Below are positions 1 through 64,000 of a DNA stretch of 64,000 nt, one piece after another. How positions within the stretch are numbered: the first letter of the stretch is position 1; every line of letters starts with the position of its first letter. The position numbers and the translations under genes are program-made. Source of the stretch: Campylobacterota bacterium (GTDB taxonomy: Bacteria > Babelota > Babeliae > Babelales > RVW-14); contig JACKCO010000004.1 of assembly GCA_020633995.1 (NCBI GenBank), positions 90,928-154,927 on the forward strand, read 5' to 3'. The notes beneath the pieces were generated by a model. That model saw only the letters and a list, made by a program, of their open reading frames with translations. It had not been told where the DNA came from and ran no database searches.

Positions 1-2
1 AG

Positions 3-641
3 AGTGAGGAACTGAAGAAAAAGATTCTCAATGCTGTTGATCATAAAAATCCCGCACAGACTGCCGAAGAGTTGGGCAGTATACTTAGAGCTGAAATGAA
101 AGATTTAGCAGATACAAAGTTATTGCAAGATACATCTGCTAAATGGGCAAAACGGTCGGTTGGCATAAAGGTTCTATTCTGTTTGCTATCATTTACTGCA
201 ATGTCCTCGCAAGCAAACCTCTCAGAGTATTCATCTGTTGCTCTAGTTGCCGCAGCGTTCTTTTTGATTTGTTATCCATTAGAAAAATTTGTGTTTAAAA
301 AACTTCTTATCTGGTTCTTTGAATATAGAAATGTTTCAAAAGAATATGCAGAGGCACTTAAAGGTCTTGTTGCAGAGTCACAAGAATTTGACCATATTCT
401 GTCTTTGCTTGAAGTAAAGGCAAATACAGAAATTCAGCGTCTGCATAAAGATTTCTTAGTAAGTGGTAACGTGCTTACTATATCTGAAGAAGATGCGATG
501 GATATTCTAACAAGATTTGTTATTTCACTTGAGAAGACTTTAAAAGAACACGCTCAAAATAGCATCGCTAAACCTCAATTAAATCAAGCTCCATCATATG
601 ATACCTTTGATATGCAAGGTAAAAATACCTTTTCTCGCTAA
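3..641 (+). CDS. hypothetical membrane protein, 5' end outside the window
   Basis: The frame is open from nt 3 with no stop upstream of the listed TTG at 72, so the gene probably starts before the window. Two hydrophobic helices (VLFCLLSFTAM, VALVAAAFFLICYPL). Followed by a terminator hairpin. Confidence 0.5.
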   Translation, partial: SEELKKKILNAVDHKNPAQTAEELGSILRAEMKDLADTKLLQDTSAKWAKRSVGIKVLFCLLSFTAMSSQANLSEYSSVALVAAAFFLICYPLEKFVFKKLLIWFFEYRNVSKEYAEALKGLVAESQEFDHILSLLEVKANTEIQRLHKDFLVSGNVLTISEEDAMDILTRFVISLEKTLKEHAQNSIAKPQLNQAPSYDTFDMQGKNTFSR

Positions 642-672
642 TTACCGATTTTAATAAAGATTGGCATTAATG

Positions 673-727
673 GCTGCCTGTCTGTACACTGGGCATTTAT
701 GTGTACGGCAGGCAGCTTTTATTTTTT
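673..727 (+). terminator. rho-independent terminator (imperfect GC-rich stem plus T-run)
   Basis: gctgcctgtctgtacac ... gtgtacggcaggcagc, one small internal bulge, followed by ttttatttttt. Confidence 0.6.
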
Positions 728-744
728 AATGATGGTTTGGTACT

Positions 745-2142
745 ATGCAAAACGAATGTACGTTTGTTCTGTTGGGGGCAACGGGTGATCTGGCAAAGCG
801 TAAGCTGATTCCAGCTATATATAAACTTGTTGCCGACAAGATGATTTCAAAATTTGTGTTGGTAGGTGCAGCACTTTCAGATACAACAATTGAGCAGGTG
901 CTATCCGATGGTAAAAAATTTATTACAGGCATTGATGAGCAGGTCTGGCAAAAAATTACCCAGGCGGCTTATTACCATCAGATGGATTTTCATGATGACA
1001 GTGCGTATGCGCCATTTTATGAGTTGTTGCAGCGCGTCGAGCAAAAGCATGGTTTGTTTGGCAATAGGATTTATTACCTGGCGGTTATGCCCCAGCACTT
1101 CGCATTTTTAACCAGAAACTTAGCTCAGTGTTGTATTGTCAGACAGCGAGATGATCATGGTAACGAGCCGTGGTCGCGCATAGTCTATGAAAAGCCATTT
1201 GGTTATGATCTAGTTTCAGCGCAAGAAATTAACGACAGCATAGCTCAGGTATATGATGAAAAACAGGTATACCGTATTGATCATTATCTTGGAAAAGAGC
1301 TGGTGAGCAACATAGCGCTAGCACGTTTTACCAACCGCGTTTTTGAGCCGTTGTGGAATAATGAGCATATTGAGTCTGTGCAAATTGTGCTGAGCGAAAA
1401 AATTGGCATCGAGGGCAGGGGAGAGTTTTATGATGCTTGTGGTGCGCTTAAAGATGTTGTGCAAAACCATATGCTTCAGATTCTTTCGTTAATTGCAATG
1501 GAGCCACCTGAAATGTTGACAGCCAAGCAAGTGCGTGATGCCAAAGCTCAGGTTCTTAAAGACGTTAATGTTGATAACGTTATTTTAGGCCAATACAAGG
1601 GGTATTTGCAGGAAGCAAATGTCAATAAAGACTCGCAGACTGAGACATTTGCAGCGCTTAAGCTAACCGTCGATAACCAGCGTTGGCAGGGTGTACCATT
1701 TTATTTGAAGACGGGAAAATATCTTAAAAATAAAGAGGCAAGTGTACATATTAAATTTAAGATGGTTAAGTGTCTACTTGACTGGTGTCCCGCAGATTCA
1801 AATTACCTGACTATCAAAATTCAGCCCGACGAGGGTATCTATCTTGATTTAAATGTCAAAAAACCTGGAGTAAATAATCAGGTAACGCCTGTAACGATGG
1901 ATTTATGCCACAGTTCTATTTTTGGACCTAATACGCCAGAGGCCTATGAAACGCTGTTAGCCGATGTTATAAAAGGCGATCAGTGTGCCTTTGTTCGCTC
2001 AGATGAAATTATTTTATCCTGGAAGATTATTGAGCAGGTACAGCAATTTGAAAAAAAATTGTATGCCTATGAAAAGGGGGGAGATGGGCCAGCTCAAGTT
2101 AAGCAGCTTGATAGTGAAAGGGAAATTACATGGAAAGCATGA
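745..2142 (+). CDS. zwf: glucose-6-phosphate 1-dehydrogenase
   Basis: 465 aa. GATGDLAKRKLIPA NADP-binding N-terminus plus EKPFG and RIDHYLGKE active-site motifs. Confidence 0.95.
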   Translation: MQNECTFVLLGATGDLAKRKLIPAIYKLVADKMISKFVLVGAALSDTTIEQVLSDGKKFITGIDEQVWQKITQAAYYHQMDFHDDSAYAPFYELLQRVEQKHGLFGNRIYYLAVMPQHFAFLTRNLAQCCIVRQRDDHGNEPWSRIVYEKPFGYDLVSAQEINDSIAQVYDEKQVYRIDHYLGKELVSNIALARFTNRVFEPLWNNEHIESVQIVLSEKIGIEGRGEFYDACGALKDVVQNHMLQILSLIAMEPPEMLTAKQVRDAKAQVLKDVNVDNVILGQYKGYLQEANVNKDSQTETFAALKLTVDNQRWQGVPFYLKTGKYLKNKEASVHIKFKMVKCLLDWCPADSNYLTIKIQPDEGIYLDLNVKKPGVNNQVTPVTMDLCHSSIFGPNTPEAYETLLADVIKGDQCAFVRSDEIILSWKIIEQVQQFEKKLYAYEKGGDGPAQVKQLDSEREITWKA

Positions 2143-3041
2143 AGATAGGACTTGTTGGACTTGGTAAAATGGGCCAAGCCATTACTCATCGCCTTGTTCA
2201 AGCGGGACATAACGTTGCTGGCTTTGACATGGGCCAGCAAGCACGGCAGCAAGCGCGTGAGAGCGGTGTTGAAATTGTTACAACGCTTGAAGAACTAGCT
2301 ACCAAAGCTCGCATTATTTGGATTATGGTTCCACAGGGTGAACCTGTTGATCAGGTGATTGAACAATTATTACCAAACCTTCGCTCAGAAGACATTCTCA
2401 TTGATGGTGGTAACAGTTTGTACAAAGACACAATCAGACGCCATCAAGCATTGCAAGAGAAAAAAATTCATTTTCTCGATTGTGGCACATCAGGTGGTGT
2501 GCATGGTCGTGATATTGGATTTTCACTCATGGTTGGCGGAGACCAGCAAGTCTTTGAAAAAATAATACCGTTGTTTGCCGCCGTTGCAGCTCCAGATGGA
2601 TTTGGTTACATGGGTCCGGCTGGAGCCGGGCATTATGTAAAGATGGTGCATAATGGTATAGAGTATGCATTGCTCCAAGCATATGGAGAAGGCCTTGATC
2701 TGTTAAAAAATGGACATTATCCCAACCTTGACCTTGAAAAAGTAACCAAGGTATGGGCAAATGGCTCGATAATTCGCTCATGGATTGTTGAACTGGCGCA
2801 CGAAGTTTTCGAGCAAGACCAGACACTTGAGCATATCTCAGGTTATATAGCTGAAAACAAGACAGGGCAATGGACGTCTCAGGCTGCTCATGAGAAGAAC
2901 GTACCAGTCAAACTGATTGATGAAGCACTTGCCATACGTGCATGGTCACGCTCTACTGGTGGTAATTTTGGAACAAAGGTTGTTGCCATGTTGCGCAATA
3001 AATTTGGTGGGCATACAGTAAAAAAGAATGAAGAGGAGTGA
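2139..3041 (+). CDS. gnd: 6-phosphogluconate dehydrogenase, short (~300 aa) decarboxylating form
   Basis: MKIGLVGLGKMG Rossmann N-terminus, DGGNSLYKD, CGTSGGVHG...SLMVGG. The ATG at 2139 forms an ATGA overlap with the zwf stop; the ORF-track start at 2130 is also possible. Confidence 0.85.
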   Translation: MKIGLVGLGKMGQAITHRLVQAGHNVAGFDMGQQARQQARESGVEIVTTLEELATKARIIWIMVPQGEPVDQVIEQLLPNLRSEDILIDGGNSLYKDTIRRHQALQEKKIHFLDCGTSGGVHGRDIGFSLMVGGDQQVFEKIIPLFAAVAAPDGFGYMGPAGAGHYVKMVHNGIEYALLQAYGEGLDLLKNGHYPNLDLEKVTKVWANGSIIRSWIVELAHEVFEQDQTLEHISGYIAENKTGQWTSQAAHEKNVPVKLIDEALAIRAWSRSTGGNFGTKVVAMLRNKFGGHTVKKNEEE

Positions 3042-3046
3042 GAATT

Positions 3047-3682
3047 ATGCAAACAGATAGTTTGATTGATATTAGTTGGCCAATCAGTCCAGATATGACA
3101 GCTTACAAAGATCGTAAAGTTGTAGTGTTTGAGGCAACTAAGACATTTGATAAAGATGAGGTACGAGAAGCACTTGTTACCCTTGGGACGCATAGCGGTA
3201 CGCATGTAGATGCACCGGCTCACTTTGTTAAAGATGGTAAAACTATTGATCAAATAAGCCTAGATCATTTTATTGGTTCATGCCGAGTGCTTGACATGAC
3301 GGTGTGTAAAGAAAAAATATCAGCTGATGATTTGCGTGCTCATAAGCCGCAAGAGCATGAAATAATTCTGCTTAAAACAAAAAACAGTCAACTTAAGGTG
3401 CAAGAGCCATTTAACAAAGACTTTGTGTATATTGATAGCTCGGCAGCTCAGTTTTTGGCCGAGTGCCGAGTTAAGACAGTTGGCATTGATTATCTCGGCA
3501 TTGAACGAGGCCAGTCCGATCATGCTTCCCATATTGCGTTGTTTGAAGCGGGCATCATTATTGTTGAAGGGCTGCGGCTTGCGCAAGCGCAGGGTGGGCA
3601 TTATTTTTTGTCATGTTTGCCTTTATTGCTTGCTGGCCTTGAGGCCGCTCCGGCTCGCGCACTGCTTTTGCCTTTGCCCTAA
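3047..3682 (+). CDS. cyclase-family metal hydrolase (arylformamidase / kynurenine formamidase-like)
   Basis: HSGTHVDAPAHF (the HxGTHxDxPxH cyclase-family motif) and a family-typical C-terminus G.Y.L..LPL...GLEAAPARALL. GAGGAG SD lies 8 nt upstream of the ATG at 3047. Confidence 0.75.
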   Translation: MQTDSLIDISWPISPDMTAYKDRKVVVFEATKTFDKDEVREALVTLGTHSGTHVDAPAHFVKDGKTIDQISLDHFIGSCRVLDMTVCKEKISADDLRAHKPQEHEIILLKTKNSQLKVQEPFNKDFVYIDSSAAQFLAECRVKTVGIDYLGIERGQSDHASHIALFEAGIIIVEGLRLAQAQGGHYFLSCLPLLLAGLEAAPARALLLPLP

Positions 3683-4211
3683 ATGGCTTACTGATCTTTA
3701 AGAGCTGAGCAAATTCTTTTCGGTAGTCGGTGATAATATTTTTATCGTCAGTGACTATAACGTTTTCGCGGTGTTTTTCGTTGGCTGATTTTGTCCAGTT
3801 AAATGAACCCGTCCAAACGACAGTGTTGTCAAAGATTGCAAATTTATGGTGCATAAGCACATCGTCACTGCCAAAAAAATTTTTGTGAGCTTTGCTTTGA
3901 TCAAATACTTTGACCACGACATTGTTTTCGGCTAAGAAATCTCCCTTGCCAAATTTGTCACAGCTTATGGGGTCTACAATAACGGTAACTTTGACCCCTC
4001 GGTTATGAGCGTCGATTAGTGCCTGAGCTAGAGGCTTTGCTGTAAGCATATAGACAGCTACATCAATACTTGTTTGAGCATGTTTGATAAGTTCGATAAG
4101 CTTTGTAGAAACATCATCGCGGGGAGAAAAAAGACTACGACATTCTGGTTGTACCCGAAGTATTACACTAAGTGCTAGGAAAAATAAGACTCCAGCCATA
4201 CGCTTTTTCAT
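3558..4211 (-). CDS. secreted PLD-superfamily protein (Nuc-like endonuclease/phospholipase D, single HKD motif)
   Basis: Signal peptide MKKRMAGVLFFLALSVILRV. HKD motif HHKFAIFD...GSFNWTKSA. The ATG at 4211 has better SD spacing than the one at 4220. The 3' 125 nt are antisense to the cyclase gene. Confidence 0.8.
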   Translation of the reverse strand: MKKRMAGVLFFLALSVILRVQPECRSLFSPRDDVSTKLIELIKHAQTSIDVAVYMLTAKPLAQALIDAHNRGVKVTVIVDPISCDKFGKGDFLAENNVVVKVFDQSKAHKNFFGSDDVLMHHKFAIFDNTVVWTGSFNWTKSANEKHRENVIVTDDKNIITDYRKEFAQLLKISKPFRAKAKAVREPERPQGQQAIKANMTKNNAHPALAQAAALQQ

Positions 4212-4247
4212 GCGATGCATCTCTCTCTTTGTTAAAAATGTACAATG

Positions 4248-5141
4248 CTATTCACTTCCTCTTATACAGGCATAGCACATTTTTACTCCTTCCCACAACC
4301 AACAGCAAGGTTCTTCGTCTTTATGGTAGACTCGTGTAGTCGGTTGGGGTTGATAGTTTTTTATAAATGATGCAATTTCTAAGTTAGTGTCCTCTAGCTG
4401 CTCTATAAGATTCTTGCCGGAGCGATCTTGTACATTTTTATTGGCGCCAGCATCAAGAAGCTCTTTTAAAATGCTTTTTTGCAGGTCAGCTGTTTTTAAT
4501 TTTCCTATTAACCATTTCCAAGTGTTCTTGTTGAGTTCGATTTGTTCAAACTGAGCCGCTCGTTCTTGGTAATTTATGTGAGCTGCAAGACTAAGGGCGC
4601 TGCAGTCTAAAATATCATTGTAGACGTTGACATCTGCGCCGCAATCAATAAGTGCAATCATGCTTTCAATATTGCCGGTCAGTACTGCACACATTAACGG
4701 GGTTAACCCATGGGTACTTTTTTTGTTTAGCATTGAGCGAAAAAGTAAGCAGTAGTGTCCTTCTTTGTTTTTCCCTAAAACAATTTGGCTTTCGAAATTA
4801 AGGTCGCATTGCAGGGTTCCATACATTGCATGAGTGTGTAATAAGGTGTTGCCTTGTTCCAAGAGTACCATGTAAGCCGGCCAGTTTTTTTCCTGAAATG
4901 CAAGTTCTAGCGCGGTAAGGCCTTGGCCGTCTCTAAGCGAAAAATCATAAGTGTTTACTTTTAACAGTGCCGTCAATGCACTTACTGGAGTTCTGTTTTT
5001 GATCACTTCGTGTAGAGAGTGTTTGCTCATTTGTTCTGTTGTCATATCGTCAAGCAACAGCGTAGCTTTTTCAGAAGCCTCAAGCGACTGAAGAAAACTC
5101 ATGCATGACAGAGCCAGAACGAGTGTTGCATGTAAATGCAT
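4248..5141 (-). CDS. secreted ankyrin-repeat protein
   Basis: Signal peptide MHLHATLVLALSCMSFLQSLEA. ANK-type repeats (GLTALELAF..., GLTPLMCAVLTGNIESMIALIDCGADVNV, LLDAGANKNVQDRSGKN). Confidence 0.8.
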   Translation of the reverse strand: MHLHATLVLALSCMSFLQSLEASEKATLLLDDMTTEQMSKHSLHEVIKNRTPVSALTALLKVNTYDFSLRDGQGLTALELAFQEKNWPAYMVLLEQGNTLLHTHAMYGTLQCDLNFESQIVLGKNKEGHYCLLFRSMLNKKSTHGLTPLMCAVLTGNIESMIALIDCGADVNVYNDILDCSALSLAAHINYQERAAQFEQIELNKNTWKWLIGKLKTADLQKSILKELLDAGANKNVQDRSGKNLIEQLEDTNLEIASFIKNYQPQPTTRVYHKDEEPCCWLWEGVKMCYACIRGSE

Positions 5142-5162
5142 GAAGCCCCATTTTTATGTTAG

Positions 5163-6512
5163 TTACCCTATTTTTTTATCTTGTGCTTGGTAGCCCATGG
5201 CAGTCAGTTGGTCGCGAATAGCGTCTGCACGAGCCCAGTCTTTTTGCTCACGTGCTTGTGTTCGCTCATCTAGCAATGCCTGAATCTCTGGGGTAATGTC
5301 AAGGGTTTGCTCTTTGAACGGTTGCAGCGTAAGCCCAAGTATACCTGAGAGCATGGTGTAGATAAAGTTGGCAAGTTCGAGTGATGTCTTTATTGTGGCA
5401 AGGTTTTCAAATACAAGTCCCAAAAGCTTTGGGGTATTCAAGTTATTGCATAGTGCTTGCAGCATAGTGTTAGCAATATCAGATTGTTCTGCAAATTGTT
5501 TACATTGCTTGCTGTTGAGTATTGTAAGAGACGGGTCAGAAAAATGGGAGCACAGTTTTTTGTAAGCTGTTTTTGCGGCGTCAACATCAACGGGATTAAA
5601 GTCGATTGGAGTTGTGTAATGGTGTTGTAAAAAGAAATAGCGCAGTACCATGGGGTCAACAGTTTTAAACGCTTCGTGCAGCGTCATAAAGTTGCCCAAC
5701 GATTTTGACATTTTAACTTTGTTAACATTTACAAAGGCGTTGTGTATCCAGTAGTTTGCAAATGGTTTGTCGTGAAGCGCCTCTGTTTGGGCAATTTCAT
5801 TTTCATGATGAGGAAAAATAAGATCCATGCCGCCACCATGGATGTCAATTGTTTGTCCGAGATGTTTTTTGGCCATAACAGAACATTCAATGTGCCATCC
5901 TGGTCGACCATAACCCCATGGAGACTGCCAGTATTCGTTATTGTTGTTGCCCTTCCATAGTGCAAAGTCACTAGCATTTTTTTTACGCTCATCAACATCG
6001 ACGCGTGCACCGGCCAACAAGTCATTTAGATCTCTGCCTGAGAGTTTGCCGTATTCTTTAAATGTGCTGATGTCAAAATACACATCGTTATCAATAACGT
6101 AGGCATGTTCTTTTTTGATGAGTTCTTCGATGAAGATGATAATTTCTGGAATGCATTCCGTCACGCGTGGTTCATATTCTGGCGTTATGCAATTGAGTGC
6201 TTGCATATCATCGGTGTATGCAGCAATGAATTTTTCAGCGACATCTTTGTATGTCGTATTTCCACCCATCTCTTGGGCACGATTGATGAGCTTATCATCA
6301 ATATCAGTGAAATTTCGTGCGTAGGCTACATCGTAACCTAGTTGACGCAGCAGGCGGAGTAGAAAGTCAAAATGAACATATGCTCGGCCGTGGCCAAGGT
6401 GAGCGTAATCATACGGTGTTATACCACAGACATATAAATTTACTTTTCCTTCTTGCAAAGGAGTGAAAAATTCTTCTTGCTTAGTGAGTGTGTTTGTAAT
6501 TTTTAGCTTCAT
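5163..6512 (-). CDS. cysS: cysteine--tRNA ligase
   Basis: HIGH motif (YAHLGHGRAY), KMSKS motif (VKMSKSLGN), class I CysRS layout. Start moved to MKLKITNTLT, because the longer ORF-track N-terminus runs through a terminator hairpin. Confidence 0.93.
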   Translation of the reverse strand: MKLKITNTLTKQEEFFTPLQEGKVNLYVCGITPYDYAHLGHGRAYVHFDFLLRLLRQLGYDVAYARNFTDIDDKLINRAQEMGGNTTYKDVAEKFIAAYTDDMQALNCITPEYEPRVTECIPEIIIFIEELIKKEHAYVIDNDVYFDISTFKEYGKLSGRDLNDLLAGARVDVDERKKNASDFALWKGNNNNEYWQSPWGYGRPGWHIECSVMAKKHLGQTIDIHGGGMDLIFPHHENEIAQTEALHDKPFANYWIHNAFVNVNKVKMSKSLGNFMTLHEAFKTVDPMVLRYFFLQHHYTTPIDFNPVDVDAAKTAYKKLCSHFSDPSLTILNSKQCKQFAEQSDIANTMLQALCNNLNTPKLLGLVFENLATIKTSLELANFIYTMLSGILGLTLQPFKEQTLDITPEIQALLDERTQAREQKDWARADAIRDQLTAMGYQAQDKKIG

Positions 6513-6528
6513 TTTTTTAGGTACCTGT

Positions 6529-6558
6529 AAAAAAGGAGTGTACGAACAAGTACACTCC
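6529..6558 (-). terminator. rho-independent terminator downstream of the thioredoxin gene
   Basis: Perfect 9-bp stem ggagtgtac/gtacactcc with a 6-nt loop, followed on the minus strand by TTTTTT. Confidence 0.6.
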
Positions 6559-6615
6559 CGAATCAATTATCTATGACTTGTAAACTTGTTGTTAAATCAG
6601 CAACCTCTTAAGCAA

Positions 6616-7101
6616 TTATGCTGTTGGAGCTGTTGCGGATGTAGTTCCTGATTTTGTTGCGGCTTGCTTCAAATTGTCTTCAATTGCTTTTTTAAATGCT
6701 GCTTCGCTTTGGCCGCCGACGATCTGACCTTTTTTTTGTCCACCATCAAAGAACAGAAACGTAGGGATGGCTGTTACACCATACTTATTGGCGAGTCCTT
6801 TTGCTTTATCAATATCGATGCTGACAAATTTATAGTCTTTGTTCATTTCACCAGCGAGCTTGCTAAAAATAGGGAGCATGGTTTTGCATGCACCGCACCA
6901 TGTTGCCCAAAAGTCAACGACAACTGGTTTGTCTGATTTGAGGACCATGGTATTGAAATCTTGTTCGCTTACAACTTCGGTAACGTGGGTTGATTTCTTA
7001 TTGTTTTTTGTTTTGCTGTTTGCCGTGCTGAACCAATCTCCACACCCCGACAGGATCGCTATCAAACAGATCAACCAAAGACGTTTTAACGTTGTACTCA
7101 T
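6616..7101 (-). CDS. lipoprotein-anchored (periplasmic) thioredoxin-fold protein with WCGAC active site
   Basis: Lipobox LSGC at the end of the signal peptide MSTTLKRLWLICLIAILSGC. Thioredoxin core VVDFWATWCGACK...IPTFLFF. Confidence 0.85.
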   Translation of the reverse strand: MSTTLKRLWLICLIAILSGCGDWFSTANSKTKNNKKSTHVTEVVSEQDFNTMVLKSDKPVVVDFWATWCGACKTMLPIFSKLAGEMNKDYKFVSIDIDKAKGLANKYGVTAIPTFLFFDGGQKKGQIVGGQSEAAFKKAIEDNLKQAATKSGTTSATAPTA

Positions 7102-7249
7102 GCTACTCCTTTTCTATAAAGATATTATTTTTACACCATGCAACTTAGCATACCCTGAAAAAACTACAAAGTGTAGATTTGGTCAAAATGTTAATGATAT
7201 CTTGCCCCTAGGAGGGTTGTTCACAGATTTATTGTACAAAGGGAATAAA

Positions 7250-7564
7250 ATGGGAGCCTATAAATACGTAATTGGAATCTTATTATCTGCTACTTTCTTG
7301 TTTTGTTTTGCCAAAATTTATCAACACAATACAATTATTCGCTTGCGTTATAAACTTCAGCGGTTAGAGCAAGAGCACAAAGGTCTTGAGCTTGAAAAGC
7401 AGCAATTGTTGGTCCAGGTTTGTCAGTTGCAAGATCACAGTAAGGCAAAAGAATTAGCGCGTAAAGAGCTGAATATGCAAGAGCTTAACCTCAAACAGGT
7501 CAAAGTGCTCACTCTAAAAACAACTACATCTCAGACAGTGACAATGGGAACCTTTCATGCGTAA
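7250..7564 (+). CDS. ftsL: cell division protein FtsL-like (TM helix plus coiled coil)
   Basis: 104 aa. TM segment VIGILLSATFLFCFA followed by heptad-rich LQRLEQEHKGLELEKQQLLVQV. Lies immediately upstream of ftsI and overlaps it by 8 nt. Confidence 0.6.
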   Translation: MGAYKYVIGILLSATFLFCFAKIYQHNTIIRLRYKLQRLEQEHKGLELEKQQLLVQVCQLQDHSKAKELARKELNMQELNLKQVKVLTLKTTTSQTVTMGTFHA

Positions 7565-9221
7565 ATGGTATAACCATGTAGATATCTCTCGCTATAAGAT
7601 GCGTGTGGGGCTTGTGTGCCTTTGTTTTTTTGTAATGTTTGCGATCATAGCATTGCGGCTTTTTCTGCTACAGGTAAGACAAAAAGATTTTTTTATGCTG
7701 TTGGCACGAAGTCAGTATCAAACAAATTTGAGCATTGTGCCAGCGCGAGCAGAAATTTTTGACCGCTCAGGTAGTGTGGCGCTGGCATTTAACAGGCAGG
7801 TGCAGTCCGCATTTGTTCTTAAAAATCAGTGTAAAGATATTGCTAAATTGAATGACTTTTTAAGGCGACATTACCCCGATGTGTACAAAAAGATGAACGA
7901 ACATCCACAACAAAACTTTTTCTGGATTGAGCGTAAGCTTAGTTCAGAGCGTTATTCCTGGCTTAAAGGAGCCGATGTTTGCGATATTAATTTTGTTGGC
8001 GAAGATCAGCGTGTTTATGCACAGCCTTCGTTAGGGCAAGTGATTGGGATAACTGATGTTGACAACGTTGGATTGACCGGAACAGAGCTTTTGTTTTCAG
8101 AGCAACTATGTGGAAGCCCAACACTGGTCAGCATTGAAAAGGATGCACGTTCTGGATCATTTTACTTTGAACAAGCAGTTCAGCAGCAGGGAAAAAAAGG
8201 AGATGTGCTGCGGTTGTCGATTGATAGTACTTTGCAGTCTCTTGCTTGGGAACAACTTAAACAAACCGTTGAAGAGTATGAAGCATTGGTAGGTACGGTG
8301 CTTATTGTCAATCCTGACAATGGTCAGGTGCTTGCACTTGCCAACTATCCATCTTTTGACCCAAATCAAAAATGTACCGATCTTGACCTACTTAAAAATA
8401 ATGCTGTCAATGAATGTTATGAGTTGGGCTCAGTTTTTAAAGTTTTCACTGCGCTTGGTGCGCTTGAGCAGGGTGTGGTTGATATGGATGAAGAAATTGA
8501 TTGCGAGGGAAAAGTGTCCATGGTTAATCGCGTACGTGTTGAAAATTGGAGGCGGTTTGAAACAATGACGTTTCGCGATGTTGTGCGCTACTCAAGCAAT
8601 ATTGGTATTGCAAAAGTGAGTATGCGGTTGGGGCATAATTTGTATGATCATTTGACCATGCTTGGCTTTGGTAGAAAGACAGGCATTGAGCTGCCGGGAG
8701 AACGTGATGGGTTTGTCAATCATCCGTCTAAATGGAGTAGGCCATCGGTCATTGTTTTATCGTTTGGATATGAAATCATGGCAACGCTTGCCCAGCTTGC
8801 GCGTGCCTTTTGCACCATTGCCAATGGGGGTTACGACGTACCACTGACTCTTTTATGCCAGTCTAAAGGGAACGTGGCGCATGCTCGCAGGTTGTACAAA
8901 GAAAAAACGATTGAAGATGTCAAATCTATTTTGACTGACATTGGCGTTCGTTATCCCGTCGATGGGTTTCAAGTGATGGGCAAAACTGGTAGCGCTCGGT
9001 GTGTTAAAGATGGTAAGTACTCACCTCTGCATCATAATTACACGTTTGCAGGAATTGTTGAACAGGGTGCATACAAACGCGTGGTTATTACGTTTATCAA
9101 GGAGCCAAAAAAATATGTTCAATATGCATCCCAAGTTACAGCGCCCTTGTTTCAGCGAATTGCGCATAAAATGGCACTGCATGATCTTATGAGTCTTGAT
9201 GTTACGGTTACGAACTCTTAG
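7557..9221 (+). CDS. ftsI: penicillin-binding protein, class B transpeptidase (FtsI/PBP3-like)
   Basis: N-terminal TM anchor. SxxK (GSVFK), SxN (SSN) and KTG (GKTGSA) motifs in canonical order. Confidence 0.9.
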   Translation: MRKWYNHVDISRYKMRVGLVCLCFFVMFAIIALRLFLLQVRQKDFFMLLARSQYQTNLSIVPARAEIFDRSGSVALAFNRQVQSAFVLKNQCKDIAKLNDFLRRHYPDVYKKMNEHPQQNFFWIERKLSSERYSWLKGADVCDINFVGEDQRVYAQPSLGQVIGITDVDNVGLTGTELLFSEQLCGSPTLVSIEKDARSGSFYFEQAVQQQGKKGDVLRLSIDSTLQSLAWEQLKQTVEEYEALVGTVLIVNPDNGQVLALANYPSFDPNQKCTDLDLLKNNAVNECYELGSVFKVFTALGALEQGVVDMDEEIDCEGKVSMVNRVRVENWRRFETMTFRDVVRYSSNIGIAKVSMRLGHNLYDHLTMLGFGRKTGIELPGERDGFVNHPSKWSRPSVIVLSFGYEIMATLAQLARAFCTIANGGYDVPLTLLCQSKGNVAHARRLYKEKTIEDVKSILTDIGVRYPVDGFQVMGKTGSARCVKDGKYSPLHHNYTFAGIVEQGAYKRVVITFIKEPKKYVQYASQVTAPLFQRIAHKMALHDLMSLDVTVTNS

Positions 9222-9595
9222 CCAGCCTGAAACGCATTGGGCAAATAGTTGACGTGCCATGTTCCATTTTGACGAGTGACAATGGCAACATCGAATCGCA
9301 AAACCTTGTCGACAACACTTTGCTTCATGGCAAAGTGTTTGGCTGTTTTGATGATTTTGTTTTGTTTGCTTTTTGTAATGGTCTGCGTTATGTGAAAGTA
9401 CTCATTAAATCGTGTTTTAACTTCAATAAAAGCAACGACATCATCTTTTTGTGCAATGATGTCAATCTCACCAGCACGTGTTTGATAGTTACGCGCGATG
9501 ACTTGAAAGCCATTTGCCTCAAGATGCGTGCTGACAGCTTGTTCGCCAGCACGCCCAGTTTTTTGCTTAGCTAATGCTTGTGTGTTGTTTGTCAT
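9218..9595 (-). CDS. yraN: YraN-family (UPF0102) endonuclease-like protein
   Basis: 125 aa. G..GE..A..L...G..V.ARNY....GEIDIIA......AFIEVKTR pattern. Confidence 0.85.
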   Translation of the reverse strand: MTNNTQALAKQKTGRAGEQAVSTHLEANGFQVIARNYQTRAGEIDIIAQKDDVVAFIEVKTRFNEYFHITQTITKSKQNKIIKTAKHFAMKQSVVDKVLRFDVAIVTRQNGTWHVNYLPNAFQAG

Positions 9596-9653
9596 AACTC
9601 TGAATCAGTGCGAAATGTCATCGCCGATCAGCGCCGGAGATGACATTGTCAAA

Positions 9654-10535
9654 TTATGCAAGGTCAAGAACAGTTGGTTTGTGGCTGCTGCTCGTATCAA
9701 GCGATTGAGCCATAACGGTAAATTGAGACTGAGGATATTTGGTATCCAATATCTCAATTTTGTGTCTGATTGAGTCTTTGTTATTACGTTTTTTCTCAAG
9801 TTTACACTCTAAAAAGAGTAGACGTGGTTCAAGTGATGAATTTTGTTCTAGAAAGTTGGCTCGTAGATGTTTGAGCCGGTTTTCTGCAGCTTGTAGTTCG
9901 CCTTGTTTGAGGTAATAGTTAAAAACGTATACTTCTTTGTCTACGAGTTTGTTTATGCAGGTTGTTTGAATGTCTTGCACGTCACGACGGTAGCGTAGCT
10001 TGCTAGCGTCGGCTAGATATTTTTTGCAACTTTTGATTGTTTTTTCTGTTCGTGTTTGGTCGCAATCGGTGCGTAGTGTTTGGTAAAAATTCGAAAGAAT
10101 GGATTTGTACTGAGCATACTCAGCGTGTTTGCTTGCAGGGTAGTAATGTTTAAAGTGAGAGTACATTTTCTTTGCTGATGGATAACTTGCTGTTTTAAAG
10201 TACATCTCTGCAAGCATTAGTTTGAACTTACCGATGTTCGGCTCATCTGGGTAGTGTGTGACAATTTTTTCAAGATACGTGATGGCATCCATTTTACGTT
10301 TGCGCTTGATGCTATCAATCGCGTGTTGTTTGAGCTCGGCAAGAGTAAGATCGTCTTCTTTGTTTAGTTTCTTCTTTTTCTTTTTTTTAATCGGTTTTTC
10401 TTGATTTTGTTCAATGGGGATAGTTGTTGTTTTTTCTTTTTTTTGTTTGCCACATCCACTCAGCGTTAAGCCTAGCAACCCTAGGCAGAGGTAAGTGGAT
10501 AGCGTGCTTACTGACATTGAGCGTGTTTTTTGCAT
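9654..10535 (-). CDS. bamD: BamD-like outer-membrane assembly lipoprotein (TPR)
   Basis: Lipoprotein signal ...LLGLTLSGC. TPR-like body whose pattern resembles E. coli BamD (HYPDEP..., YYPASKHAEYAQYK, DCDQTRT..., EVYVFNYYLKQGELQAAENR). Poly-Lys tract after the lipobox. Confidence 0.65.
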   Translation of the reverse strand: MQKTRSMSVSTLSTYLCLGLLGLTLSGCGKQKKEKTTTIPIEQNQEKPIKKKKKKKLNKEDDLTLAELKQHAIDSIKRKRKMDAITYLEKIVTHYPDEPNIGKFKLMLAEMYFKTASYPSAKKMYSHFKHYYPASKHAEYAQYKSILSNFYQTLRTDCDQTRTEKTIKSCKKYLADASKLRYRRDVQDIQTTCINKLVDKEVYVFNYYLKQGELQAAENRLKHLRANFLEQNSSLEPRLLFLECKLEKKRNNKDSIRHKIEILDTKYPQSQFTVMAQSLDTSSSHKPTVLDLA

Positions 10536-10811
10536 GATTGCTTCCCCGATTTTTAAATGTGGTTTGCGTGTAAAAAACGAACATAAAGGAGTTGTGATAG
10601 AGAAATACGTTTTATAGTTCACTTCTGTATCTGTGTGTAATGCTTACGATACCAATAAAAAAAAATTTTACCAGCAGGCAATTATCAATGATAGCGCTAG
10701 CGACAATTGCATTTCTTTGGTAGAATTCTCATTTTACAGTAGTTTCAATGTTTGTATGTATTTTAATTTATAATTTCTTATTGAATTTATAGGCAACGCA
10801 AGGAAAAATTT

Positions 10812-12419
10812 ATGGATAGAAAATTACTTCTGTCAATTGCACTTTCATTGGCGACGGTTGGTGCCATGCATTACTTTTTTGGTAAATTTTCTCAGGCACC
10901 TGAAAAAACGGGGCCTGTCAGCGTAGAACAGCAGGAGCAGACTGCAGTTTCAGGGCAGCCGATCAAAGTGCCAACAACTCAAGATTTGTATAAACCATTG
11001 GTATTAGATGTTTCGTTTGCCGCTGAGCGTAAGGCGGGGTTGGATGAGTCTAATACGGTTGTACAAACAGATTATTGCACTGCTACGTTTTCAAACTATG
11101 GTGCAATATTAACATCACTGGATTTTGATCAGCATACAGGTAGAAATAAAACTGCGCTAAAAACGGTCCAGGCAAAAGGAGTCCACGATGAGCAGCAACG
11201 TAAAAAAGGTTGTTTCTTGCTTGCGCTGGACGAGAACACTCCGTTTATTTATACGCTTAAACAACGACGTGAAACTGATGGTGGCATGGAGCTTGTTTTT
11301 CAAGCAGAAAATGAGTCGTGGGTTATTACAAAAGAGTACGTGTTTGTAAAAGATAGCTATCAGATTGATGTGATTGTTGGGTTTGAGCCAAAAGTTGTAC
11401 AGGCAAAGCCGGTCAAGCCACGCCTCTTTTTTGTAGCACCATTCATTAAGGAGATTGAGCAAGATAGTTTGAGCGTTGTTGCGTGGAATGAGTCAAAGCA
11501 AGCTATTGACAAGTCTGAAGCGGTTAAGGCCCAGGGGCTTGTGTGGCCATGGCAAGGAACAGATCCGTTGTTTGGGGTAGAGAACAAGTATTTTGTTCAT
11601 GCATTAATTAACGACCCAAGCAAATTTGTGCAGCGTGCCTATGTCAAGTATCTTAACGATCGCGAGGTGCTTCCTGTTCTTGAGGGTCCTGAAGTAACTG
11701 AAGGGCGTGAGTGGAGGATGTCATTTTACTTTGGGCCAAAGTTATTTCAGCATTTTGCAAAAGCTGATGCACGTCTTGAAGAGCTTTTGTCTTTTGGATG
11801 GTTGTCATGGCTGTGTAAGCTACTTCTTCAACTGTTGGAAATTATCTACAAGTATGTTGGCAACTTTGGTTTTGCTATCATCATTTTGACAATTTTGCTC
11901 AAGATTCCATTTACCCCATTTTCTATTTATGGACGTCGTAGAATGGAAGAATACCAAAAACATCAGCCGATTATTAACAAAATTAGACAAAAATATCGCA
12001 ATGATCTGAAGCTAGCGCATGAAGAGATTATGAAGTATCACAAGGATCACGGTCTCTCCCCAACCGCGCATATGGTTGGTTGTTTGCCACTGCTTGTGCA
12101 ATTGCCAATTTTGTTTGCACTCTATCGAGTCTTGAACAATTATTTGGCGCTTCATCAGGCACCATTTATTGGCTGGATTGTTGACCTGTCAAGCAAAGAC
12201 CCATACTACGTACTTCCAATCTTGATGGGTCTTTCCATGCTGGTTCAGCAGATTATTGCTCCCGTCAGTGATGAAAAACAACGTGCTGTCATGATGTTTA
12301 TGCCTGTGATTATGACTGTCGTGTTTTTGAACTTTCCAGCAGGTCTTGTCTTGTACTGGTTTGTTAACAACGTGTTGACAGTTGCTGAAGATTCTTTGAG
12401 AAAATATATCTTCGGGTAA
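10812..12419 (+). CDS. yidC: membrane protein insertase YidC
   Basis: 535 aa. N-terminal TM, large periplasmic domain, conserved core FGFAIIILTILLKIPFTPF...QPIINKIRQKY...GCLPLLVQLPILFALY. Confidence 0.92.
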   Translation: MDRKLLLSIALSLATVGAMHYFFGKFSQAPEKTGPVSVEQQEQTAVSGQPIKVPTTQDLYKPLVLDVSFAAERKAGLDESNTVVQTDYCTATFSNYGAILTSLDFDQHTGRNKTALKTVQAKGVHDEQQRKKGCFLLALDENTPFIYTLKQRRETDGGMELVFQAENESWVITKEYVFVKDSYQIDVIVGFEPKVVQAKPVKPRLFFVAPFIKEIEQDSLSVVAWNESKQAIDKSEAVKAQGLVWPWQGTDPLFGVENKYFVHALINDPSKFVQRAYVKYLNDREVLPVLEGPEVTEGREWRMSFYFGPKLFQHFAKADARLEELLSFGWLSWLCKLLLQLLEIIYKYVGNFGFAIIILTILLKIPFTPFSIYGRRRMEEYQKHQPIINKIRQKYRNDLKLAHEEIMKYHKDHGLSPTAHMVGCLPLLVQLPILFALYRVLNNYLALHQAPFIGWIVDLSSKDPYYVLPILMGLSMLVQQIIAPVSDEKQRAVMMFMPVIMTVVFLNFPAGLVLYWFVNNVLTVAEDSLRKYIFG

Positions 12420-12434
12420 TGGCAGGGAGGAGCC

Positions 12435-13034
12435 GTGTTTGGACGACTTCCTGCTCTGAGCAGGCTTATTAGGCAACTACAGAAAGTTCCCTTCTTGGCG
12501 TCTAAAAATATCGCCAAGGTTGCAGTTTATTTTTTGACGCGCGATGATAAAACAATCGATGAGCTCGTTGAATCGATCAAACAGGCGCGTGAACAAGTTA
12601 AATTATGTACGGCATGCTTTAACTGGACGGAGCAGCAGGGACTGTGCTCAATTTGTAGTTCGCCAAAGCGTGATGGCAAGGTTATATGTGTCGTTGAAAC
12701 ATGGCATGATTTATGGTCGATAGAAAATACCGGCGGTTACGAAGGGGTTTATCATATTCTGGGGGGATCACTGTGTCCGCTTGAGGGCATAGGTCCTGAA
12801 CATTTACATATTCAGCCTTTGCTCAAGCGTCTTGAAGGTGATGTTCAAGAAATTATTTTTGCAACCAACCCGACTCCCGAGGGTGAGGCGACTGCAAGCT
12901 TTATTTCTTCAAAAATACAGCATCTTCCATTGACGATCTCTAAGCTTGCAAGCGGTGTTCCTACCGGGTCAAGTTTGGAATATATGGATCGTATAACTAT
13001 AGCTAAGGCGCTTGCAGGTAGAAGGCCATACTAA
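12435..13034 (+). CDS. recR: recombination protein RecR
   Basis: 199 aa. HhH-like N-terminus, C4 zinc finger CTACFNW...CSIC, Toprim region VCVVE. Confidence 0.92.
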   Translation: MFGRLPALSRLIRQLQKVPFLASKNIAKVAVYFLTRDDKTIDELVESIKQAREQVKLCTACFNWTEQQGLCSICSSPKRDGKVICVVETWHDLWSIENTGGYEGVYHILGGSLCPLEGIGPEHLHIQPLLKRLEGDVQEIIFATNPTPEGEATASFISSKIQHLPLTISKLASGVPTGSSLEYMDRITIAKALAGRRPY

Positions 13035-13041
13035 GGTTGGC

Positions 13042-15441
13042 GTGACATATTTTAAGTTCATTACTCGTCTTGGTTTGTGCCTGCTTAGCTTTGCATTGTT
13101 GGGTAATGTACATGCAGCACTACCCAAAGTTTCAACAGCCATTGATCGCATTAAAATAGAAAGCAAGCGTCAAGTTGTACATGCGCTTGAAACCTTTACG
13201 TTTTATGATCAGGTGGATGTACTTATTGATGAAAAAATCCATTTGTGTGCTGATGTTGTCACCTTTGATAAGAAGAAAAACATTATTGTCGCAGAAAAAA
13301 AAACAGAGGGACACGTCAAGGTTGAAGGGCAAGACTTTCTCATTTTGACTGACCGCTTTGTTTTCGATCTTAATGATCAGACGGGCCATGCTGATTCAAT
13401 AGTTTTGCATGTTGATGAAGGATATGTGTACGCGCAACAAGCAGAAAAGATTAATCGCCGTGATTGGCATATAAAAAGTTTACAGTTTACTCCCTGCGAT
13501 GGGCGCAGGCCACACTGGCAAATGAAAGCTAAGCGTGCAATGTTACGCGGTGGCTATTTTATAAAGATGCACGATGCGCTGTTTAAGGCGGGGCCATTGC
13601 CAATATTTTCTTTGCCACGCTTTATGTTGCCAATTGGTCTACTTTCGCCTCATACAAGCAGTTCAGGTTTTTTATTTCCGCGATTTGTGCTCGATTCTGA
13701 TTACGGCATTGGTTTTAAGCAAGAGTATTACTATCGAATACATGAGCATGCTGATACAACACTTGGTCTTGACTGGCGCGATCGTCGAGGTATTGTTTTT
13801 TTTGATGAATTGCGTTGGGCCCGATCGCCGCAAGATTTTACACTTTTTAATGCTCACTATGCGGTTGTCAATGACAATCTTGTGAGACGAAACAAAAGGG
13901 TGGTGAGTAAAAAACAACACCGTTATTGGGTTGTGGGTAAGGATTTTCGTACCTTTGATCTTTTTTCTGGTAAGGACATTGATCTTAATAGTTTAGTCAG
14001 ACTTGATTTTGGGACTGATAAGCGTATTGGCTATCATTTTTTTAATACGATAGAGGACGTTGAAGACAGTTTTTGTAATTCGGTTATAGCGCGACTAGCC
14101 AGTCCAAAAAATTTGCTTGAGCTTAGTCTTGACAGTATTAAAACGAATAGACGACAATTTATTGATTTTTCATTGACGCAAGATGCGCATTTACATGAGT
14201 TGAGTCAAAAGCTTGCTTGCAAGCGGGAGCAGGAAGGGACAGCTATTTGCAAGCGTAAAGAGCTGGAGGATCGTGTTTCAGTTGTCAAGGTGCCGCATTT
14301 TGAAGTTAATCAGGCGTGGCAAAGGATTGGTGATTTTCTCTCATACAGACATGATTTTTTCATAGACCATATTTATTATCGTCAAAAAGAAGCAGAGCGT
14401 ACCTATTCTAACTCTTTGCTTGTTGACACTCGTTTGTTAAAGCCATTGGATGAAACATCGCTTATTCGTTTTAACTATCATGGCAATGTATCTGCTCATG
14501 CTCAATTTTATTCAAATGCATTGACAGCTTATTTTAAGCCAGTTGTTCAAGTCAGATCTGACAAGCAGCAAGATGCTGTATTTTCAAAAAATGTGTGGGA
14601 AGAACGCGTGCTTGGTCGTGGTGGTTACCGAGCTTTTTTAGCAGCGGGAGCTACATGGGCTTTTCCCGAGTGGAGCTTGCTTTCCCATAATGGCTCGTGG
14701 GGAAACTATTTTCAGCCGTGTTTGACCTGGGATTTTGTTCCAAGGTTTTTTCAAGATCATTGGTATTATATGGACAAATGGGATCGTTTCTTTGCAAAAA
14801 ATCAGCTGGGATTGACGTTACACAATGCATGGCATAAGGACCCATGGCATGCAGAGATCTGTTTGAGTCAGGGATATGATTTTTTCCCATCAAAAGATCG
14901 TTTTTTCCTTGATCGGTCAGTGACACATGAGCATTTGTTGCCTTTTCGTTTGAATGCTGAAGGGGGCTTTAGATATGTCAATTTTGTTTGTGATCAAGAA
15001 TATGATTGGAAGCGCTTTAACCTTTTGCAGTCGTATTGTGGTGTTGGTATTAATACAGATCGTTTTAATATCTCTTTGGGTTATCTTTATCAAGATCGTA
15101 AAGCCCAAGAAGTTAGAGATATTTTAACCAACGTTTCTCATTTTTTATTACTTAATTGTCAAATACCTCTTGGCAAATGTGCGACGCTGTTCTATGATGC
15201 ACAGTTATATGCTCAGGGCAAATCAAGCTTCTTAAAGTTAGGTACGGTAAGACCATTGCTCCATCGTATACGTTTTGACTATGCTGGACATTGCTGGGGC
15301 TTTTATTTGGGTTATGAACAGAAGCGGTACCGAGAATTTGGTAATAATCGCAGTGAACATGCCGTGGTATTTTCTTTACGACTTGATTCTCTCGGTTCAT
15401 TTGCAAAGAAATTTAAAAGGCCTCAATTTATTAAACGTTGA
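13042..15441 (+). CDS. lptD: LPS-assembly outer-membrane protein LptD
   Basis: Signal peptide after the GTG at 13042 (MTYFKFITRLGLCLLSFALLGNVHA). OstA-like N-domain ending ...FTPCD. The FKAGPLPIFSLPRFMLPI...SSSGFLFPRF block matches E. coli LptD FKVGPVPIFYSPYLQLPV...RRSGFLIP. ~800 aa. Confidence 0.85.
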   Translation: MTYFKFITRLGLCLLSFALLGNVHAALPKVSTAIDRIKIESKRQVVHALETFTFYDQVDVLIDEKIHLCADVVTFDKKKNIIVAEKKTEGHVKVEGQDFLILTDRFVFDLNDQTGHADSIVLHVDEGYVYAQQAEKINRRDWHIKSLQFTPCDGRRPHWQMKAKRAMLRGGYFIKMHDALFKAGPLPIFSLPRFMLPIGLLSPHTSSSGFLFPRFVLDSDYGIGFKQEYYYRIHEHADTTLGLDWRDRRGIVFFDELRWARSPQDFTLFNAHYAVVNDNLVRRNKRVVSKKQHRYWVVGKDFRTFDLFSGKDIDLNSLVRLDFGTDKRIGYHFFNTIEDVEDSFCNSVIARLASPKNLLELSLDSIKTNRRQFIDFSLTQDAHLHELSQKLACKREQEGTAICKRKELEDRVSVVKVPHFEVNQAWQRIGDFLSYRHDFFIDHIYYRQKEAERTYSNSLLVDTRLLKPLDETSLIRFNYHGNVSAHAQFYSNALTAYFKPVVQVRSDKQQDAVFSKNVWEERVLGRGGYRAFLAAGATWAFPEWSLLSHNGSWGNYFQPCLTWDFVPRFFQDHWYYMDKWDRFFAKNQLGLTLHNAWHKDPWHAEICLSQGYDFFPSKDRFFLDRSVTHEHLLPFRLNAEGGFRYVNFVCDQEYDWKRFNLLQSYCGVGINTDRFNISLGYLYQDRKAQEVRDILTNVSHFLLLNCQIPLGKCATLFYDAQLYAQGKSSFLKLGTVRPLLHRIRFDYAGHCWGFYLGYEQKRYREFGNNRSEHAVVFSLRLDSLGSFAKKFKRPQFIKR

Positions 15442-15456
15442 GTTTATCAGATTGAT

Positions 15457-16764
15457 TTGACAGAAAGGGAGTGTGTGCATTTTTCAAAACCTCAAAACTA
15501 TACTTTATTCAAAAGACGAAGAGCGATGCTTACAGAGTTGGTTAAGCAACAGTTTGCTCAGGTTCGAGATGGCATTATTTTGCTGTGTGGTGCGTTTGAG
15601 CCTGATCGTACTGTTTTTCGTCAAGAAAGTTCCTTTTATTATTTGACGGGAATCACTGAACCTGGTGTTATGTTGGGTATCGATTTGAATGAGCAAGAGG
15701 TTTTATACGTTCCCCAGTTTTCCTCAGTACGTCAACAGTGGGTAACAACGACAATTGATGCTGAACGAGATGCAACACTTTTGGAGGTGGATAGCATAAA
15801 ATTTTTAGGTTCAGAGCAAAAGGGGTACTCGTTTGTACCTATTTTTACGCTTGAAAAATATCAAAATATTTTGGCTACGTTAAAAGAACGTATGGTGCCT
15901 GATACAACGTTATTTGTTATTCGTGATGAGCACCAGACAGGTGCTGTCCTGCAGTATCAGCTCCTTGATTTTTTAATTGGTCAATTAGGTATTTCGTATG
16001 AGCGTGTTGTCAATGTTGCTCCAGTAGTGCATGAAATGCGTAAAGCCAAAGATGAGTACGAAATAGATTTACTCTACAAAGCTGCGCAGCTGACCAGTAT
16101 GGCGCAAGAGTCAATAGCAAAGGCTATTCAACCTGGTAAATTTGAGTACGAATTGCAGGCAACTATTGAATTTATATTTTCTCACATAGCTGCCGCAGGT
16201 CCAGCATTTCCGTCGATTGTAGCAACTGGACAAAATACAACGATCCTGCATTACACTGATCGGATACATCAACTGAGAGAAAATGAACTAGTAGTTGTTG
16301 ATATTGGTGCAGAATATGGGTATTATGCAGCAGATATTACGCGTACTTATCCTGTAGATGGTGTTTTTAGTACACGGCAAAAAGAAGTATACAACATAGT
16401 GTTGGAGACGCAGCGCTATGTTGAAGGCATTGCAAAACCAGGAATGTTTTTATCAAACCCTGAACAGCAAGATAAGTCACTCCATCATTTAGCAATTAAA
16501 TTTTTAGAAGGAAAAGGATACGCACAGTATTTTTGTCATGGCATAGGGCATTATTTGGGGCTAGATGTGCATGATGTTGGTTCATACAAGGTTCCGCTTG
16601 AGCCGGGCAATGTATTCACTATTGAACCAGGCCTGTATATTTGCGAAGAGAATATCGGTGTGCGTATTGAAGATGATTACGTCATGACTGACGAGGGGGC
16701 GGTTTGTTTAAGTTATGAATTAACCAAAGAGGCTGATGAAATCGAGAGATTAATGGCCCGCTAA
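15457..16764 (+). CDS. pepP: Xaa-Pro aminopeptidase (M24B)
   Basis: HGIGHYLGLDVHD and the metal ligands of the pita-bread fold (DIGAEY..YAADITRT, IEPG, RIEDD). The exact start is uncertain (TTG 15457 or GTG 15475). Confidence 0.88.
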   Translation: MTERECVHFSKPQNYTLFKRRRAMLTELVKQQFAQVRDGIILLCGAFEPDRTVFRQESSFYYLTGITEPGVMLGIDLNEQEVLYVPQFSSVRQQWVTTTIDAERDATLLEVDSIKFLGSEQKGYSFVPIFTLEKYQNILATLKERMVPDTTLFVIRDEHQTGAVLQYQLLDFLIGQLGISYERVVNVAPVVHEMRKAKDEYEIDLLYKAAQLTSMAQESIAKAIQPGKFEYELQATIEFIFSHIAAAGPAFPSIVATGQNTTILHYTDRIHQLRENELVVVDIGAEYGYYAADITRTYPVDGVFSTRQKEVYNIVLETQRYVEGIAKPGMFLSNPEQQDKSLHHLAIKFLEGKGYAQYFCHGIGHYLGLDVHDVGSYKVPLEPGNVFTIEPGLYICEENIGVRIEDDYVMTDEGAVCLSYELTKEADEIERLMAR

Positions 16765-16787
16765 AAAGATCTAAAAAAGGAGACATC

Positions 16788-18455
16788 GTGATTGATCAGA
16801 GCATAGATCAGCTTATTGCTCGAGTCAAAGAAATGCAGACAAAGTTTATTATTGTAACTGGAGGTGTCTGTTCATCTATTGGTAAAGGCGTATTAACATC
16901 TTCCATTGGTGTGTTGCTTAAGAGTTCGGGATATAAATTATCGGTTATTAAATGTGACCCTTACCTCAATGTCGACCCTGGCACAATGTCACCGCTTGAG
17001 CATGGTGAAGTTTTTGTTACCAATGATGGTGCCGAAACCGATCTTGATCTTGGTCATTACGAGCGCATGCTTGGTATTCATTTAGCGCAAGATTCATCGA
17101 TTTCGTCGGGACAGATTTTTCAGGAGGTACTTGAAGGAGAGCGCAAGGGTAAATATCTTGGTAAGTGTATACAGCTGGTGCCGCATGCAGCAAATACTGT
17201 TAAACAACGCTTGCTTGAGTTTGCGCTTAAGCACGAGGTAGAGTATGTGTTGGTTGAAATTGGTGGCACGGTTGGCGACATGGAAGGTGACTTATTTTTA
17301 GAAGCCATCAGACAGCTACGTATGGAGCTGGGCAGGCAGGTAATGCTTGCGCATTTAAGTTATGTACCTCATCTTGAGTGGACTGGTGAAGTCAAAACAA
17401 AACCAACACAACATAGTGTTATGGAGCTTAAAAAAGCTGGGCTTGTTCCCGACTGTTTATTCCTACGAACCGAGCAGCCAATTCCTGAGAAGTCGGTTGA
17501 AAAAGTTGCACTCACGTGCGGTGTTGGGCGAGATTTTATTTTTCAAGTTTTGACATTTGAAGCTTTAGCAAAATTGTTTGTTGATTTGAATGAACAAAAT
17601 TTGTGTGCACGAATTCAGCAGCATTTTAACCACGAAGAAATCAAAAAAGCAGATCTTAGTTTTTGGCAGACGTACATAAGCTTAATTGAGCAGAGCAGTA
17701 AAGAACTCAACATTGGGCTTATTGCAAAGTACGTTGGTGCTAATGACCCGTATATTAGTATTATTGAGGCGCTTAAGACCGCTGGGTTTTACCAGCAACG
17801 TCGTGTTAAAGTTACAGTGATTGATGCTGAGCTACTTGAGCCCGGTCAAGAAGAGCATGACCAAGCGTGGCAACAGCTTAAAGAACTTGATGCTATTTTA
17901 GTACCTGGCGGATTTGATAAGCGTGGTGTTGAGGGTAAAGTACTTGCAGCGACGTGGGCAAGAGAAAATAATGTACCATTTTTTGGTATATGCCTTGGAA
18001 TGCAAGTTATGTTGATTGAGGCAGCGCGTTCTTTAGTTGGACTTGAAGGAGCGAATAGTACAGAAATTGATCCTAAAACGAAACATGCCGTTATTTCTTT
18101 GCTTGATGAGCAGCGTGGTGTTACCAGAAAAGGTGCTAGTATGCGACGTGGGGCATATCCGTGTACCATGCAGCCGGCAACAAAAGCTCAAGCAGCGTAT
18201 GGCAAGCCTGTTATTTATGAACGGCATCGTCATCGTTATGAGGTTAATAATGCTTATCGAAAATCGTACGAGGACGCGGGTCTGGTGTTTTCAGGGGTGT
18301 ACCGAGATAAAGAGCTTGTAGAGATTGCAGAGTTCCCAGACCACAGATTTATGCTTGGGGTCCAGTTTCATCCAGAGTTTTGTTCTACACCACGCAGTCC
18401 ACATCCGTTGTTTTCAGCTTTTGTAAAAGCAGCTGTTGAGCGTAAGCAGCAATAG
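16788..18455 (+). CDS. pyrG: CTP synthase
   Basis: 555 aa. FIIVTGGVCSSIGKG P-loop-like N-terminus, GATase GICLGMQ, HPEF. AAGGAGA SD before the GTG. Confidence 0.95.
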   Translation: MIDQSIDQLIARVKEMQTKFIIVTGGVCSSIGKGVLTSSIGVLLKSSGYKLSVIKCDPYLNVDPGTMSPLEHGEVFVTNDGAETDLDLGHYERMLGIHLAQDSSISSGQIFQEVLEGERKGKYLGKCIQLVPHAANTVKQRLLEFALKHEVEYVLVEIGGTVGDMEGDLFLEAIRQLRMELGRQVMLAHLSYVPHLEWTGEVKTKPTQHSVMELKKAGLVPDCLFLRTEQPIPEKSVEKVALTCGVGRDFIFQVLTFEALAKLFVDLNEQNLCARIQQHFNHEEIKKADLSFWQTYISLIEQSSKELNIGLIAKYVGANDPYISIIEALKTAGFYQQRRVKVTVIDAELLEPGQEEHDQAWQQLKELDAILVPGGFDKRGVEGKVLAATWARENNVPFFGICLGMQVMLIEAARSLVGLEGANSTEIDPKTKHAVISLLDEQRGVTRKGASMRRGAYPCTMQPATKAQAAYGKPVIYERHRHRYEVNNAYRKSYEDAGLVFSGVYRDKELVEIAEFPDHRFMLGVQFHPEFCSTPRSPHPLFSAFVKAAVERKQQ

Positions 18456-18459
18456 AAAA

Positions 18460-18492
18460 GGCCCGCTTTAAGCGGGCCCATTTGTTTATTTT
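18460..18492. terminator. bidirectional terminator between convergent pyrG and a small membrane-protein gene
   Basis: ggcccgc-tttaa-gcgggcc stem-loop flanked by an A-rich 5' side and a T-rich 3' side. Confidence 0.65.
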
Positions 18493-18863
18493 GACTGATC
18501 TTTTCCTGGTGGGAAGTAGTAGTTGTGTGCGGCGTATACTAACAGTCCAAGACCTGCGAGTGTTAGGGTTATGCCATAGGCATTGTAGTTTGTGTTGAGC
18601 CGGGATCCGTATATTGCTACTGGAATTCTGTATGCTAGACATTCTCCAAGGTATTGGTTTAGGTCATCTATAGCTAAGGATCTCCAAATATTTGCCTTAG
18701 TGATCTCGTATCCCTTATAAAAACTTGCAAGTCCGGCAATAAGCGATGTTGTTCCTAGAGCTCCTGGAATTGCGTAGGGAGCATGGTTAGTAGCTTGCAT
18801 GCCGTGACCGTTAGCAAGGGTGATTGCACAAGCAGCAAAAAAGATTTTTGAAATAGTTTTCAT
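18486..18863 (-). CDS. hypothetical small secreted/membrane protein
   Basis: GGAGG SD 8 nt upstream of the ATG at 18863. Signal peptide MKTISKIFFAACAITLANG plus two further hydrophobic segments. Confidence 0.6.
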   Translation of the reverse strand: MKTISKIFFAACAITLANGHGMQATNHAPYAIPGALGTTSLIAGLASFYKGYEITKANIWRSLAIDDLNQYLGECLAYRIPVAIYGSRLNTNYNAYGITLTLAGLGLLVYAAHNYYFPPGKDQSK

Positions 18864-19234
18864 GAGTGTAACCTCCATTACAATAAAAACAGTAAAATGT
18901 TTTAACTGTAATTAATTTTACAATATTTCTGTTAAAAAATAAAATGGGGGGCTGTGATAGGCTAGTAAATTGGTCTATATTCGATGAATATGTCCTACTG
19001 GTAGTAGTACTTATATTTTCTCAGCAACTCTTTTTGCATTGCCTATATTTTCTATTTGAAATTTTAATAATTAATGATAGTTTAGGGAGAGGTGGAGGGG
19101 CTTGTCGTATGTGTTAATTTAGGCAAACTTAATTTGACCGAACCTATTTTTTCCTTTAAAATAAGGCTTTCGAACGAAATTAAAATTCTAAAATCAACGA
19201 TTAATAGAGCATTTGCGCTGTGAGGTAATTCCCT

Positions 19235-19669
19235 ATGGACATGAATAAAAGCTTTAGACTTAGACCCGAAGATCGTGACCCCAAATGGCATGTAATTGAT
19301 GCGTCAGACCAGGTTCTTGGTCGTTTGTGCACACGAGTTGCTGACATTTTGCGTGGTAAAGATAGACCAGAATATACACCGCATACCGACAGTGGTGACT
19401 ATGTTGTTATCACCAATTGTGAAAAGATTAAATTGACTGGCGCAAAGTGGGACGACAAGATTTATTCTCGTTACTCCGGCTGGATGGGCGGTCTTAAGCA
19501 GATTCCTGCGAAAAAAATGTTTGAAAAAGATCCTCGCCGTCTTATTTTGCTTGGCGTTCGTGGTATGTTGCCAAAGAACAGATTAAATCGTACTATTTTG
19601 AAAAAGCTCAAAGTGTACGTTGGCAATGAGCATCCACACGAAGCGCAGACTAGCGTAAAGCAAGCATAA
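19235..19669 (+). CDS. rplM: 50S ribosomal protein L13
   Basis: KWHVIDASDQVLGRLCTRVADILRGK... canonical L13. Confidence 0.95.
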   Translation: MDMNKSFRLRPEDRDPKWHVIDASDQVLGRLCTRVADILRGKDRPEYTPHTDSGDYVVITNCEKIKLTGAKWDDKIYSRYSGWMGGLKQIPAKKMFEKDPRRLILLGVRGMLPKNRLNRTILKKLKVYVGNEHPHEAQTSVKQA

Positions 19670-19696
19670 ATTTAATACGCGCAAATATAGATTATG

Positions 19697-19732
19697 AGGG
19701 GCACTAAATTTAGTGCCCCTTTCCTGTTTCTT
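19697..19732 (+). terminator. rho-independent terminator after rplM
   Basis: Perfect 10-bp stem aggggcacta/tagtgcccct with a 4-nt loop, followed by ttcctgtttctt. Confidence 0.7.
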
Positions 19733-19751
19733 ATAAATTCTGAGCAAAAGT

Positions 19752-20633
19752 ATGACAGATCGCTGGAAGCAAAAAACTGTATCCAAAGATGTTATTTTCG
19801 AGGGCATTGGTGTTCACACGGGGCAGCCCTCAACGGTGTGGGTTAAGCCGGCCATTGAAAATGCCGGCATTACGATTGTTAACGTTGATTTGCATGATGA
19901 ACCACTTGTTATTGGTAGTGTTGTGCCTGAAGTTGCTATGCATGCAACGGTGTTAAAGTCAAAGCGTTGGATGATCAGCACGATAGAGCATTTAATGGCG
20001 GCACTTGGGCAGCTTGGTGTTGATAATGCAGTTATTGAAATTAAAGGGTATGAAGTTCCTATTTTGGACGGAAGTTCTTTGCCCTTTGTTCAGGGTATAC
20101 AGCAAACTGGGTTGGTTGCGCAGAATGCTGCAAAAAAAATCATTACGCCTAAACAAGAATTAAGCATACAAGACAAACATGGTCGCTCGATCTGTATTAC
20201 ACCCGTTCAAAAGCTACCCAGTCAGGGTGCAAGTCTGGTGAGTGTTGACTATGAGGCTGAATTTGCCGATCCGAGTTTAGGTAGTCCACATTTTAAGGCT
20301 GCAATTACAGCTGACTGCTTTGCACGTGAACTTGCACCTGCCCGAACCTTTGGATTTATGCACCAGCTGCCGTTGCTTCGTCAGCATGGTCTTGCCCAAG
20401 GTACATCGCTAGGTAATACCGTGGTAGCGGGTAAAGACGGTCTGCTTAATGATATGCGTATTGCAGATGAGTGTGTCAAGCACAAGGTGCTTGATCTTCT
20501 GGGAGATTTGGCCCTACTTGGGTGCCAGCTGGCAGGTACCATTAAAGCAAAAAAGACAGGTCATAGCTTTAACCGTCTTGTTGTAGAACATTTTATTCGT
20601 TACCCTGAGCAGTGGCGTCTGCTTAACTCTTGA
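19752..20633 (+). CDS. lpxC: UDP-3-O-acyl-N-acetylglucosamine deacetylase
   Basis: TIEHLMAALGQLGVDNAVIEI.G.EVPILDGSS and HKVLDLLGDLALLG motifs. Confidence 0.93.
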   Translation: MTDRWKQKTVSKDVIFEGIGVHTGQPSTVWVKPAIENAGITIVNVDLHDEPLVIGSVVPEVAMHATVLKSKRWMISTIEHLMAALGQLGVDNAVIEIKGYEVPILDGSSLPFVQGIQQTGLVAQNAAKKIITPKQELSIQDKHGRSICITPVQKLPSQGASLVSVDYEAEFADPSLGSPHFKAAITADCFARELAPARTFGFMHQLPLLRQHGLAQGTSLGNTVVAGKDGLLNDMRIADECVKHKVLDLLGDLALLGCQLAGTIKAKKTGHSFNRLVVEHFIRYPEQWRLLNS

Positions 20634-20703
20634 GTGCGTTCCTCCTTTTTTTATACACTGACCAGTTGTAGCGTCAGTAGTTTTGAAATTTTTGGAGCGT
20701 GCC

Positions 20704-23700
20704 ATGATGTCGTTTGTGGGTAAAAAATTTCTATTATTTTCATCGTTATGCTGTTTTTTGTTTAGTTCATTATTTGCGGGTGAGATAAAGTTTACACTGG
20801 TGTCAAACAACGTGTTGCACCAAACGCCTTTACAAAATTATGGGAAAGGTGTTACACATCTGTTGTCGGGGGTGCTGAGTGAAACTTCAAGACTTAGCTA
20901 TATTGATTCTTATCAGGACAAATTTAAAGAAGCTCAAATCGTTTGTTTGCAAGAAGATCAAGGGGGAACGTTTTCTGGCAAAATACAATCGCTAAAGCCT
21001 GGTGTATTTCAGTTAATTAAGCAAAATCCGAATGCAGATGTAGCAATCATTTATGATAAGACTGTTTTTGAGATTGTTGGTGAAGTCAGCTATGGTTTTG
21101 CATCAAGCGGTTTTAATGAAGGACCTTATGTGCTTGTTACGCTTAGGCATAAAGTAACTGGTAAACAAGTTGCAGTTATTAATACTCATTTGAAAGGTGG
21201 CCCTGGGTATTCTGGTCAAGCGAATAGCTACGTGAAGTTACGTATAGATCAGATAAACACGATTAAAACTAAGATTCCTTCAGATATGCCGACAGTATTG
21301 TGTGGAGATTTTAATCTTAATGCAAGCCCTGCTCAATATGATGAGTTCATGCAGGCTACGCAGCTTTCAATATTAGGATTTTCTAATGTTGATGAGAAGT
21401 TACAGACGCCTTCATGTACGGTAAGAGTTTCTCCGGTGAAAGACCCTACTGATCAGCCACAGCGTCTTGATTATATCTTTTACAAAGGCATGCAAAAAGA
21501 AGAAGGTAGTTTTACAACATTTCCTACCTTCGATCAATTGATTAGTCACAAAACAGCATTTCAGCATTATGGGTATCATTCTGATCATGCTATCATGAAA
21601 GTTACGTTTTCTATAGATCTGCCAGCAGCGGGAACAACGGGAACCACCGAAAGTTTTAATGATCCCAATAATTACTATGCTGTGTTAGGTATACCAAATG
21701 ATTCTTCTAAAGATACTATAAGAAAAGCCTATAAAAAGCTTTCTGTGAAATATCATCCTGACAAGCATAAAGATGAAAGTGAAAAGTATACAGAAATATT
21801 TAAGATCATCAAAAATGCCTATGACAAGCTTATAGAAGCAATAGAAAACCCAAAAAATGTTGATCATGGCAAGCAATCTCCACCGCAGCCAACAGGACAG
21901 GGGGCAGCGTTGGTTTTTAACATTGTTTCGCATAACGTTTTGTCTCAGCAACGTTATGATTCTTATTTTCAAGAGTGGCGTTATGTGAGCGGGTGGTTTG
22001 GTTCACCGTTGCAAAGTTATTGGCAGCAGGTAGCCAATCCTCCGGTTAGCCAAAAGGAGAGATTAGGCTTACTTAACCGCTATCACTCTGCGAGATTTTC
22101 TTCGGCAGATATTATATGTTTGCAGGATGATGATAATCAATATTTTGCGGAAAATATTAATTATTCGCCCCAAACCTTTGCTTATGTAGGTAACAATAAA
22201 AAGTTGGTTGTACTTAATAAGACAAATGTATTTGATCTTATTAATTCTATAGCATACGACTTGGATGGTGAGTTTGAGTCACTCTATTGTCTTTTTCAGC
22301 ATAAGGCAACAGGTCATAGACTTGGGGTTTTAAATATTCTAGTTAGCACGCTCAACAAACATTTAGTGGGTAGCTATGTAAATCAGATACTATACTATCT
22401 ACAACATTGGCTAGTGCAAAGTCACAGTATTATTGTTTGTGGTGATTTTGGTGTGCATGCAAATCAGGCTTCATTTAATTGGAAGAACGCGGAAGCAGCC
22501 TTACTTTCGAAGCAGTATACTTTTTGTGTGAATGGTAATTTTGCATTTAAATCATTTTTCAACAACAAACCATTACAAGCAGAGCCATATGAGCAATGGG
22601 TTGATCATGTATGCTGCAAGGGTTTAGCGCAGGAAGGTTTTAGTATGGTTCCTCTTCCTAACTCTTTGATAAGGCTTCCATATTTTTATTGGGATGGTGT
22701 AAAGTATGAGAAAACATGGAGTAATCGCGATGTCATCCTCGAGAATATTAAGCATCATTCTGATCATGCTATTGTGAGTGCTAGGTTTAGTTTTCCGAAG
22801 TCCTCAGCTCAACAGTCAGGGTCTTGGTCATCACCAGGGGGAGCTAGTTCGCCTCCACCATCATCAGCAAAACCAAAGAGCTCGAGCCCCCCTCCAAAAA
22901 GTAGTTCAGCTTCGGCCAAAGGAGCTGCCGCTTCATCAAAATCGGGCGCAGCTCAACTTTCTCCAGCGACGAGCCTTTTGCAGGTTATGAAGCTTAAGAT
23001 GCTCAAGTTAATGTCAACTGTTGCTCTTCCATCATCAGCGTCAGGTGCTGGCTCAGGAGCGAGTTCTTTTAAAAAAGAGACTCGGGATGAAAAAGCTAAG
23101 TATATGCATACGATTCTTAACAATGTTTTGGTTATTGTTGTTGAAAATGACATTACAAAGTTTAGTTTTGACAACTGGCAGAAAGCTGCAATTGTCAATG
23201 CAGCAAATACGGGGCTACAAGGAGGTGGCGGCGTCGACGGTGCAATTCATAAGGCGGCAGGGCAATATCCGGATCCTAAAGACACCAAAAAATTTAAATC
23301 TAAATTAGCTGCAGCTGGCAAGTTTGATGTTGGAGGTAGTGAGGTTAGTAGTGGCAAGACAGGTGAGGCGTACATTTCTGACGCATGTGATCTTGGTACG
23401 GGTCAAAAGGAAGTGGCGCAATATGTTATTCATGCGATTGGGCCCATGGGTGAAGATCCTGTTGCTTTAAAATCTGCCTACACACGATCACTCCAGCTTG
23501 CTCAGCAAAAGGGATTGACTGAAATTTGTTTTCCGGGTATTAGCACAGGTATCTTTGGGTACTCCGTTGAAAAGGCGACGCCCGTTGCGTTGGATGCTAT
23601 AGATGCATTTTTAAGGGCGAATAAAACAACCACATTGCGTAGAATTTATTTGATAGCACAAAAAGGTGAGCAGGCGTGGATTAATGCATTTAAAAAGGCG

Positions 23701-23733
23701 CTTAGTGCTCATGGGTCCTTTAGCCTGACTTAG
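20704..23733 (+). CDS. secreted multidomain protein: EEP domain - J domain - degenerate EEP domain - Ser/Pro/Ala linker - macro domain
   Basis: SD GGAG 6 nt upstream of the ATG at 20704. Signal peptide MMSFVGKKFLLFSSLCCFLFSSLFAG. EEP1 ~20783-21612 (CLQE, NTHL, GDFN, SDH). J domain ~21673-21845 (YYAVLGI...KYHPDK, HPD at 21754-21762). EEP2 ~21907-22794 (CLQD, GDFG, SDH). Low-complexity linker ~22795-23070. Macro domain ~23100-23733 (IVNAAN...GGGGVDGAIHKAAG, VIHAIGP, ISTGIFGY). Confidence 0.85.
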   Translation: MMSFVGKKFLLFSSLCCFLFSSLFAGEIKFTLVSNNVLHQTPLQNYGKGVTHLLSGVLSETSRLSYIDSYQDKFKEAQIVCLQEDQGGTFSGKIQSLKPGVFQLIKQNPNADVAIIYDKTVFEIVGEVSYGFASSGFNEGPYVLVTLRHKVTGKQVAVINTHLKGGPGYSGQANSYVKLRIDQINTIKTKIPSDMPTVLCGDFNLNASPAQYDEFMQATQLSILGFSNVDEKLQTPSCTVRVSPVKDPTDQPQRLDYIFYKGMQKEEGSFTTFPTFDQLISHKTAFQHYGYHSDHAIMKVTFSIDLPAAGTTGTTESFNDPNNYYAVLGIPNDSSKDTIRKAYKKLSVKYHPDKHKDESEKYTEIFKIIKNAYDKLIEAIENPKNVDHGKQSPPQPTGQGAALVFNIVSHNVLSQQRYDSYFQEWRYVSGWFGSPLQSYWQQVANPPVSQKERLGLLNRYHSARFSSADIICLQDDDNQYFAENINYSPQTFAYVGNNKKLVVLNKTNVFDLINSIAYDLDGEFESLYCLFQHKATGHRLGVLNILVSTLNKHLVGSYVNQILYYLQHWLVQSHSIIVCGDFGVHANQASFNWKNAEAALLSKQYTFCVNGNFAFKSFFNNKPLQAEPYEQWVDHVCCKGLAQEGFSMVPLPNSLIRLPYFYWDGVKYEKTWSNRDVILENIKHHSDHAIVSARFSFPKSSAQQSGSWSSPGGASSPPPSSAKPKSSSPPPKSSSASAKGAAASSKSGAAQLSPATSLLQVMKLKMLKLMSTVALPSSASGAGSGASSFKKETRDEKAKYMHTILNNVLVIVVENDITKFSFDNWQKAAIVNAANTGLQGGGGVDGAIHKAAGQYPDPKDTKKFKSKLAAAGKFDVGGSEVSSGKTGEAYISDACDLGTGQKEVAQYVIHAIGPMGEDPVALKSAYTRSLQLAQQKGLTEICFPGISTGIFGYSVEKATPVALDAIDAFLRANKTTTLRRIYLIAQKGEQAWINAFKKALSAHGSFSLT

Positions 23734-24005
23734 GTTTTGTTATTGATTTATACATAGATTATATCTTCTATTGGGGCGAAAATATTAAGTGTGTTACATT
23801 TGATCAGTATCCTGGAAAGGTACAAGATCTCATTGACGACAGAGCAAAAACTACACCGAAGTCGGTACAGTTTTACTCTGATCATTGTGCCCTGAAAGCA
23901 GTATTTGAATTTGACAAGGTTACTTTAAGTCCAGTCAATCAGCTATTGCAGCTAATGAAGCTTAAGCATCTTAAGCTTATGACGGCCATTATTGGTAAGG
24001 CCTAG
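23724..24005 (+). pseudogene. start-less relic of the C-terminal third of an EEP domain plus an LLQxMKLKxLKLM tail
   Basis: Open frame with no usable start codon. It translates to ...IDYIFYWGENIKCVTFDQYPGK...FYSDHCALKAVFEFDKVTLSPVNQLLQLMKLKHLKLMTAIIGKA*, which parallels RLDYIFYKG...YHSDHAIMKVTFSI and SPATSLLQVMKLKMLKLMSTVA of the upstream gene. Confidence 0.6.
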
Positions 24006-24008
24006 TTG

Positions 24009-25211
24009 CTAGCTCCAGAGTGAAACAATTTTTTGGTACAGCTTCGAAAGATGCCCGCCAAAAAGCAGTCTGACGTCTTTGTAGGTCAAGTAGATGAATA
24101 GGCCTATAAAGAGCGCCCATGATGCAAGGTTGATGCTTAGCTTGACAATCTCTGGAATTTTGCGTCGTGTGACTGCCTCAACAGTTGCAAAAAGCAGCTG
24201 TCCACCGTCAAGTGCTCCGATTGGCAACAGGTTAAGCAGTGCTAGGTTGATGCTGATGATCGCCAAAAACATCAAAAATGATTGTAGTCCCATCTGTGCT
24301 GAGCTAAATGAATGTGAAATAATCATTACTGGACCACCAGCACCTTCCAGGCGCTGAGTAATGACTTGTTTTACGCTGTAGGCAATGTCTTTGATCCAGC
24401 CGTTGGTTACCTGGATGCCCATAGCAACCGCTTGAAAAAATGGTAAGCGTGGCGTTGGTATTGAGGTCATGGCTCCAAGTACGCCGATCTCTTTGCCCTG
24501 TGATGGTTTGCTGCCAATTAGACCTTTAAGGTCAAGTGAGGCATCACCTCGATTGATATGTAAAATAATTTGTTTGCCTGGATTCGCTTGAATGCTTTGG
24601 ATGAATGATTTTTGCGTGCTATGCAGATCTGTTGCCGAGATTTCTTCAAAATTGTGATGACTGAGTACATTTTCTTCCGTTTTTACGTCTTCTGCTGGAA
24701 TAATGTCGACGGATAGGATGTGGTCGCCCCCACGCAGGCCTATAGATTCAGCGGCAGAGTCTTTGCTTACCGAGGCAACGGTGAGCGATGGCTTGCTGGC
24801 TGTACCCAGTAAAAAGATTGTTGTAAATAGGATATACGCAAGCAGCATATTAAAAATAATACCACCACACAGGACGAGCACTTTCTGCCAGTACGGTTTT
24901 TTATCAAACGATGTGTCATCTTGTACCGTTGCGTGTGCTTGTTCGCCTTGCCCTACTTCGGCAAGGCCAGCGATTTCAACGTAGCCACCAAGAGGTATAA
25001 GCGCGAGTCGAAAGCTTGTGTCCCCGATTTTTTTGCTGATTAACTCCGGACCGAAGCCTATAGAAAATGTTGGGGTGTGAATGCCAAAAAGTTTGCAGAA
25101 AATGAAGTGCCCGCATTCGTGAATTGCAATGAGTAGACTCAGCCCCAAAATAGCACTAAAGAGAGGAATAATTTTGCTGCTAACAAAGAGTGGCAGTGCA
25201 TTAAGAAACAT
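24009..25211 (-). CDS. rseP: RIP zinc metalloprotease RseP (site-2 protease, M50)
   Basis: HECGHFIFCKLFG (HExxH) in TM1, central PDZ-like region, C-terminal NLLPIGALDGG motif. Confidence 0.92.
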   Translation of the reverse strand: MFLNALPLFVSSKIIPLFSAILGLSLLIAIHECGHFIFCKLFGIHTPTFSIGFGPELISKKIGDTSFRLALIPLGGYVEIAGLAEVGQGEQAHATVQDDTSFDKKPYWQKVLVLCGGIIFNMLLAYILFTTIFLLGTASKPSLTVASVSKDSAAESIGLRGGDHILSVDIIPAEDVKTEENVLSHHNFEEISATDLHSTQKSFIQSIQANPGKQIILHINRGDASLDLKGLIGSKPSQGKEIGVLGAMTSIPTPRLPFFQAVAMGIQVTNGWIKDIAYSVKQVITQRLEGAGGPVMIISHSFSSAQMGLQSFLMFLAIISINLALLNLLPIGALDGGQLLFATVEAVTRRKIPEIVKLSINLASWALFIGLFIYLTYKDVRLLFGGHLSKLYQKIVSLWS

Positions 25212-25405
25212 GATTTTCCTTTAGTAAGAAATTTATTACAAAAAGATTAAACTTACTAGAAAGTGTATCAAAAAGTTCACGTTTTTACACGTTTTGTAAA
25301 AGAAATGTTGATTACGACTGATTGAGGGCAAAATTTGCATATTTGTGCATTTTTGTAATGAGGTCAGAGAGAAATATTCCCGAAATTATTTGTCTGAGTA
25401 TATTT

Positions 25406-25435
25406 TTGCTTGAAAAAAATGTAAAAAAATATAAA
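25406..25435 (+). promoter_or_regulatory. possible sigma70-type promoter (TTGCTT-18 nt-TATAAA) in the rseP/rpsL divergent spacer
   Basis: Hexamers read directly from the sequence. The AT-rich context makes chance matches likely. Confidence 0.25.
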
Positions 25436-25592
25436 ATCGTAAACAGCCATTTACTTTTTGATATGCATATTGAGTTTTTCATGGCTCCTCAATTATTGCT
25501 TAGGGATCATGCATTTTTACGGTCATTGAGGTAATACGCAATAAATATATATACACCGACCCTAAAATTATTTACTGTGTGTAAATTGGGTT

Positions 25593-25633
25593 CGCAAATG
25601 CGGCAGGTGCAGCGTTTGCGGCTAGTTTTTTTT
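25593..25633 (+). terminator. terminator/attenuator-like hairpin plus T8 run 40 nt upstream of rpsL
   Basis: cgcaaatgc / gcgtttgcg 9-bp stem (one G-U), 10-nt loop, then gctag and tttttttt. Confidence 0.35.
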
Positions 25634-25673
25634 GGAGTATTAGATTTTAAGGTTAAATTTTAAGGTTTAAACT

Positions 25674-26060
25674 ATGCCAACGATTAACCAGCTCGTTCGT
25701 TCAGGACGATCAAAGAAGATAGAGAAAACAAAGTCCCCGGCGCTGAATAGGTGTCCGTTAAGACGTGGTGTTTGTGTTCGTGTGTACACGACAACGCCAA
25801 GAAAGCCTAACTCTGCGTTGCGTAAGGTAGCGCGTGTTAAGTTGACAACCGGAAAAGAGGTAACGGCCTACATTCCAGGTGAAGGACACAACTTGCAGGA
25901 GCACTCGATCGTTTTGATACGTGGTGGCCGAGTGAAGGATTTGCCGGGTGTTCGTTATCATATTGTACGGGGTACTCTTGACGCAGCTGGTGTTGATGCG
26001 AGAAAGCAAAGTCGTTCGTTGTATGGTGCTAAGCGTAAGAAAGTGAGTGCAAATGCCTAG
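25674..26060 (+). CDS. rpsL: 30S ribosomal protein S12
   Basis: MPTINQL..., [17 protein letters not shown] canonical S12. Confidence 0.97.
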
Positions 26061-26535
26061 GCGTAAATCTGTAAATTTTGTCCGAGATATCGGAGTTGAC
26101 GAGCGTTTCAACTCGTACATGGTTCAAAAGCTTATTAATATGGTCATGGAGCGGGGCAAGAAAAATATTGCTCGCAATATAGTGTACGAAGCGTTTGATG
26201 TAATCGCTCAGAAAAATAGTGGCGACGATAGAAAGGCCTATGCGCTTTTTGAAAGAGCCTTGGAGCAGGTTAAGCCTGTTGTTGAGTGTAGGTCTCGACG
26301 TGTTGGGGGTGGTGTTTACCAAATTCCTGCCGAAGTGCGTCCGTCTCGAGCGCTAGCTTTAAGTTTTCGTTGGATTATAGGCGCTGCTGCTGCGCGTAAG
26401 GACAAGACCATGGGGCAACGTTTGGCAAATGAATTGCTGAATGCTGCTGAAGGTCATGGTGCTGCGGTCAAAAAGAAGAGTGATGTTCATAGAATGGCTG
26501 AAGCAAATAGGGCCTTCTCGCACTATGCATGGTAA
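26053..26535 (+). CDS. rpsG: 30S ribosomal protein S7
   Basis: MPRRKSV... start at 26053, overlapping the rpsL stop. Canonical S7 body and AHYAW end. Confidence 0.96.
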
Positions 26536-26559
26536 TATTTAGGTAGGATTAGAAAAATA

Positions 26560-28635
<2,076 letters not shown>

Positions 28636-28669
28636 AATTATATTTTGGTACAGCTGGAAGGATTAAAAA

Positions 28670-29860
28670 ATGGCAAAGGGTGTATACGAAAGAAAGAAGC
28701 CACACTGTAATGTTGGAACGATTGGCCACGTTGACCATGGTAAAACAACATTGACAGCAGCAATTACTAAGGTTTTGTCTGAAAGAGGTGGGGCTGACTT
28801 TAAAGCGTATGATCAGATTGATAAGTCTCCTGAAGAAAAGGCTCGTGGTATTACCATTGCAGCAACACACGTAGAGTATGAAACTGAGAAGAGACACTAT
28901 GCTCACGTTGACTGTCCGGGTCACGCTGACTATGTAAAAAACATGATTACCGGTGCAGCACAAATGGACGGAGCTATCTTGGTTGTTTCTGCTGCTGATG
29001 GACCTATGCCGCAAACTAGAGAGCACATTCTTCTTGCAAAACAGGTTAACGTTCCTGCCATTGTTGTGTTCTTGAATAAAGCAGATATGGTTGACGATTC
29101 TGACATGATTGAGCTTGTTGAAGAAGAAGTAAGAGACCTCTTGACCAAGTATGGTTTCCCTGGAGACAAGACAGCTATCGTTAGAGGTTCTGCGCTTAAG
29201 GCACTTGAAGGCGATACAAGTGATATCGGGGCTCCAGCAATTTTGAAATTGATGGAAGCAGTAGATGCTAATATTCCTCAGCCTCAGCGAGATATTGATA
29301 AGCCAGCATTGATGCCAATTGAAGACGTATTCTCAATTTCTGGTCGTGGTACCGTTGTAACAGGACGTATTGAGTCAGGTAAAATTGCGGTCAGTAATGA
29401 AGTTGAAATTGTTGGTATTAAAGATACAACAAAGACAACCGTTACCGGTGTTGAGATGTTTAATAAAGAAATGAAAGAGGCTGAAGCTGGAGAAAACGTA
29501 GGTTTGCTTCTTCGTGGTATTAAAAAAGAAGACGTAGAGCGCGGACAGGTTATAGCTGCTCCTGGGACTATTAAGCCTCATAAGAAATTTAAAGCCCAAA
29601 TTTTTGTGTTGAAAAAAGAAGAAGGTGGCCGACACAGCCCATTCTTTGGCGGATATCGTCCACAGTTCTATTTCCGTACAACCGACGTAACAGGCTCTGT
29701 TAAGCTTCCTGAAGGCAGAGAGATGGTTATGCCTGGTGATAACGTTGAAGTAGAAGTTGAATTGATTAGCAAAATTGCTATGGACAAAGGCTTGAAGTTT
29801 GCTATCCGTGAAGGTGGCAGAACTATCGGAGCTGGATCAATTACAGAAATATTGGATTAA
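28670..29860 (+). CDS. tuf: elongation factor Tu
   Basis: 396 aa. [22 protein letters not shown] motifs. Confidence 0.98.
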
Positions 29861-29889
29861 CCATTTAGCCTTACTAACGATTGAACAAT

Positions 29890-30204
29890 ATGAAAAAACA
29901 TAAAATGCGTTTAACGCTTAAATCATATGATCATCAGTTGTTAGATAGTGCGGTTAAGCAAATAGTTATGACGGTAAAAAGGACAGGCTCACAAGTTGTG
30001 GGGCCTGTTCCTTTGCCAAATAAAAAGAAAATTTTTACCGTTTTACGCTCACCGCATATTGACAAGAAGTCTCGTGAACAGTTTGAACTAACTACTCACA
30101 AAAGACTTTTAGATATCATTTTTCGCGATGCTCCTGCAGAGCAAACGATGGACGCTTTAATGAAGTTAAATATTTCTGCTGGCGTTGATGTTGAAATTAA
30201 ATAG
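29890..30204 (+). CDS. rpsJ: 30S ribosomal protein S10
   Basis: [15 protein letters not shown]...GPVPLP... canonical S10. ATG at 29890 preferred over TTG at 29881. Confidence 0.95.
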
Positions 30205-30232
30205 ATGCAATTGATGATACTGAGAATGTACT

Positions 30233-30856
30233 ATGGTATTAAATAACGCTTTAGGGAAGAAGATAGGAATGACCCAGCTTTTTAATGAGGCTGGAGATGC
30301 TATTCCCGTAACAGTTGTGAATGTAGGAAATTGGTATGTCACGCAGATAAAAACTGCGGTAAAAGATGGCTATGATGCTCTGCAAGTAGCATTGCCAAGA
30401 AAACGTTACAGAAACCAAGAATTTTCTACATCATGGCTTCATGCAAAAAAAGAATATTTTTTGCATGTTAAAGAAATTCCTATGACAGGAGAGAATGCAG
30501 CATTTGAGCTTGGACAAAAAATTACACTGCAGGATACTTCGCTGGAACAAGGCGATACTGTTGCAATAATAGGAATTAGCAAAGGCCTTGGGTTTCAGGG
30601 TGTTGTAAAACGCTGGGGTTTTTCCGGTGGCCCAGGGGGGCACGGTTCTAAATTTCATCGTATACCGGGTGCTATTGGTCACCTACGTCGTCAAGGTGAA
30701 GTTATTAAAGGGAAAAAATTACCGGGTCATATGGGCATGAAAAGGACAACTGTTAAAGGCCTAAAGATAGCTCATATTGACAAAGAAAATGGTTATGTTT
30801 TTGTTCAAGGCGCTGTCCCTGGAAAAAAAGATACGTTGATTACGATTAAAAAGTAA
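30233..30856 (+). CDS. rplC: 50S ribosomal protein L3
   Basis: [12 protein letters not shown]-terminus; [10 protein letters not shown]. Confidence 0.96.
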
Positions 30857-30866
30857 GGGTCTGAGC

Positions 30867-31505
30867 ATGCTAAAAGTTTTAACATTTGATGGACAAGGAA
30901 AAGAGCAGGATGCGTTGCAACTTTCAGTAACCGTTGCTCAAAAGAAAGAAAGTCCGAAAACATTTGCAAATGCCTTGCGTGCCCTATTTTTTAGTTGGAG
31001 ACAAGGAACTGCCTGTACTAAGACACGGGGTGAGATTGCCTTTTCCAATCAGAAGCCGTGGAGACAAAAAGGTACCGGCCGTGCACGAGCTGGAACTCGT
31101 AGATCGCCAATCTGGAGAAAAGGTGGCGTAACATTTGGTCCGCAACAGAGGCCGAGAAAGCTTTCATTTAATGCAAAGCAAAAGAAGCATGTTTTGAACA
31201 ATCTTCTTTTTTCAAAAGCTGAGCAGAACGGAATCCTTTCTTTCGATTTTGTTCTTGGCGAGCAAAAGCCAAGCACAAAGAAAGCCGCAAGTTTTTTAAA
31301 GCAAGCTAATTTGTCTGATAAAAAAGTTTTGCTTTTTCTTCCATTTGCGGATGATCTCTATGTTGCATCATTTAGAAACATTCCGAATGTTAATGTTGTC
31401 TATTTTGATGAGCCCAATGTTTTTGATCTGGCAAATGCTGATTGTTGGGTGATGTTGAAAAAAGATACAAAGCTCTTTGAAGATATGGTGCAGCGATGGA
31501 ACTAA
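30867..31505 (+). CDS. rplD: 50S ribosomal protein L4
   Basis: [24 protein letters not shown] motif. Confidence 0.96.
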
Positions 31506-31852
31506 GTATTTATAGTATTATTAAAAAGCCTGTGATAACAAGTAAGGCTGTTGAATTGTTTAGAAAATATGGCAGAGTAACCTTCGAGGTTCACAGGGAA
31601 GCAAACAAGCCAATGATCCGTGCTGCTGTTGAAAAGATTTGGAATGTTAAGGTTGAACAGATAAATGTTTCAAATAAGACGGGTAAAACAAAGAGTTTTG
31701 CACGTAGGACATATAAAAAGCCTGATCAAAAGCGAGCAATCATAACTTTGAAAGAAGGTTATAAAATTGAGATTCCAGGGTTAGTTGATACTGTAAAAGC
31801 TGCAGAAGAAACTCAGGCTCAAATGAAAAAAACAGACCAGGAAAGTGAGTAA
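31496..31852 (+). CDS. rplW: 50S ribosomal protein L23 (with ~20-aa acidic/polar C-terminal extension)
   Basis: Position in the S10 operon. [11 protein letters not shown]...TFEV...KRAIITL pattern. Confidence 0.93.
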
Positions 31853-31854
31853 AC

Positions 31855-32670
31855 ATGGCAGTTGTAACGCGTAAGCCACGAAACCAATCTTTAAGAAATC
31901 AGCAATATATTGCTGACAAAGATCTTTCGAAAAAGGAACCCGAAAAACATCTTCTTGCTCCATTGCACAAAAGTGGTGGACGAAATGTCTATGGTAGAAT
32001 AACGTCTCGCCATCGTGGTGGGGGAGCAAAACGGGCATATCGCATTATTGATTTTAAGCGAGCAACGAAGGATGTAGCCGGCGTTGTTTCTGCTTTTGAA
32101 TATGACCCAAACAGAAATGTTCCTATTGCATTGATTAAATATAAGAATGGCGTTAAAAGTTACATGCTGAAGCCTGATTCGTTGCAAGTAGGTGATGAAG
32201 TTATTGTGAGCGATAGAGCTGAAGTTAGAGTTGGGAATAGTCTTCCTTTGCGCAGTATTCCTGTTGGTTTTGTAGTTCACAATGTTGAGTTGAGTCCTGG
32301 CCGTGGTGGCAAGATTGCACGAAGTGCAGGATGTTCATTGCAACTTGTGGCAAAAGAGGGTGATCGGGCTATTCTGAAGATGCCTTCTGGTGAGCAACGT
32401 ACAGTTTTACTTAGTTGCTGGGCTACTGTTGGAAGTCTTGCAAATGCTGATTATCGTAACATGATGATTGGTAAGGCTGGTAGATCAAGAAGGATGGGTA
32501 TTAGACCATCTGTTAGGGGTATGGCAATGAACCCGATAGATCACCCGCACGGTGGTGGTGAGGGGCGTTCCAAGTCTGGAGCTCATCCAGTGACTCCGTG
32601 GGGTAAGAGCTGTAAAGGTGTGAAGACAAGAAGACGCAAGAGTTCAGCGATTTTGAAACGAAGAAAATAA
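31855..32670 (+). CDS. rplB: 50S ribosomal protein L2
   Basis: GRNVYGRITSRHRGGG.KR.YR.IDFKR; HPHGGGEGRS. Confidence 0.97.
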   Translation: MAVVTRKPRNQSLRNQQYIADKDLSKKEPEKHLLAPLHKSGGRNVYGRITSRHRGGGAKRAYRIIDFKRATKDVAGVVSAFEYDPNRNVPIALIKYKNGVKSYMLKPDSLQVGDEVIVSDRAEVRVGNSLPLRSIPVGFVVHNVELSPGRGGKIARSAGCSLQLVAKEGDRAILKMPSGEQRTVLLSCWATVGSLANADYRNMMIGKAGRSRRMGIRPSVRGMAMNPIDHPHGGGEGRSKSGAHPVTPWGKSCKGVKTRRRKSSAILKRRK

Positions 32671-32705
32671 AACAGATATAGTTGAGGACTACTGGAGATT
32701 TAAGA

Positions 32706-32990
32706 ATGGCAAGATCTTTACATAAAGGCCCGTTCGTACACCCCTCGCTTATAGAAAAGCTTGAAAAGGCAAAAGAATCTGGCAAGCGAGATGTAATTAA
32801 AACGTACAAGCGTGGAAGTATGATAACGCCTGATTTTGTAGGCTTTACAGTTGCTGTACATAATGGTAAAAAATTTGTTCCTGTTTTTATTACCGAAAAC
32901 ATGGTGGGTCACTATCTAGGTGAGTTTGCTCCAACAAGAACATTTAGATTGCATAGTGGACAGCGAAAAGCTGAAAAAGGTGGTAAGTAA
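32706..32990 (+). CDS. rpsS: 30S ribosomal protein S19
   Basis: [11 protein letters not shown] start at 32706; [29 protein letters not shown]. Confidence 0.96.
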
Positions 32991-33054
32991 TAAGGCAAAT
33001 TGAAGAAATGAGCAGAAATGCTCACACTATGTTGAATTAATAGGATAAAGTGTT

Positions 33055-33393
33055 ATGTTATCACGAGCTAAAAGTAAGTATATTCGCGTTTCTCCATACA
33101 AATTGCGCCCTTATGCGGATGTAATTCGTGGGTTTGCGGCCGATAAGGCATTTGCGTGGCTGAGAACATGTACTGTTAAACGGGTTAGGCCGATCATTAA
33201 GACGCTTCATTCTGCGTATTCAAATGCATGTCAGAAAAATCCAGAGATCAATGACATGGCAGAGTTGTATGTTAAAGAAATACGCGTCGACCAGGGGCCG
33301 ATAGTAAAATATTTTAAACCTGGCGCCATGGGACGAGCTTTCATGCAAAGAAAGCGTTTGTGCCACTTGGAAATTGTATTGGATAAGAGATAA
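33055..33393 (+). CDS. rplV: 50S ribosomal protein L22
   Basis: YIRVSPYKLRPYADVIRG; operon position. Confidence 0.95.
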   Translation: MLSRAKSKYIRVSPYKLRPYADVIRGFAADKAFAWLRTCTVKRVRPIIKTLHSAYSNACQKNPEINDMAELYVKEIRVDQGPIVKYFKPGAMGRAFMQRKRLCHLEIVLDKR

Positions 33394-33418
33394 AACTATT
33401 TTTTTGAGGTAATGCGTC

Positions 33419-34051
33419 GTGGGACAAAAGGTTCATCCATTTGGTTTTAGACTTGGAGTTTTTGAAGATTGGCATGCTCGTTGGTTTGCAAAAGGTAAGT
33501 ATTGTGACGAGCTTAAAGAAGATTTTCGAGTGCGAGAATTTCTTTCTAAGAGATTGAATAATACTGACATTGCAAGGATTGTAATAGAGAAAGCTGTCGA
33601 CAATGTCCGGATTGTTATTTTTACCTCTCGTCCTGGTTATGTGATTGGTAAAAAAGGTCAAGGTGTAGAGCAATTAAAGGCAGACCTGTTTAATTTCTTG
33701 AAAAAAAACGTAGATGTTTCTGTGCAAGAAGTTAGAGTACCTGAACTCAGTGCACTACTCGTTGCAAAGTCTATTGCTGAGCAGATTGGAAAGCGTGTTA
33801 GCTACAAGAGGCTCATGAAAAAATCTGGTTATGCAATTTTGAAAAGTGGTGCAAGAGGTGTAAAAATTTGTATTTCTGGTAGACTTGGTGGCGCTGAAAT
33901 TGCTCGTACGGAATGGTTGAGATTAGGTTCAACACCACTTCATACTTTAAGAGCAAACATTGATTATGCATTTACTGAAGCATATACAACGTATGGAATG
34001 ATTGGCGTTAAAGTTTGGATATGCAAGGGTGAGTACTCTGCCAATCGTTGA
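33419..34051 (+). CDS. rpsC: 30S ribosomal protein S3
   Basis: GQKVHPFGFRLG; GRLGGAEIARTEW. Confidence 0.97.
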   Translation: MGQKVHPFGFRLGVFEDWHARWFAKGKYCDELKEDFRVREFLSKRLNNTDIARIVIEKAVDNVRIVIFTSRPGYVIGKKGQGVEQLKADLFNFLKKNVDVSVQEVRVPELSALLVAKSIAEQIGKRVSYKRLMKKSGYAILKSGARGVKICISGRLGGAEIARTEWLRLGSTPLHTLRANIDYAFTEAYTTYGMIGVKVWICKGEYSANR

Positions 34052-34064
34052 AAGGTTATAAATC

Positions 34065-34511
34065 ATGTTGATGCCAAAAAAAATAAAATACCGCAAGGTA
34101 CAAAGAGGTAGACTAAAAGGGCGTGCTAAAGGCGGCAGGGACCTACTTTTTGGTGATTATGGGCTTGTTGCAGTTGACCCTTCGTGGGTAACAGCTCGTC
34201 AGATTGAGTCTATTCGTGTGGCTGTAAATAGGAAACTAAAGAAAATTGGTGAAATTTTTCTGCGAGTTTTTCCTGATAAACCCATCACCAAAAAACCAGC
34301 TGAAACGCGAATGGGTAAAGGTAAGGGTAGCCCAGAGTTTTGGGTAGCGGCTGTTAAGCGTGGCAAGATGATTGTTGAAATTAAGGGTAGTTTTGACAAA
34401 GAAGTGGCTAAGCAAATTCTGAAAGCTGCATCTTATAAGCTACCGATGAAGACTCGTTTTGTTGCCCGTGATGAGCAGGTAGTACAGCAATCTGAAGCGA
34501 CAACGGCTTAG
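34065..34511 (+). CDS. rplP: 50S ribosomal protein L16
   Basis: MLMPKKIKYRKVQRGR; RMGKGKGSPE.W. Confidence 0.97.
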   Translation: MLMPKKIKYRKVQRGRLKGRAKGGRDLLFGDYGLVAVDPSWVTARQIESIRVAVNRKLKKIGEIFLRVFPDKPITKKPAETRMGKGKGSPEFWVAAVKRGKMIVEIKGSFDKEVAKQILKAASYKLPMKTRFVARDEQVVQQSEATTA

Positions 34512-34524
34512 GGGAAGGTTATTT

Positions 34525-34719
34525 ATGTTAACTAAAAAAGAACTGAAGGCGCTTGACAGCGCGTCACTTAAAAATGAAGTTGCCTCGTTAAGACAGGAGC
34601 TTTTTACTCTGAAGTTGAGTAAAAATACTGGTCAGGTAAAGAACTATTCACAATTTAGAGCACTTCGTGTTCAAGTTGCTCGAGCTTTAACACTACTTAA
34701 GCAGAAAGAAGCTCGCTAA
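34525..34719 (+). CDS. rpmC: 50S ribosomal protein L29
   Basis: 64 aa. LR.ELF.LK pattern; operon position. Confidence 0.93.
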   Translation: MLTKKELKALDSASLKNEVASLRQELFTLKLSKNTGQVKNYSQFRALRVQVARALTLLKQKEAR

Positions 34720-34792
34720 TTTTAAAAAAATCCCTGTGGGGGGTGTTTGTTAAAGGTATAATAAAGAAATATAGGTAAGAAAGAACCTGGCG

Positions 34793-35080
34793 ATGGAGAA
34801 TAATATAAAGCACGACGTTGATCAAGCGCAAACGAGCAAAGGCCTTGTACTTGCCGGTGAAGTTGTTTCTGACAAGATGGATAAAACTGTTGTTGTTAGA
34901 GTTTTAAGCACCTTCACTCATCCACTGTACGGTAAGATTGTACGTCGTTATAAAAAGTACAAAGTCCACGATGAGCAAAATCAAGCTCGAGTTGGGGATA
35001 AGGTGGAAATGGTAAAAACAAAACCATTTTCAAAAACGAAGCATATGAAGCTAGTAAAAATTGTTGAAAACGCTGCTTAG
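34793..35080 (+). CDS. rpsQ: 30S ribosomal protein S17
   Basis: G.VVSDKMDKTVVVRV....HPLYGK...R.KKY.VHDE. Confidence 0.95.
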   Translation: MENNIKHDVDQAQTSKGLVLAGEVVSDKMDKTVVVRVLSTFTHPLYGKIVRRYKKYKVHDEQNQARVGDKVEMVKTKPFSKTKHMKLVKIVENAA

Positions 35081-35094
35081 TGGAGACTTAGAAG

Positions 35095-35463
35095 ATGGTA
35101 CAAGAACAGTCGATGTTAGACGTTGCTGATAATTCAGGTGCAAAGAAGGTACAGGTTATTCGAGTAACCGGAAGCACGAGAAAGCGTTTTGCATATTTAG
35201 GCGACATCGTGAAGGTTACAGTAAAAAAAGCTCTCCCTGGTGGAACAGTTAAAAAAAGCGAAGTTCACAATGCGGTGATTGTTCGAACCAAAAAGGAATT
35301 TCGACGTTCTGATGGAAGCTATATTCGTTTTGATAATAACGCTGCTGTGATTATAGATAAAGATAAGCAACCTATGGGTACTCGTATTTTTGGTCCGATT
35401 GCTCGAGAGCTTAAAAGTATTGGTTATTCAAAAATAGCTTCTCTTGCGCCAGAAGTTTTATAG
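35095..35463 (+). CDS. rplN: 50S ribosomal protein L14
   Basis: [16 protein letters not shown]; 122 aa. Confidence 0.97.
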
Positions 35464-35479
35464 CATTTAGGTAAGTTTT

Positions 35480-35797
35480 ATGTTGAGTCGAATAAAGAAA
35501 AATGATACGGTTGTTGTTTTATCCGGAAAAGATAAAACAAAGCAGGGAGTTGTTCTTTCTGTGGACCCCAAAAAGTCAACACTGATAGCAAAAGATTTGG
35601 GTGTTGTTACTCGTCACGTTAAGGCAAAAAAAGCTGGCGAAAAGGGTAAGATTGTTCAAGAAGAGCGACCGATTGCTTTGTGTAAAGTAATGCCTGTTTG
35701 TCCTGCATGTAAAAAGCCCTGCCGAATTAAGGTGAAGTTTGTAGAAGAAGGACAAAAAAAGGTTCGATCTTGTCATCGTTGTAGAGAAGAATTTTAA
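35480..35797 (+). CDS. rplX: 50S ribosomal protein L24 (KOW) with Cys-rich C-terminal part
   Basis: IKKNDTVVVLSGKDK.KQG.V KOW motif; operon position. CPAC...CHRC cluster near the C-terminus. Confidence 0.93.
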   Translation: MLSRIKKNDTVVVLSGKDKTKQGVVLSVDPKKSTLIAKDLGVVTRHVKAKKAGEKGKIVQEERPIALCKVMPVCPACKKPCRIKVKFVEEGQKKVRSCHRCREEF

Positions 35798-35810
35798 GGA
35801 TTAGTAAATT

Positions 35811-36359
35811 ATGAAATCACGCTTGGAAGAACTTTATAGAAGCACTATTTGTCCTGCCCTTGTAAAAGACCTTAAGCTGAAGAATGTTATGCAGGCTCCT
35901 GTGATTACAAAAATAGTCGTTAATATCGGCTTGAAGGATGCGGTAACTGACAGTAAGGTTATTGATGCCACAAAAGATATTTTAGAGAAAATAACATGTC
36001 AGGCTGCGGTCAAAACAAGTGCGAGAAAGTCTATTGCCGGGTTTAAGTTGCGTCAAGGTGTTCCAATTGGTCTAAAGGTGACGCTGCGTAAATCGAAAAT
36101 GTACCACTTTCTAGATAAGATTATCAATGTTGTTTTACCTTCGGTACGTGATTTTCAGGGGGTAGGTATTAAATTTGATGGTACTGGAAACTATAATCTT
36201 GGACTGAAAGATTGGATGGTTTTCCCTGAAGTAGATTATGATAAAGTTGATAAAAGTCGTGGTATGAATATTACAATTCACACAACAGCGATGTCTGATG
36301 ATCATGCTCATGTTCTTTTAAGTAAGTTTAATGTTCCTTTTAAGAGAACAGAGAGGTAG
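35811..36359 (+). CDS. rplE: 50S ribosomal protein L5
   Basis: N-terminal LYRS..C.AL...L.LKN.MQ.P...KIVVN.G pattern; MNITI.TTA. Confidence 0.96.
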   Translation: MKSRLEELYRSTICPALVKDLKLKNVMQAPVITKIVVNIGLKDAVTDSKVIDATKDILEKITCQAAVKTSARKSIAGFKLRQGVPIGLKVTLRKSKMYHFLDKIINVVLPSVRDFQGVGIKFDGTGNYNLGLKDWMVFPEVDYDKVDKSRGMNITIHTTAMSDDHAHVLLSKFNVPFKRTER

Positions 36360-36365
36360 AAGGTT

Positions 36366-36551
36366 ATGGCAAAAAAAGCGTTGATTGAGAAATCCAAGAG
36401 AGAGCCCAAGTATAAAGTTCGCGCTAGAAATCGTTGTTCATTGTGTGGTAGGCCGCGTGGTTTCATGCGTCTTTTTGGGTTGTGCAGAATTTGTTTTAGA
36501 AAATACGCGTTAGAAGGCCTATTGCCTGGTGTAAGAAAAGCGAGCTGGTAA
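36366..36551 (+). CDS. rpsN: 30S ribosomal protein S14, type Z (zinc-binding, 61 aa)
   Basis: [22 protein letters not shown] Cys4; ends ...GVRKASW. Confidence 0.96.
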
Positions 36552-36578
36552 GGCTACATAAATTGTGGAGACTTTATA

Positions 36579-36971
36579 ATGTCGGTTGATTCTATTGGTG
36601 ATTTTTTGACAATAATTCGCAACGGTATTAGCGTTGCAAAGCGTTCAGTAGTTATACCTTTTTCTAGTTTGAAGCATGAAATTGCTCGTGTTCTTAAGGA
36701 CGAAGGATACATCACTGATTTTCAGGTAGTTCAAGAAGAGCAAAAAAAGAACTTACTTGTTCGTTTAAAGTATGTTGATGGCGAGTCGGTTATACATGAA
36801 ATTAAAAGAGTTAGTACTCCCGGCAGACGACGCTATGAATGTGTCGCGGAAATTGAGCAAGTAATTGGTGGTTTGGGTATTTCTATTCTTACCACGAGTA
36901 AAGGTGTAATAACTGACAGACAGGCCAAAAAGTTAAACGTTGGCGGCGAAGTTATTTGTCATATCTGGTAA
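36579..36971 (+). CDS. rpsH: 30S ribosomal protein S8
   Basis: DSIGDFLTIIRNG...; ends GGEVICHIW. Confidence 0.96.
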   Translation: MSVDSIGDFLTIIRNGISVAKRSVVIPFSSLKHEIARVLKDEGYITDFQVVQEEQKKNLLVRLKYVDGESVIHEIKRVSTPGRRRYECVAEIEQVIGGLGISILTTSKGVITDRQAKKLNVGGEVICHIW

Positions 36972-36981
36972 GGAACGTCAT

Positions 36982-37518
36982 ATGTCAAAGATTGGAAAGA
37001 AACCTATAGCTATTTCAACCGCTAAAGTTGAGGTTGATGGGAACAGGCTCAAGATTACTGGTGGAAAAATAACGTTTGACCACGAACTTCCGGAAGGCAT
37101 GAATGCTGTTCTTGAAGATGGTAAATTAAATATTGGAATTGCTAATAATACCCGTGAAAATAGAATGCTTTGGGGGCTTCATAGAATGCTTGTTGCAAAC
37201 AAAGTACAAGGGGTAGAAAAAGGTTTCGAGCAAAAGTTTAATATAGTGGGACTTGGTTATAAGGCACAGGTAAGTGGTAGTCAGATGATTTTTTCCCTCG
37301 GCTATACACATAAAATTAATTTTGACTTACCAGAAGGTGTAACCGCTGAAGTTGACAAGACTGGTCAGAAGCTTGTGTTTCGCTCTCATGATAAATTTTT
37401 GCTTGGTAATGTCTGCAGCAAAGTAAGATCTTTTAGACCGCCTGAGCCATATAAAGGGACAGGTATTATTAAAGAAGGCGAAGTTATTTTACGTAAAGCT
37501 GGAAAGACAAAGGCATAA
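36982..37518 (+). CDS. rplF: 50S ribosomal protein L6
   Basis: MSKIGKKPI start at 36982; PEPYKGTGI. Confidence 0.96.
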   Translation: MSKIGKKPIAISTAKVEVDGNRLKITGGKITFDHELPEGMNAVLEDGKLNIGIANNTRENRMLWGLHRMLVANKVQGVEKGFEQKFNIVGLGYKAQVSGSQMIFSLGYTHKINFDLPEGVTAEVDKTGQKLVFRSHDKFLLGNVCSKVRSFRPPEPYKGTGIIKEGEVILRKAGKTKA

Positions 37519-37555
37519 GTAGGATTTAATAATTAACTTTTTAAGAGGTGCTTTT

Positions 37556-37912
37556 GTGAGCCTGCAAAAAAATATTAAGAAAAGAAAAATTAAAAGAAGT
37601 TTTCGCGTAAGAAATAAGCAAGTAAGTCGTGGTAAAAAGTTGCGTGTTAGTGTCTTTAAAAGTTTGAGTAATATTTATGCTCAAATTATTGATGATAGCC
37701 AGCACAAGACGCTTGCAAGTTTTTCGTCCTTGCAACTAGCTAAAAAAGATGGTGATAAAAAATCACAAGCAAAACAAGTTGGCCTAGAGCTTGGCAAAGT
37801 AGCTGTAGACAAAGATATCAAAGATGTTTTCTTTGATCGTGGTTGTTACTTGTATCATGGAAGAATGCAAGCGCTCGCTGATGGGCTTCGTGAAGCAGGT
37901 CTAAGTTTTTAG
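37556..37912 (+). CDS. rplR: 50S ribosomal protein L18
   Basis: RVSVFKSLSNIYAQIIDD...; FDRG.YLYHGR..ALADG.REAGL.F. Confidence 0.95.
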   Translation: MSLQKNIKKRKIKRSFRVRNKQVSRGKKLRVSVFKSLSNIYAQIIDDSQHKTLASFSSLQLAKKDGDKKSQAKQVGLELGKVAVDKDIKDVFFDRGCYLYHGRMQALADGLREAGLSF

Positions 37913-37967
37913 CATAGTTTTTTAATGCTTTTACTAAAATTATAAGAAAGTTCCTGGGATTATATTT

Positions 37968-38522
37968 ATGGCAGAAGAAAGAAATAAAAAGTCTCAAGTA
38001 GCAGCTACTAAGCAAGCGGCTCAACAAGAAGAGTATGCCGAGTCGGTATTGAACATTCGTCGTGTTGCAAAAGTAATTAAAGGTGGAAGAAGATTTGCCT
38101 TTTCAGCCCTTGTTGTGGTTGGGGATAAAAAGGGAAGAGTTGGCATTGCTCTCGGAAAAGGAAGAGAGGTTTCCTCTGCGATTTCAAAGGCATTACGTCG
38201 AGCAAAGAAAACGATGTTTGTTATTCCTCTTTATAAAACAACTATTCCTTACACAATTCTTGGTAGGCATGGATCAAGCTCTGTTTTGCTAAGATCAGCG
38301 GCGAAGGGTACCGGACTTATTGCTGGTGGTGCCGTACGTTCTGTTATGGAAGCTCTGGGGGTTAGAGATGTACTTGCAAAGTCATTGGGTTCATCAAATC
38401 CTCATAATGTTGCTAAAGCAACAATAGATGCCCTGAGTAAGTTAAAGTCAGCGCAACATTTCATGAAATTACGTGGTAAAAACATAAAAGAAATATTTGA
38501 GGATAAGAATGTTTCAGCTTAA
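37968..38522 (+). CDS. rpsE: 30S ribosomal protein S5
   Basis: V..IRRV.KV.KGGRRF.F.ALVVVGD.KG.VG...GK..EV..AI.KA. Confidence 0.96.
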   Translation: MAEERNKKSQVAATKQAAQQEEYAESVLNIRRVAKVIKGGRRFAFSALVVVGDKKGRVGIALGKGREVSSAISKALRRAKKTMFVIPLYKTTIPYTILGRHGSSSVLLRSAAKGTGLIAGGAVRSVMEALGVRDVLAKSLGSSNPHNVAKATIDALSKLKSAQHFMKLRGKNIKEIFEDKNVSA

Positions 38523-38979
38523 TAAATTGGAAAAAACTACCACAAAAAGAAAACGCGTTGGTCGCGGTGGTGATAAGGGAAGATATTCCGGTAGAGGTAA
38601 AGAGGGACAGCGTGCTCGTGCTGGTGGTAAGTCGGAGTTGAGGCCATTCTTTGAAGGTGGTCAGATGCCGTTGATTAGGCGTTTGCCATGCCGTGGTTTT
38701 GTTAATCAATTTAAGACAGAGTATGAAGTAATTGGTTTACGTGATCTCGAGCGTAAGTTTGATGCAGGCGAATGCGTTAATCGTCAGACATTGAAAGAAA
38801 AGGGGTTGATTAAACGTAAAAAAGTTCTTCCAGTTAAAGTGCTTTCAACTGGCACATTGAGTAAGCAATTAACCGTTCAAGTAGACGCAATTAGCGAATC
38901 AGCGAAAGCTGCTATTGAACAAGTTGGCGGCAAGGTAGAATTGATCAAGGAGATGAGCAGTGGTGGTGCTTCTGCATAA
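38509..38979 (+). CDS. rplO: 50S ribosomal protein L15
   Basis: MFQLNKL...KRVGRGG..G..SGRG..GQ.AR.G. ATG at 38509 overlaps the rpsE stop. Confidence 0.94.
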   Translation: MFQLNKLEKTTTKRKRVGRGGDKGRYSGRGKEGQRARAGGKSELRPFFEGGQMPLIRRLPCRGFVNQFKTEYEVIGLRDLERKFDAGECVNRQTLKEKGLIKRKKVLPVKVLSTGTLSKQLTVQVDAISESAKAAIEQVGGKVELIKEMSSGGASA

Positions 38980-40282
38980 TTTAAAAAACATTTTTTTTGT
39001 AGCAGAACTCCGTAAGAAATTAGCATTTACATTTGCTATTTTTGGGGTTTTTCGCTTTGGTGCACATGTACCAATTCCAGGGATTGATGTAGTTGCTTTA
39101 AATAATTTATTTAGTAGCGGCTTTAAAAGTGGTTTCTTAACCTATATGGATATGTTTTCAGGTGGTGCTTTGAGTAAGTTTGCCATCTTTGCATTGGGTA
39201 TAGGTCCATACATCACAGCTTCTATTATGATGCAGATTTTGACGATAGCGGTCCCTTCTCTTGAGATGTTATCTAAGGAGGGGGAATATGGTCGTCGCAT
39301 TATTAATCAGTATACTCGCTATTTAACAGTTTTGGTGAGTTTTTTACAGGCATTTAGTGCTGTTTTTCTTATAGAAAGAAATCCTGGAATTGTTGTTAGC
39401 CCTGGCTGGGCATTTAGATTGACTGCAGTGCTTATTTTGACTGTGGGGTCTTTATTTGTTATGTGGCTTGGCGAACAGGTGAATACACATGGACTGGGTA
39501 ATGGCAGTTCGATGATTATTTTTGCAGGTATTGTAGCGTCTTTGCCTGGTGCAATTCTCAAGATTATTGAGAATGTTCGGTTAGGACAGACGGATTTGCT
39601 GCTTGTCGGATTATTAATTTTAATTTCCCTAGCGGTGGTTTCGTGCATTATCTTTTTAGAAAAAGGTGAGCGTCGAGTTCCAATTCAATATGCTCGTAGA
39701 ATTGTGGGCCAAAAGGTCTACGGCGGTCAGAGTTCGTATATTCCCCTCAAGCTTAATCCTACAGGAGTGGTGCCAGTTATTTTTGCAGGTGCCATGCTTT
39801 CAATGCCCGCAACAGTGGTGAGTTTGTTTGCTATGAAATGGCCGTATCTGAACCGCATTGTTAATGAGTGGTTTTTGGGTGATCGGCTGATTTATAATAC
39901 GCTTCTTGCTGGATTAATTATGTTTTTTGTTTACTTTTATGCTTCGATTATTTTTAATCCGGTCGAACTTGCAGATAACTTGAGAAAGTCAGGAGGGTTT
40001 GTTTTAGGGATTAGACCAGGAAAGCGAACAGCTGAGTATTTTGATTTTCTGTTAACTCGTATTATTTTTGCGGGTGGTCTGTATATTGGATTTTTGGCTG
40101 TAGCGCCGAGTATATTGAAAAGTATTTTTGCATTTCCAGTTATGTTTAGCGGTGTTAGCCTGTTGATTGTAATTGGTGTAGCGCTTGATACATCTGCTCA
40201 GATAGAAACTCACCTAATAGAACGTAAATATGAAGGCTTTTTAGGGGCAGGTCGTCGTCTTAAAGGTCGATACGTAAGGTAA
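38960..40282 (+). CDS. secY: protein translocase subunit SecY
   Basis: 440 aa, 10 TM layout. ELRKKLAFTF...VPIPGID, FALGI.PYITASI..Q. Confidence 0.96.
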   Translation: MVVLLHNLKNIFFVAELRKKLAFTFAIFGVFRFGAHVPIPGIDVVALNNLFSSGFKSGFLTYMDMFSGGALSKFAIFALGIGPYITASIMMQILTIAVPSLEMLSKEGEYGRRIINQYTRYLTVLVSFLQAFSAVFLIERNPGIVVSPGWAFRLTAVLILTVGSLFVMWLGEQVNTHGLGNGSSMIIFAGIVASLPGAILKIIENVRLGQTDLLLVGLLILISLAVVSCIIFLEKGERRVPIQYARRIVGQKVYGGQSSYIPLKLNPTGVVPVIFAGAMLSMPATVVSLFAMKWPYLNRIVNEWFLGDRLIYNTLLAGLIMFFVYFYASIIFNPVELADNLRKSGGFVLGIRPGKRTAEYFDFLLTRIIFAGGLYIGFLAVAPSILKSIFAFPVMFSGVSLLIVIGVALDTSAQIETHLIERKYEGFLGAGRRLKGRYVR

Positions 40283-40292
40283 TAATAGATAC

Positions 40293-41048
40293 ATGAGCGG
40301 AATAATCATAAAGAATAAACATACTATAGAAAAGATGCGCATTGGAGGGAAACTTCTTGCTCAGATCATGCATGAAATGCATGGCGAAGTTGTGGAGGGG
40401 GTGAGTACATTTCACTTGGATGCGCTTATTGAATCGAAGATGAGACAGGTTGGTTTAAAACCTGTTTGTAAGGGATATGCTGGATATAAATTTGCAACTT
40501 GTATTTCTTTGAATGATGTTGTTGTTCATGGTGTTCCCTCAAAAGAAATTATTTTAAAATCTGGTGATTTTGTTAAAATAGATGTGGTGGGTTCATATAA
40601 AAATTATTGTGTTGATATGGCACGATACTTTTTTGTGGGTGAAGTTGCTCAAATCACTGAAAAATTGGCACGCAGTGCCCAGAAGGCTTTAGATTTGGCA
40701 ATTTCCAAAGCTACCGTTGGGAATCGTCTCTCCGATATTTCTTCATGTGTACAGGAAACTGTTGAAAAAGACGGTTTTGGTGTCGTAAGAGATTTTGCAG
40801 GACATGGCATAGGCAAAAGTATTCATGAAGCTCCAGATGTTCCAAACTATGGATCCCCTGGGCAGGGGCCGGTTTTGCGTGAGGGCATGGTGCTTGCCAT
40901 AGAGCCTATGATTACACAACATAGTTATGAAGTTAAAGTTATGCCTGATGGATGGACAGCAAAGACTGTAGATGGTGGTCTTGCTGCCCATGTGGAAGAT
41001 ACTGTTGTCATTACAGAGCAGGGTCCTGAAGTATTAACAAGGCTGTAG
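40293..41048 (+). CDS. map: methionine aminopeptidase, type I
   Basis: VVHG.P, D.....Y..D..R.F.VG, GHGIG...HE.P.V.NY, IEPM, H.E.T motifs. Confidence 0.95.
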   Translation: MSGIIIKNKHTIEKMRIGGKLLAQIMHEMHGEVVEGVSTFHLDALIESKMRQVGLKPVCKGYAGYKFATCISLNDVVVHGVPSKEIILKSGDFVKIDVVGSYKNYCVDMARYFFVGEVAQITEKLARSAQKALDLAISKATVGNRLSDISSCVQETVEKDGFGVVRDFAGHGIGKSIHEAPDVPNYGSPGQGPVLREGMVLAIEPMITQHSYEVKVMPDGWTAKTVDGGLAAHVEDTVVITEQGPEVLTRL

Positions 41049-41066
41049 TTTGGAAAGAGACATTGA

Positions 41067-41300
41067 GTGAGTATGAAAAAGAAAGAAGAATCTATATTGA
41101 TGGACGGCATAGTTGAAAAGGCTTTGCCAAATGCGATGTTTCAGGTGAAAATGCTTGACAGTGATCATGCTGTACTTGCGCATGTTTCTGGTAAAATGCG
41201 TATGCACTACATAAAGCTTTTGCCTGGGGATAAAGTGGCTGTTGAGCTATCTCCATATGATTTGACCAAGGGTAGGATTGTTTCTCGCTATAGACATTAA
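41067..41300 (+). CDS. infA: translation initiation factor IF-1
   Basis: G.V.....NAMF.V.......VLAH.SGKMR...I...[20 protein letters not shown]1-like fold pattern. The start could be the ATG at 41073. Confidence 0.94.
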
Positions 41301-41348
41301 GTGAGTGCAAAAAAGTAAAATTTAAGAATATTGGATAGGTTTTAAGAC

Positions 41349-41465
41349 ATGAAAGTACAAACATCAGTAAAAAGAATATGCAAAGATTGTAAAATTATTA
41401 AGCGTTCTGGTGTAGTTCGTGTTCTTTGTAAGAAGAACCCAAGACATAAGCAGCGTCAGGGATAA
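41349..41465 (+). CDS. rpmJ: 50S ribosomal protein L36 (38 aa, below the ORF-track length cutoff)
   Basis: Hand translation: [38 protein letters not shown]. Canonical L36 in the canonical infA-rpmJ-rpsM position. Confidence 0.93.
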
Positions 41466-41526
41466 AGTATTTAAGAATTTATAAAATCCTAGCTTTGGAT
41501 TTTTGATTTGTTTTAATGAGGTACGA

Positions 41527-41916
41527 ATGGCTCGAATAGAAGGTGTGTTATTACCTACAGAGAAGCGTGTAGAAACTGCTTTGACATATTTATATGGCAT
41601 CGGTTTGCAAACGTCTAAAGATCTTTTACGTGAGACGAAAATTAATCCAGACATACGCGTAAAGGACTTATCACATGAGCAGGTTGCTGCTATTCAAAGG
41701 TACATAAATCAAAGCTGCAAGGTTGAGGGTGAGCTTCGTAAGGAGATCACATTGAGCATCAAACGCTTGCAAGAAATTGGTTCATATCGAGGATGGAGAC
41801 ACAAGAGAAGCCTACCAGCTCGAGGTCAGCGTACTAAAACAAATGCTCGTACGCGTAAAGGTCCTAGAAAGCCTCACAATGTTGTACCGAATAAAAAAGC
41901 TGTATCTAAGAAATAG
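41527..41916 (+). CDS. rpsM: 30S ribosomal protein S13
   Basis: [21 protein letters not shown] start at 41527. Confidence 0.96.
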
Positions 41917-41947
41917 TTAAGTTAGTAAGTGACAAGGATGACGATTA

Positions 41948-42331
41948 ATGGCGTACAAAAAAAGTAAGAAACGTCAGCATAAAAATGTTGATTCAGCGAT
42001 AGCACATGTAAGATCAACATTCAACAATACGTTGGTTGCTGTGACGACGTTAGATGGAGATGTTTTGGTGCGTGGTAGCGCTGGGCAGATGGGTTATAAA
42101 GGTACACGTAAGGGAACTCCTTTTGCTGCTAACCAGATTGGAACAAAGCTTGCTAAAGAATTAATGACAATAGGCGTTAAGACTATAGAAGTGAACTTAC
42201 AAGGTCCTGGTTCTGGGCGAGACTCTGTAGTAAGGGCATTTCAATCAGCAGGATTAGGCGTTACAACACTGAGAGATGTTACTCCATTGCCTCATAATGG
42301 TACGCGTCCTTGTAAAAAACGTAGAGTTTAA
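41948..42331 (+). CDS. rpsK: 30S ribosomal protein S11
   Basis: AHV.STFNNT.V.VT...G.V....S.G..G.KG.RK.TPFAA. Confidence 0.96.
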   Translation: MAYKKSKKRQHKNVDSAIAHVRSTFNNTLVAVTTLDGDVLVRGSAGQMGYKGTRKGTPFAANQIGTKLAKELMTIGVKTIEVNLQGPGSGRDSVVRAFQSAGLGVTTLRDVTPLPHNGTRPCKKRRV

Positions 42332-42371
42332 AAAACGAGCTTTGAATTAGTAGCGAAGATAAGGAATTTGT

Positions 42372-42998
42372 ATGTCAGCATGTAACAAATGTAGACAAGC
42401 AGGAGAAAAGCTTTACCTAAAAGGTTCAAAGTGTCGCACTCCTAAATGTGTTATTGAAAATCGTCCCGTACAGCCTGGTCAGCATGGGAAAAAAATTGGA
42501 ACAAAAAAAATGTCTGAGTATGGTAAGCAATTACTAGAAAAGCAAAAAGTGAAACTGATGTATGATGTTAAAGAACGTCAGTTCCGTCGGTTTTTTGAGA
42601 ATGCTTCTCGCCAATCTGGTGTAACTGGTGATAACTTGCTGAGTATTCTTGAGCGTCGCCTGGACAACGTTTTGTTCCGTCTTAAAATGGCAGTTTCTCG
42701 AGCTCAAGCCCGTCAAATGGTTGTACATGGGCACATTACCGTCAATGGAAAACGTGTTGATAGACCATCTTACTTAGTTTCTCAGAATGATGCTATTGGG
42801 CTTTGCGAGAGCGTTTTGAAAAGCAAAGTATTCGTTGAAAATGTTGTTGATAAGCGTTTGAATTCTGGTATTAAGGTTCCTGAGTGGCTTGAGCTACAAA
42901 AGCAAGAACGTAAGGGACTTGTTCTGCGTTTGCCGGTTAGATCAGATATCACAGCGCCAATTGAAGAACACTTGATTGTTGAATTGTATTCTAAATAA
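42372..42998 (+). CDS. rpsD: 30S ribosomal protein S4 (Cys4 N-terminal zinc-finger form)
   Basis: CNKCRQ...GSKCRTPKC; S4 domain LERRLDNVLFRL..A.SR.QARQ.V.HGHI.VNG. Confidence 0.95.
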   Translation: MSACNKCRQAGEKLYLKGSKCRTPKCVIENRPVQPGQHGKKIGTKKMSEYGKQLLEKQKVKLMYDVKERQFRRFFENASRQSGVTGDNLLSILERRLDNVLFRLKMAVSRAQARQMVVHGHITVNGKRVDRPSYLVSQNDAIGLCESVLKSKVFVENVVDKRLNSGIKVPEWLELQKQERKGLVLRLPVRSDITAPIEEHLIVELYSK

Positions 42999-43021
42999 TA
43001 GCTGGTGTTAGGTAGAGAACG

Positions 43022-44071
43022 ATGAATTATAGGCCGTTAATACTTCCAAAATTAAGTTGGAATGTTGATACATTGTCAGAGAGATACGGAGAGTTAATAG
43101 TTAAGCCGCTTGGTCCTGGTTTTGGAATTACTCTGGGAAATGCATTGCGACGTGTCATGTTATCTTCGATAGAAGGTTCAGCCGTTACATCTGTTATTAT
43201 TAAGGGCGTGAATAACGAGTTTTCATCGCTCAAAGGCGTGATGGAAGATACATTACACTTAATTTTGAATATTAAGGGCATTGTTATCAAGAATACGACG
43301 GGCTTGCCAGGAAAAATGCAGCTAAAGGTAAAAGGCGAAGGCATTGCTCGTGGAAGTGACATTATCTGTGATGAGCACTTAGAGGTCATCAATAAAGACC
43401 TTGTGCTTGCTCATTTAGCAGTTGATGGTGAATTGGAGATAGAGTTTTTTGTGGAAGCTGGTAGGGGGTATAAGACTGCACAGTGGCCACAGGGTGAGTC
43501 TTTACAAGAAGATTCACGAATTTATCTTGATGCAATGTTTTGCCCAGTTAAGCGTGTTGAATACCATGTTGAGAAAACGCGTGTGGGGCAAGAAATTGAT
43601 TATGATAAACTTATCATAAGCATTCACACCAATGGTGCTGTAAAGCCTGAAGATGTTGTTCACTATGGGACCTCTGTTTTGAGAACTCAATTAGAACATT
43701 TCTTGACGGTTAAAGAAATTGCATTTAATGAAATTTCAAAAGCAAGCGAAGAGAATGCTGAAAGTGAAGGCGTTAGAGAAGGGGAAAGTCCAACCAAGGG
43801 GTTGCCGGTTGACCTGTTCTTAAAGCCAATAAATGATCTTGAATTTTCTGTTCGAGCTCACAATTGTTTAATTGGGGCTGGTATCAAGCGTGTTTATGAT
43901 TTGGTAAATCTTACAGAAGACGAAATTCTTAAGATCAAAAACTTTGGCCGTAAGTCGCTGAGAGAAGTAAAAGAAATACTTTCTGCATTTGGGCTTCATT
44001 TGGGAATGAATGTCAAAGAATTGGATCTTAAAAAAGCCATTAAAGAACAGGAAGGTAATATCAAATCATGA
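43022..44071 (+). CDS. rpoA: DNA-directed RNA polymerase subunit alpha
   Basis: PLGPGFGITLGNALRRVMLSSIEGSAVTSV; C-terminal domain LEFSVRAHNCL...I..V.DLV...E.E.LKIKNFG.KSL.E. Confidence 0.97.
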   Translation: MNYRPLILPKLSWNVDTLSERYGELIVKPLGPGFGITLGNALRRVMLSSIEGSAVTSVIIKGVNNEFSSLKGVMEDTLHLILNIKGIVIKNTTGLPGKMQLKVKGEGIARGSDIICDEHLEVINKDLVLAHLAVDGELEIEFFVEAGRGYKTAQWPQGESLQEDSRIYLDAMFCPVKRVEYHVEKTRVGQEIDYDKLIISIHTNGAVKPEDVVHYGTSVLRTQLEHFLTVKEIAFNEISKASEENAESEGVREGESPTKGLPVDLFLKPINDLEFSVRAHNCLIGAGIKRVYDLVNLTEDEILKIKNFGRKSLREVKEILSAFGLHLGMNVKELDLKKAIKEQEGNIKS

Positions 44072-44427
44072 GTCACCATCAAGCTGGAAAAAGAAAATTA
44101 AATTTAAAGTCCTCTCATCGTAGAGCTTTTATGCGTAATCAGGTTATTCACCTTATTAACTATGGTGTCTTGCAAACAACCAAGCCACGTGTTAAGGCTG
44201 TTCAGCAAATGGCTGAGAAGATTGTAACCATTGCTCGTAAAGGGAATGACTTTAACACAATTCGTCGAGTAAGGCAGTTGCTTCCTTATGATCAAAAAGC
44301 GGTTCAGAAGCTTATTAAAGAAATAGCTCCTCGCTATGTTGATAGACCCGGCGGGTATACTCGGACAATACCATTAGGGCGACGAATGAGCGATACTGCT
44401 CCTATTGCGCGCCTTGAATGGGTGTAA
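44068..44427 (+). CDS. rplQ: 50S ribosomal protein L17
   Basis: H....RKL...S.HR.A..RN......G...TT..RAK.... pattern; ATGA overlap with the rpoA stop. Confidence 0.95.
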   Translation: MSHHQAGKRKLNLKSSHRRAFMRNQVIHLINYGVLQTTKPRVKAVQQMAEKIVTIARKGNDFNTIRRVRQLLPYDQKAVQKLIKEIAPRYVDRPGGYTRTIPLGRRMSDTAPIARLEWV

Positions 44428-44450
44428 TATGAGATAGATTAAAAAAATTA

Positions 44451-44482
44451 AAAACCCCCGTAGAAAATACGGGGGTTTTTAA
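44451..44482. terminator. bidirectional rho-independent terminator closing the ribosomal superoperon
   Basis: aaaa-cccccgta-gaaaa-tacggggg-ttttt: 8-bp GC-rich stem flanked by an A-run and a T-run. Confidence 0.8.
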
Positions 44483-44513
44483 TTGCTGCGTTCTATGTGA
44501 AAGAAAAAAAAGT

Positions 44514-44984
44514 TTATAAGTTGTCCCACACACCTGCAAAGCGTTTCTTCAATGCATTGCAGCCGCTTTCAAGCGACTCTTTTGCCTGTGTAACATACTC
44601 CACTATTTTTGTATCAATGTCTGGATTACTTGTAAGAAAGTCTTGCCACTCTTGGCAGGCGGACTCAGCGTTTTGTTTATAGCTAGATAACAAAGCAATC
44701 AGTTTTTCTGTCGGCTCTTGTGCAAAAGACATTCCTCTCATTTCTCGTGCTATGTCCACGAGTAAATCTGAGCATGATCTCATTTTTTCATTTAAATTGT
44801 GTTCTTTGATGTACGAGTAGTAGGCGAGTTGAGCATCGGACGGAAGCCCTTTCTTGTCGCCCTTTTTAACACTTGTTTTCTTTGGTTTTGGGTTTTTTTC
44901 ACCCTTTGCAGCCAAAATATTGGATGGGGTTAGTAGTGTGACGAGCGCAAAAAAACAGCAAGAAGTTAGTAGGCTTTTTTTCAT
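44514..44984 (-). CDS. hypothetical secreted protein
   Basis: AAGGAGA SD. Signal peptide MKKSLLTSCCFFALVTLLTPSNILA, Lys-rich stretch, then a helical-looking body. No motif recognised. Confidence 0.6.
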   Translation of the reverse strand: MKKSLLTSCCFFALVTLLTPSNILAAKGEKNPKPKKTSVKKGDKKGLPSDAQLAYYSYIKEHNLNEKMRSCSDLLVDIAREMRGMSFAQEPTEKLIALLSSYKQNAESACQEWQDFLTSNPDIDTKIVEYVTQAKESLESGCNALKKRFAGVWDNL

Positions 44985-45266
44985 TGTTTCTCCTTGTTTC
45001 CTTTTTAGTGAAATGGATATAACTCAATTGTATTAGGTTGTACAAAAAAAGTTTTGGAAGGCAAGAGAAAAAAACACAATGTATTTTTTAGTTTTAAAAA
45101 TAGCATTCTCAATTTGTTTGTTATAGTCGTATTGGGGACATGTTGGGGTCATTTTTTTAGCAAACATAATTAAATGTTGCAATTGTTTGAATGACTTGAG
45201 TACTCTTATACTCGTGTGACAAGCATTTAAAAAAAATAATTAAGACGTGCAAGTGTTATAAATACA

Positions 45267-46235
45267 ATGGATGAGACGGTTAGAGGGTGTAAAGTTTTTC
45301 AGTCAGGATGTAAGGTTGCAATAGTCGGAGCAGGCTTTGTGGGCAGTACTGCAGCATATGCTCTGATGATTGGGGGCACCGTTTCAGAAATTGTCTTGAT
45401 TGATGTTGAAAAACAAAAAGCTCAAGGACACGCTCTTGATTTACAGCATTGTATGCAATTTACCAAGTCTGTTTCAATTTGTGCTGGTAGTTCTTATGAA
45501 CTCATAAAGGACGCGAGCATTGTTATCGTCGCCGCAGGCGTTGCCCAAGCACCGGGTCAGAGTCGTTCAGCGCTACTTGAGCAAAATGTATCTATATTCA
45601 AAGATGTTATTCCTAAGATTGTCGCGCATAACAAAGATTGTATTTTGTTAATTGTGACAAATCCGCTTGATGTATTGACCTATGTTGCTCATAAACTTTC
45701 TGGGTTTGATGCATGTCGTGTGTTTGGAACAGGTACGGTCCTTGACTCAGCTCGTCTTCGTTATTCATTGGGTGAGCATTTTAATGTGAGTCCCAAAGAT
45801 GTTATAGCCTATGTTTTGGGTGAGCATGGCGATTCTGAGTTTGTTTGGGAAAGTGCAGCAAATATTGCAGGAATTGGCTTGCATCAGTTTGAGGGCTACC
45901 AACCAGCGCTAATGAAAAAAATTTATGATCATACAAAACGTGCAGCCTATGAGGTTATTGAAGCAAAGGGGGCTACGTATTATGCGATTGCATTGGTGAT
46001 TGCAAAGATTGTTAGAGCTCTCTTGCTTGACCAGTTGCGTGTATTTACCGTGTCAACGTTAATCAATAATGTTTATGGGCAGTCGGGTGTTTGTTTGAGT
46101 GTTCCAACTATTATCCGCGCTGGAGGTGTTTGCCAGCAGCTGCCTTTGCAGTTGAGCCAAAATGAGCAAGTATTGTTTTCTAAGTCGGCTCAAAAGATAA
46201 GGGAAGGAATTGAGCAAGCAATGAAGTTATTATAA
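45267..46235 (+). CDS. ldh: L-lactate dehydrogenase (LDH/MDH superfamily; Gln at the substrate-discriminating position)
   Basis: KVAIVGAGFVGS, AGVAQAPGQSR (Q not R implies LDH-type), IVTNPLD, GEHGDSEF. Confidence 0.85.
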   Translation: MDETVRGCKVFQSGCKVAIVGAGFVGSTAAYALMIGGTVSEIVLIDVEKQKAQGHALDLQHCMQFTKSVSICAGSSYELIKDASIVIVAAGVAQAPGQSRSALLEQNVSIFKDVIPKIVAHNKDCILLIVTNPLDVLTYVAHKLSGFDACRVFGTGTVLDSARLRYSLGEHFNVSPKDVIAYVLGEHGDSEFVWESAANIAGIGLHQFEGYQPALMKKIYDHTKRAAYEVIEAKGATYYAIALVIAKIVRALLLDQLRVFTVSTLINNVYGQSGVCLSVPTIIRAGGVCQQLPLQLSQNEQVLFSKSAQKIREGIEQAMKLL

Positions 46236-46295
46236 TAGTGAAGCGTGTATTGATTGGGAGTTTGAGAAATATTGATGAAAAAAATATTCAATATC

Positions 46296-46324
46296 TTTAC
46301 AAAAAGTTTTTAGGTTACTAGAAT
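46296..46324 (+). promoter_or_regulatory. putative sigma70 promoter of the giant-protein locus (TTTACA-17 nt-TAGAAT)
   Basis: Hexamers with 17-nt spacing ~105 nt upstream of the ATG at 46429. A short inverted repeat aatattga...tcaatat lies just upstream (46269-46293). Confidence 0.4.
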
Positions 46325-46428
46325 CGAACATAAAATAATGCTACATGGTAAAAAAATTAGATGTGGTATGGGCCTCATCTAGATTCAAAAAGTGAGAGAG
46401 GTACAAGTCTGTGAGAGGAAGGAGAGCA

Positions 46429-49400
46429 ATGAGGAACATTCTTCGCTTGTCAACATTTCTATCTGTGCTTTTTATTGTTGGGTTGGGTCAGTCGCTTTTT
46501 TCAAATATAACCTTTGGTAGTCGTGAGTCTGCCATTAAGGTTCAATCGGGTACTACATTTAATATTTCATCTGACAATTTGTGCGTTGACGGTACTATTG
46601 ATGCTGCTAACGATGCAAGTATTACAGGCAAGGAATTTGCTTTCAAAGATGGTCGTTTGCGCAATAAGAATGTTGAACTCTGCATGACCGCACTGTATGA
46701 TCCAACAGGAACAGACATCATAACGCTTCCCGGCAAGGCTCACTGTGACGTAACACCTGGCACCGTGATTCAGGCAATGGTAGTTGAAGGTGTTGATAAT
46801 GAGCTCGAGGGACAGCCTCGTTTTAGTGGGCCGATTACTCTTGCCAACGACAAAACAGAGCTTTCAATCGGTATTCAAAACAAACTGAATAATGATATTG
46901 AGCTTAATGGCGGTAAATTGATTTTAATTGATAACCTTGGCCTTGTTGATGATGTTAAAATCAATGGTCCTGGTATTGTTGACTTAAATCAGCGTCAACT
47001 TTCACTTGGTAGCGTATATACCACACCGTGGGGAGGAGAACTATTTTTTGATAATGCAACTGACCTCGTGCTAACGGGTAACACGGTACTGACAGGGACC
47101 TGGACATTTACAGGTAAAACCGTTCTTAATGGTAACGGCTCAGTGCTTGATATGTCCGGTGGAGGTAAAATTATTGTTAAAGCTGGTGCAACGTTGTGCA
47201 TGAACGACATTCACGTTACTGGTCTTGCAGATGCAGCTGGCAAAGGCATGATTGTATTTGAAGACAAAACAAGTCAGCTTCGTATAGCGAATGCATCGTT
47301 CAAACTTGATGGTGATATGAGCTGGACCACCGGCGGCATGTATGTTGTTGGGCCTGCAACATTGATGCTTGGCAACTATGACTGGACTTTTGATACCATG
47401 GCTTCACTCACCGTAGACGGTGTACCATTGTGGCTTGATACGCTGTGTGCTGATTGCGCAGTTGGGTCAGGTCAATTGTTTGTTAATCTCCCATTGTTTG
47501 CAAATGGCTTATGGCAGCCAGATAATGTTACTGCAAATATTGCGGCCGGATACCTTTCATTAATTGATTGCGCAACAATTAAAGATACCATCAGCAAAGA
47601 GGAAGCCCGCTTTGACCAAAGTCTGTGCGAGTTGCTTAGTGGTTGCTTGACTGACAGTCTTAAGCTCAACTGTGGGATCTGTCTTTGTTCACATGATACC
47701 ATTAGAATTTGTGGGGATGTTGAAATTGACGGTCAAGGTAATGAGCTTTGCTTCCTATGTGGTGCAGACAATGCACAGCTTATTGTTGAAGCAGGTAACA
47801 CGCTCACACTTAAAAATATTGCATTAAACAACATTGGCCAAAATACCCTTGATATTCGCGATGGTGCATTGCTTAACATCGACGAAGATGTTTCATTTTG
47901 CCTGTGCGAAAACGTTACCTTCTCACAAGGTGCTATTCAGGTACTTAACTCGGCGGCTGGTTCAAACATTTTCACTATTAAAGGTGACAAGTGCAAACGA
48001 GTTTTTGATGTACGCCCACTTGTGCCATTGCTTCCATCAGGCGTTGCAAACCAATTGCTTTTCTTGGGCACTAACACCCTCAAGCTTGAAAATGCTGGTA
48101 TTGGTGGCTTTGCATCAATAAGCCATATTAATGGTCCGGTCATTGTTGGTGCCATTGCGCTTTCATGCCAAGCATGCGCATTTATTGATGTCGATACAGG
48201 TATGAACTTCTTTATTGAAGATGGCCGCAACGAAATGATTTTTGAGCAAGATGGTTTGATTATGTCTGGTAACATTTCATTTGGTGACTTCCCAGATAAT
48301 GAATTGTCAATGCGCTTCTTGCTTATTGATCCAATTGATCCAAACAACCCTCGCCGTGTTGGCGTAAAACCGGGTAACCCATTTGTAGAGTTTACTGGTG
48401 ATCCTGGAGTATTTGTGTTCTCACTTGACGGTCGTGCTCATCTGATTTTTGAAGACTTTTCAGTAACGACACGCCTTAGCAATGCAAATGGTATTGTGGT
48501 TGATGACAACTCGCTGCTTACAGCCAAGAAACTTGAAATTCTTGATAATCCAATTAAACAAGCATCTGGATTGTTCAGATTTGAAGCGATTGAAATAGCT
48601 GGTGCAAAAATTGACCCATCATTTGTTCGTAGCCCAGTAAGTGTGAGAAGTGCACTCAGATCAGAAGGTATCAAGTTAACAGCGCTGCACATTGCTCGTC
48701 AAAAAGAAAAAGAGCAGTTCTTAGCTTCACAGGCAGCAGCGATTGCAGCACTTGAACAAAATGGTGGACGTCCAAATAAACCAAACAAGCCAAGCAATAA
48801 TAATAAACCGCAAAAACCAGCGACAGCTAAACCATTAGCACCACGTCAAGATAAGCCAGAAGCGCCGGGCTCTCGTCCAGAGCAGCCTCCACGTCCACCA
48901 CAAAAGCCTGATCGCCCAGAAGCTCCGGGTCGCCCAGATCGTCCAAGTTCATCAGACAATGACCGTCCATCACGACCTACTCAAGTTCAAAACGGTGGAG
49001 GTAGTTCATCAAATGGACGTCGCCGTCGTAGTGAGCGTAGCTTGAATGATACAACTCGCGCAATGGGAATCCCAAGTCAGTGGGCAAGGAAACGTGGAGA
49101 TCTTGAAGATCCAGAGGATTTCTTCGTACCAGAAATATTTGACGAAATTATTGAAGGTAACCAAGGTGGTACTCTTCTTCTTAATCCTGCTGAAAATGAA
49201 CCGCTTAAAGGTGCTCTTGATGTGAGAAATAATGCTCGTATTGAGGAAGCATATACAGATCCCGACCAACCGTTTCATGTAGTTTTGAGTAATGAGTCAG
49301 AGTTAGAGCAAAGTAATTCTGGAGATATTGATCTCGAGCCTACACAGATAATCAGTGTGATCGGTAAACAGAATGTGGTAGAAGTTTGCCGTGACTTCAG

Positions 49401-50559
49401 AGTTAACCAGGGTAACTTGCTTCTCTCTGGTGATGCGGAATGTATTATTCGCTTTGCAAATAACGGAACACATAAACCTCGCTTTATTTTCTCTGCAGGT
49501 ATGACACAAAACATAGGAGAGCAAGGCAAACTGATTTTTGAAGGTGATGGGTATGTTGTTTGCGAGGATGGTGTAACATTCCAGTTCCTTGGACAACCTG
49601 AGATTAACCCTGAAACAGGTAGAGCGCAAACCGAAGCTCGTCCATCTATAATCATCAGAGATGATGCTAAGTTTGTTCCAGCGGCAAAGAACGCCAAAAT
49701 TGCTATTCAAGGTGTGGGTAATGTTAGCGTTGAAGATCGTGCAATGATCAAATTTGATAAGGCAGGTAGCAAACTACGTTTGGGTTCTTCAACCGAAAAA
49801 GTTGATGACGTTGACTCAAACAAGCTCAATGACATTATGTTGAATTTGATTGATGGTGTTGTTTGGGTTGAATCAGATGATTCATCAAATCGAGCATGTA
49901 TTAGCCTTGAGTACGGAACATTTGATATCAATGGTACTGATGGTGGCCGCTTGTTAGTTGGTGACTATGGTACCTTTGCTATAAACGGAGACTGCAACGA
50001 AACGTTGAAACAGGGTCGCTTCAATTCATTTGATCTTGGTTGTGGTGGACAGTTGAATATCCGTCAAAATGGCTTGCTGCTTATTGGTGCCAGCAAAGAA
50101 GATCCTAAGCAAAAACTAACTGGCAAAACCTGCTATGACTTTGAGTTCAGTGGTCAAGTACAAGGTTCAGGTTTAGTTGGTTATCTGCCTGCTCCGTTCT
50201 CAGGTACTCCGGGTAAAGAACAAAGTATTCACAAGGGTGGTTTACTCGGTCGCCTCATTGGTCTTAACGAGATGTTTGTTCGTCGTATAAAAGAAGCAGA
50301 TAAACTTTCAAGTGAAAGTATTGTCAGAAACTTGGTACAAAGTCGTCCAGGCCTGTCTGTCTCAACGGTATTTGTTGATGAAGACGGTGCTGTAATGTTG
50401 AGAACAAAGAATGGTACAACTGTTCCACTTGTTAATCCTGCAAACAATAACCCAATTACATTGGTATCAGACAGTTCAACAACCGGACAAGCAACTGGAA
50501 CGGATGGCTTTAATGCGGTGACGATTGACATTAATGGCAATATTAAAGTTAATGACTAA
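46429..50559 (+). CDS. giant secreted protein P1 (two NGxG signature modules, Pro-rich linker, distinct C-terminal half)
   Basis: AGGAAGGAG SD. Signal peptide MRNILRLSTFLSVLFIVGLGQSLFS. N-terminal ~330 aa are homologous to P3 and P6 (LTGTWTFTGKTVLNGNGSVLDMSGGG...). Confidence 0.85.
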   Translation: MRNILRLSTFLSVLFIVGLGQSLFSNITFGSRESAIKVQSGTTFNISSDNLCVDGTIDAANDASITGKEFAFKDGRLRNKNVELCMTALYDPTGTDIITLPGKAHCDVTPGTVIQAMVVEGVDNELEGQPRFSGPITLANDKTELSIGIQNKLNNDIELNGGKLILIDNLGLVDDVKINGPGIVDLNQRQLSLGSVYTTPWGGELFFDNATDLVLTGNTVLTGTWTFTGKTVLNGNGSVLDMSGGGKIIVKAGATLCMNDIHVTGLADAAGKGMIVFEDKTSQLRIANASFKLDGDMSWTTGGMYVVGPATLMLGNYDWTFDTMASLTVDGVPLWLDTLCADCAVGSGQLFVNLPLFANGLWQPDNVTANIAAGYLSLIDCATIKDTISKEEARFDQSLCELLSGCLTDSLKLNCGICLCSHDTIRICGDVEIDGQGNELCFLCGADNAQLIVEAGNTLTLKNIALNNIGQNTLDIRDGALLNIDEDVSFCLCENVTFSQGAIQVLNSAAGSNIFTIKGDKCKRVFDVRPLVPLLPSGVANQLLFLGTNTLKLENAGIGGFASISHINGPVIVGAIALSCQACAFIDVDTGMNFFIEDGRNEMIFEQDGLIMSGNISFGDFPDNELSMRFLLIDPIDPNNPRRVGVKPGNPFVEFTGDPGVFVFSLDGRAHLIFEDFSVTTRLSNANGIVVDDNSLLTAKKLEILDNPIKQASGLFRFEAIEIAGAKIDPSFVRSPVSVRSALRSEGIKLTALHIARQKEKEQFLASQAAAIAALEQNGGRPNKPNKPSNNNKPQKPATAKPLAPRQDKPEAPGSRPEQPPRPPQKPDRPEAPGRPDRPSSSDNDRPSRPTQVQNGGGSSSNGRRRRSERSLNDTTRAMGIPSQWARKRGDLEDPEDFFVPEIFDEIIEGNQGGTLLLNPAENEPLKGALDVRNNARIEEAYTDPDQPFHVVLSNESELEQSNSGDIDLEPTQIISVIGKQNVVEVCRDFRVNQGNLLLSGDAECIIRFANNGTHKPRFIFSAGMTQNIGEQGKLIFEGDGYVVCEDGVTFQFLGQPEINPETGRAQTEARPSIIIRDDAKFVPAAKNAKIAIQGVGNVSVEDRAMIKFDKAGSKLRLGSSTEKVDDVDSNKLNDIMLNLIDGVVWVESDDSSNRACISLEYGTFDINGTDGGRLLVGDYGTFAINGDCNETLKQGRFNSFDLGCGGQLNIRQNGLLLIGASKEDPKQKLTGKTCYDFEFSGQVQGSGLVGYLPAPFSGTPGKEQSIHKGGLLGRLIGLNEMFVRRIKEADKLSSESIVRNLVQSRPGLSVSTVFVDEDGAVMLRTKNGTTVPLVNPANNNPITLVSDSSTTGQATGTDGFNAVTIDINGNIKVND

Positions 50560-50586
50560 GCTTTTAAAAAATAAGGAGAGAGTACG

Positions 50587-52497
50587 ATGAACGCATTTAT
50601 TTTAGGAATGCTTGCCTCATTGCTCTTGTGTTGCAATGTGGAGCAGGCAAATGCCAACGCTCATGATGCCATGAGCGTTGCTAAAGAGCACGAAAAGGCT
50701 TTGGTAAAGCAGAAAAAAAATGCACAACGCGAAATGGAAAAAGCAAAAAAGACGACTGAAAAAGCACGCAAAAAGGAAATGAAGCGTGCGATGGAAGACA
50801 AGAAAAAACGCGTTGAAATGAAAAAGGCTGAGGACAAGAAAATTCGCAACAAGATGAAAAAGAAAGCCAAAAAAGATCGTGCTGCCAAAGAAGCTGATAA
50901 AAATCGTGTAGAGTACGAACGCCTTCGTGAAATGGATGGGCTTAAACAGGAAGAGAAAAAACAGCGTGCTCTGCAGGGACGTGATGAACGCGACATGCTT
51001 ATGAGCAATTGGGAAACTCATCGTGATAAAGTTGTCCTGCAAGAAAAAGAAAAAGGTAAGTATGCCTATCTTTATAAATCACCAGCATGGCCTATGCATG
51101 CACTCTTCTGGGAAAATAAAGCGTTTTTAAATGTGCAGTTTGACTACACCTACGCAACAGATGCTTATGGCTCTTGCCGTGGCGGTAGTGGGCATGATGT
51201 CTCAACACTTGAGTTTGGTCAGTGCCCAATCAAGCTCAAAGACATTTCTCTTGCCAGCAGGCTGCTTAAAGATGGGAAAGTTAATCCAGAGGCATGTAAC
51301 TTGGTTGTTGCAAACTTTCTGAAAGCGTTTGCGGATGAAACTTTGCGTTTTAATGGTAAGCAAGAGTCGATGAGTGTGTCGTTTGACTTTGCTCGTTACC
51401 TGCGTGGTCGTGATGTGGCCGTGGGTGTGCATGTGCCAATTGTGTACAAAAAGAATCGTCTTGAAATTGGTTTGCCAGTCAGTGGTCGTGAGCTTGAGTT
51501 TAATAGTTTCTTGGGATTGGGCAATGATCCGACAGCAACCTTAAATAACATTCCAATAGTTACTATACAGTCTCAATCAGGCCAGGCGATAGTTGTTCCT
51601 GCGAATACTGCTCTCAAACAACTTGTTAATCCAAATGTCTTGCAAGCTTTTAACGATTACATGATCGAAAAAATCTTGAAAGGCAAAGGCATTGAACACG
51701 TTGGTGGTTCATCTGGTGGTATTGGAGACATTGAGCTGTTTGGTAACATCCAACTCAGACCATGGTGGGCCGATAAAGTGATTTTTGGCTTACGTGTAGC
51801 AGTACCGACAGGCAAAGAAGCCGATCTGCACAGACTCTGGTCACCAGAGCTTGGCTGCGGTGGATTTACCACGGTTGGTGCCTACATGTCGGCACTGGTT
51901 AGCTATAAAAAGTTCCTGAATCCACATGTATTGATTGAAGGACGCTTTAGCAACTCAGCAAACGTTAAACGCCGTGTACCTCGCCGTGTTGTAACGCCTG
52001 ACAGTGCTGTCGCAACCGAAGATCTTGGCCATGACTTGATTTCTCTTGGTGGTTTTGTCAAATACAAAACAGATCCTCTTAGTGATGCTAACAAGTTTGA
52101 TGAATTTGATGCGACAGTTAATGGCTTTGGTGACAAGATTAACAAAATTCGCATGACCAAGGGTGCAGAATTTGAGTTCCGCCTCGGTAACATGATGGAA
52201 GCGTTCTTGCTTCGTCGTGGCTTTATGGACGTGTACTACAACTTTAGAGCCAAAGCTCAAGATGAAGTACGTCGTTGCCTTGAGCAAGTTGACACAGCTT
52301 GCTGTCAGCGCGTTGATGAACTTAACCTGTGCTATGTTTGGGATAACACACAGCGTCTTGAGCATAAGCTTGGTTTTGAGTATGCCTATCAGTTTGATCT
52401 GGACGCACGTCTGCGTGTCGGCTTAGAGTATACCTTTGCTGGTAAGAGCGTTCCAAAACTAGTGTTATTCACAACAGCGTTTAACTACTCATTTTAA
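50587..52497 (+). CDS. predicted outer-membrane beta-barrel protein P2 with Lys/Glu-rich N-terminal region
   Basis: AAGGAGAG SD. Signal peptide MNAFILGMLASLLLCCNVEQANA. ~130 aa of K/E/R-rich sequence. C-terminal ~450 aa have alternating polarity and end ...TTAFNYSF (terminal Phe). Confidence 0.7.
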   Translation: MNAFILGMLASLLLCCNVEQANANAHDAMSVAKEHEKALVKQKKNAQREMEKAKKTTEKARKKEMKRAMEDKKKRVEMKKAEDKKIRNKMKKKAKKDRAAKEADKNRVEYERLREMDGLKQEEKKQRALQGRDERDMLMSNWETHRDKVVLQEKEKGKYAYLYKSPAWPMHALFWENKAFLNVQFDYTYATDAYGSCRGGSGHDVSTLEFGQCPIKLKDISLASRLLKDGKVNPEACNLVVANFLKAFADETLRFNGKQESMSVSFDFARYLRGRDVAVGVHVPIVYKKNRLEIGLPVSGRELEFNSFLGLGNDPTATLNNIPIVTIQSQSGQAIVVPANTALKQLVNPNVLQAFNDYMIEKILKGKGIEHVGGSSGGIGDIELFGNIQLRPWWADKVIFGLRVAVPTGKEADLHRLWSPELGCGGFTTVGAYMSALVSYKKFLNPHVLIEGRFSNSANVKRRVPRRVVTPDSAVATEDLGHDLISLGGFVKYKTDPLSDANKFDEFDATVNGFGDKINKIRMTKGAEFEFRLGNMMEAFLLRRGFMDVYYNFRAKAQDEVRRCLEQVDTACCQRVDELNLCYVWDNTQRLEHKLGFEYAYQFDLDARLRVGLEYTFAGKSVPKLVLFTTAFNYSF

Positions 52498-52511
52498 GTA
52501 ATAAAAACATG

Positions 52512-52541
52512 CCGGAAGCGTTTGTATAAAGGCGCTTCCGG
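52512..52541 (+). terminator. 9-bp GC-rich hairpin after P2 (no T-run; weak terminator or RNA processing/stability element)
   Basis: ccggaagcg-12 nt-cgcttccgg. Confidence 0.3.
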
Positions 52542-52568
52542 TCCACCGTCAGTGCTGGAGAGTTTGTA

Positions 52569-54605
52569 ATGTTGAAAAAGCGTTGTTTCTTCTTGGCTTT
52601 ATGTTGTGTAGCCGCAGTGGGTTCTTTGCATGCTCGAACGTTGCACAGAGGTCGCGAGTCTGGCTATAACGTTGAGTCAACTTCAACCATGCGCATTGAA
52701 AATCGATTACGTGTTAATAGCGGAAGGCTAAGAGTTGGGGAGAAGGCAACGCTTGAAGGTGCAACAGGTGCGATTGTTGAATTTACCAATGGACGTTTTG
52801 TTGAAGAAAATCAAGTGGATGTTGAGCTGACGGGTACGCTTGATATTAATGCTAATGAGATTACTGTTGATGGGTCTAACTTCAACCCAGCTTCGGGACG
52901 GCCTCGTCAACGCATTCGCTTGAGTGGAAGTGCAAAGCTTGAGGGCCTTTCTGGGCGGTTTGATGAGTCTGTTAGTTTAGCAGATCCTGCCTCAGAACTT
53001 GATCTTAACCTTGCAACACCGATCAACACCAACATTAATCTTGCTGGAGGTAAAATTAATCTAACGGGCGATGCGCGCCTTTCTGATGGTCGTATGCCTC
53101 GAGGCGATGGTACCATTGATGCGCGTGGTAACAGACTGTCTACCGGGGGTCGAAATTTGACTCTAGGAGATAATCTTACGTTGAGAAATATGTCTGATTG
53201 GGACATTAACAGCAAGATTACCGTGACGGGTGAATTGACTTTTACCGGGAATGCAAAAATTAACGGTAATGGTAATGTGCTTGATCTTTCTCAGGGGGGA
53301 ACGATTAGAATCAGGGCTACAACAACGCTTGCTATGTGTAACATTACGCTTAAAGGCCTTGGTCTTGGAAAACTTATTTTTGAAGATCCAACATCACAAC
53401 TCTGTTTGTCTGACGCTCATGTGATGTTGAATCGTGACGTGACCTTTACAACCGGCGGTTTCTATATTGAAGGTCCAACAAAAATTATCACGAAAGATAA
53501 AATTTTGCGCTTTGATAGTGCAAGTTCTCTGACGGTTGATTGTCTAACGCTTGAATATGATACCGTTTCATTCACCGATAAACAAAATATTCGACCGTTT
53601 AATGCAGCGGCTGATCTAAATCAGTTGCATCTAACATTGCTTAATAATGCAACCATTCGCAGGGTAGCTTCTACCTCGGGCCCTGTAGTCATTGTTAATA
53701 ACTTTATTTTAGAGGGACTGCTTGAATTGCACCCAGATTTCAAGATTTTCTTCTGTGAAACGGCAACGCTTGACGGGGCAACGCATAATGTGTTCTTCTC
53801 GTGTGCTAAAGAGCCGCTTATTGTTGTTGATCCGGGCAAGATAGCGACGTTTGAAAATATTGCTTTCAAAGCATTTGCTCCACACCATATTAATGCGGGT
53901 GCTAAATTTATCTTTGCAGATAACACTAAAATTGAACTTGGCCAAAATAGTGAACTTGTTACGACATGGACCTTTACCGGGGCATGTGTGCTGAATGGTC
54001 GCGGTTTCTGCCTTGACATGAGTAGCACTGCTGCTGCGCTTGTGTTGCAGCAAGATAGAACTAACTTGCTGCTCGAAGATATCATTATTAAAGGTCTTTC
54101 TGCCAATAAAATTCGTTGTCTTGATAATAGCAGTAGTGTTTCCTTTAAAAATGTTACGTGGATTCAAGATGATTCAACAACATTCTCATTGGGTACGTTT
54201 GCAGTTATTAAGGATTTGGAACTTGTAGGTTCTTCAACGTTTGAATATTCAACGGTTGTTGGAAGTACCATTTTCGCACATGGAAAATTGAAACTCGATT
54301 GTGGTATGTCATTTAGCTATGCACCAAAACGTGCACATCGTGACTTAATTTACATGGAAAACAGTAGCGCTGTGCTTGAAATGAAAGGTGCGACGCTTGC
54401 ATCGACGGTGACTGGTCTACGCTTGACACGAGGAACCCTCATGCTTGATCACAAAAACAATACGATCAATGATGGTGCTGCGAGTGCTTCACAGTCAATA
54501 GCTTTTGGTAATGGGTCAGCAAGTGATGATTTGACTGTTAAAGTAATGCCGGGTGCAAATATTAATGTGCTTACTGGACGCCTTGTTTATGATAATACGA
54601 TTTAA
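52569..54605 (+). CDS. secreted modular protein P3 (module A + module B + shared C-terminal motif)
   Basis: Signal peptide MLKKRCFFLALCCVAAVGSLHA. N-half is homologous to P1/P6 (VTGELTFTGNAKINGNGNVLDLSQGG...). C-half is homologous to the P5 C-terminus (FSYAPKRAHRDLIYM...LRLTRGTLMLD...IAFGNG). Confidence 0.85.
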   Translation: MLKKRCFFLALCCVAAVGSLHARTLHRGRESGYNVESTSTMRIENRLRVNSGRLRVGEKATLEGATGAIVEFTNGRFVEENQVDVELTGTLDINANEITVDGSNFNPASGRPRQRIRLSGSAKLEGLSGRFDESVSLADPASELDLNLATPINTNINLAGGKINLTGDARLSDGRMPRGDGTIDARGNRLSTGGRNLTLGDNLTLRNMSDWDINSKITVTGELTFTGNAKINGNGNVLDLSQGGTIRIRATTTLAMCNITLKGLGLGKLIFEDPTSQLCLSDAHVMLNRDVTFTTGGFYIEGPTKIITKDKILRFDSASSLTVDCLTLEYDTVSFTDKQNIRPFNAAADLNQLHLTLLNNATIRRVASTSGPVVIVNNFILEGLLELHPDFKIFFCETATLDGATHNVFFSCAKEPLIVVDPGKIATFENIAFKAFAPHHINAGAKFIFADNTKIELGQNSELVTTWTFTGACVLNGRGFCLDMSSTAAALVLQQDRTNLLLEDIIIKGLSANKIRCLDNSSSVSFKNVTWIQDDSTTFSLGTFAVIKDLELVGSSTFEYSTVVGSTIFAHGKLKLDCGMSFSYAPKRAHRDLIYMENSSAVLEMKGATLASTVTGLRLTRGTLMLDHKNNTINDGAASASQSIAFGNGSASDDLTVKVMPGANINVLTGRLVYDNTI

Positions 54606-54658
54606 AGAGAGAGAAAAATTAGTTAACGTTTATTTTGCTAGGTAAAAAAGGAGAGAGA

Positions 54659-55678
54659 ATGAGACGTTTTGGCTGCTCAAATAGTCTAAAAAAATGCTTA
54701 ATCATGGTACTTATTTTGTTGCAAGGCTCAGCGCTATTTTGTGCTGCAAGCAAAAAAAGAGTATGCCGTGATGGAGAGACCATTGAGGGTTTTGTTCCTT
54801 TGAATGGGGTTTCTTTGCCATCAAAATCAGATGTCTATTTTAATGTTCCTCTTCCAGTACAAGGAATTGTAGAGTTTGGTGCCGATTGTACTATGCATCT
54901 CATGAGTGACCTACATACTGCATCACACATCAATTTTGCTATTGGTCAGAATTGCTCGGACTGTGCTTATATAAATGGGCAAGGATATACATTATTTCTT
55001 GGTGGTGATATAAACGTCCCAGCCTCACGTTCATTGCACATAGCTGGTGATTTAACGATTGATGGTAACGGATATACTATTTGTTTTGAGGACTTACTCT
55101 CGGAAATTTATGTTCATGAGCATTGCACACTTACTTTACGCAACCTTATTTTAAGGGGTTGGGATGGCAATTGCCAGCTTGCAGGACAAGGCCGTGTAGT
55201 ATTGCAGGATTGTGAAATTGACTTGTCACCTGAAATGGTAGCTGAATATGAGGGTGATGGAGAAGTTGAAGTACGTAGCTTGGTGTCAGTACAAGGTGGC
55301 GGCAAGTTAGTCTTTGGTGGTAGAAGTTCTTTAAAAATAGATTCATTTTCTACTTTGTGGATGGATTCGGATACAACACTTCATTGGAAGAATCAAACTC
55401 GAACTGGGCTTGTAATGGTTGATGAAACATCCCGTATTTTCTTAAACGGTGGAAATATTCATGCAGATGCTAAAGGAGAGAACAAAGGGCTTCAACTGAC
55501 TAAAGGAACATTGCTTTTAGATAATAGATGTATGATTCAAAATGACGGTAATACATCTGCTACAAGAAGTTTTCAACTTGGTGATGGAAGAAATACAGCT
55601 AATGATGTTGATGTAAAAGTTCTTGCTGGGGCGCTTGTTGAGGTTGATGGCTACATGGACTTTAATCCGGCTCGGTAG
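54659..55678 (+). CDS. secreted short paralogue P4 (one signature module + shared C-terminal motif)
   Basis: AGGAGAG SD before the ATG at 54659. Signal peptide ...CLIMVLILLQGSALFCAAS. TIDGNGYTICF...LTLRNLILRGW; C-terminus LQLTKGTLLLDNR...FQLGDG...DVDVKVLAGA. Confidence 0.8.
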   Translation: MRRFGCSNSLKKCLIMVLILLQGSALFCAASKKRVCRDGETIEGFVPLNGVSLPSKSDVYFNVPLPVQGIVEFGADCTMHLMSDLHTASHINFAIGQNCSDCAYINGQGYTLFLGGDINVPASRSLHIAGDLTIDGNGYTICFEDLLSEIYVHEHCTLTLRNLILRGWDGNCQLAGQGRVVLQDCEIDLSPEMVAEYEGDGEVEVRSLVSVQGGGKLVFGGRSSLKIDSFSTLWMDSDTTLHWKNQTRTGLVMVDETSRIFLNGGNIHADAKGENKGLQLTKGTLLLDNRCMIQNDGNTSATRSFQLGDGRNTANDVDVKVLAGALVEVDGYMDFNPAR

Positions 55679-55719
55679 TGTTTTGCAAGGTATATAAACG
55701 TTTTAAAGGAGAGTAGAAA

Positions 55720-58700
55720 ATGAGATGTTACAAGAAGATTGTGTGCTTAATGCTTTTGGCAGCCAGTGGCATTGAGCATCATCTTGCGGGGGCAAAGCTA
55801 GATTTTGCAAGTCGTAGCTCGTCCATATTGCTAGGTAGTAATGGAAAGCAGTCTGTTTTGCGTGTTGGCGATCAGAATAAAGTACGTGGTTGGGAGCAAG
55901 AATCAATTGTACGAGCATCTGATCGAGGCCTTACTATTAGCAGAAGTCCTGGAGGGGCTCAAGTTTACGATCAAAATAGTGCACCAGCCTCAGTGAATGA
56001 TGAGTGGCACGTGCTAAGAGACTGGCAAATGGATCGTGCCTTTACTACAACCGATCCAGAACTTGTTTTACAAAACAGTGCTGCAATAGCTGCGCTTGCG
56101 CAGTGTTGCAAAAATAATAGTAATGCAATTGTAAAAAATGACGCGGATATTGCAAGTAACGCTTCTGACATCATTACCAATGCGGTTAATATCGCATCAA
56201 ATGCAACAAGTATTGCAAGTAACGCAATGGACATATCTGATAATCTTAAAGCAATTAGAAACAACAGTAATGCGCTTCTTGCATGTTGCAGAAATAATAG
56301 TAATGCAATTTTGGCTATTAATGCTGATCTGTCACAGGGTGTAGAGGACAACAGTAATGCCATTATTAAGCTTGAACAAGATGTAACCAACAATAGCAAT
56401 GCTTTGATTGCAAAGTGTGACGAAATTGAAGCGAATAGCAATGCGATTTTGGTTAACGTTCAAAATATCACGAATAACAGTAATGTTATCGTAGTTAATG
56501 TTCAAAATATAACAAATAATAGCAACACTATTGTTAAAAATTCTCAAAATATAATAAATAACAGTAATGCTATTGTTGTCAAATGTGAAGAGATCGAAGC
56601 AAATAGCAACGCGATTATTAAGCATGATCAAGATATCACAAATAATAGCAATGCCATTATTGCGGTAGTCGAGTGTTGCGAAGACAATAGCGAAGCGATT
56701 ATTAAGCTTGCACAAGATGTTGAAAATAATAGCAACGCGATCTTGAAGAATGTTCAGGATATCACCAACAACAGTAACACGCTGTTGGCATGTTGCCGTG
56801 ATAATAGCAATGCGATCATCAAGTTGACGAATGATGTCGAAAATAACAGCAACGCGATCTTGAAGAATGTTCAGGATATCACCAACAACAGTAACACACT
56901 GTTGGCATGCTGTCGTGATAATAGCAATGCGATTATCAAGTTGACGGATGATGTTGAAAATAACAGCAACGCGATCTTGAAGAATGTTCAGGATATCACC
57001 AATAACAGTAATACCTTGTTGGCATGTTGCCGCGATAACAGCAATGCGATTATCAAGTTGACGGATGATGTTGAGAACAACAGCAACGCGATCTTGAAGA
57101 ATGTTCAGGATATCACCAACAACAGCAACACATTGTTGGCATGCTGCCGTGATAACAGCAACGCGATTATCAAGTTGACACAAGATGTTGAAAACAACAG
57201 CAATGCGATATTGAAGAACGTTGAGGATATTAAAAATAACAGTAACACGCTGTTGGCATGCTGCCGTGATAACAGCAATGCGATTATCAAGTTGACACAA
57301 GATGTTGAAAACAACAGCAATGCGATATTGAAGAACGTTGAGGATATTAAAAATAACAGTAACACCTTGTTGGCTTGCTGCCGTGACAACAGCAATGCGA
57401 TTATCAAGCTGACACAAGATGTTGAAAATAACAGCAACGCGATCTTGAAGAATGTTCAAGATATCACCAACAACAGTAACACTTTGTTGGCATGCTGCCG
57501 TGATAACAGTAATGCGATTATCAAGTTGACACAGGATGTTGAAAACAACAGCAATGCGATCTTGAAGAATGTTCAAGATATCACCAACAACAGTAACACT
57601 TTGTTGGCATGCTGCCGTGATAACAGCAACGCAATTATCAAGCTGACGAATGATGTTGAAAACAACAGCAACGCGATCTTGAAGAACGTTCAGGATATCA
57701 CCAACAACAGCAACACATTGTTGGCATGCTGCCGTGATAACAGCAACGCAATTATTAAACATGACCAAGATATCACCAACAATAGTAATGCGATCATTGC
57801 ATTGGTAGAGTGTTGTGAAGATAATAGCGAAGCGATTCTCAAGCTTGTTGAAGATGTTAAGAATAACAGTAACACCTTGTTGGCTTGCTGCCGAGATAAT
57901 AGCAACGCGATTATCAAACATGATCAAGACATAACAAACAACAGTAATGCGATTGTTAAGAACGTTCAGGATATCACCAACAACAGTAATACCTTGTTGG
58001 CTTGTTGCCGCGATAACAGTAATGCAATTGTTAAGTTGACGCAAGATGTTGAAAATAACAGCAACGCGATCCTGAAGAAGTGTCAAGATATCGAAAATAA
58101 CAGCAATGCAATATTGAAGAATGTTGAAGATATTAGACACAACAGTGATGCAATTGTAAGTATTATGATTAACAATGAGTTGATCATACATAACAGTAAC
58201 GCAATTGTTGTACTTGCCGAGTGTTGTGAGGACAACAGCAATGCAATCATTAAACATGAGCAAGACATTAAGAACAACAGTAACACCTTGTTGGCCTGCT
58301 GCCGTAACAACAGTAATGCGATTATTAAGCACGAACAGGATATAAAAAACAACAGTAATGCAATTATTGCAGTGGTTGAGTGTTGCAAAGACAATAGTGA
58401 GGCGATCCTGAAATTGGTACAAGATGTTACAAACAACAGTAACACGTTGTTGGCCTGCTGCCGCGATAACAGCAATGCGATTATCAAATTGACGCAAGAT
58501 GTTGAAAACAACAGCAACGCGATTCTGAAAAACGTTGAAGATATCAAGAATAACAGCAATACGCTGTTGGCATGTTGCCGAGACAATAGCAATGCGATCA
58601 TCAGACACGATAAACAGCTAAATACCATTGATCATGGCCCAGAAAAAGTGTTTATCAAGCACAACACGCATCAAATCAACTTTGATCTGCATATTTCCTG

Positions 58701-59655
58701 TACACACTGCATGGTGATTGAACCAGAATGTCCAAAATCACCAAGTGATTTTGCAGCTGACGGGCAAAAGGCAGTCACTCGAAACGGTTACGCTTGTAAC
58801 ACGACTGTTACTATTAATGGTAATGGCCAGGCAATTAACCTTGCAAGCAAATGTGATGACATTATTCAGGTAGCAGATGGTGTACAAGTTATTTTTGAAA
58901 ACGTTGTGTTCAGACACTACCATGACCGTGTTTTTCAGCTTGGCGAAGGATCTGAAGTTGTCTTTGGTAACTGCACACGTCTTGAACTTGATGAAATGCA
59001 GAGCATGGAGATGGATTGGAAGTTTGACGGAGATACACAAATCCGTGGTTATGACAATATCTTGATGCTGGGTGAGTACAACATAAGAGTATTGCCAAGT
59101 GCAGAGCTGACGATGCACAACTTGTGGTTGTCAGGCATGCAGGATAACAATGTACGTTGCGAACATGACGATTCAAGCATTATTTACAAAGATTGCGACT
59201 TGTGGTTATCAGCAGACTACAGCTTTACAAAAGGCTCAATGCTGTTTGTCCAAGATGTAGTTTTACGCGGAACACATTGGTTTAACTACATGACAGACTT
59301 GACATCAACCATTAGCGGATGCTCAAGCTTGACCTTTGATAAGGGCGTTGTGTTTAACTATGAACCGCCTATTGCGAACAGAGACCTGATTGCAATGCAA
59401 GACATTACAGCAGTCTTAAAATGGGATGGCTGTGATATTTACTCAACACCAACTGGCTGGCGCCTAACCGTGGGTACGTTGTGTGTTGATCATATCAACA
59501 GACTCTTTGGTAGCGGTTCAAGCTTGTCACAAGCCATAGCGTTTGGTAATTGTGTCAATCAAGTAGTACTTGACGATCTTAATGTACAAGTGTTGCCTGG
59601 TGGATCAATTGATCTTCAATCAGGTGTGCTTGACTACGCAAACTTAGATACATAA
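55720..59655 (+). CDS. giant repeat protein P5: signal peptide, ~840 aa of NNSNAI/LLACCRD 39-aa repeats (predicted coiled-coil fibre), C-terminal module B + shared C-terminal motif
   Basis: AAGGAGAG SD. Signal peptide MRCYKKIVCLMLLAASGIEHHLAGA. The non-repeat C-terminal ~340 aa are homologous to the P3 C-half, which fixes strand and frame. Confidence 0.9.
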   Translation: MRCYKKIVCLMLLAASGIEHHLAGAKLDFASRSSSILLGSNGKQSVLRVGDQNKVRGWEQESIVRASDRGLTISRSPGGAQVYDQNSAPASVNDEWHVLRDWQMDRAFTTTDPELVLQNSAAIAALAQCCKNNSNAIVKNDADIASNASDIITNAVNIASNATSIASNAMDISDNLKAIRNNSNALLACCRNNSNAILAINADLSQGVEDNSNAIIKLEQDVTNNSNALIAKCDEIEANSNAILVNVQNITNNSNVIVVNVQNITNNSNTIVKNSQNIINNSNAIVVKCEEIEANSNAIIKHDQDITNNSNAIIAVVECCEDNSEAIIKLAQDVENNSNAILKNVQDITNNSNTLLACCRDNSNAIIKLTNDVENNSNAILKNVQDITNNSNTLLACCRDNSNAIIKLTDDVENNSNAILKNVQDITNNSNTLLACCRDNSNAIIKLTDDVENNSNAILKNVQDITNNSNTLLACCRDNSNAIIKLTQDVENNSNAILKNVEDIKNNSNTLLACCRDNSNAIIKLTQDVENNSNAILKNVEDIKNNSNTLLACCRDNSNAIIKLTQDVENNSNAILKNVQDITNNSNTLLACCRDNSNAIIKLTQDVENNSNAILKNVQDITNNSNTLLACCRDNSNAIIKLTNDVENNSNAILKNVQDITNNSNTLLACCRDNSNAIIKHDQDITNNSNAIIALVECCEDNSEAILKLVEDVKNNSNTLLACCRDNSNAIIKHDQDITNNSNAIVKNVQDITNNSNTLLACCRDNSNAIVKLTQDVENNSNAILKKCQDIENNSNAILKNVEDIRHNSDAIVSIMINNELIIHNSNAIVVLAECCEDNSNAIIKHEQDIKNNSNTLLACCRNNSNAIIKHEQDIKNNSNAIIAVVECCKDNSEAILKLVQDVTNNSNTLLACCRDNSNAIIKLTQDVENNSNAILKNVEDIKNNSNTLLACCRDNSNAIIRHDKQLNTIDHGPEKVFIKHNTHQINFDLHISCTHCMVIEPECPKSPSDFAADGQKAVTRNGYACNTTVTINGNGQAINLASKCDDIIQVADGVQVIFENVVFRHYHDRVFQLGEGSEVVFGNCTRLELDEMQSMEMDWKFDGDTQIRGYDNILMLGEYNIRVLPSAELTMHNLWLSGMQDNNVRCEHDDSSIIYKDCDLWLSADYSFTKGSMLFVQDVVLRGTHWFNYMTDLTSTISGCSSLTFDKGVVFNYEPPIANRDLIAMQDITAVLKWDGCDIYSTPTGWRLTVGTLCVDHINRLFGSGSSLSQAIAFGNCVNQVVLDDLNVQVLPGGSIDLQSGVLDYANLDT
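56074..58608 (+). repeat. in-frame degenerate 13/39-aa repeat region of P5
   Basis: NNSNA[IL] recurs about every 13 codons. 15 LLACCR and 4 ECC[EK]D Cys-Cys doublets counted in the translation. Confidence 0.95.
56716..57768 (+). repeat. 9 consecutive near-identical 117-bp (39-aa) tandem units
   Basis: Unit DVENNSNAILKNV[QE]DI[TK]NNSNTLLACCRDNSNAIIKLT[NDQ]. The period was checked from nucleotide offsets (56716, 56833, 56950 ...). Confidence 0.95.
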
Positions 59656-59665
59656 ACGCAAAAGC

Positions 59666-59697
59666 CTGAAGAGGAGGGAATCATCCCTCCTCTTCAG
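59666..59697 (+). terminator. perfect 14-bp hairpin between P5 and P6 (no T-run)
   Basis: ctgaagaggaggga-atca-tccctcctcttcag. Confidence 0.4.
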
Positions 59698-59773
59698 AAT
59701 ATGAGATGGTGTAAGAGCTTCGTTACGAGCGTTACGTAGAGGTGTCTACGCATTTTTTAAAAAAAGAGGAAGG

Positions 59774-62700
59774 ATGGGTGTGACTATACCTGCAAAACGT
59801 GCAATAAAAGTTTTATTGGCGATAGCTTGTACACTGTCAAGTAGTCTCTTTGCAGCAGTTGAATTTGGGAGCTTAGCGTCTGCTATTAATGTTAGACGCA
59901 GCGCACAGCTGCAGTCTTTTGCGAATCCATTTTTGGTGCGAGAGGGGAGTGTCAATGCACTTGAGAGTGGCGTAGTTTCAGGTCCCAAACTTATGTTTGA
60001 TGGAGGTATTTTCGCCGATAATAACAGTAGTGCAGAATTTACTGGTGATCTGGCGTTCACTCAAAATAATGTTATTGAAGTTTTTGACTCAGCATCAAAT
60101 GTAACTATTGTTGATCAAACAACTATTGATAGAAACATTATTTTAAATGACGGGACGTTGCGTCTTGATAATAAATTAAGTCTTGCCGATGGTGTTACTA
60201 TTGGTGCTTCTGGTCGTGTGCAGCTTAATGGTCATAGGCTAGAATTTGGAGGAAGAGATTTAGGTTTGACGAGCTCAATCGTCTGGGAAAATGCAGATGA
60301 TTTGGTCATGCATAGCAATATTGCTTTGACGGGGTTGTGGACGTTTACCGGCCCAGCCCACATTATCGGAAATGGCAATTGCCTTGACCTGACCAGTGGT
60401 GGGACGCTGTGGATACGCAGTAATACCGATGTATGGTTGAGCGATATTAAAATTCGCGGCTTGGGAACGGGGTTTATTGTTTTTGAAAATAAAACGTCTC
60501 GTTTGTATCTTTCGCAGGTTGAAGTAGAACTTGATTCATCGTTTACGGTAACAACCGGTGGTATTTACGCAAAAGGTCCTGCTAATATCGTAACAAAAAA
60601 TCACTTCTTAGCGTTTGATCAGAGTGGATCGTTAACCGTTGATGGGATACGCCTTACTTATGACACGTTGACGTTTGATGACCGTTCAAATATAGTGCCG
60701 CTCGACGCTGGGCAAGATCCAGGTGGGGTCAACTTAGCACTTGTAAATAATGGCGTTATCACAAACAACAATGTGGCACAGGCAAGTCAGCTTGCTATTC
60801 AAAACAGTAATGCAATTCTTGTTAAATGCCAAGAGATTGAAAATAACAGTAATGCAATTCTCGCGATTAGCTCTGGCGGGGTCCAGCTTGCAATAGAAAA
60901 CAGTAATGCGATTGTTGCAAAGTGCCAGGACATAGAAAATAACAGCAATGCAATTCTGAAGAACGTTCAGAATATAACGAATAACAGCAACACGATTTTG
61001 GTTAATGTTCAAAATATAACTAACAATAGCAATACGTTGATCAAGAAATGTCAGGACATTGAAAACAACAGCAATGCAATTTTAAAGAATGTTCAAGATA
61101 TAACGAATAACAGTAACACCTTGTTGGCGTGTTGCCGAGACAACAGTAACGCAATTATCAAATTAACGAATGATGTTGAAAATAACAGCAATGCGATTTT
61201 GAAGAATGTTCAGGACATAACAAATAACAGCAACACGCTTCTTGCATGCTGCCGAGACAATAGCAACGCGATTATCAAGCATGACCAAGATATAACAAAT
61301 AATAGTAATGCGATTATTGCACTTGATGTGGCAAGTGGTGGTGCTGCCGAACTTGCAGAGCAGAATAGCAATGCCATCCTTGCAAAATGTCTTGAAATAG
61401 AGGCCAACAGCAACGCAATCTTGAAGAACGTTCAAGACATAACAAACAATAGTAATACGTTGTTAGCCTGTTGCCGAGATAACAGCAACGCAATTATCAA
61501 GTTGACGCAGGATGTTGAAAACAACAGCAACGCGATTTTGAAGAATGTTCAGGACATAACAAATAACAGCAACACGCTTCTTGCATGCTGTCGTGACAAC
61601 AGTAATGCTATTCTTGCCCTGAGTGCTGGTCTTACTGATGGGGTGACGAATAATAGTAATGCGATTATTAAGCTTGTTCAGGATGTGACGAACAATAGTA
61701 ATACGCTGTTGGCGTGTTGCCGAGACAACAGTAACGCAATTATCAAATTAACGAATGATGTTGAAAATAACAGCAATGCGATTTTGAAGAATGTTCAGGA
61801 CATAACGAACAATAGCAATACGTTGCTTGCCTGCTGCCGAGACAACAGCAACGCAATTATCAAACATGACCAAGATATAACAAACAACAGTAATGCTATT
61901 GTTGCACTTGATCAAGGCCTTTCTCAGGCAATCGAAAACAACAGTAATGCGATTATTAAGCTTGTTCAGGATGTGACGAACAACAGTAACACGCTGTTGG
62001 CATGTTGCCGTGATAATAGCAATGCAATTATCAAATTAACGAATGATGTTGAAAATAACAGCAATGCGATTTTGAAGAATGTTCAGGACATAACGAACAA
62101 TAGCAATACGTTGCTTGCCTGCTGCCGAGACAACAGCAACGCAATTATCAAATTAACGAATGATGTTGAAAACAACAGCAATGCGATTTTGAAGAATGTT
62201 CAAGACATAACGAACAATAGCAATGCATTGCTTGCTTGTTGCCGCAACAATAGCAATGCGATTATCAAGATTGTTCAAGATGTTAAAAACAACAGCAATG
62301 GAATATTGGCAAATGAAGCTGACATTATGAAGAACGCAGCAGACATTTTGACCAACGCCGTCAACATCGCAACGAATGCAACAAACATAGCTGCGAATGC
62401 CGTTGATATAACCAATAATGCTATGGATATTGCTTCCAATGTTGACAACATCAGGCACAATAGCGATGCAATTATTGGTAAATGTCAGGATATTGAAAAT
62501 AATAGCAATGCAATATTGGCAATAGGTGATTGTTGCATAAACAACAGTCAGCGTATTACTAATAACAGCAATGCAATTATCAAAAAATGTGAAGAGATTA
62601 AACAGAATAGTAACGCAATATTAGCCAATGAGGCTGATATTATGAAGAATTCAGCCGATATTTTGACCAACGCAGTCAATATTGCAACGAATGCAACAAA

Positions 62701-64000
62701 CATAGCTGCAAATGCTGTTGATATAACCAATAATGCTATGGATATTGCTTCCAACGCCGACAACATCAGGCACAATAGCGATGCAATTATTGGTAAATGT
62801 CAGGATATTGAGAATAATAGCAACGCGATATTGGCGATAGGTGATTGCTGTGAACAAAATAGTGGCGCGATTATTAAACTGACGCAAGATGTTGAAAATA
62901 ATAGCAATGCAATACTGGCAAAGTGCTTAGAAATTGAAGCTAACAGTAACGCAATCTTGAAAAACGTCCAGGATATTACTAATAATAGCAATACCTTGCT
63001 AGCCTGCTGTCGTGATAATAGCAACGCAATTATCAAACATGATCAGGATATAACAAATAACAGTAATGCAATTGTTGTGCTTGCCGAGTGCTGTGAAGAC
63101 AACAGTGAGGCAATTCTCAAGTTGACTCAAGACGTTGCCAACAACAGTAACACGCTGTTGGCTTGCTGTCGTGATAATAGTAATGCAATTATCAAGCATG
63201 ATCAGGATATAACAAACAATAGTAATGCGATTGTTGTGCTTGCCGAATGTTGTGAAGACAATAGTGAGGCAATCCTCAAGTTAGTCCAAGATGTCACCAA
63301 CAACAGCAACACTTTGTTGGCATGCTGCCGTGATAATAGCAATGCGATTATCAAGCTAACGGATGATGTTGAAAATAACAGCAACGCGATTTTGAAGAAC
63401 GTGCAGGATATCACTAACAACAGCAACACCTTGTTGGCATGCTGTCGTGATAACAGCAATGCAATTATCAAGCTGACGAATGATGTTGAAAACAACAGCA
63501 ACGCGATCTTGAAGAACGTTCAGGATATTACTAACAACAGCAACACCTTGTTGGCATGCTGCCGTGATAACAGCAACGCGATTATCAAATTGACACAAGA
63601 TGTTGAAAATAACAGCAATGCGATCTTGAAGAACGTGCAGGATATTACTAACAACAGCAACACCTTGTTGGCATGCTGCCGTGATAACAGTAACGCGATT
63701 ATCAAGTTGACAGAAGATGTTGAGAACAACAGCAACGCGATCTTGAAGAACGTTGAGGACATTAAGAACAACAGTAATACCTTGTTGGCATGTTGCCGCG
63801 ATAACAGCAATGCGATTATCAAGTTGACACAAGATGTTGAAAACAACAGTAATGCGATCTTGAAGAACGTTGAGGACATTAAGAACAACAGTAACACTTT
63901 GTTGGCATGCTGCCGTGATAACAGTAATGCGATTATCAAGTTGACGCAGGATGTTGAAAACAACAGCAATGCGATCTTGAAGAACGTTGAGGACATTAAG
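59774..64000 (+). CDS. giant repeat protein P6 (3' end outside the window): signal peptide, N-terminal module A, then more than 1,070 aa of the same repeat family
   Basis: Not in the ORF track because there is no stop before the window edge. GAGGAAGG SD before the ATG at 59774. 4,227 nt (1,409 codons) are open to nt 64000. Signal peptide MGVTIPAKRAIKVLLAIACTLSSSLFAA. ALTGLWTFTGPAHIIGNGNCLDLTSGG is homologous to P1/P3. Confidence 0.88.
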   Translation, partial: MGVTIPAKRAIKVLLAIACTLSSSLFAAVEFGSLASAINVRRSAQLQSFANPFLVREGSVNALESGVVSGPKLMFDGGIFADNNSSAEFTGDLAFTQNNVIEVFDSASNVTIVDQTTIDRNIILNDGTLRLDNKLSLADGVTIGASGRVQLNGHRLEFGGRDLGLTSSIVWENADDLVMHSNIALTGLWTFTGPAHIIGNGNCLDLTSGGTLWIRSNTDVWLSDIKIRGLGTGFIVFENKTSRLYLSQVEVELDSSFTVTTGGIYAKGPANIVTKNHFLAFDQSGSLTVDGIRLTYDTLTFDDRSNIVPLDAGQDPGGVNLALVNNGVITNNNVAQASQLAIQNSNAILVKCQEIENNSNAILAISSGGVQLAIENSNAIVAKCQDIENNSNAILKNVQNITNNSNTILVNVQNITNNSNTLIKKCQDIENNSNAILKNVQDITNNSNTLLACCRDNSNAIIKLTNDVENNSNAILKNVQDITNNSNTLLACCRDNSNAIIKHDQDITNNSNAIIALDVASGGAAELAEQNSNAILAKCLEIEANSNAILKNVQDITNNSNTLLACCRDNSNAIIKLTQDVENNSNAILKNVQDITNNSNTLLACCRDNSNAILALSAGLTDGVTNNSNAIIKLVQDVTNNSNTLLACCRDNSNAIIKLTNDVENNSNAILKNVQDITNNSNTLLACCRDNSNAIIKHDQDITNNSNAIVALDQGLSQAIENNSNAIIKLVQDVTNNSNTLLACCRDNSNAIIKLTNDVENNSNAILKNVQDITNNSNTLLACCRDNSNAIIKLTNDVENNSNAILKNVQDITNNSNALLACCRNNSNAIIKIVQDVKNNSNGILANEADIMKNAADILTNAVNIATNATNIAANAVDITNNAMDIASNVDNIRHNSDAIIGKCQDIENNSNAILAIGDCCINNSQRITNNSNAIIKKCEEIKQNSNAILANEADIMKNSADILTNAVNIATNATNIAANAVDITNNAMDIASNADNIRHNSDAIIGKCQDIENNSNAILAIGDCCEQNSGAIIKLTQDVENNSNAILAKCLEIEANSNAILKNVQDITNNSNTLLACCRDNSNAIIKHDQDITNNSNAIVVLAECCEDNSEAILKLTQDVANNSNTLLACCRDNSNAIIKHDQDITNNSNAIVVLAECCEDNSEAILKLVQDVTNNSNTLLACCRDNSNAIIKLTDDVENNSNAILKNVQDITNNSNTLLACCRDNSNAIIKLTNDVENNSNAILKNVQDITNNSNTLLACCRDNSNAIIKLTQDVENNSNAILKNVQDITNNSNTLLACCRDNSNAIIKLTEDVENNSNAILKNVEDIKNNSNTLLACCRDNSNAIIKLTQDVENNSNAILKNVEDIKNNSNTLLACCRDNSNAIIKLTQDVENNSNAILKNVEDIK
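60789..64000 (+). repeat. in-frame NNSNAI/LLACCRD repeat region of P6, continuing past the window
   Basis: Same 39-aa unit as P5, interspersed with variant units and heptad (xDIxxNA) stretches. The last ~700 nt are regular 117-bp units. Confidence 0.95.
62309..62851 (+). repeat. 315-bp-offset internal duplication inside P6 (two 228-bp copies: 62309-62536 and 62624-62851)
   Basis: Both copies encode ANEADIMKN[AS]ADILTNAVNIATNATNIAANAVDITNNAMDIASN[VA]DNIRHNSDAIIGKCQDIENNSNAILAIGDCC. Confidence 0.9.

Follow-up and report, generated by a model that had tools for sequence, protein, structure and literature searches.

Organization of the locus

The window, the whole 64,000 nt stretch of DNA that was analyzed, carries six ORFs (P1-P6) on the + strand, separated by gaps of 27, 71, 53, 41 and 118 nt (Table 1). 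The genes lie where the first-pass annotation had placed them, and its assignment of an SD site and a Sec-type N-terminus to each one held: a GGAG/AGGAG-type purine tract is located 5-12 nt upstream of every ATG, and the N-termini of all six proteins are basic and then hydrophobic, as judged by inspection and from the N-terminal helices in the models of P2 and P3. The promoter candidate sits in the 193 nt gap between ldh/mdh and P1. The inverted repeat behind P5 may serve as an attenuator, a terminator or an mRNA stabilizer.

All-vs-all BLASTP identified five of the proteins as paralogs built of shared modules, as had been noticed from the sequence. The N-module is common to P1, P3 and P6 (E 1e-34 to 1e-44), the C-module to P3, P5 and P4 (E 3e-36 and 6e-8), and a repeat region is 64% identical between P5 and P6 over 921 residues. 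None of the six proteins, P1 included, is recognized by Pfam, NCBIfam or PDB sequence profiles. The Pfam search returned no POTRA, autotransporter, YadA-anchor, TPS or T9SS-CTD match, and the motifs GGA[ILV] of Pmps, GGxGxD of RTX proteins and NPNL/NPNG do not occur in the five module proteins; the characterized families to which the modules might have belonged (Pmp, TpsA/TpsB, YadA anchor, T9SS CTD, RTX) thus gave no profile or motif match. By Pfam and inspection, the five partners of P2 have no barrel of their own or recognized anchor within the window, beyond which the end of P6 lies. The claim that none of them ends in an aromatic residue accordingly stands for the other four. We found no account of this locus in the literature.

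Table 1. Positions of genes and features in the window.
Feature	Residues (aa)	Position (nt)	Strand	Remarks
Sigma-70-like promoter candidate, TTTACA-17-TAGAAT		46296..46324	+	consensus scan, 10/12 matches; consensus match only
P1		46429..50559	+	1376 aa; alternative in-frame GTG start possible at 46411
P1 N-terminal beta-helix region (predicted)	~27-750	46507-48678		after signal peptide
P1 variable linker	~751-946	48679-49266		here Pro-rich, disordered
P1 conserved C-terminal domain	947-1376	49267-50556		
P2, predicted outer-membrane barrel		50587..52497	+	636 aa
P2 signal peptide	1-23			
P2 charged helix	29-155	50671-51051		
P2 conserved pre-barrel motif	157-169	51055-51093		GKYAYLYKSPAWP
P2 barrel (predicted)	179-636	51121-52494		C-terminal FNYSF
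P2 PTG	407-409	51805-51813		
P3		52569..54605	+	678 aa
P3 N-module, right-handed beta-helix (predicted)	~30-345	52656-53603		after signal peptide
P3 C-module, right-handed beta-helix (predicted)	~375-678	53691-54602		
P4		54659..55678	+	339 aa; ORF opens at TTG 54635; signal peptide and one C-module-type beta-helix (predicted; BLASTP vs P3 C-terminus, 6e-8)
P5		55720..59655	+	1311 aa
P5 coiled-coil stalk	~110-960	56047-58599		after signal peptide and N-terminal motif
P5 nine 39 aa (117 nt) repeats		56695-57755		within stalk; 91% identical
P5 C-module beta-helix (predicted)	~1000-1311	58717-59652		BLASTP paralogy
Perfect 15 bp inverted repeat		59665..59698	.	immediately 3′ of P5 stop codon
Second hairpin, then T-run		59735-59758		upstream of P6
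P6		59774..64000	+	>1409 aa; no stop, open at window end
P6 N-module beta-helix (predicted)	~1-345	59774-60808		including signal peptide
P6 coiled-coil stalk		60809-64000		39 aa repeats and pure xNxxxIx heptad runs

P2 is a predicted barrel resembling FapF

P2 had been described as a K/E-rich N-terminal region followed by a predicted outer-membrane beta-barrel ending in FNYSF, with no recognizable POTRA. K/R/E/D make up 47.5% of residues 1-160, and the AF2 model (pLDDT 85, pTM 0.74) shows a beta-barrel after a long charged helix. With an aromatic C-terminal residue in 59 of 60 aligned relatives, the model makes us confident of the predicted barrel, which presumably resides in the outer membrane. 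The DSSP assignment can be read as 12 strands or as 14 segments, and long loops are inserted at aa 195-251 and 296-373. PTG directly follows the fifth strand, where 53 of the 60 relatives have PT[GA]-like residues. The N-region is hypervariable, and its length in the examined proteins lies anywhere between 41 and about 830 aa; because it is so charged, it may form a single alpha-helix rather than a trimerizing coiled coil.

Foldseek against the PDB, a check suggested by the first-pass annotation, ranked FapF first (E 1e-13, TM on target 0.67-0.78), followed by the COG4313 channel 4rl8 (E 3e-11), FadL/TodX (E 1e-8) and the autotransporter barrels EspP, NalP, BrkA and EstA (E 1e-6). At the sequence level, neither P2 by itself nor a profile of 60 members or one of just the barrel matched a FapF, COG4313 or autotransporter chain in the PDB, and only 1 of the 60 relatives touched Pfam PF13557, below threshold (E 0.0044). 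FapF of Pseudomonas, whose barrel has 12 strands and a plug and is preceded by a coiled coil at the N-terminus, exports unfolded Sec substrates; its PTG motif lies at the base of loop 5-6, and its N-terminus is periplasmic by experiment (PMC5557850).

The fold of P2 leaves the transport direction and the substrate unfixed because its nearest neighbors include the importers COG4313, FadL and TodX. As these are its second- and third-best fold classes, P2 might instead be a major outer-membrane channel, a COG4313/FadL-like importer of hydrophobic or host-derived compounds that doubles as a docking platform for a coat, while its partners fold in the periplasm, exit by another route such as a type II secretin and bind the large extracellular loops of P2 or bind P1. 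We regard both parts of this reading as unlikely, although the long inserted loops are in its favor, the importer ScrY also bears an N-terminal coiled coil (PMC5557850) and a type II system, with gspD in two copies, is encoded in TM6 genomes (PMC4776705) and could export folded proteins.

It is less likely still that P2 exports its own N-region only, in the manner of type Va, and that its neighbors, though co-regulated, act independently at the surface or after secretion and bind at most to its stalk. The order passenger-helix-barrel, the C-terminal aromatic residue, the significant matches to autotransporter barrels and the passenger-like variability of the N-region in length and type are consistent with this idea. 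It would, however, leave five large partners without an outer-membrane route or anchor; FapF with its periplasmic N-terminus fits the P2 fold far better (1e-13 vs 1e-6), and no Pfam autotransporter beta-domain was matched.

The partner proteins are predicted beta-helices and coiled-coil fibers

The domain layout of P1 was drawn from an alignment with eight orthologs, all encoded directly upstream of the barrel gene; by hhalign, its C-terminal domain has a profile similar to that of the P3 C-module (76%, E 2e-5). The AF2 model of P3 (pLDDT 85), built on a 12-row alignment, consists of two right-handed beta-helices. Its best fold matches are weak and all parallel beta-helices, of which only a phage neck appendage (2.7e-4) falls below E 1e-3; among the nearest folds are HxuA (a TpsA protein), the passengers of Ag43, EspP and Fap2, and phage tailspikes. 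For P4, Pfam gave a pectate-lyase-like adhesive domain below threshold (E 0.013). Small paralogs of the P4 kind are found in at least nine loci, mostly between P3-type genes, with P4-type orthologs that match P4 at E 1e-12 to 6e-41 in L004, L006, L007, L010, L011, L014 and L018. Cysteines are dispersed in P1, P3 and P4, which counts against export through P2 and would suit folding in the periplasm, as proposed for partners that merely dock on a channel.

In P5 and P6, the 39-residue repeats consist of heptads in which Asn occupies position d. P5 contains 38 Asn(i)-hydrophobic(i+4) double heptads, compared with 5.0 ± 1.7 in shuffles; copy numbers of the 117 nt arrays may be inexact, since the assembly is metagenomic. 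The 39 aa unit holds a four-residue stutter with a CC pair, and most stalk cysteines are such adjacent pairs (P5 has 57 cysteines in all, and P6 52 up to the window end). This CC-type spacing would be tolerated by narrow-pore secretion, a point in favor of export through P2. Among PDB sequences, the P6 stalk matches UspA1 (2qih) and a SadA fragment (2wpr) best, at E 0.016 in either case, and Asn-at-d heptads are a hallmark of trimeric-autotransporter stalks (PMC13580157). Together with the P3 model, the coiled coils bear out the fiber/solenoid family that the earlier proposal had paired with a dedicated barrel.

The cysteines of P5 and P6 could also point to a lattice, cross-linked by CC pairs, in which the P2 helix and the partners lie in the periplasm or beneath the outer membrane and no protein is exposed; it would tether or stiffen the degenerate envelope of an infectious particle, a role like that of the chlamydial cysteine-rich envelope complex. 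A FapF-like topology, if true, would place the P2 N-region in the periplasm, and Dependentiae are reported to have dense periplasmic material and to have lost LPS genes (PMC6561590; PMC4776705). We consider such a lattice, and this role for it, very unlikely. A stalk of 850 to >1060 residues is far longer than the periplasm is wide, coiled coils with Asn at d, like giant beta-helices, occur overwhelmingly as elements of adhesins or fibers outside the cell (PMC13580157; fold matches), and the recently expanded, near-identical tandem repeats (91%) and the hypervariability of some regions suggest surface structures that are diversifying.

Module genes adjoin the barrel gene in divergent genomes

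The Dependentiae, bacteria that live as intracellular parasites, form a phylum about which little is known. An exhaustive search yielded 302 cluster representatives of P2 relatives, and all 12 hits in species-representative genomes fell in Dependentiae/Babeliales/TM6 or in unclassified or mislabeled MAGs, the named ones being Dependentiae/TM6. Seventeen loci were fetched for a survey of flanking DNA, corresponding to 16 distinct places (L002 repeats L001). A P1-type and/or P3/P4-type gene adjoins the barrel gene in all 16, and no unlinked P2 homolog was seen among them, so P2 is not the generic, unlinked porin that had been named as a counter-case. The usual order is ldh-P1-P2-P3-P3-P4-P3, shared by L004, L007 and L011; L006, L010, L014 and L018 have the same genes with a part missing or an insertion.

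The commonest arrangement adjoins ldh, in nine distinct places (L001, L004, L007, L008, L011, L014, L017, L018 and the window), so that part of the synteny simply reflects vertical inheritance. That the whole arrangement is inherited gene order, with barrel and giant proteins independent and no functional unit, is nevertheless a disfavored and highly improbable reading: linkage survives at a protein identity of only 28-40%, it is also found at sites that do not adjoin ldh or that show none (L016, L019 and probably L009), and it persists after duplication of the cassette, two barrel-plus-cargo cassettes occurring in one genome (L008 and L016), and as a gene fusion.

The fusion, P0076, starts with a signal peptide and one module (hhalign 98.7%, E 2.6e-16), continues with a short helix and ends in a P2-type barrel (E 3e-66). 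It is the only one seen, on one contig, and its gene sits inside a cluster of module proteins. A module at the N-terminus of the barrel is an autotransporter arrangement, unlike a docking partner; likewise, barrel paralogs each with their own cargo genes (L008/L016, L019) are typical of dedicated translocators, and these points, with the linkage in all 16 places, argue against a channel that serves as a docking platform. That the N-region of P0076 is a true module would also suit a barrel exporting only its own N-region. If the topology is FapF-like with a periplasmic N-region, the fused module would be periplasmic too.

A model for secretion and display

We favor, with about even confidence, a conserved envelope module specific to Dependentiae/TM6, in which a type V/FapF-like barrel secretes and displays passengers that are mostly separate polypeptides; the locus is probably an undescribed way to place adhesin-like fibers on the cell surface. 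Sec would carry all six proteins across the inner membrane, and BAM would insert P2, a barrel of about 12 strands that belongs structurally with FapF, COG4313 and the autotransporters, into the outer membrane. The conserved pre-barrel segment (G.YA.LYK.PAWP) probably occupies or gates the lumen; the N-region is charged and helical. The beta-helix proteins P1, P3 and P4 and the beta-helix/coiled-coil proteins P5 and P6, putatively trimeric, would be handed unfolded to or through P2 and fold outside the cell, where folding of solenoids and coiled coils may provide the vectorial drive, as in autotransporters. P2 and P1 would keep the partners attached as host-attachment fibers.

Comparison with known systems

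A multigene family encoding beta-helix proteins, presumably at the surface of an obligate intracellular bacterium that undergoes a developmental cycle, recalls the chlamydial Pmps, and cysteine-rich, putative envelope proteins recall the chlamydial cysteine-rich outer-membrane complex. Pmps are, however, classical autotransporters, each with its own barrel, whereas the module proteins lack the GGA[ILV]/FxxN repeats and any sequence relationship to them.

A barrel of the 12-stranded type, as predicted for P2, and right-handed beta-helix passengers link the locus to type Va and Vb systems. P0076 has the type Va order passenger-helix-barrel, while the locus in the window resembles two-partner secretion (type Vb) in trans, with adjacent transporter and cargo genes. 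In contrast to both, one barrel gene here faces about five cargo genes. P2 has neither the Pfam autotransporter beta-domain of type Va nor the Omp85-type 16-stranded TpsB barrel and POTRA of type Vb, and the cargo lacks the TPS domain with its NPNL/NPNGI motifs.

Like the type Vc proteins YadA, SadA and UspA1, P5 and P6 have a modular head-stalk build and long heptads with hydrophobic a and Asn d (xNxxxIx), the signature polar-core motif (PMC13580157), and UspA1 and SadA are the only PDB sequence matches of the stalk. They differ in that their heads are single-chain beta-helices and in the stutter of the 39 aa unit; no Hep_Hag, HIM or neck Pfam motifs are present, and P1-P5 lack a YadA-type C-terminal anchor, P5 ending in a beta-helix module.

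In structure, P2 comes closest to FapF (PDB 5o65/5o67/5o68; PMC5557850), together with the related COG4313 channel Pput2725 (4rl8). Sequence homology is undetectable by profile searches, the P2 barrel domain comprises about 480 aa rather than about 320 and has large loop insertions, and its N-region is a hypervariable K/E-rich helix instead of a short conserved coiled coil. The partners are beta-helix/coiled-coil proteins of 340 to >1400 aa whereas Fap substrates are amyloid repeats, and the cluster contains no FapD-like C39 peptidase or FapA/FapE-like genes. On the other hand, both proteins are ordered as signal peptide, N-terminal helical region, linker/plug segment, barrel and terminal aromatic residue, both carry PTG after strand 5, and both genes adjoin those of Sec-dependent, fiber-forming substrates, putative ones in the case of P2, without a barrel of their own. 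The surface-fiber arrangement suggested by the first-pass annotation is thus undescribed as a locus but not unprecedented: since P2 has a precise structural analog in FapF/COG4313 and more distant ones in type Va barrels, the system would follow a known principle.

Genetic organization of the P1-P6 locus

The first-pass annotation had described six plus-strand ORFs, separated by short gaps and each with an SD site and a Sec-type signal peptide, of which five are mosaic paralogues and P2 is a predicted outer membrane β-barrel. All six ORFs are present (see the table), spaced by 27, 71, 53, 41 and 118 nt. A GGAG/AGGAG-type tract lies before each of the six ATGs, and all six proteins begin with a basic and then hydrophobic stretch. 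An ldh/mdh gene and a ribosomal-protein operon are located upstream of P1. Mosaic paralogy was borne out by all-vs-all BLASTP of the window proteins: an N-module is common to P1, P3 and P6, a C-module is common to P3, P5 and P4 with a second copy inside P3, and a repeat region is common to P5 and P6. The exact P2 and P3 sequences are recorded at NCBI as hypothetical proteins H6679_03790 and H6679_03795, respectively, on a 542-kb contig. An exact-protein look-up of P5 and P3, aimed at extending P6 past the window end, matched no record.

A perfect 15-bp inverted repeat directly 3′ of the P5 stop codon and a short hairpin with a T-run ahead of P6 could form an internal attenuator or terminator, in which case P6 may have an expression level of its own or be expressed separately. 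The window gave no hits in tRNA and Rfam scans. A 758-aa minus-strand ORF was rejected as a gene, being an artefact antisense to the low-complexity repeat array of P5.

Coordinates of the features discussed in the text
Feature	Sequence	Position	Strand	Remark
ldh/mdh	window	45267-46235		upstream of P1
P1	window	46429-50559	+	ORF
P2	window	50587-52497	+	ORF
P3	window	52569-54605	+	ORF
P4	window	54659-55678	+	ORF
P5	window	55720-59655	+	ORF
P6	window	59774 to beyond 64000	+	ORF, stop codon absent up to window end
12-residue motif, P1	window	46507-46542
12-residue motif, P5	window	55801-55836
12-residue motif, P6	window	59858-59893
Rejected ORF	window	56332-58608	-	758 aa
Inverted repeat	window	59665-59698
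Hairpin with T-run	window	59735-59758
809-aa ORF	window	13012-15441
LpxC gene	window	19752-20633		Pfam E 9e-79
1016-aa protein	window	20683-23733
P2-type gene before P0076	L019	1-1485		cut by contig end
P0076	L019	1552-3975		JGI 3300066520, contig Ga0606624_0000928
Second P3-type gene, no motif	L004	12076-14145
Second P3-type gene, no motif	L010	4229-8281
Second P3-type gene, no motif	L011	14115-16307
Second P3-type gene, no motif	L001	12236-13267

P2-type barrel genes are linked to module genes

The survey covered loci L001-L019, retrieved from Logan, JGI, NCBI and GTDB-representative genomes by way of P2 or P3 homologues. Wherever a P2-type gene has flanking sequence, its immediate upstream neighbour is a P1-type gene and/or its immediate downstream neighbours are of P3/P4 type. 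Module neighbours were thus found at 16/16 distinct places with flank (17 fetched loci, L002 being a repeat of L001; flanking sequence is lacking in L015, and L005 begins inside the array), in agreement with the annotated association of barrel and paralogues; P2 did not turn out to be a porin unlinked to them. The order ldh-P1-P2-P3-P3-P4-P3 recurs in L004, L007 and L011, where P2 identity is 28-40%, the P1-type proteins measure 1100-1300 aa and P4 measures ~350 aa. The downstream order is alike in L006 and L010, of which the upstream part is cut off, and the same gene set occurs in L014 with insertions and in L018 with fewer P3-type genes. Two cassettes occur in one genome: L008 (P1-P2) and L016, the latter consisting of a second P2-type gene and genes for 2077- and 1167-aa proteins with stalk repeats. 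P1 and P2 are always translationally adjacent (gaps of 3-64 nt), and P1 is the likeliest stoichiometric partner of P2.

One homologue, the 807-aa P0076, is a natural fusion of a signal peptide, a complete module, a charged helix of ~25 residues, a PSWPF motif and a P2-type barrel (E 3e-66). Its module matches the P3 family (hhalign 98.7%, E 2.6e-16) and P0158 (BLASTP 5e-38). Another P2-type barrel gene precedes it, and genes for five module proteins of 229, 227, 1259, 1526 and >1601 aa follow.

The gene linkage is the strongest part of the evidence. We favor, at about even chances, a type V/FapF-like display system in which barrel and passengers act in trans as separate polypeptides, although the fusion was seen only once. 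That barrel and modules have no functional link at all is the least probable of the readings considered here, a very slight chance in view of their linkage.

In species-representative genomes, scanned on the basis of 12 close P2 sequences, P2 relatives occur in Dependentiae/Babeliales/TM6 or in unclassified or evidently mislabelled MAGs. The window ldh is 50-62% identical to the ldh of these genomes, and the ldh-P1-P2 synteny is kept. From the genomes carrying the relatives, the ldh identity and the synteny, we infer that the source belongs to Dependentiae/Babeliales. The NCBI label of the source MAG, 'Epsilonproteobacteria bacterium', looks wrong, and the 'uncultured Pseudomonadota' MAGs of L007, L010 and L014 look mislabelled likewise. 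L005 (GCA_013558375.1, JACCDG011274881.1) is a 45-kb contig with three P3-type genes in tandem; as the contig numbering runs into millions, the assembly is probably that of a eukaryote or host with a Dependentiae symbiont or contaminant.

P2 is predicted to be a FapF-like barrel with a variable N-region

An exhaustive phmmer search yielded 302 cluster representatives (50% clustering) related to P2, 139 of them below E 1e-30. P2 itself has no family match in Pfam and NCBIfam; a WD0745 porin hit at E 0.032 falls within the charged N-region and was judged noise. The P2 family is therefore large and modelled by neither library. Over 60 P2 relatives, NCBIfam gave compositional matches only, and PF13557 (Phenol_MetA_deg) was touched by one (E 0.0044).

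The AF2 model of P2, built from these 60 relatives, is confident (pLDDT 85, pTM 0.74) and predicts, after the signal peptide, helices at aa 29-69 and 84-155, the segment GKYAYLYKSPAWP, which is strongly conserved and kept across the 60 relatives, and a barrel at aa 179-636 with large loop insertions. Together with a C-terminal aromatic residue in 59/60 relatives, the model agrees with the annotated outer membrane β-barrel. DSSP assigned 12-14 strand segments, which leaves the precise number of strands uncertain. A lipoprotein signal in P2 (LLLCC) was rejected, its cysteine not being conserved among the relatives.

In a Foldseek search of the PDB with the model, the best match was FapF (E 1e-13), followed by the COG4313 channel Pput2725 (4rl8; E 3e-11), FadL/TodX (1e-8) and the autotransporter barrels EspP, NalP, BrkA, EstA and Hbp (1e-6). 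Twenty FapF/4rl8 chains match the P2 fold at E 1e-13 to 1e-10, with TM on target of 0.67-0.78. When E values as high as 10 were allowed, neither full-length nor barrel-only P2 profiles retrieved FapF or 4rl8 from the PDB sequences. Since the FapF/COG4313 link is absent at the sequence level, P2 is a structural relative rather than a demonstrable family member. This absence of sequence homology to known systems and the presence of importers among the closest folds both count against export in trans. P2 might instead be an importer or anchor, with the coat exported by a type II system, which TM6 genomes do encode (PMC4776705); weighed against the linkage, we consider this unlikely.

The region of P2 before the barrel consists of 48% K/R/E/D. 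Across the 60 relatives it spans 41-269 aa, and the median share of charged residues is 43%. Among P2 homologues more generally it is hypervariable, with internally repetitive K/E helices of up to ~830 aa in P0051 and P0035, Ser-rich repeats of ~80 aa in P0055 and an unrelated stretch of ~560 aa in P0079. Judged from these sequences, such a pattern would be expected for passengers and not for a conserved periplasmic domain. The hypervariability of this region, possibly a single helix, argues against the display of module proteins in trans. It would fit a self-contained mini-autotransporter displaying only its own N-region; alongside the constant module neighbours, this option appears distinctly improbable.

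The module proteins combine predicted β-helices with coiled-coil stalks

The P3 model is likewise confident (pLDDT 85), although its alignment has 12 rows and further homology search contributed only two proteins. It comprises two all-β solenoid domains. No PDB fold matched it below E 1e-3, and one entry of a viral fold library did so, a phage neck appendage (2.7e-4). In either library, the top matches are without exception right-handed parallel β-helices, among them HxuA (TpsA), the passengers of Ag43, EspP and Fap2, PL6 lyases, and tailspikes and neck appendages of phages. A β-helix module forms the C-terminal end of P3, P4 and P5. P1 is built of a β-helix N-region, a variable disordered linker (Pro-rich in the window genome) and a conserved C-domain, whose profile is distantly like the P3 C-module (hhalign 76%) and found nothing relevant among PDB sequences. 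For all six proteins, Pfam and NCBIfam returned only low-complexity or coiled-coil noise (fvmYukDl_N, DUF948, SMC). Cysteines are dispersed in P1, P3 and P4, which weighs against translocation through P2. The whole assembly could alternatively be a periplasmic scaffold; beside the passenger-like folds, we regard this as quite remote.

P5 and P6 contain 117-nt (39-aa) tandem repeats with identity of up to 91%. The unit can be read as five heptads and a stutter of four residues, NNSNAIL KNVQDIT NNSNTLL [ACCR] DNSNAII KLTNDVE, and further stretches consist of pure xNxxxIx heptads, e.g. ANEADIM KNAADIL TNAVNIA TNATNIA. Hydrophobic periodicity showed a clear peak at 3.55 residues in P6 and no such peak in P5 (only harmonics of 39) or the P2 N-region; heptads were therefore counted explicitly. 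Double heptads with Asn(i)-hydrophobic(i+4) number 38 in P5 and 48 in P6, versus 5-6 ± 1.8 in shuffles. Trimeric-autotransporter stalks have a polar core whose signature is Asn at d with a hydrophobic residue at a (PMC13580157), and the sole matches of the stalk among PDB sequences were UspA1 and the SadA fragment 2wpr, each at E 0.016. These heptads imply putative trimeric fibres, whose symmetry a FapF-like trimeric P2, speculatively, would match. At about 0.15 nm per residue, the 850-1060 residues of the stalks would amount to fibres of roughly 100 nm or more. The β-helix model of P3 and the predicted P5/P6 coiled coil are in line with the annotated solenoid and fibre partners. A YadA-head-like β-roll for the 12-14-residue NSNAI sub-repeats was rejected: Hep_Hag is unmatched in spite of ~60 copies, and five heptads plus the four-residue stutter account for the register.

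Many module proteins carry the 12-residue motif [ILV]x[FW][GAS]S[RK.][DE.]SxIx[VIL] directly after the signal peptide. It is found at similar positions in ~22 proteins of L001-L018, and in P5 although P5 lacks the N-module. The motif is never internal (best internal score 3.7 bits versus 6-14 bits at N-termini; as the scoring model was trained on the scored sequences, only the positional specificity is informative) and might be a targeting or capping signal. In several clusters it is missing from the second P3-type gene, the mature part of which opens Lys-rich and low-complexity, e.g. KVRSGKKKRVTAKVKSKLKVKNSK.

Proposed mechanism and significance

In the favored in trans display, all six proteins would be exported by Sec, and P2 would be inserted by BAM. 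The unfolded module proteins would be delivered to or through the P2 barrel, with translocation driven by folding of β-helices and coiled coils outside the cell, and the products would be kept on the surface. A more far-reaching version, which we put forward only tentatively, is a Dependentiae 'split autotransporter': a FapF-like barrel of novel sequence, carrying a helical N-region, would translocate and anchor a β-helix/Asn-at-d fibre family in trans, would be ancestral and universal in the phylum and serve as its main host-attachment and entry apparatus, and P0076 would be an evolutionary bridge from FapF-type pores to classical autotransporters.

Dependentiae (TM6) are ubiquitous obligate protist parasites with few isolates. 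Their genome papers go no further than 'surface antigens of unknown function', porins, a type II/type IV pilus system and an outer membrane described as degenerate. The literature searched held essentially nothing on the envelope or host attachment, and in full text no paper ties FapF-type barrels, adhesins or P1-P6-type proteins to the phylum. The locus is a concrete conserved candidate for the surface apparatus. The window also contains an LpxC gene. Much of LPS synthesis is reported lost in Babeliales (PMC4776705), and lipid A may be retained in the window lineage, a point relevant to the type of outer membrane housing P2. A 1016-aa protein with endonuclease/exonuclease/phosphatase, DnaJ and Macro domains has an architecture that appears effector-like and eukaryote-flavoured; the neighbouring 809-aa ORF has no Pfam match.

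What would be new is a type V/FapF-like system that is split, with one barrel for many passengers, and that has so far been seen in one phylum only. The principle itself is precedented, and the function of the locus is a proposal from sequences and models; for work done by computation only, the evidence from linkage and structure is unusually clean. If true, the FapF/COG4313 barrel class would have a third context besides small-molecule import and amyloid export, and the window locus and P0076 would form a natural pair, one in trans and one in cis, bearing on the origins of autotransporters and two-partner systems. Asn-at-d stalks outside canonical trimeric autotransporters should interest coiled-coil specialists. 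Neither Pfam nor NCBIfam has a model of the P2 or module families, so that their definition would provide annotation for many hypothetical proteins.

Comparison with known systems

As described in PMC5557850, FapF forms trimers, and its 12-stranded barrel is plugged and preceded by an N-terminal coiled coil in the periplasm. It exports Sec-delivered unfolded amyloid subunits, has in common with Pput2725 a PTG motif at the base of the loop that follows strand 5, and is similar to type Va barrels. The P2 barrel is superposable on this fold with a compatible strand count, and P2 also has a PTG (P407-T408-G409) straight after its fifth strand (397-406), with PT[GA]-like residues at the site in 53/60 relatives. 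P2 differs from FapF/COG4313 (PF13557) in lacking sequence or profile membership. Its N-terminal region is a predicted, highly charged helix with a weak heptad signal. Unlike the fap operon with its FapB/C/E amyloid subunits and FapD C39 peptidase, the conserved cluster has no peptidase gene, and the neighbours of P2 encode β-helix/coiled-coil proteins without Pfam match.

Profile and motif comparisons placed the proteins in none of the characterised families (Pmp, YadA anchor, TpsA/TpsB, T9SS CTD, RTX), and the annotated absence of Pmp and RTX motifs and of POTRA held. Chlamydial Pmp proteins differ, as GGA[ILV] does not occur in any of the five module proteins and FxxN occurs 0-6 times. GGxGxD is likewise absent from them and HemolysinCabind is unmatched in Pfam, in contrast to RTX/type I systems, and the type IX C-terminal sorting domain (Por_Secre_tail) is unmatched in any protein in Pfam and NCBIfam. 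As for type Vb, in which TpsB is an Omp85-type 16-stranded barrel with POTRA domains and TpsA carries an N-terminal TPS domain, POTRA, ShlB, Bac_surface_Ag and TPS-domain Pfam matches are absent, the P2 model has a helix and not POTRA, and the module proteins lack NPNL/NPNG motifs; the TpsA protein HxuA is a weak fold match of P3 (E 2e-3). The type Vc YadA-like anchor PF03895 is unmatched in P1-P5, with the P6 C-terminus outside the window, but the P5/P6 stalk shares Asn at heptad d. Type Va barrels match P2 at the fold level only, with PF03797 unmatched and barrel and passengers split in the window, whereas P0076 alone has the passenger-helix-barrel order of classical autotransporters. Outside the sequence families of these systems, P2 would, as its model suggests, look and work like the barrels of FapF and autotransporters, and the cargo, though without the defining domains, resembles type V passengers and trimeric-autotransporter stalks.

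Follow-up and report, generated by a model that had tools for sequence, protein, structure and literature searches.

In type V secretion systems, a Sec signal peptide precedes a passenger with a beta-helix body. Type Va autotransporters carry the C-terminal, 12-strand beta-domain PF03797, while in type Vb systems a TpsA protein with an N-terminal TPS domain (PF05860) has an Omp85-type TpsB partner (ShlB/TpsB, PF03865, with POTRA), encoded next to it as tpsB-tpsA. Chlamydial Pmps (PF02415, Chlam_PMP, with multiple GGA[ILV] and FxxN repeats) form an extensive set of paralogues, secreted beta-helix proteins with a C-terminal autotransporter barrel that small-genome obligate intracellular bacteria encode in tandem arrays. 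Other comparable proteins are trimeric autotransporter adhesins (YadA, Hep_Hag and anchor families), with a YadA-type anchor at the C-terminus and head or neck motifs, and the tailspikes and depolymerases of phages, which have a pectate-lyase fold. The domain PF20585 (Pectate_lyase_5), a putative pectate lyase-like adhesive domain, is known from Gram-positive surface proteins such as WxL proteins.

The phylum Dependentiae (TM6) is widespread. All members known so far live as obligate intracellular parasites of protists, and only a handful of them have been cultured. We are aware of no published account of host-attachment or surface-display machinery in this phylum. Here we analysed 64,000 nt of a Dependentiae genome (GCA_020633995.1, contig JACKCO010000004.1, positions 90,928-154,927, forward strand), referred to as the window. 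The analysis gives good support for a large, undescribed family of presumably secreted proteins with internal duplication and a predicted beta-helix fold. Our best reading, to which we assign a probability of roughly 60%, is that these are Sec-exported beta-helix surface or adhesin proteins of Dependentiae which work with a partner of the P2 type, a function that we infer.

Results

A motif of about 35 residues had been proposed, from the letters alone, to mark a paralogue family in the window. Its seven quoted peptides were found as exact matches in five proteins, with nucleotide starts 0-4 nt off the earlier estimates (Table 1). Among the 2610 ORFs of at least 80 aa in the whole genome, the strict regular expression matched seven times, exclusively in family genes, which bears out the motif as a family mark. 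Since the motif is short and degenerate, it might recur by chance or composition and without common ancestry. However, 50 residue shuffles of the ORF set yielded 0 matches (versus 7 observed), profile-profile comparisons reached E-values down to 3e-19 and homologues number in the thousands, which together rule out such an origin. The original prediction also called the motif a convenient marker. It is specific but insensitive, as the strict pattern finds 5 of the ~22 paralogues, and the family is thus defined by its profile, not by the literal pattern.

Table 1. Family proteins, their motif copies and the putative barrel gene, in window coordinates
Feature	Position	Strand	Basis
P1, 1382 aa	46411..50559	+	ORF; family profile aa 15-504; core-domain matches aa 208-349, 427-528
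Motif copy P1a, A-core unit	47128..47226	+	exact peptide at aa 240; within core match aa 208-349
Motif copy P1b, B1 unit (first of module-B-like region)	47728..47835	+	exact peptide at aa 440; family profile
P2, 636 aa	50587..52497	+	no Pfam/PDB match; homologues at related loci
P3, 678 aa	52569..54605	+	AlphaFold2 pLDDT 82.4, all-beta; modules A/B homologous
Motif copy P3a, A-core unit	53262..53360	+	exact peptide at aa 232; core match
P3 B1 unit (DGATHNVFF...FENIAFKAF), diverged motif copy, aa 402-436	53772..53876	+	hhalign B1 vs B2
Motif copy P3b, B2 unit	53994..54098	+	exact peptide at aa 476; B2 vs A-core 99.2%
P4, 347 aa, single-module member	54635..55678	+	AlphaFold2 model; family profile aa 133-337
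Motif copy P4, B2 unit	55061..55162	+	exact peptide at aa 143; overlaps weak PF20585 match
P5, 1311 aa	55720..59655	+	ORF; family profile and core matches
Motif copy P5, B1 unit	58816..58920	+	exact peptide at aa 1033; upstream of core match aa 1077-1228
P5 B2 unit (RGYDNILML...LWLSGM), degenerate, aa 1109-1140	59044..59139	+	within core match aa 1077-1228
P6, full gene 1892 aa, past window end	59774..64000	+	whole-genome ORF C4:150701-156379; family-profile matches at both ends
Motif copy P6, A-core unit	60368..60463	+	exact peptide at aa 199; core match

The seven copies had been taken for one repeated position, but they spread over three homologous ones, named A-core (P1a, P3a and P6), B1 (P1b and P5) and B2 (P3b and P4). 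Two-module proteins contain up to three such units, one in module A (A-core) and two in module B (B1 and B2). Each unit comprises about three coils of ~24 residues, and the motif does not stand alone as a 35-aa repeat but is the conserved heart of this ~55-85 aa unit. Within the motif, a G-x-G turn leads into a long L-x-L-x-N-[IV]-x-[IL] strand, whose pattern returns 24 residues on. In hhalign comparisons, module A matched module B (98.6%, E 6e-16), B2 matched A-core (99.2%, E 2.8e-19) and B1 aligned in register with B2 (93.4%, E 2.5e-7), while B1 against A-core reached 85% in profile comparison. As judged from these profiles, module A and module B go back to an old duplication; module B no longer has the D of NGNG..LD.

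Two copies within the window, P3 B1 and P5 B2, were missing from the earlier list. Since the family profile maps P1 aa 15-504 to profile positions 9-475, P1b corresponds to B1, near aa 402 of P3. With the core model alone, P1b falls on the NGNG column, and this model does not separate B1 from B2. The P5 motif copy is likewise B1 and no equivalent of P3b; past the window end, P6 has a further B1 copy, identical in its letters to that of P5, and a B2 core. The flanks said to accompany every module-A motif, LTG.WTFTG before it and FE[DN].TS.L...TTGG.Y..GP...LTVD after it, are each present in P1 and P6 and in a single paralogue from elsewhere in the genome, but P3 reads VTGELTFTG at the former position.

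The family comprises proteins of one module (~350 aa; P4 is an example, and its public gene call of 339 aa is consistent with a start at 54659), two-module proteins (~700 aa), multi-module giants and stalk-capping proteins (P5 and P6). P3 is the archetypal two-module protein, with signal peptide, N-terminal region, module A, linker and module B. In P1, the N-terminus is signal-peptide-like and is followed by module A and a unit similar to B1; beyond a Pro-rich spacer, the C-terminal half is unrelated. In P5, a long NNSNAI/LLACCRD repeat stalk lies between the signal peptide and a C-terminal module B. P6 has module A between its signal peptide and its repeat stalk, and its C-terminal module B lies outside the window. 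The suggestion that the motif builds the head of a fibre fits P5 and P6 only. Most members are stand-alone one- or two-module proteins.

AlphaFold2 models of P3 (51% strand, helix almost nil) and P4 (pLDDT 87.1, pTM 0.84, 33 short strands in ~300 residues), which were built from independent alignments, are both all-beta with short strands. Long L-x-L-x-[ND]-[IV] strands are paired 24 residues apart, and sequence periodicity is weak (autocorrelation 0.1-0.2). Among the Foldseek matches listed for PDB and BFVD, almost all were beta-helix or beta-solenoid proteins. Top neighbours were autotransporter passengers (pertactin, Ag43, TibA, Fap2) and TpsA proteins (HxuA, EtpA), besides SRRP, PfbA and VacA p55, and none was significant (best E 0.03 for P3 and, for P4, 0.09 in PDB and 0.005 in BFVD; TM-scores at most 0.40), so that fold class, handedness and coil geometry rest on AlphaFold2 and on the identity of weak neighbours. 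A right-handed parallel beta-helix has all-beta coils of ~22-27 residues, each turn with three short strands, and the secondary structure of the two predicted models agrees with this. A parallel beta-helix (beta-solenoid) is a well-supported prediction for the family modules. This agrees with the proposed solenoid rungs as far as the all-beta models and the rung-like 24-residue recurrence go, but not with a free-standing 35-aa repeat. Within such a helix, the motif would span a full coil and the initial strand of the following one: the G-x-G turn, two short strands and finally the long L-x-L-x-N-[IV]-x-[IL]-x-G strand, which contains a corner Asn or Asp.

We found no family in Pfam, NCBIfam or PDB that covers the module; a clean mapping to a known Pfam family, named beforehand as the outcome that would speak against the proposal, was absent. 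What we detected instead is a marginal signal to PF20585, located exactly at the motif. In the protein scan PF20585 scored 16.0 bits on P4 (aa 122-156), and six-frame matches reached 13.9 bits on P4 (window 55004-55105) and 15.5 bits on P5 (window 58666-58911, overlapping its motif copy). With 14-16 bits, window proteins stay below the gathering cut-off of 24.3 bits, which one paralogue outside the window (C4:159810-160922) passes by 0.1 bit (24.4 versus 24.3). Weak matches at E<=1 occur in 9 of 18 one-module members, and the six six-frame matches in the genome are all confined to the cluster of family genes, where five hit the motif region of profiled members and one a neighbouring ORF. The link is weak but consistent and suggests a remote relationship rather than clean membership, so the module does not appear wholly unrelated to known families. 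PF20585 and the Dependentiae family share a predicted beta-helix and their occurrence in cell-surface proteins (domain figure, PMC13522541), which in the case of the family is a probable location. However, the match spans ~40-100 of the ~280 module residues, and the family is found in diderm Dependentiae, not Firmicutes, and has no WxL or LPXTG anchor.

The modules might also be secreted pectin-lyase-fold carbohydrate-active enzymes (lyases, glycosidases or epimerases) that digest glycans of host or prey, and not adhesins. Polygalacturonases, PL6 and fucoidan lyases and depolymerase tailspikes are frequent among the weak structural neighbours, and the faint Pfam link points to a pectate-lyase-like family. 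Across 50 two-module homologues, most positions conserved to at least 80% are Gly or hydrophobic. Polar ones are S31, N159, N234, N236, D239, T308, T322, D324, D337, N340, T453, C517 and N634, and the three Asp, all in module A, could form a metal or catalytic site. Yet no His, Lys, Arg or Glu reached 80% in these homologues, modules A and B have no acid cluster in common and the Asp of NGNG..LD is missing from module B. No enzyme family scored in Pfam or NCBIfam, and for a genome of 1.46 Mb, at least 20 diverged paralogues in tandem suit surface variation better than catalysis. We consider an enzymatic role very unlikely and favour non-enzymatic surface proteins.

In P2, a signal peptide and a stretch rich in Lys and Glu are followed by a putative outer-membrane beta-barrel, inferred from its sequence, that ends in ...FNYSF. 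P2 has no match in Pfam or PDB. No POTRA, Omp85 or autotransporter domain was detected in P2, nor any Omp85 or POTRA match in ten of its homologues. P2 homologues are located at 13 of 30 related loci, and in many genomes the barrel gene lies directly upstream of a two-module gene (G151: barrel C3:31800-33350, two-module gene 33433-35478; G134: barrel C2:92077-93636, two-module gene 93712-95766). The distribution of P2 over the phylum parallels that of the family: of 261 genomes, 77 have both, 16 the family only, 20 the barrel only (10 of these being weak partial matches) and 148 neither, counts whose co-occurrence is inflated by shared ancestry. The barrel-like P2 gene is a conserved, undescribed neighbour of family genes.

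Profile searches revealed 22 family ORFs with 27 core copies in this genome, arranged in two tandem arrays and making up 3.2% of the DNA. A signal-peptide-like hydrophobic N-terminus is present in 21 of the 22 paralogues, which are only 20-40% identical. Public data contain 2478 cluster representatives at E<=1e-3. Named relatives are metagenome-assembled genomes of Babeliales, Dependentiae or TM6, so by sequence the family appears, so far, confined to the phylum Dependentiae (TM6, order Babeliales). There, 93 of 261 genomes encode it, including all 34 of the window's own GTDB family, while other whole GTDB families have none (0/41, 0/14 and 0/10 genomes). Such a family turned up neither in the two main Dependentiae genome papers nor in searches of open text.

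Signal peptides, high copy number and a conserved outer-membrane partner would also be expected of structural envelope parts, such as a protein coat, an S-layer-like cover or an outer-membrane stabilizer, that do not bind hosts. A protein-rich surface is plausible because one cultured member of the Dependentiae was reported to have no LPS biosynthesis genes (Deeg et al. 2019, PMC6561590). But absence from about two thirds of the phylum's genomes, including whole families, is unexpected for a core envelope part, and 20-40% paralogue identity is unlike a single lattice-forming protein, which makes this explanation unlikely. Signal peptides are also compatible with soluble effectors that target host components after release into the host vacuole or cytoplasm, for instance by way of outer-membrane vesicles; for Chromulinavorax, both secreted ORFans and the release of vesicles have been described (PMC6561590). 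The very long repeat-stalk fusions of P5 and P6 and the conserved membrane-barrel neighbour suggest surface display instead, and the Pfam scan detected no eukaryote-like domain. Released effectors are, in our view, quite unlikely. Family proteins are probably host-attachment proteins.

Discussion

With a Sec signal peptide, a predicted beta-helix body of passenger type and, as in tpsB-tpsA loci, a dedicated barrel gene adjoining them, the Dependentiae family genes resemble type V systems, and two members give faint Fil_haemagg matches. However, the autotransporter beta-domain PF03797 is missing from P1-P6 and from the whole genome (control genomes were positive), and so is ShlB/TpsB PF03865 from the genome. 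Pfam scans of the proteins revealed no TPS domain; the genome search for PF05860 had no match here or in any control genome and is no evidence of absence. P2, without match to Omp85 or POTRA models, differs from a type Vb partner.

Chlamydial Pmps share with the family the large number of paralogues, secreted beta-helix proteins, tandem arrays and a small-genome obligate intracellular bacterium. Yet the Dependentiae proteins lack the C-terminal autotransporter barrel, the genome has no PF02415 match and P1-P6 contain 0 GGA[ILV] motifs. Unlike trimeric autotransporter adhesins, P5 and P6 end in module B, and the Pfam scan found no YadA, Hep_Hag or anchor families in them. Phage tailspikes and pectate-lyase-fold depolymerases resemble the family in fold class, as weak neighbours without significant structural or sequence match. 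The family genes differ from them in having signal peptides and in forming chromosomal tandem arrays conserved across the phylum; no phage genes lie beside them in the ORFs inspected.

We propose that family proteins would be exported by Sec and that the P2-type barrel would help them to cross the outer membrane or to anchor there. They would then act as non-enzymatic surface adhesins or host-contact proteins, and many diverged paralogues may provide variety in binding or antigenicity. More tentatively, and with considerable doubt on our side, barrel and beta-helix proteins could constitute a so far unrecognised, Dependentiae-specific two-component surface-display or secretion system, a functional analogue of type Vb secretion made from unrelated parts, in which conserved N-terminal (NFGSR.S) or C-terminal family segments would serve as recognition signal.

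Since the family takes up ~3% of the genome, counts its diverged relatives in thousands, lacks a Pfam model that covers it and has a conserved but so far undescribed putative membrane partner, it is a concrete candidate for how Dependentiae meet their hosts. Its clade-wise pattern (34/34 genomes in one GTDB family versus 0/41 in another) could track differences in lifestyle or host range. Annotation of many 'hypothetical' giant genes in metagenomes would gain from a module profile; in another genome of 1.5 Mb, 52 stretches match the family.

A larger duplicated unit with the motif at its core

The six consecutive ORFs P1–P6 all lie on the same strand and comprise five members of a family of predicted beta-helix proteins (P1, P3–P6) and P2, a putative outer-membrane barrel. 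A recurrent signature of about 35 aa, [ND]G-x-G-x-x-[LI]..., had been proposed as the marker of this family from seven quoted peptides. Each of these peptides was found letter for letter, offset by 0–4 nt from the position given in the original prediction. Of the 1.46 Mb genome, all 2610 ORFs were searched with a strict regular expression of the motif: it matched seven times, always in a family gene, and 50 shuffled versions of the ORF set gave no match.

Using profile searches, 22 ORFs with family similarity were detected in the genome, together with 27 copies of a core of ~150 aa. The family accounts for 3.2% of the genomic DNA and is organized in two tandem arrays, on contig 4 (~137–171 kb, including the window locus) and on contig 6 (~62–75 kb). 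A signal-peptide-like hydrophobic N-terminal segment was present in 21 of the 22 paralogues. P3 is the archetype: its signal peptide and N-terminal region are followed by module A and module B, which are joined by a linker of low confidence.

Module A is homologous to module B (hhalign 98.6%, E 6e-16, 142 columns). At the level of the motif-bearing units, A-core of module A aligned with B2 of module B at 99.2% (E 3e-19), while the more diverged B1 (P3 aa 402–436) aligned with B2 at 93.4% (E 2.5e-7) and with A-core at 85%, the motif being in register. No similarity to the motif units was detectable in P3 aa 141–214, upstream of A-core. The unit comparisons therefore place the seven instances, all of which are present, at three homologous positions: A-core (first copies of P1 and P3, and P6), B1 (second copy of P1, and P5) and B2 (second copy of P3, and P4). 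Further copies that had been overlooked are B1 of P3 and B2 of P5 within the window, and a C-terminal B1 and B2 of P6 past its end. The sequences said always to flank the motif in module A were recovered in P1, in P6 and in another paralogue, but P3 carries a two-residue variant. The motif does mark the family and its predicted solenoid coils, but as part of a larger, duplicated unit whose core it forms, and its literal pattern is insensitive.

Most larger family members share a [IV]-N-F-G-S-[RK]-x-S-x-[IL]-type motif directly after the signal peptide (NITFGSRESAI in P1, AVEFGSLASAI in P6, INFGSR.S in relatives), which could serve as a signal for processing or recognition. An ORF antisense to the repeat array of P5 is most likely an artefact of stop-free repetitive sequence and not a gene.

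Coordinates of the ORFs and features discussed here (window positions; C4, contig 4 of the same genome; L040 and L049, loci of two distant relatives)
Feature	Position	Strand	Remark
P1	46411-50559	same as P2–P6	
P2	50587-52497	same	636 aa; includes Lys/Glu-rich N-terminal stretch of ~140 aa
P3	52569-54605	same	
P4	54635-55678	same	
P5	55720-59655	same	
P6	from 59774, past window end	same	1892 aa in whole genome
P1 start with post-signal motif	46411-46530		
P3 start with post-signal motif	52569-52680		
P5 start with post-signal motif	55720-55830		
P6 start with post-signal motif	59774-59880		
ORF antisense to P5 repeats	56332-58608	minus	758 aa
PF20585 match between two listed paralogues	C4:159075-159212		frame of ~374 aa, outside window
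Second barrel-plus-cargo pair	C4:536665-541755		outside window
Separate Lys/Glu-rich protein	L040:9793-11001		~400 aa
Separate Lys/Glu-rich protein	L049:9135-10340		~400 aa

Predicted fold

AlphaFold2 models were calculated for P3 from a nine-sequence alignment (mean pLDDT 82.4, pTM 0.50 with two domains, 51% strand and almost no helix) and for P4, with some 310 residues when mature, from an independent eighteen-sequence alignment (pLDDT 87.1, pTM 0.84, 33 short strands across ~300 residues). In both, the motif runs from a strand end through a G-x-G turn and two short strands into a long strand of 11–12 residues. This long strand corresponds to L-x-L-x-[ND]-[IV]-x-[IL]-x-G, a pattern that occurs again 24 residues further on. 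Such an arrangement in the models resembles consecutive turns of a parallel beta-helix that has an Asn at the corner.

Foldseek neighbours of the P3 and P4 models in the PDB, and of the P4 model in BFVD, were almost exclusively beta-helix or beta-solenoid proteins. They included adhesins and passenger domains (HxuA, TibA, Ag43, pertactin, Fap2, EtpA, SRRP, PfbA, VacA p55 and Hbp) as well as polygalacturonases, PL6 and fucoidan lyases and phage tailspikes. None of the matches reached significance (best E 0.03, 0.09 and 0.005, TM ≤0.40, for both models against the PDB and P4 against BFVD). The predictions support the beta-helix/solenoid fold class, with no close structural relative found. Autocorrelation of hydrophobicity and strand revealed weak periodicities only, of ~21 and ~48–50 residues, which we do not count as evidence; the predicted solenoid is irregular.

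Enzymes among the structural neighbours raise the alternative that the modules are enzymes themselves. Across 50 two-module homologues, which share 27–42% identity with P3, residues conserved at ≥80% were mainly Gly or hydrophobic with few polar ones, and no His, Lys, Arg or Glu was conserved at this level. This pattern argues for a scaffold, and we give the enzyme reading lower odds.

Relation to known families

A clean mapping of the module to an existing Pfam family would have contradicted the view of a separate family, but none emerged. Pfam and NCBIfam scans of P1–P6 and nine two-module members gave no match above cut-off, and the family profile had no match at E≤10 among PDB sequences. 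The sole recurrent signal was PF20585 (Pectate_lyase_5), a putative pectate lyase-like adhesive domain, which weakly matched 9 of 18 one-module members and just reached its cut-off of 24.3 bits in one paralogue of the genome (24.4 bits). All six six-frame matches to PF20585 in the genome fell inside the family gene cluster, five of them at the motif region of profiled family genes (including P4 and P5) and the sixth on a neighbouring unprofiled ORF. We read this faint link as a distant relationship that supports a beta-helix. The frame that carries the PF20585 match between two listed paralogues was not reported by the family profiles and may represent an additional, highly diverged member.

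Known secretion systems were also considered. Autotransporter beta-domains, ShlB-type TpsB barrels and Chlamydia Pmp repeats are absent from the genome, and GGA[ILV] motifs from the proteins. A TPS domain was not found in the genome either, though the control for this search was equally silent. With their defining domains missing, the autotransporter, trimeric autotransporter, TpsA/TpsB and Pmp readings were dropped.

A putative outer-membrane partner

P2 carries a signal peptide, contains a stretch rich in Lys and Glu and ends in ...FNYSF. Searches of PDB and Pfam with a P2 alignment assigned it to no known family, yielding low-complexity matches to the Lys/Glu-rich part and faint porin-type matches. 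P2 homologues were present in 13 of 30 related loci, and in many genomes a P2-type gene lies directly upstream of a two-module gene, the same order as P2 and P3 here. Among the 261 genomes of the phylum, 77 carry both the family and a P2-type barrel, 16 the family only, 20 the barrel only (half of these being weak partial matches) and 148 neither; related genomes in this count are not independent observations.

We propose that the family proteins would be exported by Sec, and that a P2-dependent step would then take them across the outer membrane or anchor them there. Their role would be that of surface adhesins or of host-contact proteins, of which some (P5 and P6) are mounted on long repeat stalks. 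Lower odds are given to an envelope coat and to released effectors. Surface proteins of this kind, beta-helices of intracellular bacteria, are already known; the partner here is non-canonical. No description of the family was found in the searched literature.

A second barrel-plus-cargo pair in the same genome consists of a 535-aa P2 paralogue, whose six-frame match crosses one TGA, and a 969-aa protein that contains NNSNAI repeats as well as a single copy of the motif (NGQGAWIMF...LENVNLFRI). The P2-type gene of two distant relatives is immediately preceded by a gene for a separate, secreted protein rich in Lys and Glu. This protein and the stretch within P2 may stem from one functional pair that was fused or split; their similarity is of low complexity, and homology is unproven.

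Size and taxonomic range

Word-index searches returned five foreign matches for P3 and P4 itself only for P4, so the true size of the family was visible only by exhaustive profile search, which found 2478 cluster representatives at E≤1e-3 and 1640 at E≤1e-30. Representatives reach 4562 aa, with as many as 16 matched stretches.

A pattern from a seven-sequence alignment, scanned against prokaryotic genomes (one per species), yielded 30 confirmed loci. Their titles were Babeliales, Dependentiae, TM6 or unclassified 'bacterium', plus one mislabelled-looking assembly series titled 'uncultured Pseudomonadota' or 'uncultured Alphaproteobacteria'; none confidently named a different phylum. Four 'Pseudomonadota'-labelled genomes could be equated, by identical match places, with genomes classified by GTDB in the family or order of the window, and the deposited labels look wrong. 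Such metagenome assemblies sit among Dependentiae at L021, L023, L028, L031, L035 and other loci; L033, labelled 'uncultured Alphaproteobacteria', was searched and remained unmatched by match places. The titles 'Ca. Babeliales' and 'TM6 UASB124' occur among genomes of the window's own GTDB family, and the window is therefore part of a Dependentiae (TM6) genome.

Within this phylum, 93 of the 261 genomes carry the family, distributed clade by clade: it was found in 34/34, 7/7, 6/6 and 11/12 genomes of some GTDB families and in 0/41, 0/14 and 0/10 of others. Outside the phylum, a restriction to Dependentiae rests on the single pattern scan and is not proven. Expansion can be extreme, as in a related 1.5 Mb genome (G262, identical to G150) with 52 matching stretches, and single proteins of 3366–4562 aa (P0007, P0008) contain 7–16 module matches.

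Follow-up and report, generated by a model that had tools for sequence, protein, structure and literature searches.

The 1311-aa protein analysed here carries a long, regular repeat region that probably forms a parallel, most likely homotrimeric, coiled-coil stalk with a polar core and a length of about 125 nm, a reading in which we have fair confidence. Its gene lies on the forward strand of the window, by which we mean the whole stretch of 64,000 nucleotides that was analysed, and its parts are as follows.

55720-59655, forward strand: open reading frame of 1311 aa.
55720-55794, forward strand: predicted Sec signal peptide, aa 1-25, MRCYKKIVCLMLLAASGIEHHLAGA followed by KLDF, from a reading of the sequence.
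55795-56073, forward strand: N-terminal region of ~93 aa (aa 26-118) with the 'N-cap' motif of the family.
56074-58608, forward strand: repeat region, aa 119-963, 845 aa; proposed coiled-coil stalk of ~125 nm.
56104-58578, forward strand: stretch holding all 20 Cys-Cys doublets, the first at aa 129-130 and the last at aa 952-953.
56143-56250 (about), forward strand: pure heptad stretch (I-x-x-N-A-x-x), resembling the N@d stalk of SadA by PDB sequence matches.
56728-57780, forward strand: nine consecutive canonical 39-aa units, aa 337-687, with Cys-Cys at hendecad d/e.
58609-59655, forward strand: junction motif QLNTIDHGP, then the conserved C-terminal domain of ~340 aa, predicted as a beta-helix by AlphaFold2; includes the stop codon.

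Export of the protein by Sec is predicted. Cleavage would fall after aa 25, and a lipobox is absent from the signal peptide as read. The 'N-cap' motif, xLxFxSxSSxIxL...V.GW.E.SI, is common to this protein and P0002, P0004, P0006 and P0016.

The repeat region consists of 42 units of 14 residues, 15 of 11 and 5 irregular ones, with the 14- and 11-residue units mostly ordered 14-14-11 to give a super-repeat of 39 aa. The sequence-only reading had placed about 840 residues of repeat at 56074-58608 and had written out a 39-aa unit; the interval is in frame within the open reading frame and holds 845 residues, and the unit is exact as written, with 10 canonical copies, 9 of them in a row at aa 337-687. 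Tandem Repeats Finder gives a period of 117 nt with 9.1 copies and 91% matches. The heptad run that had been quoted (ADIASNA SDIITNA VNIASNA TSIASNA MDISDNL) is located at aa 142-176, nt 56143-56247, and the irregular part between aa 133 and aa 182 measures 49 residues, which is exactly 7 heptads. By composition the 845 residues are 22% Asn, with a single Gly and no Pro, Phe, Trp or Tyr. The repeats hold 42 N-X-S/T sequons. Across the family the gaps from motif to motif are nearly all 11 (209 cases) or 14 (156 cases) residues, the rest being mostly 7, 18, 22 or 28, and such gaps are compatible with coiled coils. Nucleotide differences among the nine consecutive units fall at third codon positions in 62 of 82 cases, and their changed codons are synonymous in 56 cases and non-synonymous in 17. 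This identifies the forward frame as coding and shows purifying selection on the peptide; the long open reading frames on the minus strand over the repeats are a mechanical by-product of the repeat.

Formal analysis of hydrophobicity gave a dominant peak at 3.535 residues with a power of 64.7, compared with 4.4 on average and 10.3 at most over 200 shuffled sequences. As a negative control the C-terminal domain was flat, with no peak near 3.5 residues. The peaks of a true trimeric-autotransporter stalk lie at 7.07/3.47, and those of the homologues' repeat regions at 3.57-3.68. A hydrophobic period within the 3.5-3.67 residues of coiled coils is sustained over the region. The register of four heptads and one hendecad (39 residues per 11 turns) that had been assigned by eye holds up, the measured mean being 753 residues per 213 turns, or 3.535, and so does the placing of Asn in core positions. 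Position a is Ile, Leu or Val in 95% of cases, while d/h is Asn in 62%, Leu in 14% and Cys in 13%, which amounts to 71 Asn layers. In every one of the 57 regular units the residue after the core Asn is Ser. The pattern is that known as N@d (aliphatic a, Asn at d, Ser/Thr at e), where N@d denotes Asn at heptad position d; it is a structural motif and not a homology family.

From this register we can propose how the stalk would be built. Aliphatic a layers of Ile, Val or Leu would alternate with the 71 Asn layers at d/h. In the stalks of trimeric autotransporter adhesins N@d Asn triads coordinate anions, and the Asn layers here may do the same. Each 39-residue unit would comprise two heptad pairs and then one hendecad, and at 3.54 residues per turn the supercoil would be nearly straight and weakly left-handed. 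If the helix is continuous, the residue count predicts a rod of about 125 nm, in agreement with an earlier estimate of well over 100 nm. A periplasmic tether of the Lpp type was considered and rejected, as 125 nm would lie far beyond the width of the periplasm.

The closest likeness we found is to the stalks of trimeric autotransporters such as SadA and UspA1, which have in common with this stalk an aliphatic a, Asn at d, Ser/Thr at e and long runs of polar d positions. Local motifs are also alike (NNSNAI here, TNTNSI in SadA; IASNATS here, IATNTTN there), and both kinds of protein are fibrous and exported in bacteria with an outer membrane, export and fibre being predictions in our case. In the trimeric autotransporters about 45% of d residues in the stalks are polar, and extreme stalks have N@d in 37 of 40 heptads (PMC13580157). 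The sequence-only reading had drawn the same parallel from the Ile-a/Asn-d layers, and it stands in part: the four PDB sequence matches of the heptad stretch are all trimeric-autotransporter stalks (SadA 2WPQ at E 0.033, 2WPR and UspA1 among them), but they are weak, with E from 0.033 to 5. Searching with the whole protein returned only Omp100, SadA and EibD, none significantly, and no significant PDB sequence match was obtained with the whole protein, a 3-unit profile or a homologue as query (E of at least 0.03, or nothing). Since the sequence similarity is non-significant, the relation is probably one of analogy.

The two systems also differ. A YadA beta-barrel anchor, head and neck are lacking here, whereas a regular 39-residue super-repeat with a hendecad, a periodic Cys-Cys and a conserved hydrophobic b are present; the conserved globular domain is C-terminal and modelled as a single-chain beta-helix, and the family is restricted to Dependentiae. 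The absence of a YadA-type barrel, already remarked on from the sequence, was borne out by Pfam, in which the 1311-aa protein has no match to YadA_anchor (PF03895) at E <= 0.1 while the positive control P0061 scores 3.7e-09, and by AlphaFold2, in which the C-terminus is a beta-solenoid. Neither Pfam nor NCBIfam finds the head, neck or stalk modules Hep_Hag, HIM and YadA_stalk. We therefore regard it as extremely improbable, and already largely refuted, that the protein is a true trimeric autotransporter adhesin or the tail fibre of a prophage. The N@d-like stalk, one weak match (E 5e-4) to the real trimeric autotransporter P0061 and a C-terminal domain that weakly resembles tailspikes would fit such an origin, but the gene sits beside the ribosomal operon with no phage genes in its neighbourhood, and the 29 repeat homologues other than P0061, like every C-terminal homologue, are from Dependentiae/TM6 or from unclassified metagenome genomes.

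Structure prediction gave a mixed picture of the repeats. With a single sequence as input, one of five AlphaFold2 models was about 80% helix, with helices of 166 and 102 residues (2-167 and 233-334) at pLDDT 65-79, while the other four had a mean pLDDT of 30-38. With an alignment of 37 sequences the repeats came out as coil at pLDDT ~33, devoid of secondary structure, and the helix of the last unit was broken at the Asn-Ser of the motif. This failure is probably due to misalignment of the repeats together with a likely obligate oligomer. A continuous helix is partly supported by the best model and by the absence of beta structure from the repeats in every model; the remaining models are of low confidence. 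The 22% Asn, with its low intrinsic helix propensity, speaks against a helix. The polar cores of trimeric-autotransporter stalks are themselves predicted as disordered or modelled with low confidence (PMC13580157), and to this we attribute the weak AlphaFold2 signal in the repeats.

The same low pLDDT of ~30-38 in most models, together with the 22% Asn, could be taken to mean that the repeats are an intrinsically disordered, Asn-rich, low-complexity spacer. We consider this very improbable. A disordered spacer would not be expected to show a sharp amphipathic periodicity far above that of shuffled sequences, hydrophobic residues at 95% of a positions, a complete lack of Pro or purifying selection as strong as 56 synonymous to 17 non-synonymous changes, and the mis-scoring of polar-core coiled coils is known (PMC13580157).

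A plain trimeric coiled coil does not account for everything that is conserved. Placed in the coiled-coil register, the residues that never vary in the family are Ser (e) and Asn (f), and position b is always Ile, Leu or Val; such a structure leaves the invariant f and the hydrophobic b unaccounted for. The 11-residue units of homologues have five consecutive hydrophobic positions, and Gly is frequent in them. The invariant Ser-Asn, the hydrophobic b and these odd units leave room for a non-canonical repetitive fold, in which the 11/14-residue 'NSN' units would form either a solenoid of short helices, each with Ser-Asn as its N-cap, or a beta structure (a narrow solenoid or a roll) in which Asn and Cys make ladders. 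Under this reading the 3.5 signal would be a harmonic (3.5 = 14/4), which Fourier analysis alone is insufficient to counter, and it would explain why Ser1 and Asn2 are invariant family-wide while the supposed core position 0 varies (N/T/D/S/L), as well as the helix break at Asn-Ser in the AlphaFold2 run with alignment. The N-S-x-A-I motif and the 14-residue period are also reminiscent of the NSVAIG beta-roll of the YadA head. Tight beta-rolls require Gly at their turns, however, and this region has a single Gly, and no Pro, in 845 residues. Unlike the YadA head with its 14-residue NSVAIG repeats and Gly turns, the region has units of 11 and 7 residues interspersed, and it matches neither Hep_Hag nor any other Pfam family. 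No AlphaFold2 model has beta strands there, and the 166-residue helix runs unbroken through many NSN motifs. Free mixing of 11 and 14 along with a pure 7-residue stretch is easier to reconcile with a helix than with a solenoid whose cross-section is fixed, and the T-N-T-N-S-I of SadA lies in a crystallised, continuous coiled coil. On balance we judge a non-canonical fold to be unlikely.

It is also quite unlikely, in our view, that the region is helical but something other than a parallel trimer, namely a dimer, a tetramer or higher bundle, or an antiparallel hairpin of ~60 nm that brings the N-terminal cap to the C-terminal domain. The wide hydrophobic face g-a-e-b with its conserved Ile/Leu at b suggests an extra interface, the AlphaFold2 monomer has two long helices with a loop between, and L008, a multi-module relative, has the N-cap motif immediately after a C-terminal domain, so that the two may pack together. 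A hairpin is opposed by the middle of the array (aa ~540), which shows no helix-breaker or irregularity, the units there being perfect copies. In the stalks of trimeric autotransporters, beta-branched a combined with Asn d marks parallel trimers (PMC13580157), and a threefold ring would presumably need a Cys doublet and not a single Cys.

The Cys-Cys doublets lie at d/e of each hendecad; the earlier count of about 19 falls one short of the 20 found, and the regular spacing was correctly described, as nine consecutive gaps are exactly 39 residues. Across the Dependentiae family the doublet keeps one register: in 67 of the 68 counted, the following core Asn comes 4 residues after the first Cys and 3 after the second. 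It is present in 24 of 47 homologues, where 59 units have the doublet versus 7 with a single Cys, and among the units of the 1311-aa protein TGT and TGC vary synonymously while both residues stay Cys. In the proposed structure the hendecad would put Cys-Cys at core d and e, so a threefold bundle would have six thiols per layer; joined in a ring by three inter-chain d-e' disulfides, repeated every ~5.8 nm, these could leave the rod covalently stapled. The constructs NCCG-gp41 and N35CCG-N13, in which the substitution is reportedly Cys-Cys-Gly and three inter-chain bonds are said to form, resemble this arrangement in that two adjacent Cys lie inside a parallel trimeric coiled coil. They are engineered molecules stapled once, at one position, whereas the stalk is natural and has 20 doublets, 39 residues apart. 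These gp41 coiled coils are disulfide-linked trimers (PMC2978731).

Beyond the stalk, the C-terminal ~340 aa are all-beta at pLDDT >90 in AlphaFold2, ending in ...VLDYANLDT, and are predicted to form a right-handed beta-solenoid. Foldseek found no match at E <= 0.001 in PDB or BFVD, and its weak matches are all beta-helix proteins, suggesting a likeness to beta-helix adhesins and tailspikes (the P22 and CBA120 tailspikes, TibA, PfbA and SRRP). Tailspikes commonly have a trimeric helical segment followed by beta-helices. The present protein differs from them in its non-phage context and in a stalk many times longer, and no match reaches E 0.001. Hendecad stalks of the tetrabrachion type offer a further comparison, being very long surface rods in which 11-residue units reduce supercoiling, as may be the case here; they differ from this stalk, in which 62% of d/h positions are Asn.

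Homologues of the C-terminal domain number 37 proteins from 36 loci, with 35-47% identity over 97-100% of the domain, and all come from Dependentiae/TM6 or unclassified metagenome genomes. The only exception among the repeat homologues is the trimeric autotransporter P0061. Going by these homologues, the protein belongs to a Dependentiae-specific family whose shared module is the predicted C-terminal beta-helix domain. The source is most likely a bacterium of intracellular type in Dependentiae/TM6; an identical neighbour protein (H6679_03800) is labelled 'Epsilonproteobacteria bacterium' at NCBI, which we take to be a mislabel because it conflicts with where the homologues occur. The domain is preceded by the junction Q-x-x-T-I-D-H-G-P, of which T-I-D-H-G-P is invariant among the three closest sequences (the 1311-aa protein, P0001 and P0002); in the wider alignment of five sequences (A1) none of these residues is listed as invariant. 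Pfam and NCBIfam give nothing above curated cut-offs for the 1311-aa protein and four neighbours, Pfam finds no repeat family in eight homologues, and Rfam has no match within the 64-kb window. A score of 50.9 bits to fvmYukDl_N for the whole protein was dismissed as repeat bias, since no single stretch passes. The literature on adhesins, fibres and coiled coils in Dependentiae yielded no description of this NSN-repeat/beta-helix family.

The gene is encoded in a conserved cluster with the putative outer-membrane protein listed here among its neighbours.

46411-50559, forward strand: opening gene of the conserved cluster, for a secreted protein of 1382 aa that is beta-helix-like and has a Pro-rich linker.
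50587-52497, forward strand: putative outer-membrane protein of 636 aa, rich in Lys and Glu in its N-terminal part and ending in ...AFNYSF.
52569-55678, forward strand: two paralogues (678 aa and 347 aa) with the same C-terminal domain and no stalk.
59774-64000, forward strand: downstream paralogue running past the end of the window, with a signal peptide, a beta-helix-like N-terminal domain and >1000 aa of stalk-type repeats.

The downstream paralogue has 21 Cys-Cys doublets and a few Gly-containing breaks within the window, and P0024 is identical to the 347-aa open reading frame from Met9 of that frame on. The putative outer-membrane location of the 636-aa protein is drawn from its C-terminal motif, and its neighbours are kept in related genomes; it would be expected to form a beta-barrel. 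The cluster is syntenic in 5 related loci (bacterial metagenome genomes). It is chromosomal and adjoins the ribosomal operon, with EF-G, EF-Tu, SecY, RpoA, LDH, BamD, YidC and LpxC among the neighbours; the genes for BamD/YfiO and LpxC imply an outer membrane in the source genome.

We know of essentially no description of the host-attachment machinery of Dependentiae. The stalk is probably a rigid spacer at the cell surface, which would hold the beta-helix domains off the cell or off an attachment point and may serve contact with a protist host. A bolder proposal, which we put forward only tentatively and consider somewhat unlikely as a whole, is a fibre with ~70 ion-binding Asn layers and 20 six-Cys rings, each ring, repeated every 5.8 nm, being closed by three inter-chain disulfides or perhaps binding a metal, giving a covalently stapled and possibly redox-switchable 125-nm rod with which an obligate intracellular bacterium would contact its protist host; alternatively, the NSN-repeat family would be an undescribed fibrous fold. 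Polar-core coiled coils are a current structural problem, in that they are misread by disorder predictors and documented mainly in trimeric autotransporters. If our reading is true, the stalk would add a natural case from another phylum, independent of these and unusually long and regular, and its strictly placed Cys-Cys doublet could show natural covalent stapling of a trimeric rod. In Dependentiae, the analysis also points to a conserved gene cluster and to a family of surface or secreted proteins that lacks annotation.

The stalk protein is encoded by one open reading frame, and the segment 56074-58608 singled out by the sequence-only reading lies in frame within it as residues 119-963. Its parts are as follows.

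55720-59655, + strand: open reading frame of the stalk protein, 1311 aa, from ORF reading
N-terminus, + strand: Sec-type signal peptide, predicted from sequence
After the signal peptide, + strand: N-terminal region, about 93 aa
56074-58608 (aa 119-963), + strand: repeats, 845 residues
Between repeats and C-terminal domain, + strand: short junction QLNTIDHGP
End of the protein, after the junction, + strand: C-terminal domain, about 340 aa

Cutting the repeats at every N-S-N motif divides them cleanly, with 42 of the units being 14 residues long (NSNAILKNVQDITN type), 15 being 11 residues long (NSNTLLACCRD) and 5 irregular. The 39-residue unit proposed earlier corresponds to the order 14-14-11; its canonical form occurs in 10 copies, 9 of them consecutive at aa 337-687, in agreement with a DNA tandem repeat of 117 nt in 9.1 copies. 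Asn makes up 22% of the 845 residues, which include a single Gly and no Pro or aromatic residue. The nine regular units differ from one another at 82 nucleotides, 62 of them third codon positions, and the changed codons are synonymous in 56 cases versus 17 that are not, and thus the repeat peptide, in the + frame, is maintained by selection. The Cys codons of the units vary between TGT and TGC. Minus-strand ORFs over the repeats (55971-58628, up to 758 aa) are artefacts of repeat composition; by codon-position analysis, selection acts on the + frame.

Hydrophobicity along aa 119-963, analysed by Fourier transform, gave a single dominant peak at 3.535 residues with a power of 64.7, against a mean of 4.4 and a maximum of 10.3 in 200 shuffles. 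Any tandem repeat of this kind must put its power on harmonics of 39, 14 and 11, so what matters is which of them dominates; this is 39/11 and not a beta-like value near 2. The controls behaved as expected: the C-terminal domain had no peak above 6.5, and the stalk of P0061, a real trimeric autotransporter with a YadA anchor, peaked at 7.07 and 3.47. The irregular repeats towards the N-terminal end peaked at 3.515 and 7.07, and most homologue repeat regions at 3.57-3.68. Placing the Asn of N-S-N at d, or at h within a hendecad, leaves Ile/Leu/Val at 95% of the a positions. Asn then fills 62% of the d/h positions (71 layers), with Leu at 14%, Cys at 13% and His at 4%. The 753 residues of the regular units make 213 turns (mean 3.535), and the irregular stretch aa 133-182 measures 49 residues, which is seven full heptads and keeps the phase unbroken. 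This confirms the four heptads plus one hendecad first read for the unit.

Direct evidence for a helix is only partial. With no alignment, AlphaFold2 on aa 119-453 predicted helices spanning residues 2-167 and 233-334 in one model (pLDDT 65-79), and the other four had mean pLDDT of 30-38. Beta strands are absent from all five. On aa 808-1311 with 37 homologues, the repeats have pLDDT of about 33 and a helix in the last unit only, broken at Asn-Ser. Part of this weak signal can be attributed to how poorly polar cores are modeled, as polar-core coiled coils are predicted to be disordered and are low-confidence in AlphaFold without adaptors or ions (Hartmann et al. 2026, PMC13580157). In the stalks of trimeric autotransporters, polar residues occupy about 45% of d positions, and extreme examples include one with Asn at d in 37 of 40 heptads (PMC13580157). 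Sequence searches of the PDB lean in this direction too. When the heptad stretch was searched against 177,635 distinct PDB sequences, all four matches were coiled coils of such stalks (SadA 2WPQ, E 0.033; 2WPR, 0.12; UspA1, 0.35 and 5), as were three of four matches to the whole protein (Omp100, SadA and EibD stalk fragments). These E-values are non-significant, so the likeness is read as one of design and not homology; the T-N-T-N-S-I of SadA, crystallised as a continuous coiled coil, resembles the N-N-S-N-A-I of the stalk protein. Of the readings of the repeats, that of a polar-core coiled-coil stalk has the strongest support and is probably correct, and such a stalk would presumably be trimeric.

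Several misfits keep a non-canonical fold as a rival, albeit an improbable one. In the coiled-coil register, Ser at e and Asn at f never change across the family and b is Ile/Leu/Val throughout, while the supposed core position varies among N/T/D/S in homologues, whose 11-residue units (N-S-N-A-L-L-Y-[L/G/C]-[I/C/T]-K-N) have five hydrophobic positions in succession and frequent Gly. For the invariant Ser there is a counterpart in trimeric autotransporters, the Thr of their N(d)T(e) motif. The invariant Asn and hydrophobic b call for some other explanation, which might be lateral packing, a larger bundle, sequons for glycosylation or a different fold. The repeat region has 42 N-X-S/T sequons, the conserved N-x-S-N motif giving rise to N-X-S ones, and Asn precedes the variable position in 79% of the homologue 11-residue units. 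Judging by these sequons, N-glycosylation as in some adhesins is a possibility.

About 19 regularly spaced Cys-Cys pairs had been reported; the spacing stands, with nine consecutive gaps of exactly 39 residues, and the count becomes 20. Across the window proteins and homologues, 67 of 68 doublets counted lie 4 and 3 residues ahead of the next core Asn, and 55 occupy position 7-8 of the 11-residue unit (hendecad d/e). Doublets are present in 24 of 47 homologues, and homologue units hold a doublet in 59 cases and a single Cys in 7. The fixed placement and the rarity of single Cys indicate that Cys is employed in pairs, set at a constant place in the core register. If three chains form the bundle, the d/e pair would give six thiols in one layer, which could form three d-e' inter-chain disulfides with all thiols paired; with a single Cys on each chain, not every thiol could find a partner. 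The chemistry is feasible, since gp41 trimers engineered to carry a Cys-Cys substitution are linked by disulfides (PMC2978731). The stalk repeats may contain disulfide rings of this kind.

AlphaFold2 predicts the C-terminal domain as an all-beta solenoid (pLDDT >90). Every match that Foldseek gave for it is a right-handed beta-helix (TibA, PfbA, SRRP, polygalacturonases and tailspikes), none reaching an E-value of 0.001. The lack of a YadA-type anchor noted earlier holds, as Pfam finds none and the predicted solenoid is not a membrane barrel; on the same grounds the stalk protein was rejected as a trimeric autotransporter. In a related locus (contig CAVXAT010000001.1, ORF 2-11011, >3670 aa) several modules follow one another in tandem. 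Each opens with the family's N-cap motif, continues with a variable segment of WD40-like repeats ('WSPDGRYLA') or NSN repeats, and closes with the C-terminal domain, which is therefore a reusable module and not only a terminal signal.

A phage fibre was also rejected, because the window is ordinary chromosome (G6PD, CysRS, PBP, BamD, YidC, RecR, CTP synthase, LpxC, EF-G, EF-Tu, SecY, RpoA, LDH). The gene cluster that includes the stalk protein runs from 46411 to the window end, and the neighbours of interest are listed here.

4248-5141, - strand: ankyrin-repeat protein, fitting a protist-associated intracellular lifestyle
20683-23733: 1016-aa fusion of endonuclease/exonuclease/phosphatase, DnaJ J-domain and macro domain
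From 46411: 1382-aa beta-helix protein with Pro-rich linker, cluster member
50587-52497: 636-aa protein with outer-membrane-type C-terminus, cluster member
Between the 636-aa protein and the stalk protein: two stalk-less paralogues, cluster members
59774-64000: second, longer stalk paralogue, truncated by the window end, cluster member

The domain combination of the 1016-aa fusion is unusual, and the protein could act on the host as an effector. Neither Pfam nor NCBIfam annotates any protein of the cluster. The order 1382, 636, paralogues recurs in five related Dependentiae-type loci (L002, L009, L010, L011, L012) as a beta-helix protein of about 1380 aa with a Pro-rich linker, a putative outer-membrane protein of about 636 aa and several paralogues sharing the C-terminal beta-helix domain. 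The 636-aa protein has a Lys/Glu-rich segment of about 100 residues after its signal peptide, its C-terminal AFNYSF resembles an outer-membrane beta-signal, and clustering of its family at 50% leaves about 300 representatives, none annotated. The 636-aa protein could be an anchor or translocator of the stalk proteins. The downstream paralogue has >1000 aa of stalk-type repeats within the window, with Gly-containing breaks at coiled-coil-compatible spacings of 18, 21 and 28 and a duplicated block of about 105 aa with a pure-heptad run.

The stalk-less paralogue at 54635-55678 is identical to NCBI protein H6679_03800, labelled 'Epsilonproteobacteria bacterium'. This label is probably a mislabel, since the homologues lie in metagenome genomes of Dependentiae, Babeliales or TM6; several related ones bear the label 'uncultured Pseudomonadota'. 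Homologues of the C-terminal domain number 37 proteins and 36 genomic loci, the named ones being Candidatus Dependentiae, Babeliales or TM6 and the remainder 'bacterium' or 'uncultured Pseudomonadota'. The 30 repeat-region homologues mostly lack an organism name, and those named are Dependentiae, Babeliales or 'bacterium'; the single clear outsider is a weak match to a real trimeric autotransporter. The family is undescribed and restricted to Dependentiae. The stalk protein would work like a trimeric-autotransporter stalk, yet belongs to this separate family, and it would be expected to sit at the cell surface and function in host contact.

Follow-up and report, generated by a model that had tools for sequence, protein, structure and literature searches.

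Tetrabrachion and other S-layer stalks are very long rods with 11-residue repeats that hold domains off the cell, and the tetrabrachion stalk itself is four-helical and right-handed, with a largely hydrophobic core. [quoted passage not shown]

Protists are the hosts of Dependentiae (TM6), a widespread group of obligate intracellular parasites for which we know of no established means of host attachment. Analyses of their genomes have described type II secretion and possible pili, and no adhesins (PMC4776705; PMC6561590). Here we describe a locus encoding six proteins (P1 to P6) in a window of 64,000 nucleotides, by which we mean the whole stretch of DNA that was analysed. Its NCBI label is 'Epsilonproteobacteria/Campylobacterota bacterium', and the source, an uncultured bacterium, is probably TM6/Dependentiae-like, as judged from synteny and one conserved enzyme: the gene order mdh-P1-P2-P3-... 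recurs in the TM6 MAG GW2011_GWF2_37_49 (L004), whose lactate/malate dehydrogenase is 61% identical to that of the window.

P6 is an open gene next to a stalked neighbour

P6 is a real gene that the window edge cuts short, and its product would be a very long, secreted fibre. Its ORF (59774..64000, + strand) extends for 1,409 codons from the ATG at 59774 to the edge without a stop, as the initial annotation had found by hand translation, and we agree with its observation that P6 is missing from the ORF list only because the frame runs off the window. A ribosome-binding site read from the sequence (AGAGGAAGG, 59765..59773, +) abuts the ATG, and a GC-rich inverted repeat with a terminator-like 15-bp hairpin (59665..59698) sets the start of P6 apart from the stop codon of P5. 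The signal peptide proposed earlier is plausible: by eye, residues 1-27 (59774..59854, +) have a K/R-rich start, a hydrophobic core and an LFA/A site, and MGVTIPAKRAIKVLLAIACTLSSSLFA/AVEF resembles a Sec signal peptide with the typical n-h-c layout. The motif 'FGSxxSAIxV', which follows this segment, is common to P1.

Among 20 canonical repeat units of the array, differences at codon positions 1/2/3 numbered 655/233/2836, with 2,483 synonymous and 569 non-synonymous codon differences; this excess of third-position and synonymous changes indicates that the P6 frame is under purifying selection. The P5 and P6 repeat arrays are 84-89% identical, without a privileged register, and their longest exact match is 68 nt (129 nt within P6), so there is no long identical tract able to mislead an assembler. 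The P6 protein has no record in the public protein collection, and the same is probably true of P5 (two start sites tested), whereas the neighbours P1-P4 do have records; the missing P6 record could mean pseudogene annotation or a break further downstream. Scanning the window for Rfam families and tRNAs gave no hits.

The other genes of the locus, with the parts given here, lie on the + strand, downstream of the chromosomal housekeeping genes ldh, rpoA and rplQ. P1 (46429..50559; 1,376 aa as annotated, MCB9493370.1) comprises a signal peptide, a module termed A (46828-47532), a Pro-rich linker and a long, distinct C-terminal region. P2 (50587..52497; 636 aa, MCB9493371.1) has a Lys/Glu-rich helical N-terminus and a beta-rich C-terminal region that closes with ..YSF. 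The gene is conserved beside A/B genes in L003 and L004 and may encode an outer-membrane partner; the AlphaFold2 model of P2 was unusable (pLDDT 37). P3 (52569..54605; 678 aa, MCB9493372.1) is the stalk-less prototype, with a signal peptide, module A (52956-53663), a disordered linker and a second module, B (53748-54596), and P4 (54659..55678; 339 aa as annotated, MCB9493373.1) carries a signal peptide and a B-like module. In P5 (55720..59655; 1,311 aa), a signal peptide and an unrelated N-terminus of ~110 aa precede an 837-aa stalk (56113-58623), the junction QLNTIDHGP (58615-58641) and module B (58783-59652). We dropped the idea that P5 derives from P6 by deletion of A, as the first ~110 aa of P5 are unlike P6 except at the stalk start. 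The only same-organism contig found was a 3.6-kb Logan contig (L008), which covers ldh and the first part of P1.

Modules A and B are distant relatives

The globular part of P6, at residues ~95-335 (~240 aa; 60056..60778, +), was assigned to module A, a predicted beta-helix-type head, by homology to P3 and P1 and by the family profile (E 3e-126 against the A-family HMM). The previously proposed homology of the P6 N-terminal module was clear for both proteins, at 42% identity over 229 aa for P3 (E 3e-52) and 31% over 378 aa for P1 (E 2e-39). By contrast, the P5 C-terminal and P6 N-terminal globules, which had been described as related, are not the same module and gave a direct BLASTP E of only 0.26. 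The P5 C-terminus instead matches the C-terminal half of P3, which is module B (32%, E 2e-41). A and B are related at the profile level only (hhalign 98.5%, E 3.6e-15, 109 columns) and are no closer than distant paralogues. Module B carries a conserved end motif, ..TGxRLxxGxL...FGxG...L.Y.N, and is preceded in stalked relatives by a conserved 'QLxTIDHGP' junction, which P5 shares.

In the AlphaFold2 model of P3, a disordered linker (residues 331-371) connects two confidently modelled all-beta domains, at exactly the position that stalks occupy. Foldseek searches with this two-domain model yielded nothing below 1e-3, and every head match fell under significance; the weak matches were solely to beta-helix proteins (PL6 lyases, HxuA, HK620 tailspike, Hbp, TibA). 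The predicted beta-helix type of A and B therefore rests on consistent weak matches together with the all-beta model. NCBIfam, PHROGs and PDB sequence searches returned nothing meaningful, and the A/B family is absent from Pfam and NCBIfam. It becomes visible by exhaustive profile search, as ~2,400 representative clusters, whereas a word-indexed homology search gave just 2 relatives. The A/B family is a large, undescribed group of secreted proteins of TM6/Dependentiae-like bacteria with tandem, predicted beta-helix modules.

The P6 stalk combines heptads and hendecads

From position 60800 to the edge at 64000 (+), where the stalk shows no sign of ending, P6 consists of 7/11-residue repeats of predicted coiled-coil type, at least 1,067 aa in all, with 21 Cys-Cys pairs. 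The repeats had been described as those of P5, and indeed both genes are built on the same 117-nt/39-aa unit. In P6 this 39-aa super-repeat is divided as 7+7+11+7+7, and 39 residues per 11 turns correspond to 3.545 residues per turn; the measured hydrophobic period is 3.55 (>40 sd above shuffles). Between NSN anchors, stalk segments of 14 aa (n=89) and of 11 aa (n=32) prevail, and the remainder are 7, 18, 21, 49 or 56 aa; all but one, a single segment of 17 aa, are sums of 7 and 11. Two copies of the 56-aa all-heptad segment (..ANEADIMKNAADILTNAVNIATNATNIAANAVDITNNAMDIASN..) lie at 62288..62770 (+) inside a 315-nt duplication, and the P5 stalk opens with a 49-aa relative.

Heptad position a is I/V in 109/116 cases (94%) and position d is N in 81/116 (70%), with S at e, and every hendecad contains a vicinal Cys-Cys. 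The 1,067 aa include 0 Pro, 0 aromatic residues and 13 Gly, along with many K/E/D/Q. These features argue for an alpha-helical coiled coil, and the visible stalk, of ~150 heptad equivalents, would span ~160 nm if helical. Pfam matches of the stalk to fvmYukDl_N, DUF948, Nucleoprot-TPR and Fib_alpha were rejected as repeat or coiled-coil bias, with no single stretch above threshold save one or two for Fib_alpha (E ~0.01). The repeats of some relatives hold Gly and Tyr ('NSNALLYGDRT').

Relatives point to a probable module B beyond the window

One order recurs among relatives, both in the TM6/Dependentiae MAG with the syntenic locus and in several metagenome contigs: signal peptide, A, an optional stalk, B. 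Wherever the two modules flank a stalk or make up an A-B unit, A comes first, and in intact A-stalk-B relatives the stalk ranges from 1 to about 740 residues. Module A, an NSNA/CC-type stalk, 'QLxTIDHGP' and B occur intact in L002 (784 aa), L004 (730 aa), P0066 and P0067, with NSNA/YCCR stalks of 742 aa in P0066 and 414 aa in P0067; L001 (8439-12601) holds a frameshifted A-stalk-B relative. The 730-aa protein, the best match to P6 module A in L004, consists of A, one NNSNAI repeat, 'QMQTIDHGP' and B. In the databases, P6-A is closest to P0001 (49% identity), which itself consists of A plus repeats, and scans of genomes and metagenome contigs with the P6 N-terminus recovered relatives at 32-36% identity only. 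Neighbour-joining analysis clusters P6-A with A modules each of which has a B after it. In one lineage, L003 (1,350 aa), L005 and L006 combine A with 3-4 NSNA repeats, a long P1-like C-terminus and a fragmentary B match only.

Given the A-stalk-B order in relatives, P6 is most likely the front of an A-stalk-B protein whose B module lies past the window, and what is visible is best read as its N-terminal two-thirds or less. The initial annotation had described P6 as inverted relative to P5, and had raised the possibility of fibres of opposite polarity. Neither idea found support: the P6 globule is A and the P5 globule B, two different modules, and A comes before B wherever the two lie around a stalk or as an A-B unit. 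Its alternative suggestion of module shuffling fared better, since the family includes A-B, A-stalk-B, other-N-terminus-stalk-B and A-short stalk-P1-like C-terminus proteins as well as long (A-B)n arrays.

Overall, we consider it probable that P6 is a Sec-exported fibre of the A/B family in which an expanded stalk takes the place of the linker and the C-terminus bears the junction and B. Alternatively, P6 might be a real fibre gene with a different ending, in which the stalk leads into a P1-like C-terminal region or no globule, giving a fibre that begins with a head and has no second one. Such proteins have precedent in L003, L005 and L006, and no stalk end is in sight at 64000, but we regard this ending as unlikely: P6 shares its repeat units with P5, in which the stalk closes with the TIDHGP junction and B, every long-stalk relative seen (P0066, P0067, L002, L001) ends in B, and B also follows the nearest A modules. 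The chance appears slim that P6 is either a pseudogene or a product of the assembly, whether a chimera or mis-join of P5-like arrays or a gene frameshifted beyond the window. The open frame of 1,409 codons, the largely synonymous third-position differences among repeat copies, the short exact P5/P6 match between arrays that are only 84-89% identical, and a unique 5' kilobase with its own ribosome-binding site, signal peptide and conserved module all speak against it, even though P6 and probably P5 lack the protein records that the adjacent P1-P4 have, tandem 117-nt repeats in a MAG contig assemble poorly, and such genes are frameshift-split in the related long-read contig L001.

YadA-type heads are built from 14-residue 'NSVAIG' repeats, which the 14-residue spacing and 'NSNAI' motif of P6 superficially recall. 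Together with the Gly and Tyr in some relatives' repeats, this might suggest a beta-roll or solenoid, making P6 one long beta-solenoid adhesin rather than a coiled coil. We find this very improbable, given that no TAA domain, Hep_Hag and the YadA head included, was matched in Pfam even at E 0.1, and given the Gly- and Pro-poor, charged composition, the segment lengths that with one exception sum from 7 and 11, and a hydrophobic period of 3.55 and not ~2.

Comparison with described fibre systems

Like TAA stalks (PMC13580157), the P6 stalk is a long fibre coiled coil, as predicted from its sequence, with heptads mixed with hendecads, an N-terminal head, Ile/Val at a, and Asn at d followed by Ser/Thr at e; the TAA-type combination of N@d and heptad/hendecad repeats is thus present at the sequence level. 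Pfam searches (E<=0.1) detected no YadA_anchor, the C-terminal 4-strand beta-barrel of TAAs, in complete P5, P1, P3 and P4 or visible P6, and neither Pfam nor NCBIfam matched a YadA-like head, Hep_Hag, HIM or neck motif in complete P5 or the visible part of P6. Unlike TAAs, the P6 family has heads from an unrelated family that appear to be beta-helix-like modules built from single chains, a vicinal Cys-Cys in each stalk hendecad, and a second head, B, at the C-terminus, where P5 and stalked relatives end in B and not in a TAA anchor. A TAA identity was accordingly rejected for P5 and P6, and the stalk-bearing A/B fibres appear to resemble TAA stalks with no TAA anchor or head found.

Classical autotransporters, chlamydial polymorphic membrane proteins (Pmp) and TpsA proteins (HxuA, FHA) are multi-paralogue, Sec-dependent proteins of beta-helix type in host-associated bacteria, as the A/B family is predicted to be; the weak Foldseek matches include Hbp, TibA and HxuA, and sequence similarity is nil. 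Pfam found no 12-strand autotransporter barrel or Pmp GGA(I/L/V)/FxxN repeats in P1-P6, and Pfam and NCBIfam found no two-partner secretion (TPS) domain or POTRA-bearing Omp85-type/TpsB-like partner in P1, P3, P6 or P2, and these identities were rejected for want of a matching barrel, repeat, TPS domain or partner. No domain for translocation across the outer membrane or for anchoring was identified. The beta-helix head, coiled-coil rod and polar core layers predicted for P6 also occur in tailspikes and fibres of phages (HK620 tailspike, P22 gp26 needle), with weak Foldseek matches to HK620. Modules A and B had no PHROG match, and a phage origin was rejected in view of the chromosomal housekeeping context, the absence of phage genes and the signal peptides. 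In length, 11-residue repeats and domains held off the cell, P6 would be similar to tetrabrachion, but its stalk differs in that heptads dominate and the core is Asn-rich.

A proposed tether and its significance

We propose that P6 carries, in place of the short flexible linker of P3-type proteins, a much enlarged stalk of alpha-helical coiled coil, and that the missing C-terminus most likely bears the 'QLxTIDHGP' junction and module B. The stalk chains would run parallel in a coiled coil, probably a trimer, whose core alternates Ile/Val layers with anion-binding N@d Asn layers as in TAA stalks, and the Cys-Cys of each 11-residue segment would flank this core and could disulfide-link neighbouring chains. 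The resulting rod would be stiff, measure at least 160 nm and hold the beta-helix head(s) A apart from the head(s) B. P6 would then be located at the surface and function in adhesion, with one fibre end staying with the bacterium and the other reaching a ligand on the eukaryotic host. The P5 and P6 arrays, shared at 85-90% DNA identity, could let recombination alter stalk length and module combinations. More tentatively, P5 and P6 might represent a new, anchor-less class of surface fibre in Dependentiae-like parasites: disulfide-stapled, anion-filled trimers of at least 125-160 nm with beta-helix heads at both ends (A distal and B proximal, or the reverse), non-type V export, a role in tethering to the protist host and a length tuned by recombination.

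The missing attachment apparatus of Dependentiae has an obvious candidate in the A/B family, some members of which have TAA-like stalks on the 100-nm scale. The locus also holds a lesson for annotation, in that its most repetitive and probably most interesting genes (P6 with certainty; P5 by the two starts tested) lack public proteins. With more than 1,000 residues, 70% Asn at d and a Cys-Cys per hendecad, the natural stalk of P6 would be an extreme test case for coiled coils.

P6 is an open, protein-coding frame

The stalked fibre gene P6 occupies the plus strand from 59774 to 64000 and is open throughout, as the initial annotation had it: translation gives 1,409 codons with 0 stops up to the window edge, and the gene is absent from the ORF list because the lister skips ORFs that run off the source. 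Immediately 5' of the ATG lies AGAGGAAGG. The protein begins with MGVTIPAKRAIKVLLAIACTLSSSLFA, followed directly by AVEFGS..., which, judged by eye, has the layout of a predicted Sec signal peptide; the subsequent 'FGSxxSAIxV' motif also opens the mature form of the upstream neighbour P1 (46429-50559). The claimed homology of the N-terminal module was borne out, with residues ~95-335 matching another neighbour, P3 (52569-54605; 42% identity, 229 aa aligned, E = 3e-52), and also P1 (31%, 378 aa aligned, E = 2e-39). Beyond them, starting at residue ~343, the rest of the visible protein is composed of the same 117-nt/39-aa repeat type as its upstream paralogue P5 (55720-59655), again as originally described. 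A perfect 15-bp GC-rich inverted repeat (hairpin; 59665-59698) separates the P5 stop (59655) from the P6 start, with a terminator-like score on the minus strand and no T-run on the plus strand. The whole 64-kb window (1-64000) contains 0 tRNA genes and 0 Rfam families at gathering threshold.

Coding by the arrays was evaluated in 20 canonical 39-aa units of P5 and P6, compared pairwise. Codon positions 1, 2 and 3 carried 655, 233 and 2836 differences, respectively, and 2,483 synonymous codon differences stood against 569 non-synonymous ones; since third-position and synonymous changes dominate, the repeat peptide has been conserved while the DNA drifted. Antisense ORFs inside the arrays (minus strand, 56332-58608, 63356-63832 and 63520-63996; the longest of 758 aa) were rejected as genes and attributed to repeat composition, because the codon-position statistics favour the plus frame. 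Collapse or chimerism across the P5/P6 repeats had been suspected as a source of a false frame, and no tract was found that would force either: the longest exact match is 68 nt between P5 and P6 and 129 nt inside P6, and the best collinear blastn alignments of the two genes are 84-89% identical with no privileged register.

Modules A and B belong to a large, uncatalogued family

Both globular modules are present in P3, a 678-aa protein in which a signal peptide is followed first by module A (aa ~130-365) and then by module B (aa ~394-676). The globule at the C-terminus of P5 resembles the second of these (32%, E = 2e-41), and its comparison with the N-terminal module of P6 gave no match (E = 0.26). 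The P5 and P6 globules are different modules, related at the profile level, where A and B are distant paralogues. Profile-profile comparison of A with B returned 98.5% probability and E = 3.6e-15 over a 109-column core, and HMM cross-hits between them (1e-7 to 1e-17) recur throughout the family. P3 was modelled with AlphaFold2 from a 6-sequence alignment (mean pLDDT 79.6); the model shows two all-beta domains predicted with confidence and, between them, a disordered linker (residues 331-371). Foldseek searches with this model found 0 matches below 1e-3 in the PDB, and the weak matches were nearly all right-handed beta-helix or beta-solenoid proteins, including PL6 alginate lyases, HxuA, the HK620 tailspike, Hbp, TibA and PfbA.

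Sequence searches with A or B returned nothing from Pfam, NCBIfam, PHROGs or the PDB. The family is large: an exhaustive profile search covering 1.84 billion representative proteins identified 2,436 members at E <= 1e-3 and 1,574 at E <= 1e-30, many of them long (A-B)n arrays. One database relative, P0011 (4,562 aa), has seven A-B units in tandem, and another, P0077, carries inserted 'SPDGKYLAVG'-type, beta-propeller-like repeats (aa 560-1100) before its NSNAI repeats. In P1, a Pro/Lys/Arg-rich low-complexity linker (..PNKPNKPSNNNKPQKPATAKPLAPRQDKPEAPGSRPEQPPRPPQKPDRPEAPGRPDRP..; aa ~770-870, window ~48700-49000) separates the beta-helix part from a distinct C-terminal region, itself conserved on relatives' contigs L003 and L004.

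Domain order in P6

The initial annotation interpreted P6 as an inverted fibre, possibly of opposite polarity to P5, a reading that is unsupported: in relatives, A always lies N-terminal to B, both in A-B units and where a stalk comes between the two. A-B proteins with no stalk are common in L001-L006, and the best genomic match to the P6 A module (L004, 9875-12067; 730 aa) consists of A, one 'NNSNAIVWLDQQMQTIDHGP' repeat and B. A ~120-aa stalk with an internal 'LLFCCRNNSN' occurs in a 784-aa protein of L002 (6918-9272). The database relatives P0066 and P0067 have stalks of 742 and 414 aa, respectively, built from 'NSNALLYCCRT...' repeats and ending in '...WL(N/D)xQLxTIDHGP' directly before B; the same QLNTIDHGP junction precedes module B in P5, and L001 (8439-12601) has the same A-stalk-B layout, split by frameshifts. 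On this long-read-style metagenome contig, stalked genes (137-4916 and 8439-12601) are broken into several ORFs, with frameshifts falling within repeats that are pure 11-mers ('NSNALLYGDRT'), whereas the window has a 7/11 mix.

The closest database relative of the P6 A module, P0001 (49%), is laid out as A plus repeats, and, as weak evidence, a neighbour-joining tree without bootstrap clusters the P6 module with A modules that all have B after them. Stalks in the family occur at the position of the disordered linker in the P3 model. Given the relatives' order, the P5 junction and this coincidence of linker and stalk site, P6 is best read from its sequence as a signal peptide, A, an expanded stalk, and a B module lying beyond the window; in the variant P5, a different N-terminus of ~110 aa takes the place of A. 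An ending other than B is possible for P6, because in the L003, L005 and L006 lineage A is followed by a few repeats and then by a P1-like C-terminus. Module shuffling, also suggested initially, is thus real in the family, with A joined to B, to stalk-B or to a P1-like C-terminus.

The stalk has the signature of a coiled coil

We cut the P5 and P6 stalks at invariant 'xNSNA' anchors and obtained segments mostly of 14 aa (n = 89) or 11 aa (n = 32); the others (7, 18, 21, 49 or 56 aa) are sums of 7 and 11, with a sole exception of 17 aa in P5. Heptad position a of P6 is Ile/Val in 109/116 and position d is Asn in 81/116, the invariant Asn being followed by Ser at e. The sequence of the 11-mers is N-S-N-T-L-L-A-C-C-R-(D/N), with Leu at hendecad position a, Cys at both d and e, and Asn at h; the 39-aa super-repeat resolves as 7+7+11+7+7, or 11 turns. 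Hydrophobicity recurs with a dominant period of 3.55 (P6) or 3.535 (P5), >40 sd above shuffles. The 1,067-aa P6 stalk lacks Pro and aromatic residues altogether and contains 13 Gly and 21 Cys-Cys pairs; Asn makes up 22% of it. Together, segmentation, core residues, period and composition provide the signature of a predicted long, nearly straight coiled coil, which at 0.15 nm per residue would be ~160 nm long in the visible part of P6 and ~125 nm in P5.

[quoted passage not shown] The N@d layers of P6 resemble these at the sequence level; the stalk may likewise be trimeric, bind anions and form inter-chain disulfides through its Cys-Cys pairs. A P6-type stalk would work like a TAA stalk, but the membership tests that could be run detected no anchor and no TAA heads in P5 or in the visible part of P6. 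Identity as an autotransporter/Pmp, a TPS protein or a phage fibre was also rejected on membership tests. We rate P6 as an adhesin-like protein of the fibrous coiled-coil kind, with a head from a previously undescribed family.

Proposed export and function

P6 would be exported via Sec and then assembled through its stalk into a rod that keeps beta-helix heads far apart, and such a rod might serve a host-dependent bacterium as an adhesin or long-range tether. The paralogous P5/P6 arrays (85-90% identical) could provide a substrate for changes in stalk length. Neither Pfam nor NCBIfam searches detected domains of type V or TPS systems. Type II secretion, with GspD present in two copies, is a general feature of TM6 genomes (PMC4776705). 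The neighbouring P2 is a candidate partner for the fibre proteins in the outer membrane. Its family (630-650 aa, 35-36% identity) is kept beside A/B genes in three loci (window 50587-52497, L004 5476-7419 and L003 173-2068) and has no match in Pfam, NCBIfam or the PDB. Its members carry a signal peptide and a predicted Lys/Glu-rich helix of ~150 aa, and their C-terminal part is beta-rich and ends ..SF.

Public annotation and source organism

There is no protein record for P6, a word-indexed search with its N-terminus returning only two distant relatives, and none was found for P5 under two possible starts. Adjoining them, P1-P4 (P4, 54659-55678) do have records, being identical, with the upstream dehydrogenase, to NCBI proteins MCB9493369-MCB9493373 (locus tags H6679_03785-03800), which are encoded on a MAG contig of 541,903 bp. 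An identical dehydrogenase gene (ldh) is also present in the read set SRR12358676. Public annotation seems to have omitted the genes richest in repeats (55720-64000) or to have flagged them as pseudo. The interest of the locus rests on the A/B family, the extreme stalk and the absence of at least P6 from public protein sets, that of P5 holding for the two start sites tested.

The NCBI label of the source MAG is 'Epsilonproteobacteria/Campylobacterota bacterium'. The locus (45267-55678) is syntenic with L004, from 'candidate division TM6 bacterium GW2011_GWF2_37_49', where a dehydrogenase is followed by P1-like, P2-like, P3-like and further A/B proteins, and the two dehydrogenases are 61% identical. 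From this synteny and identity we infer a Dependentiae-like source and regard the NCBI label as doubtful.
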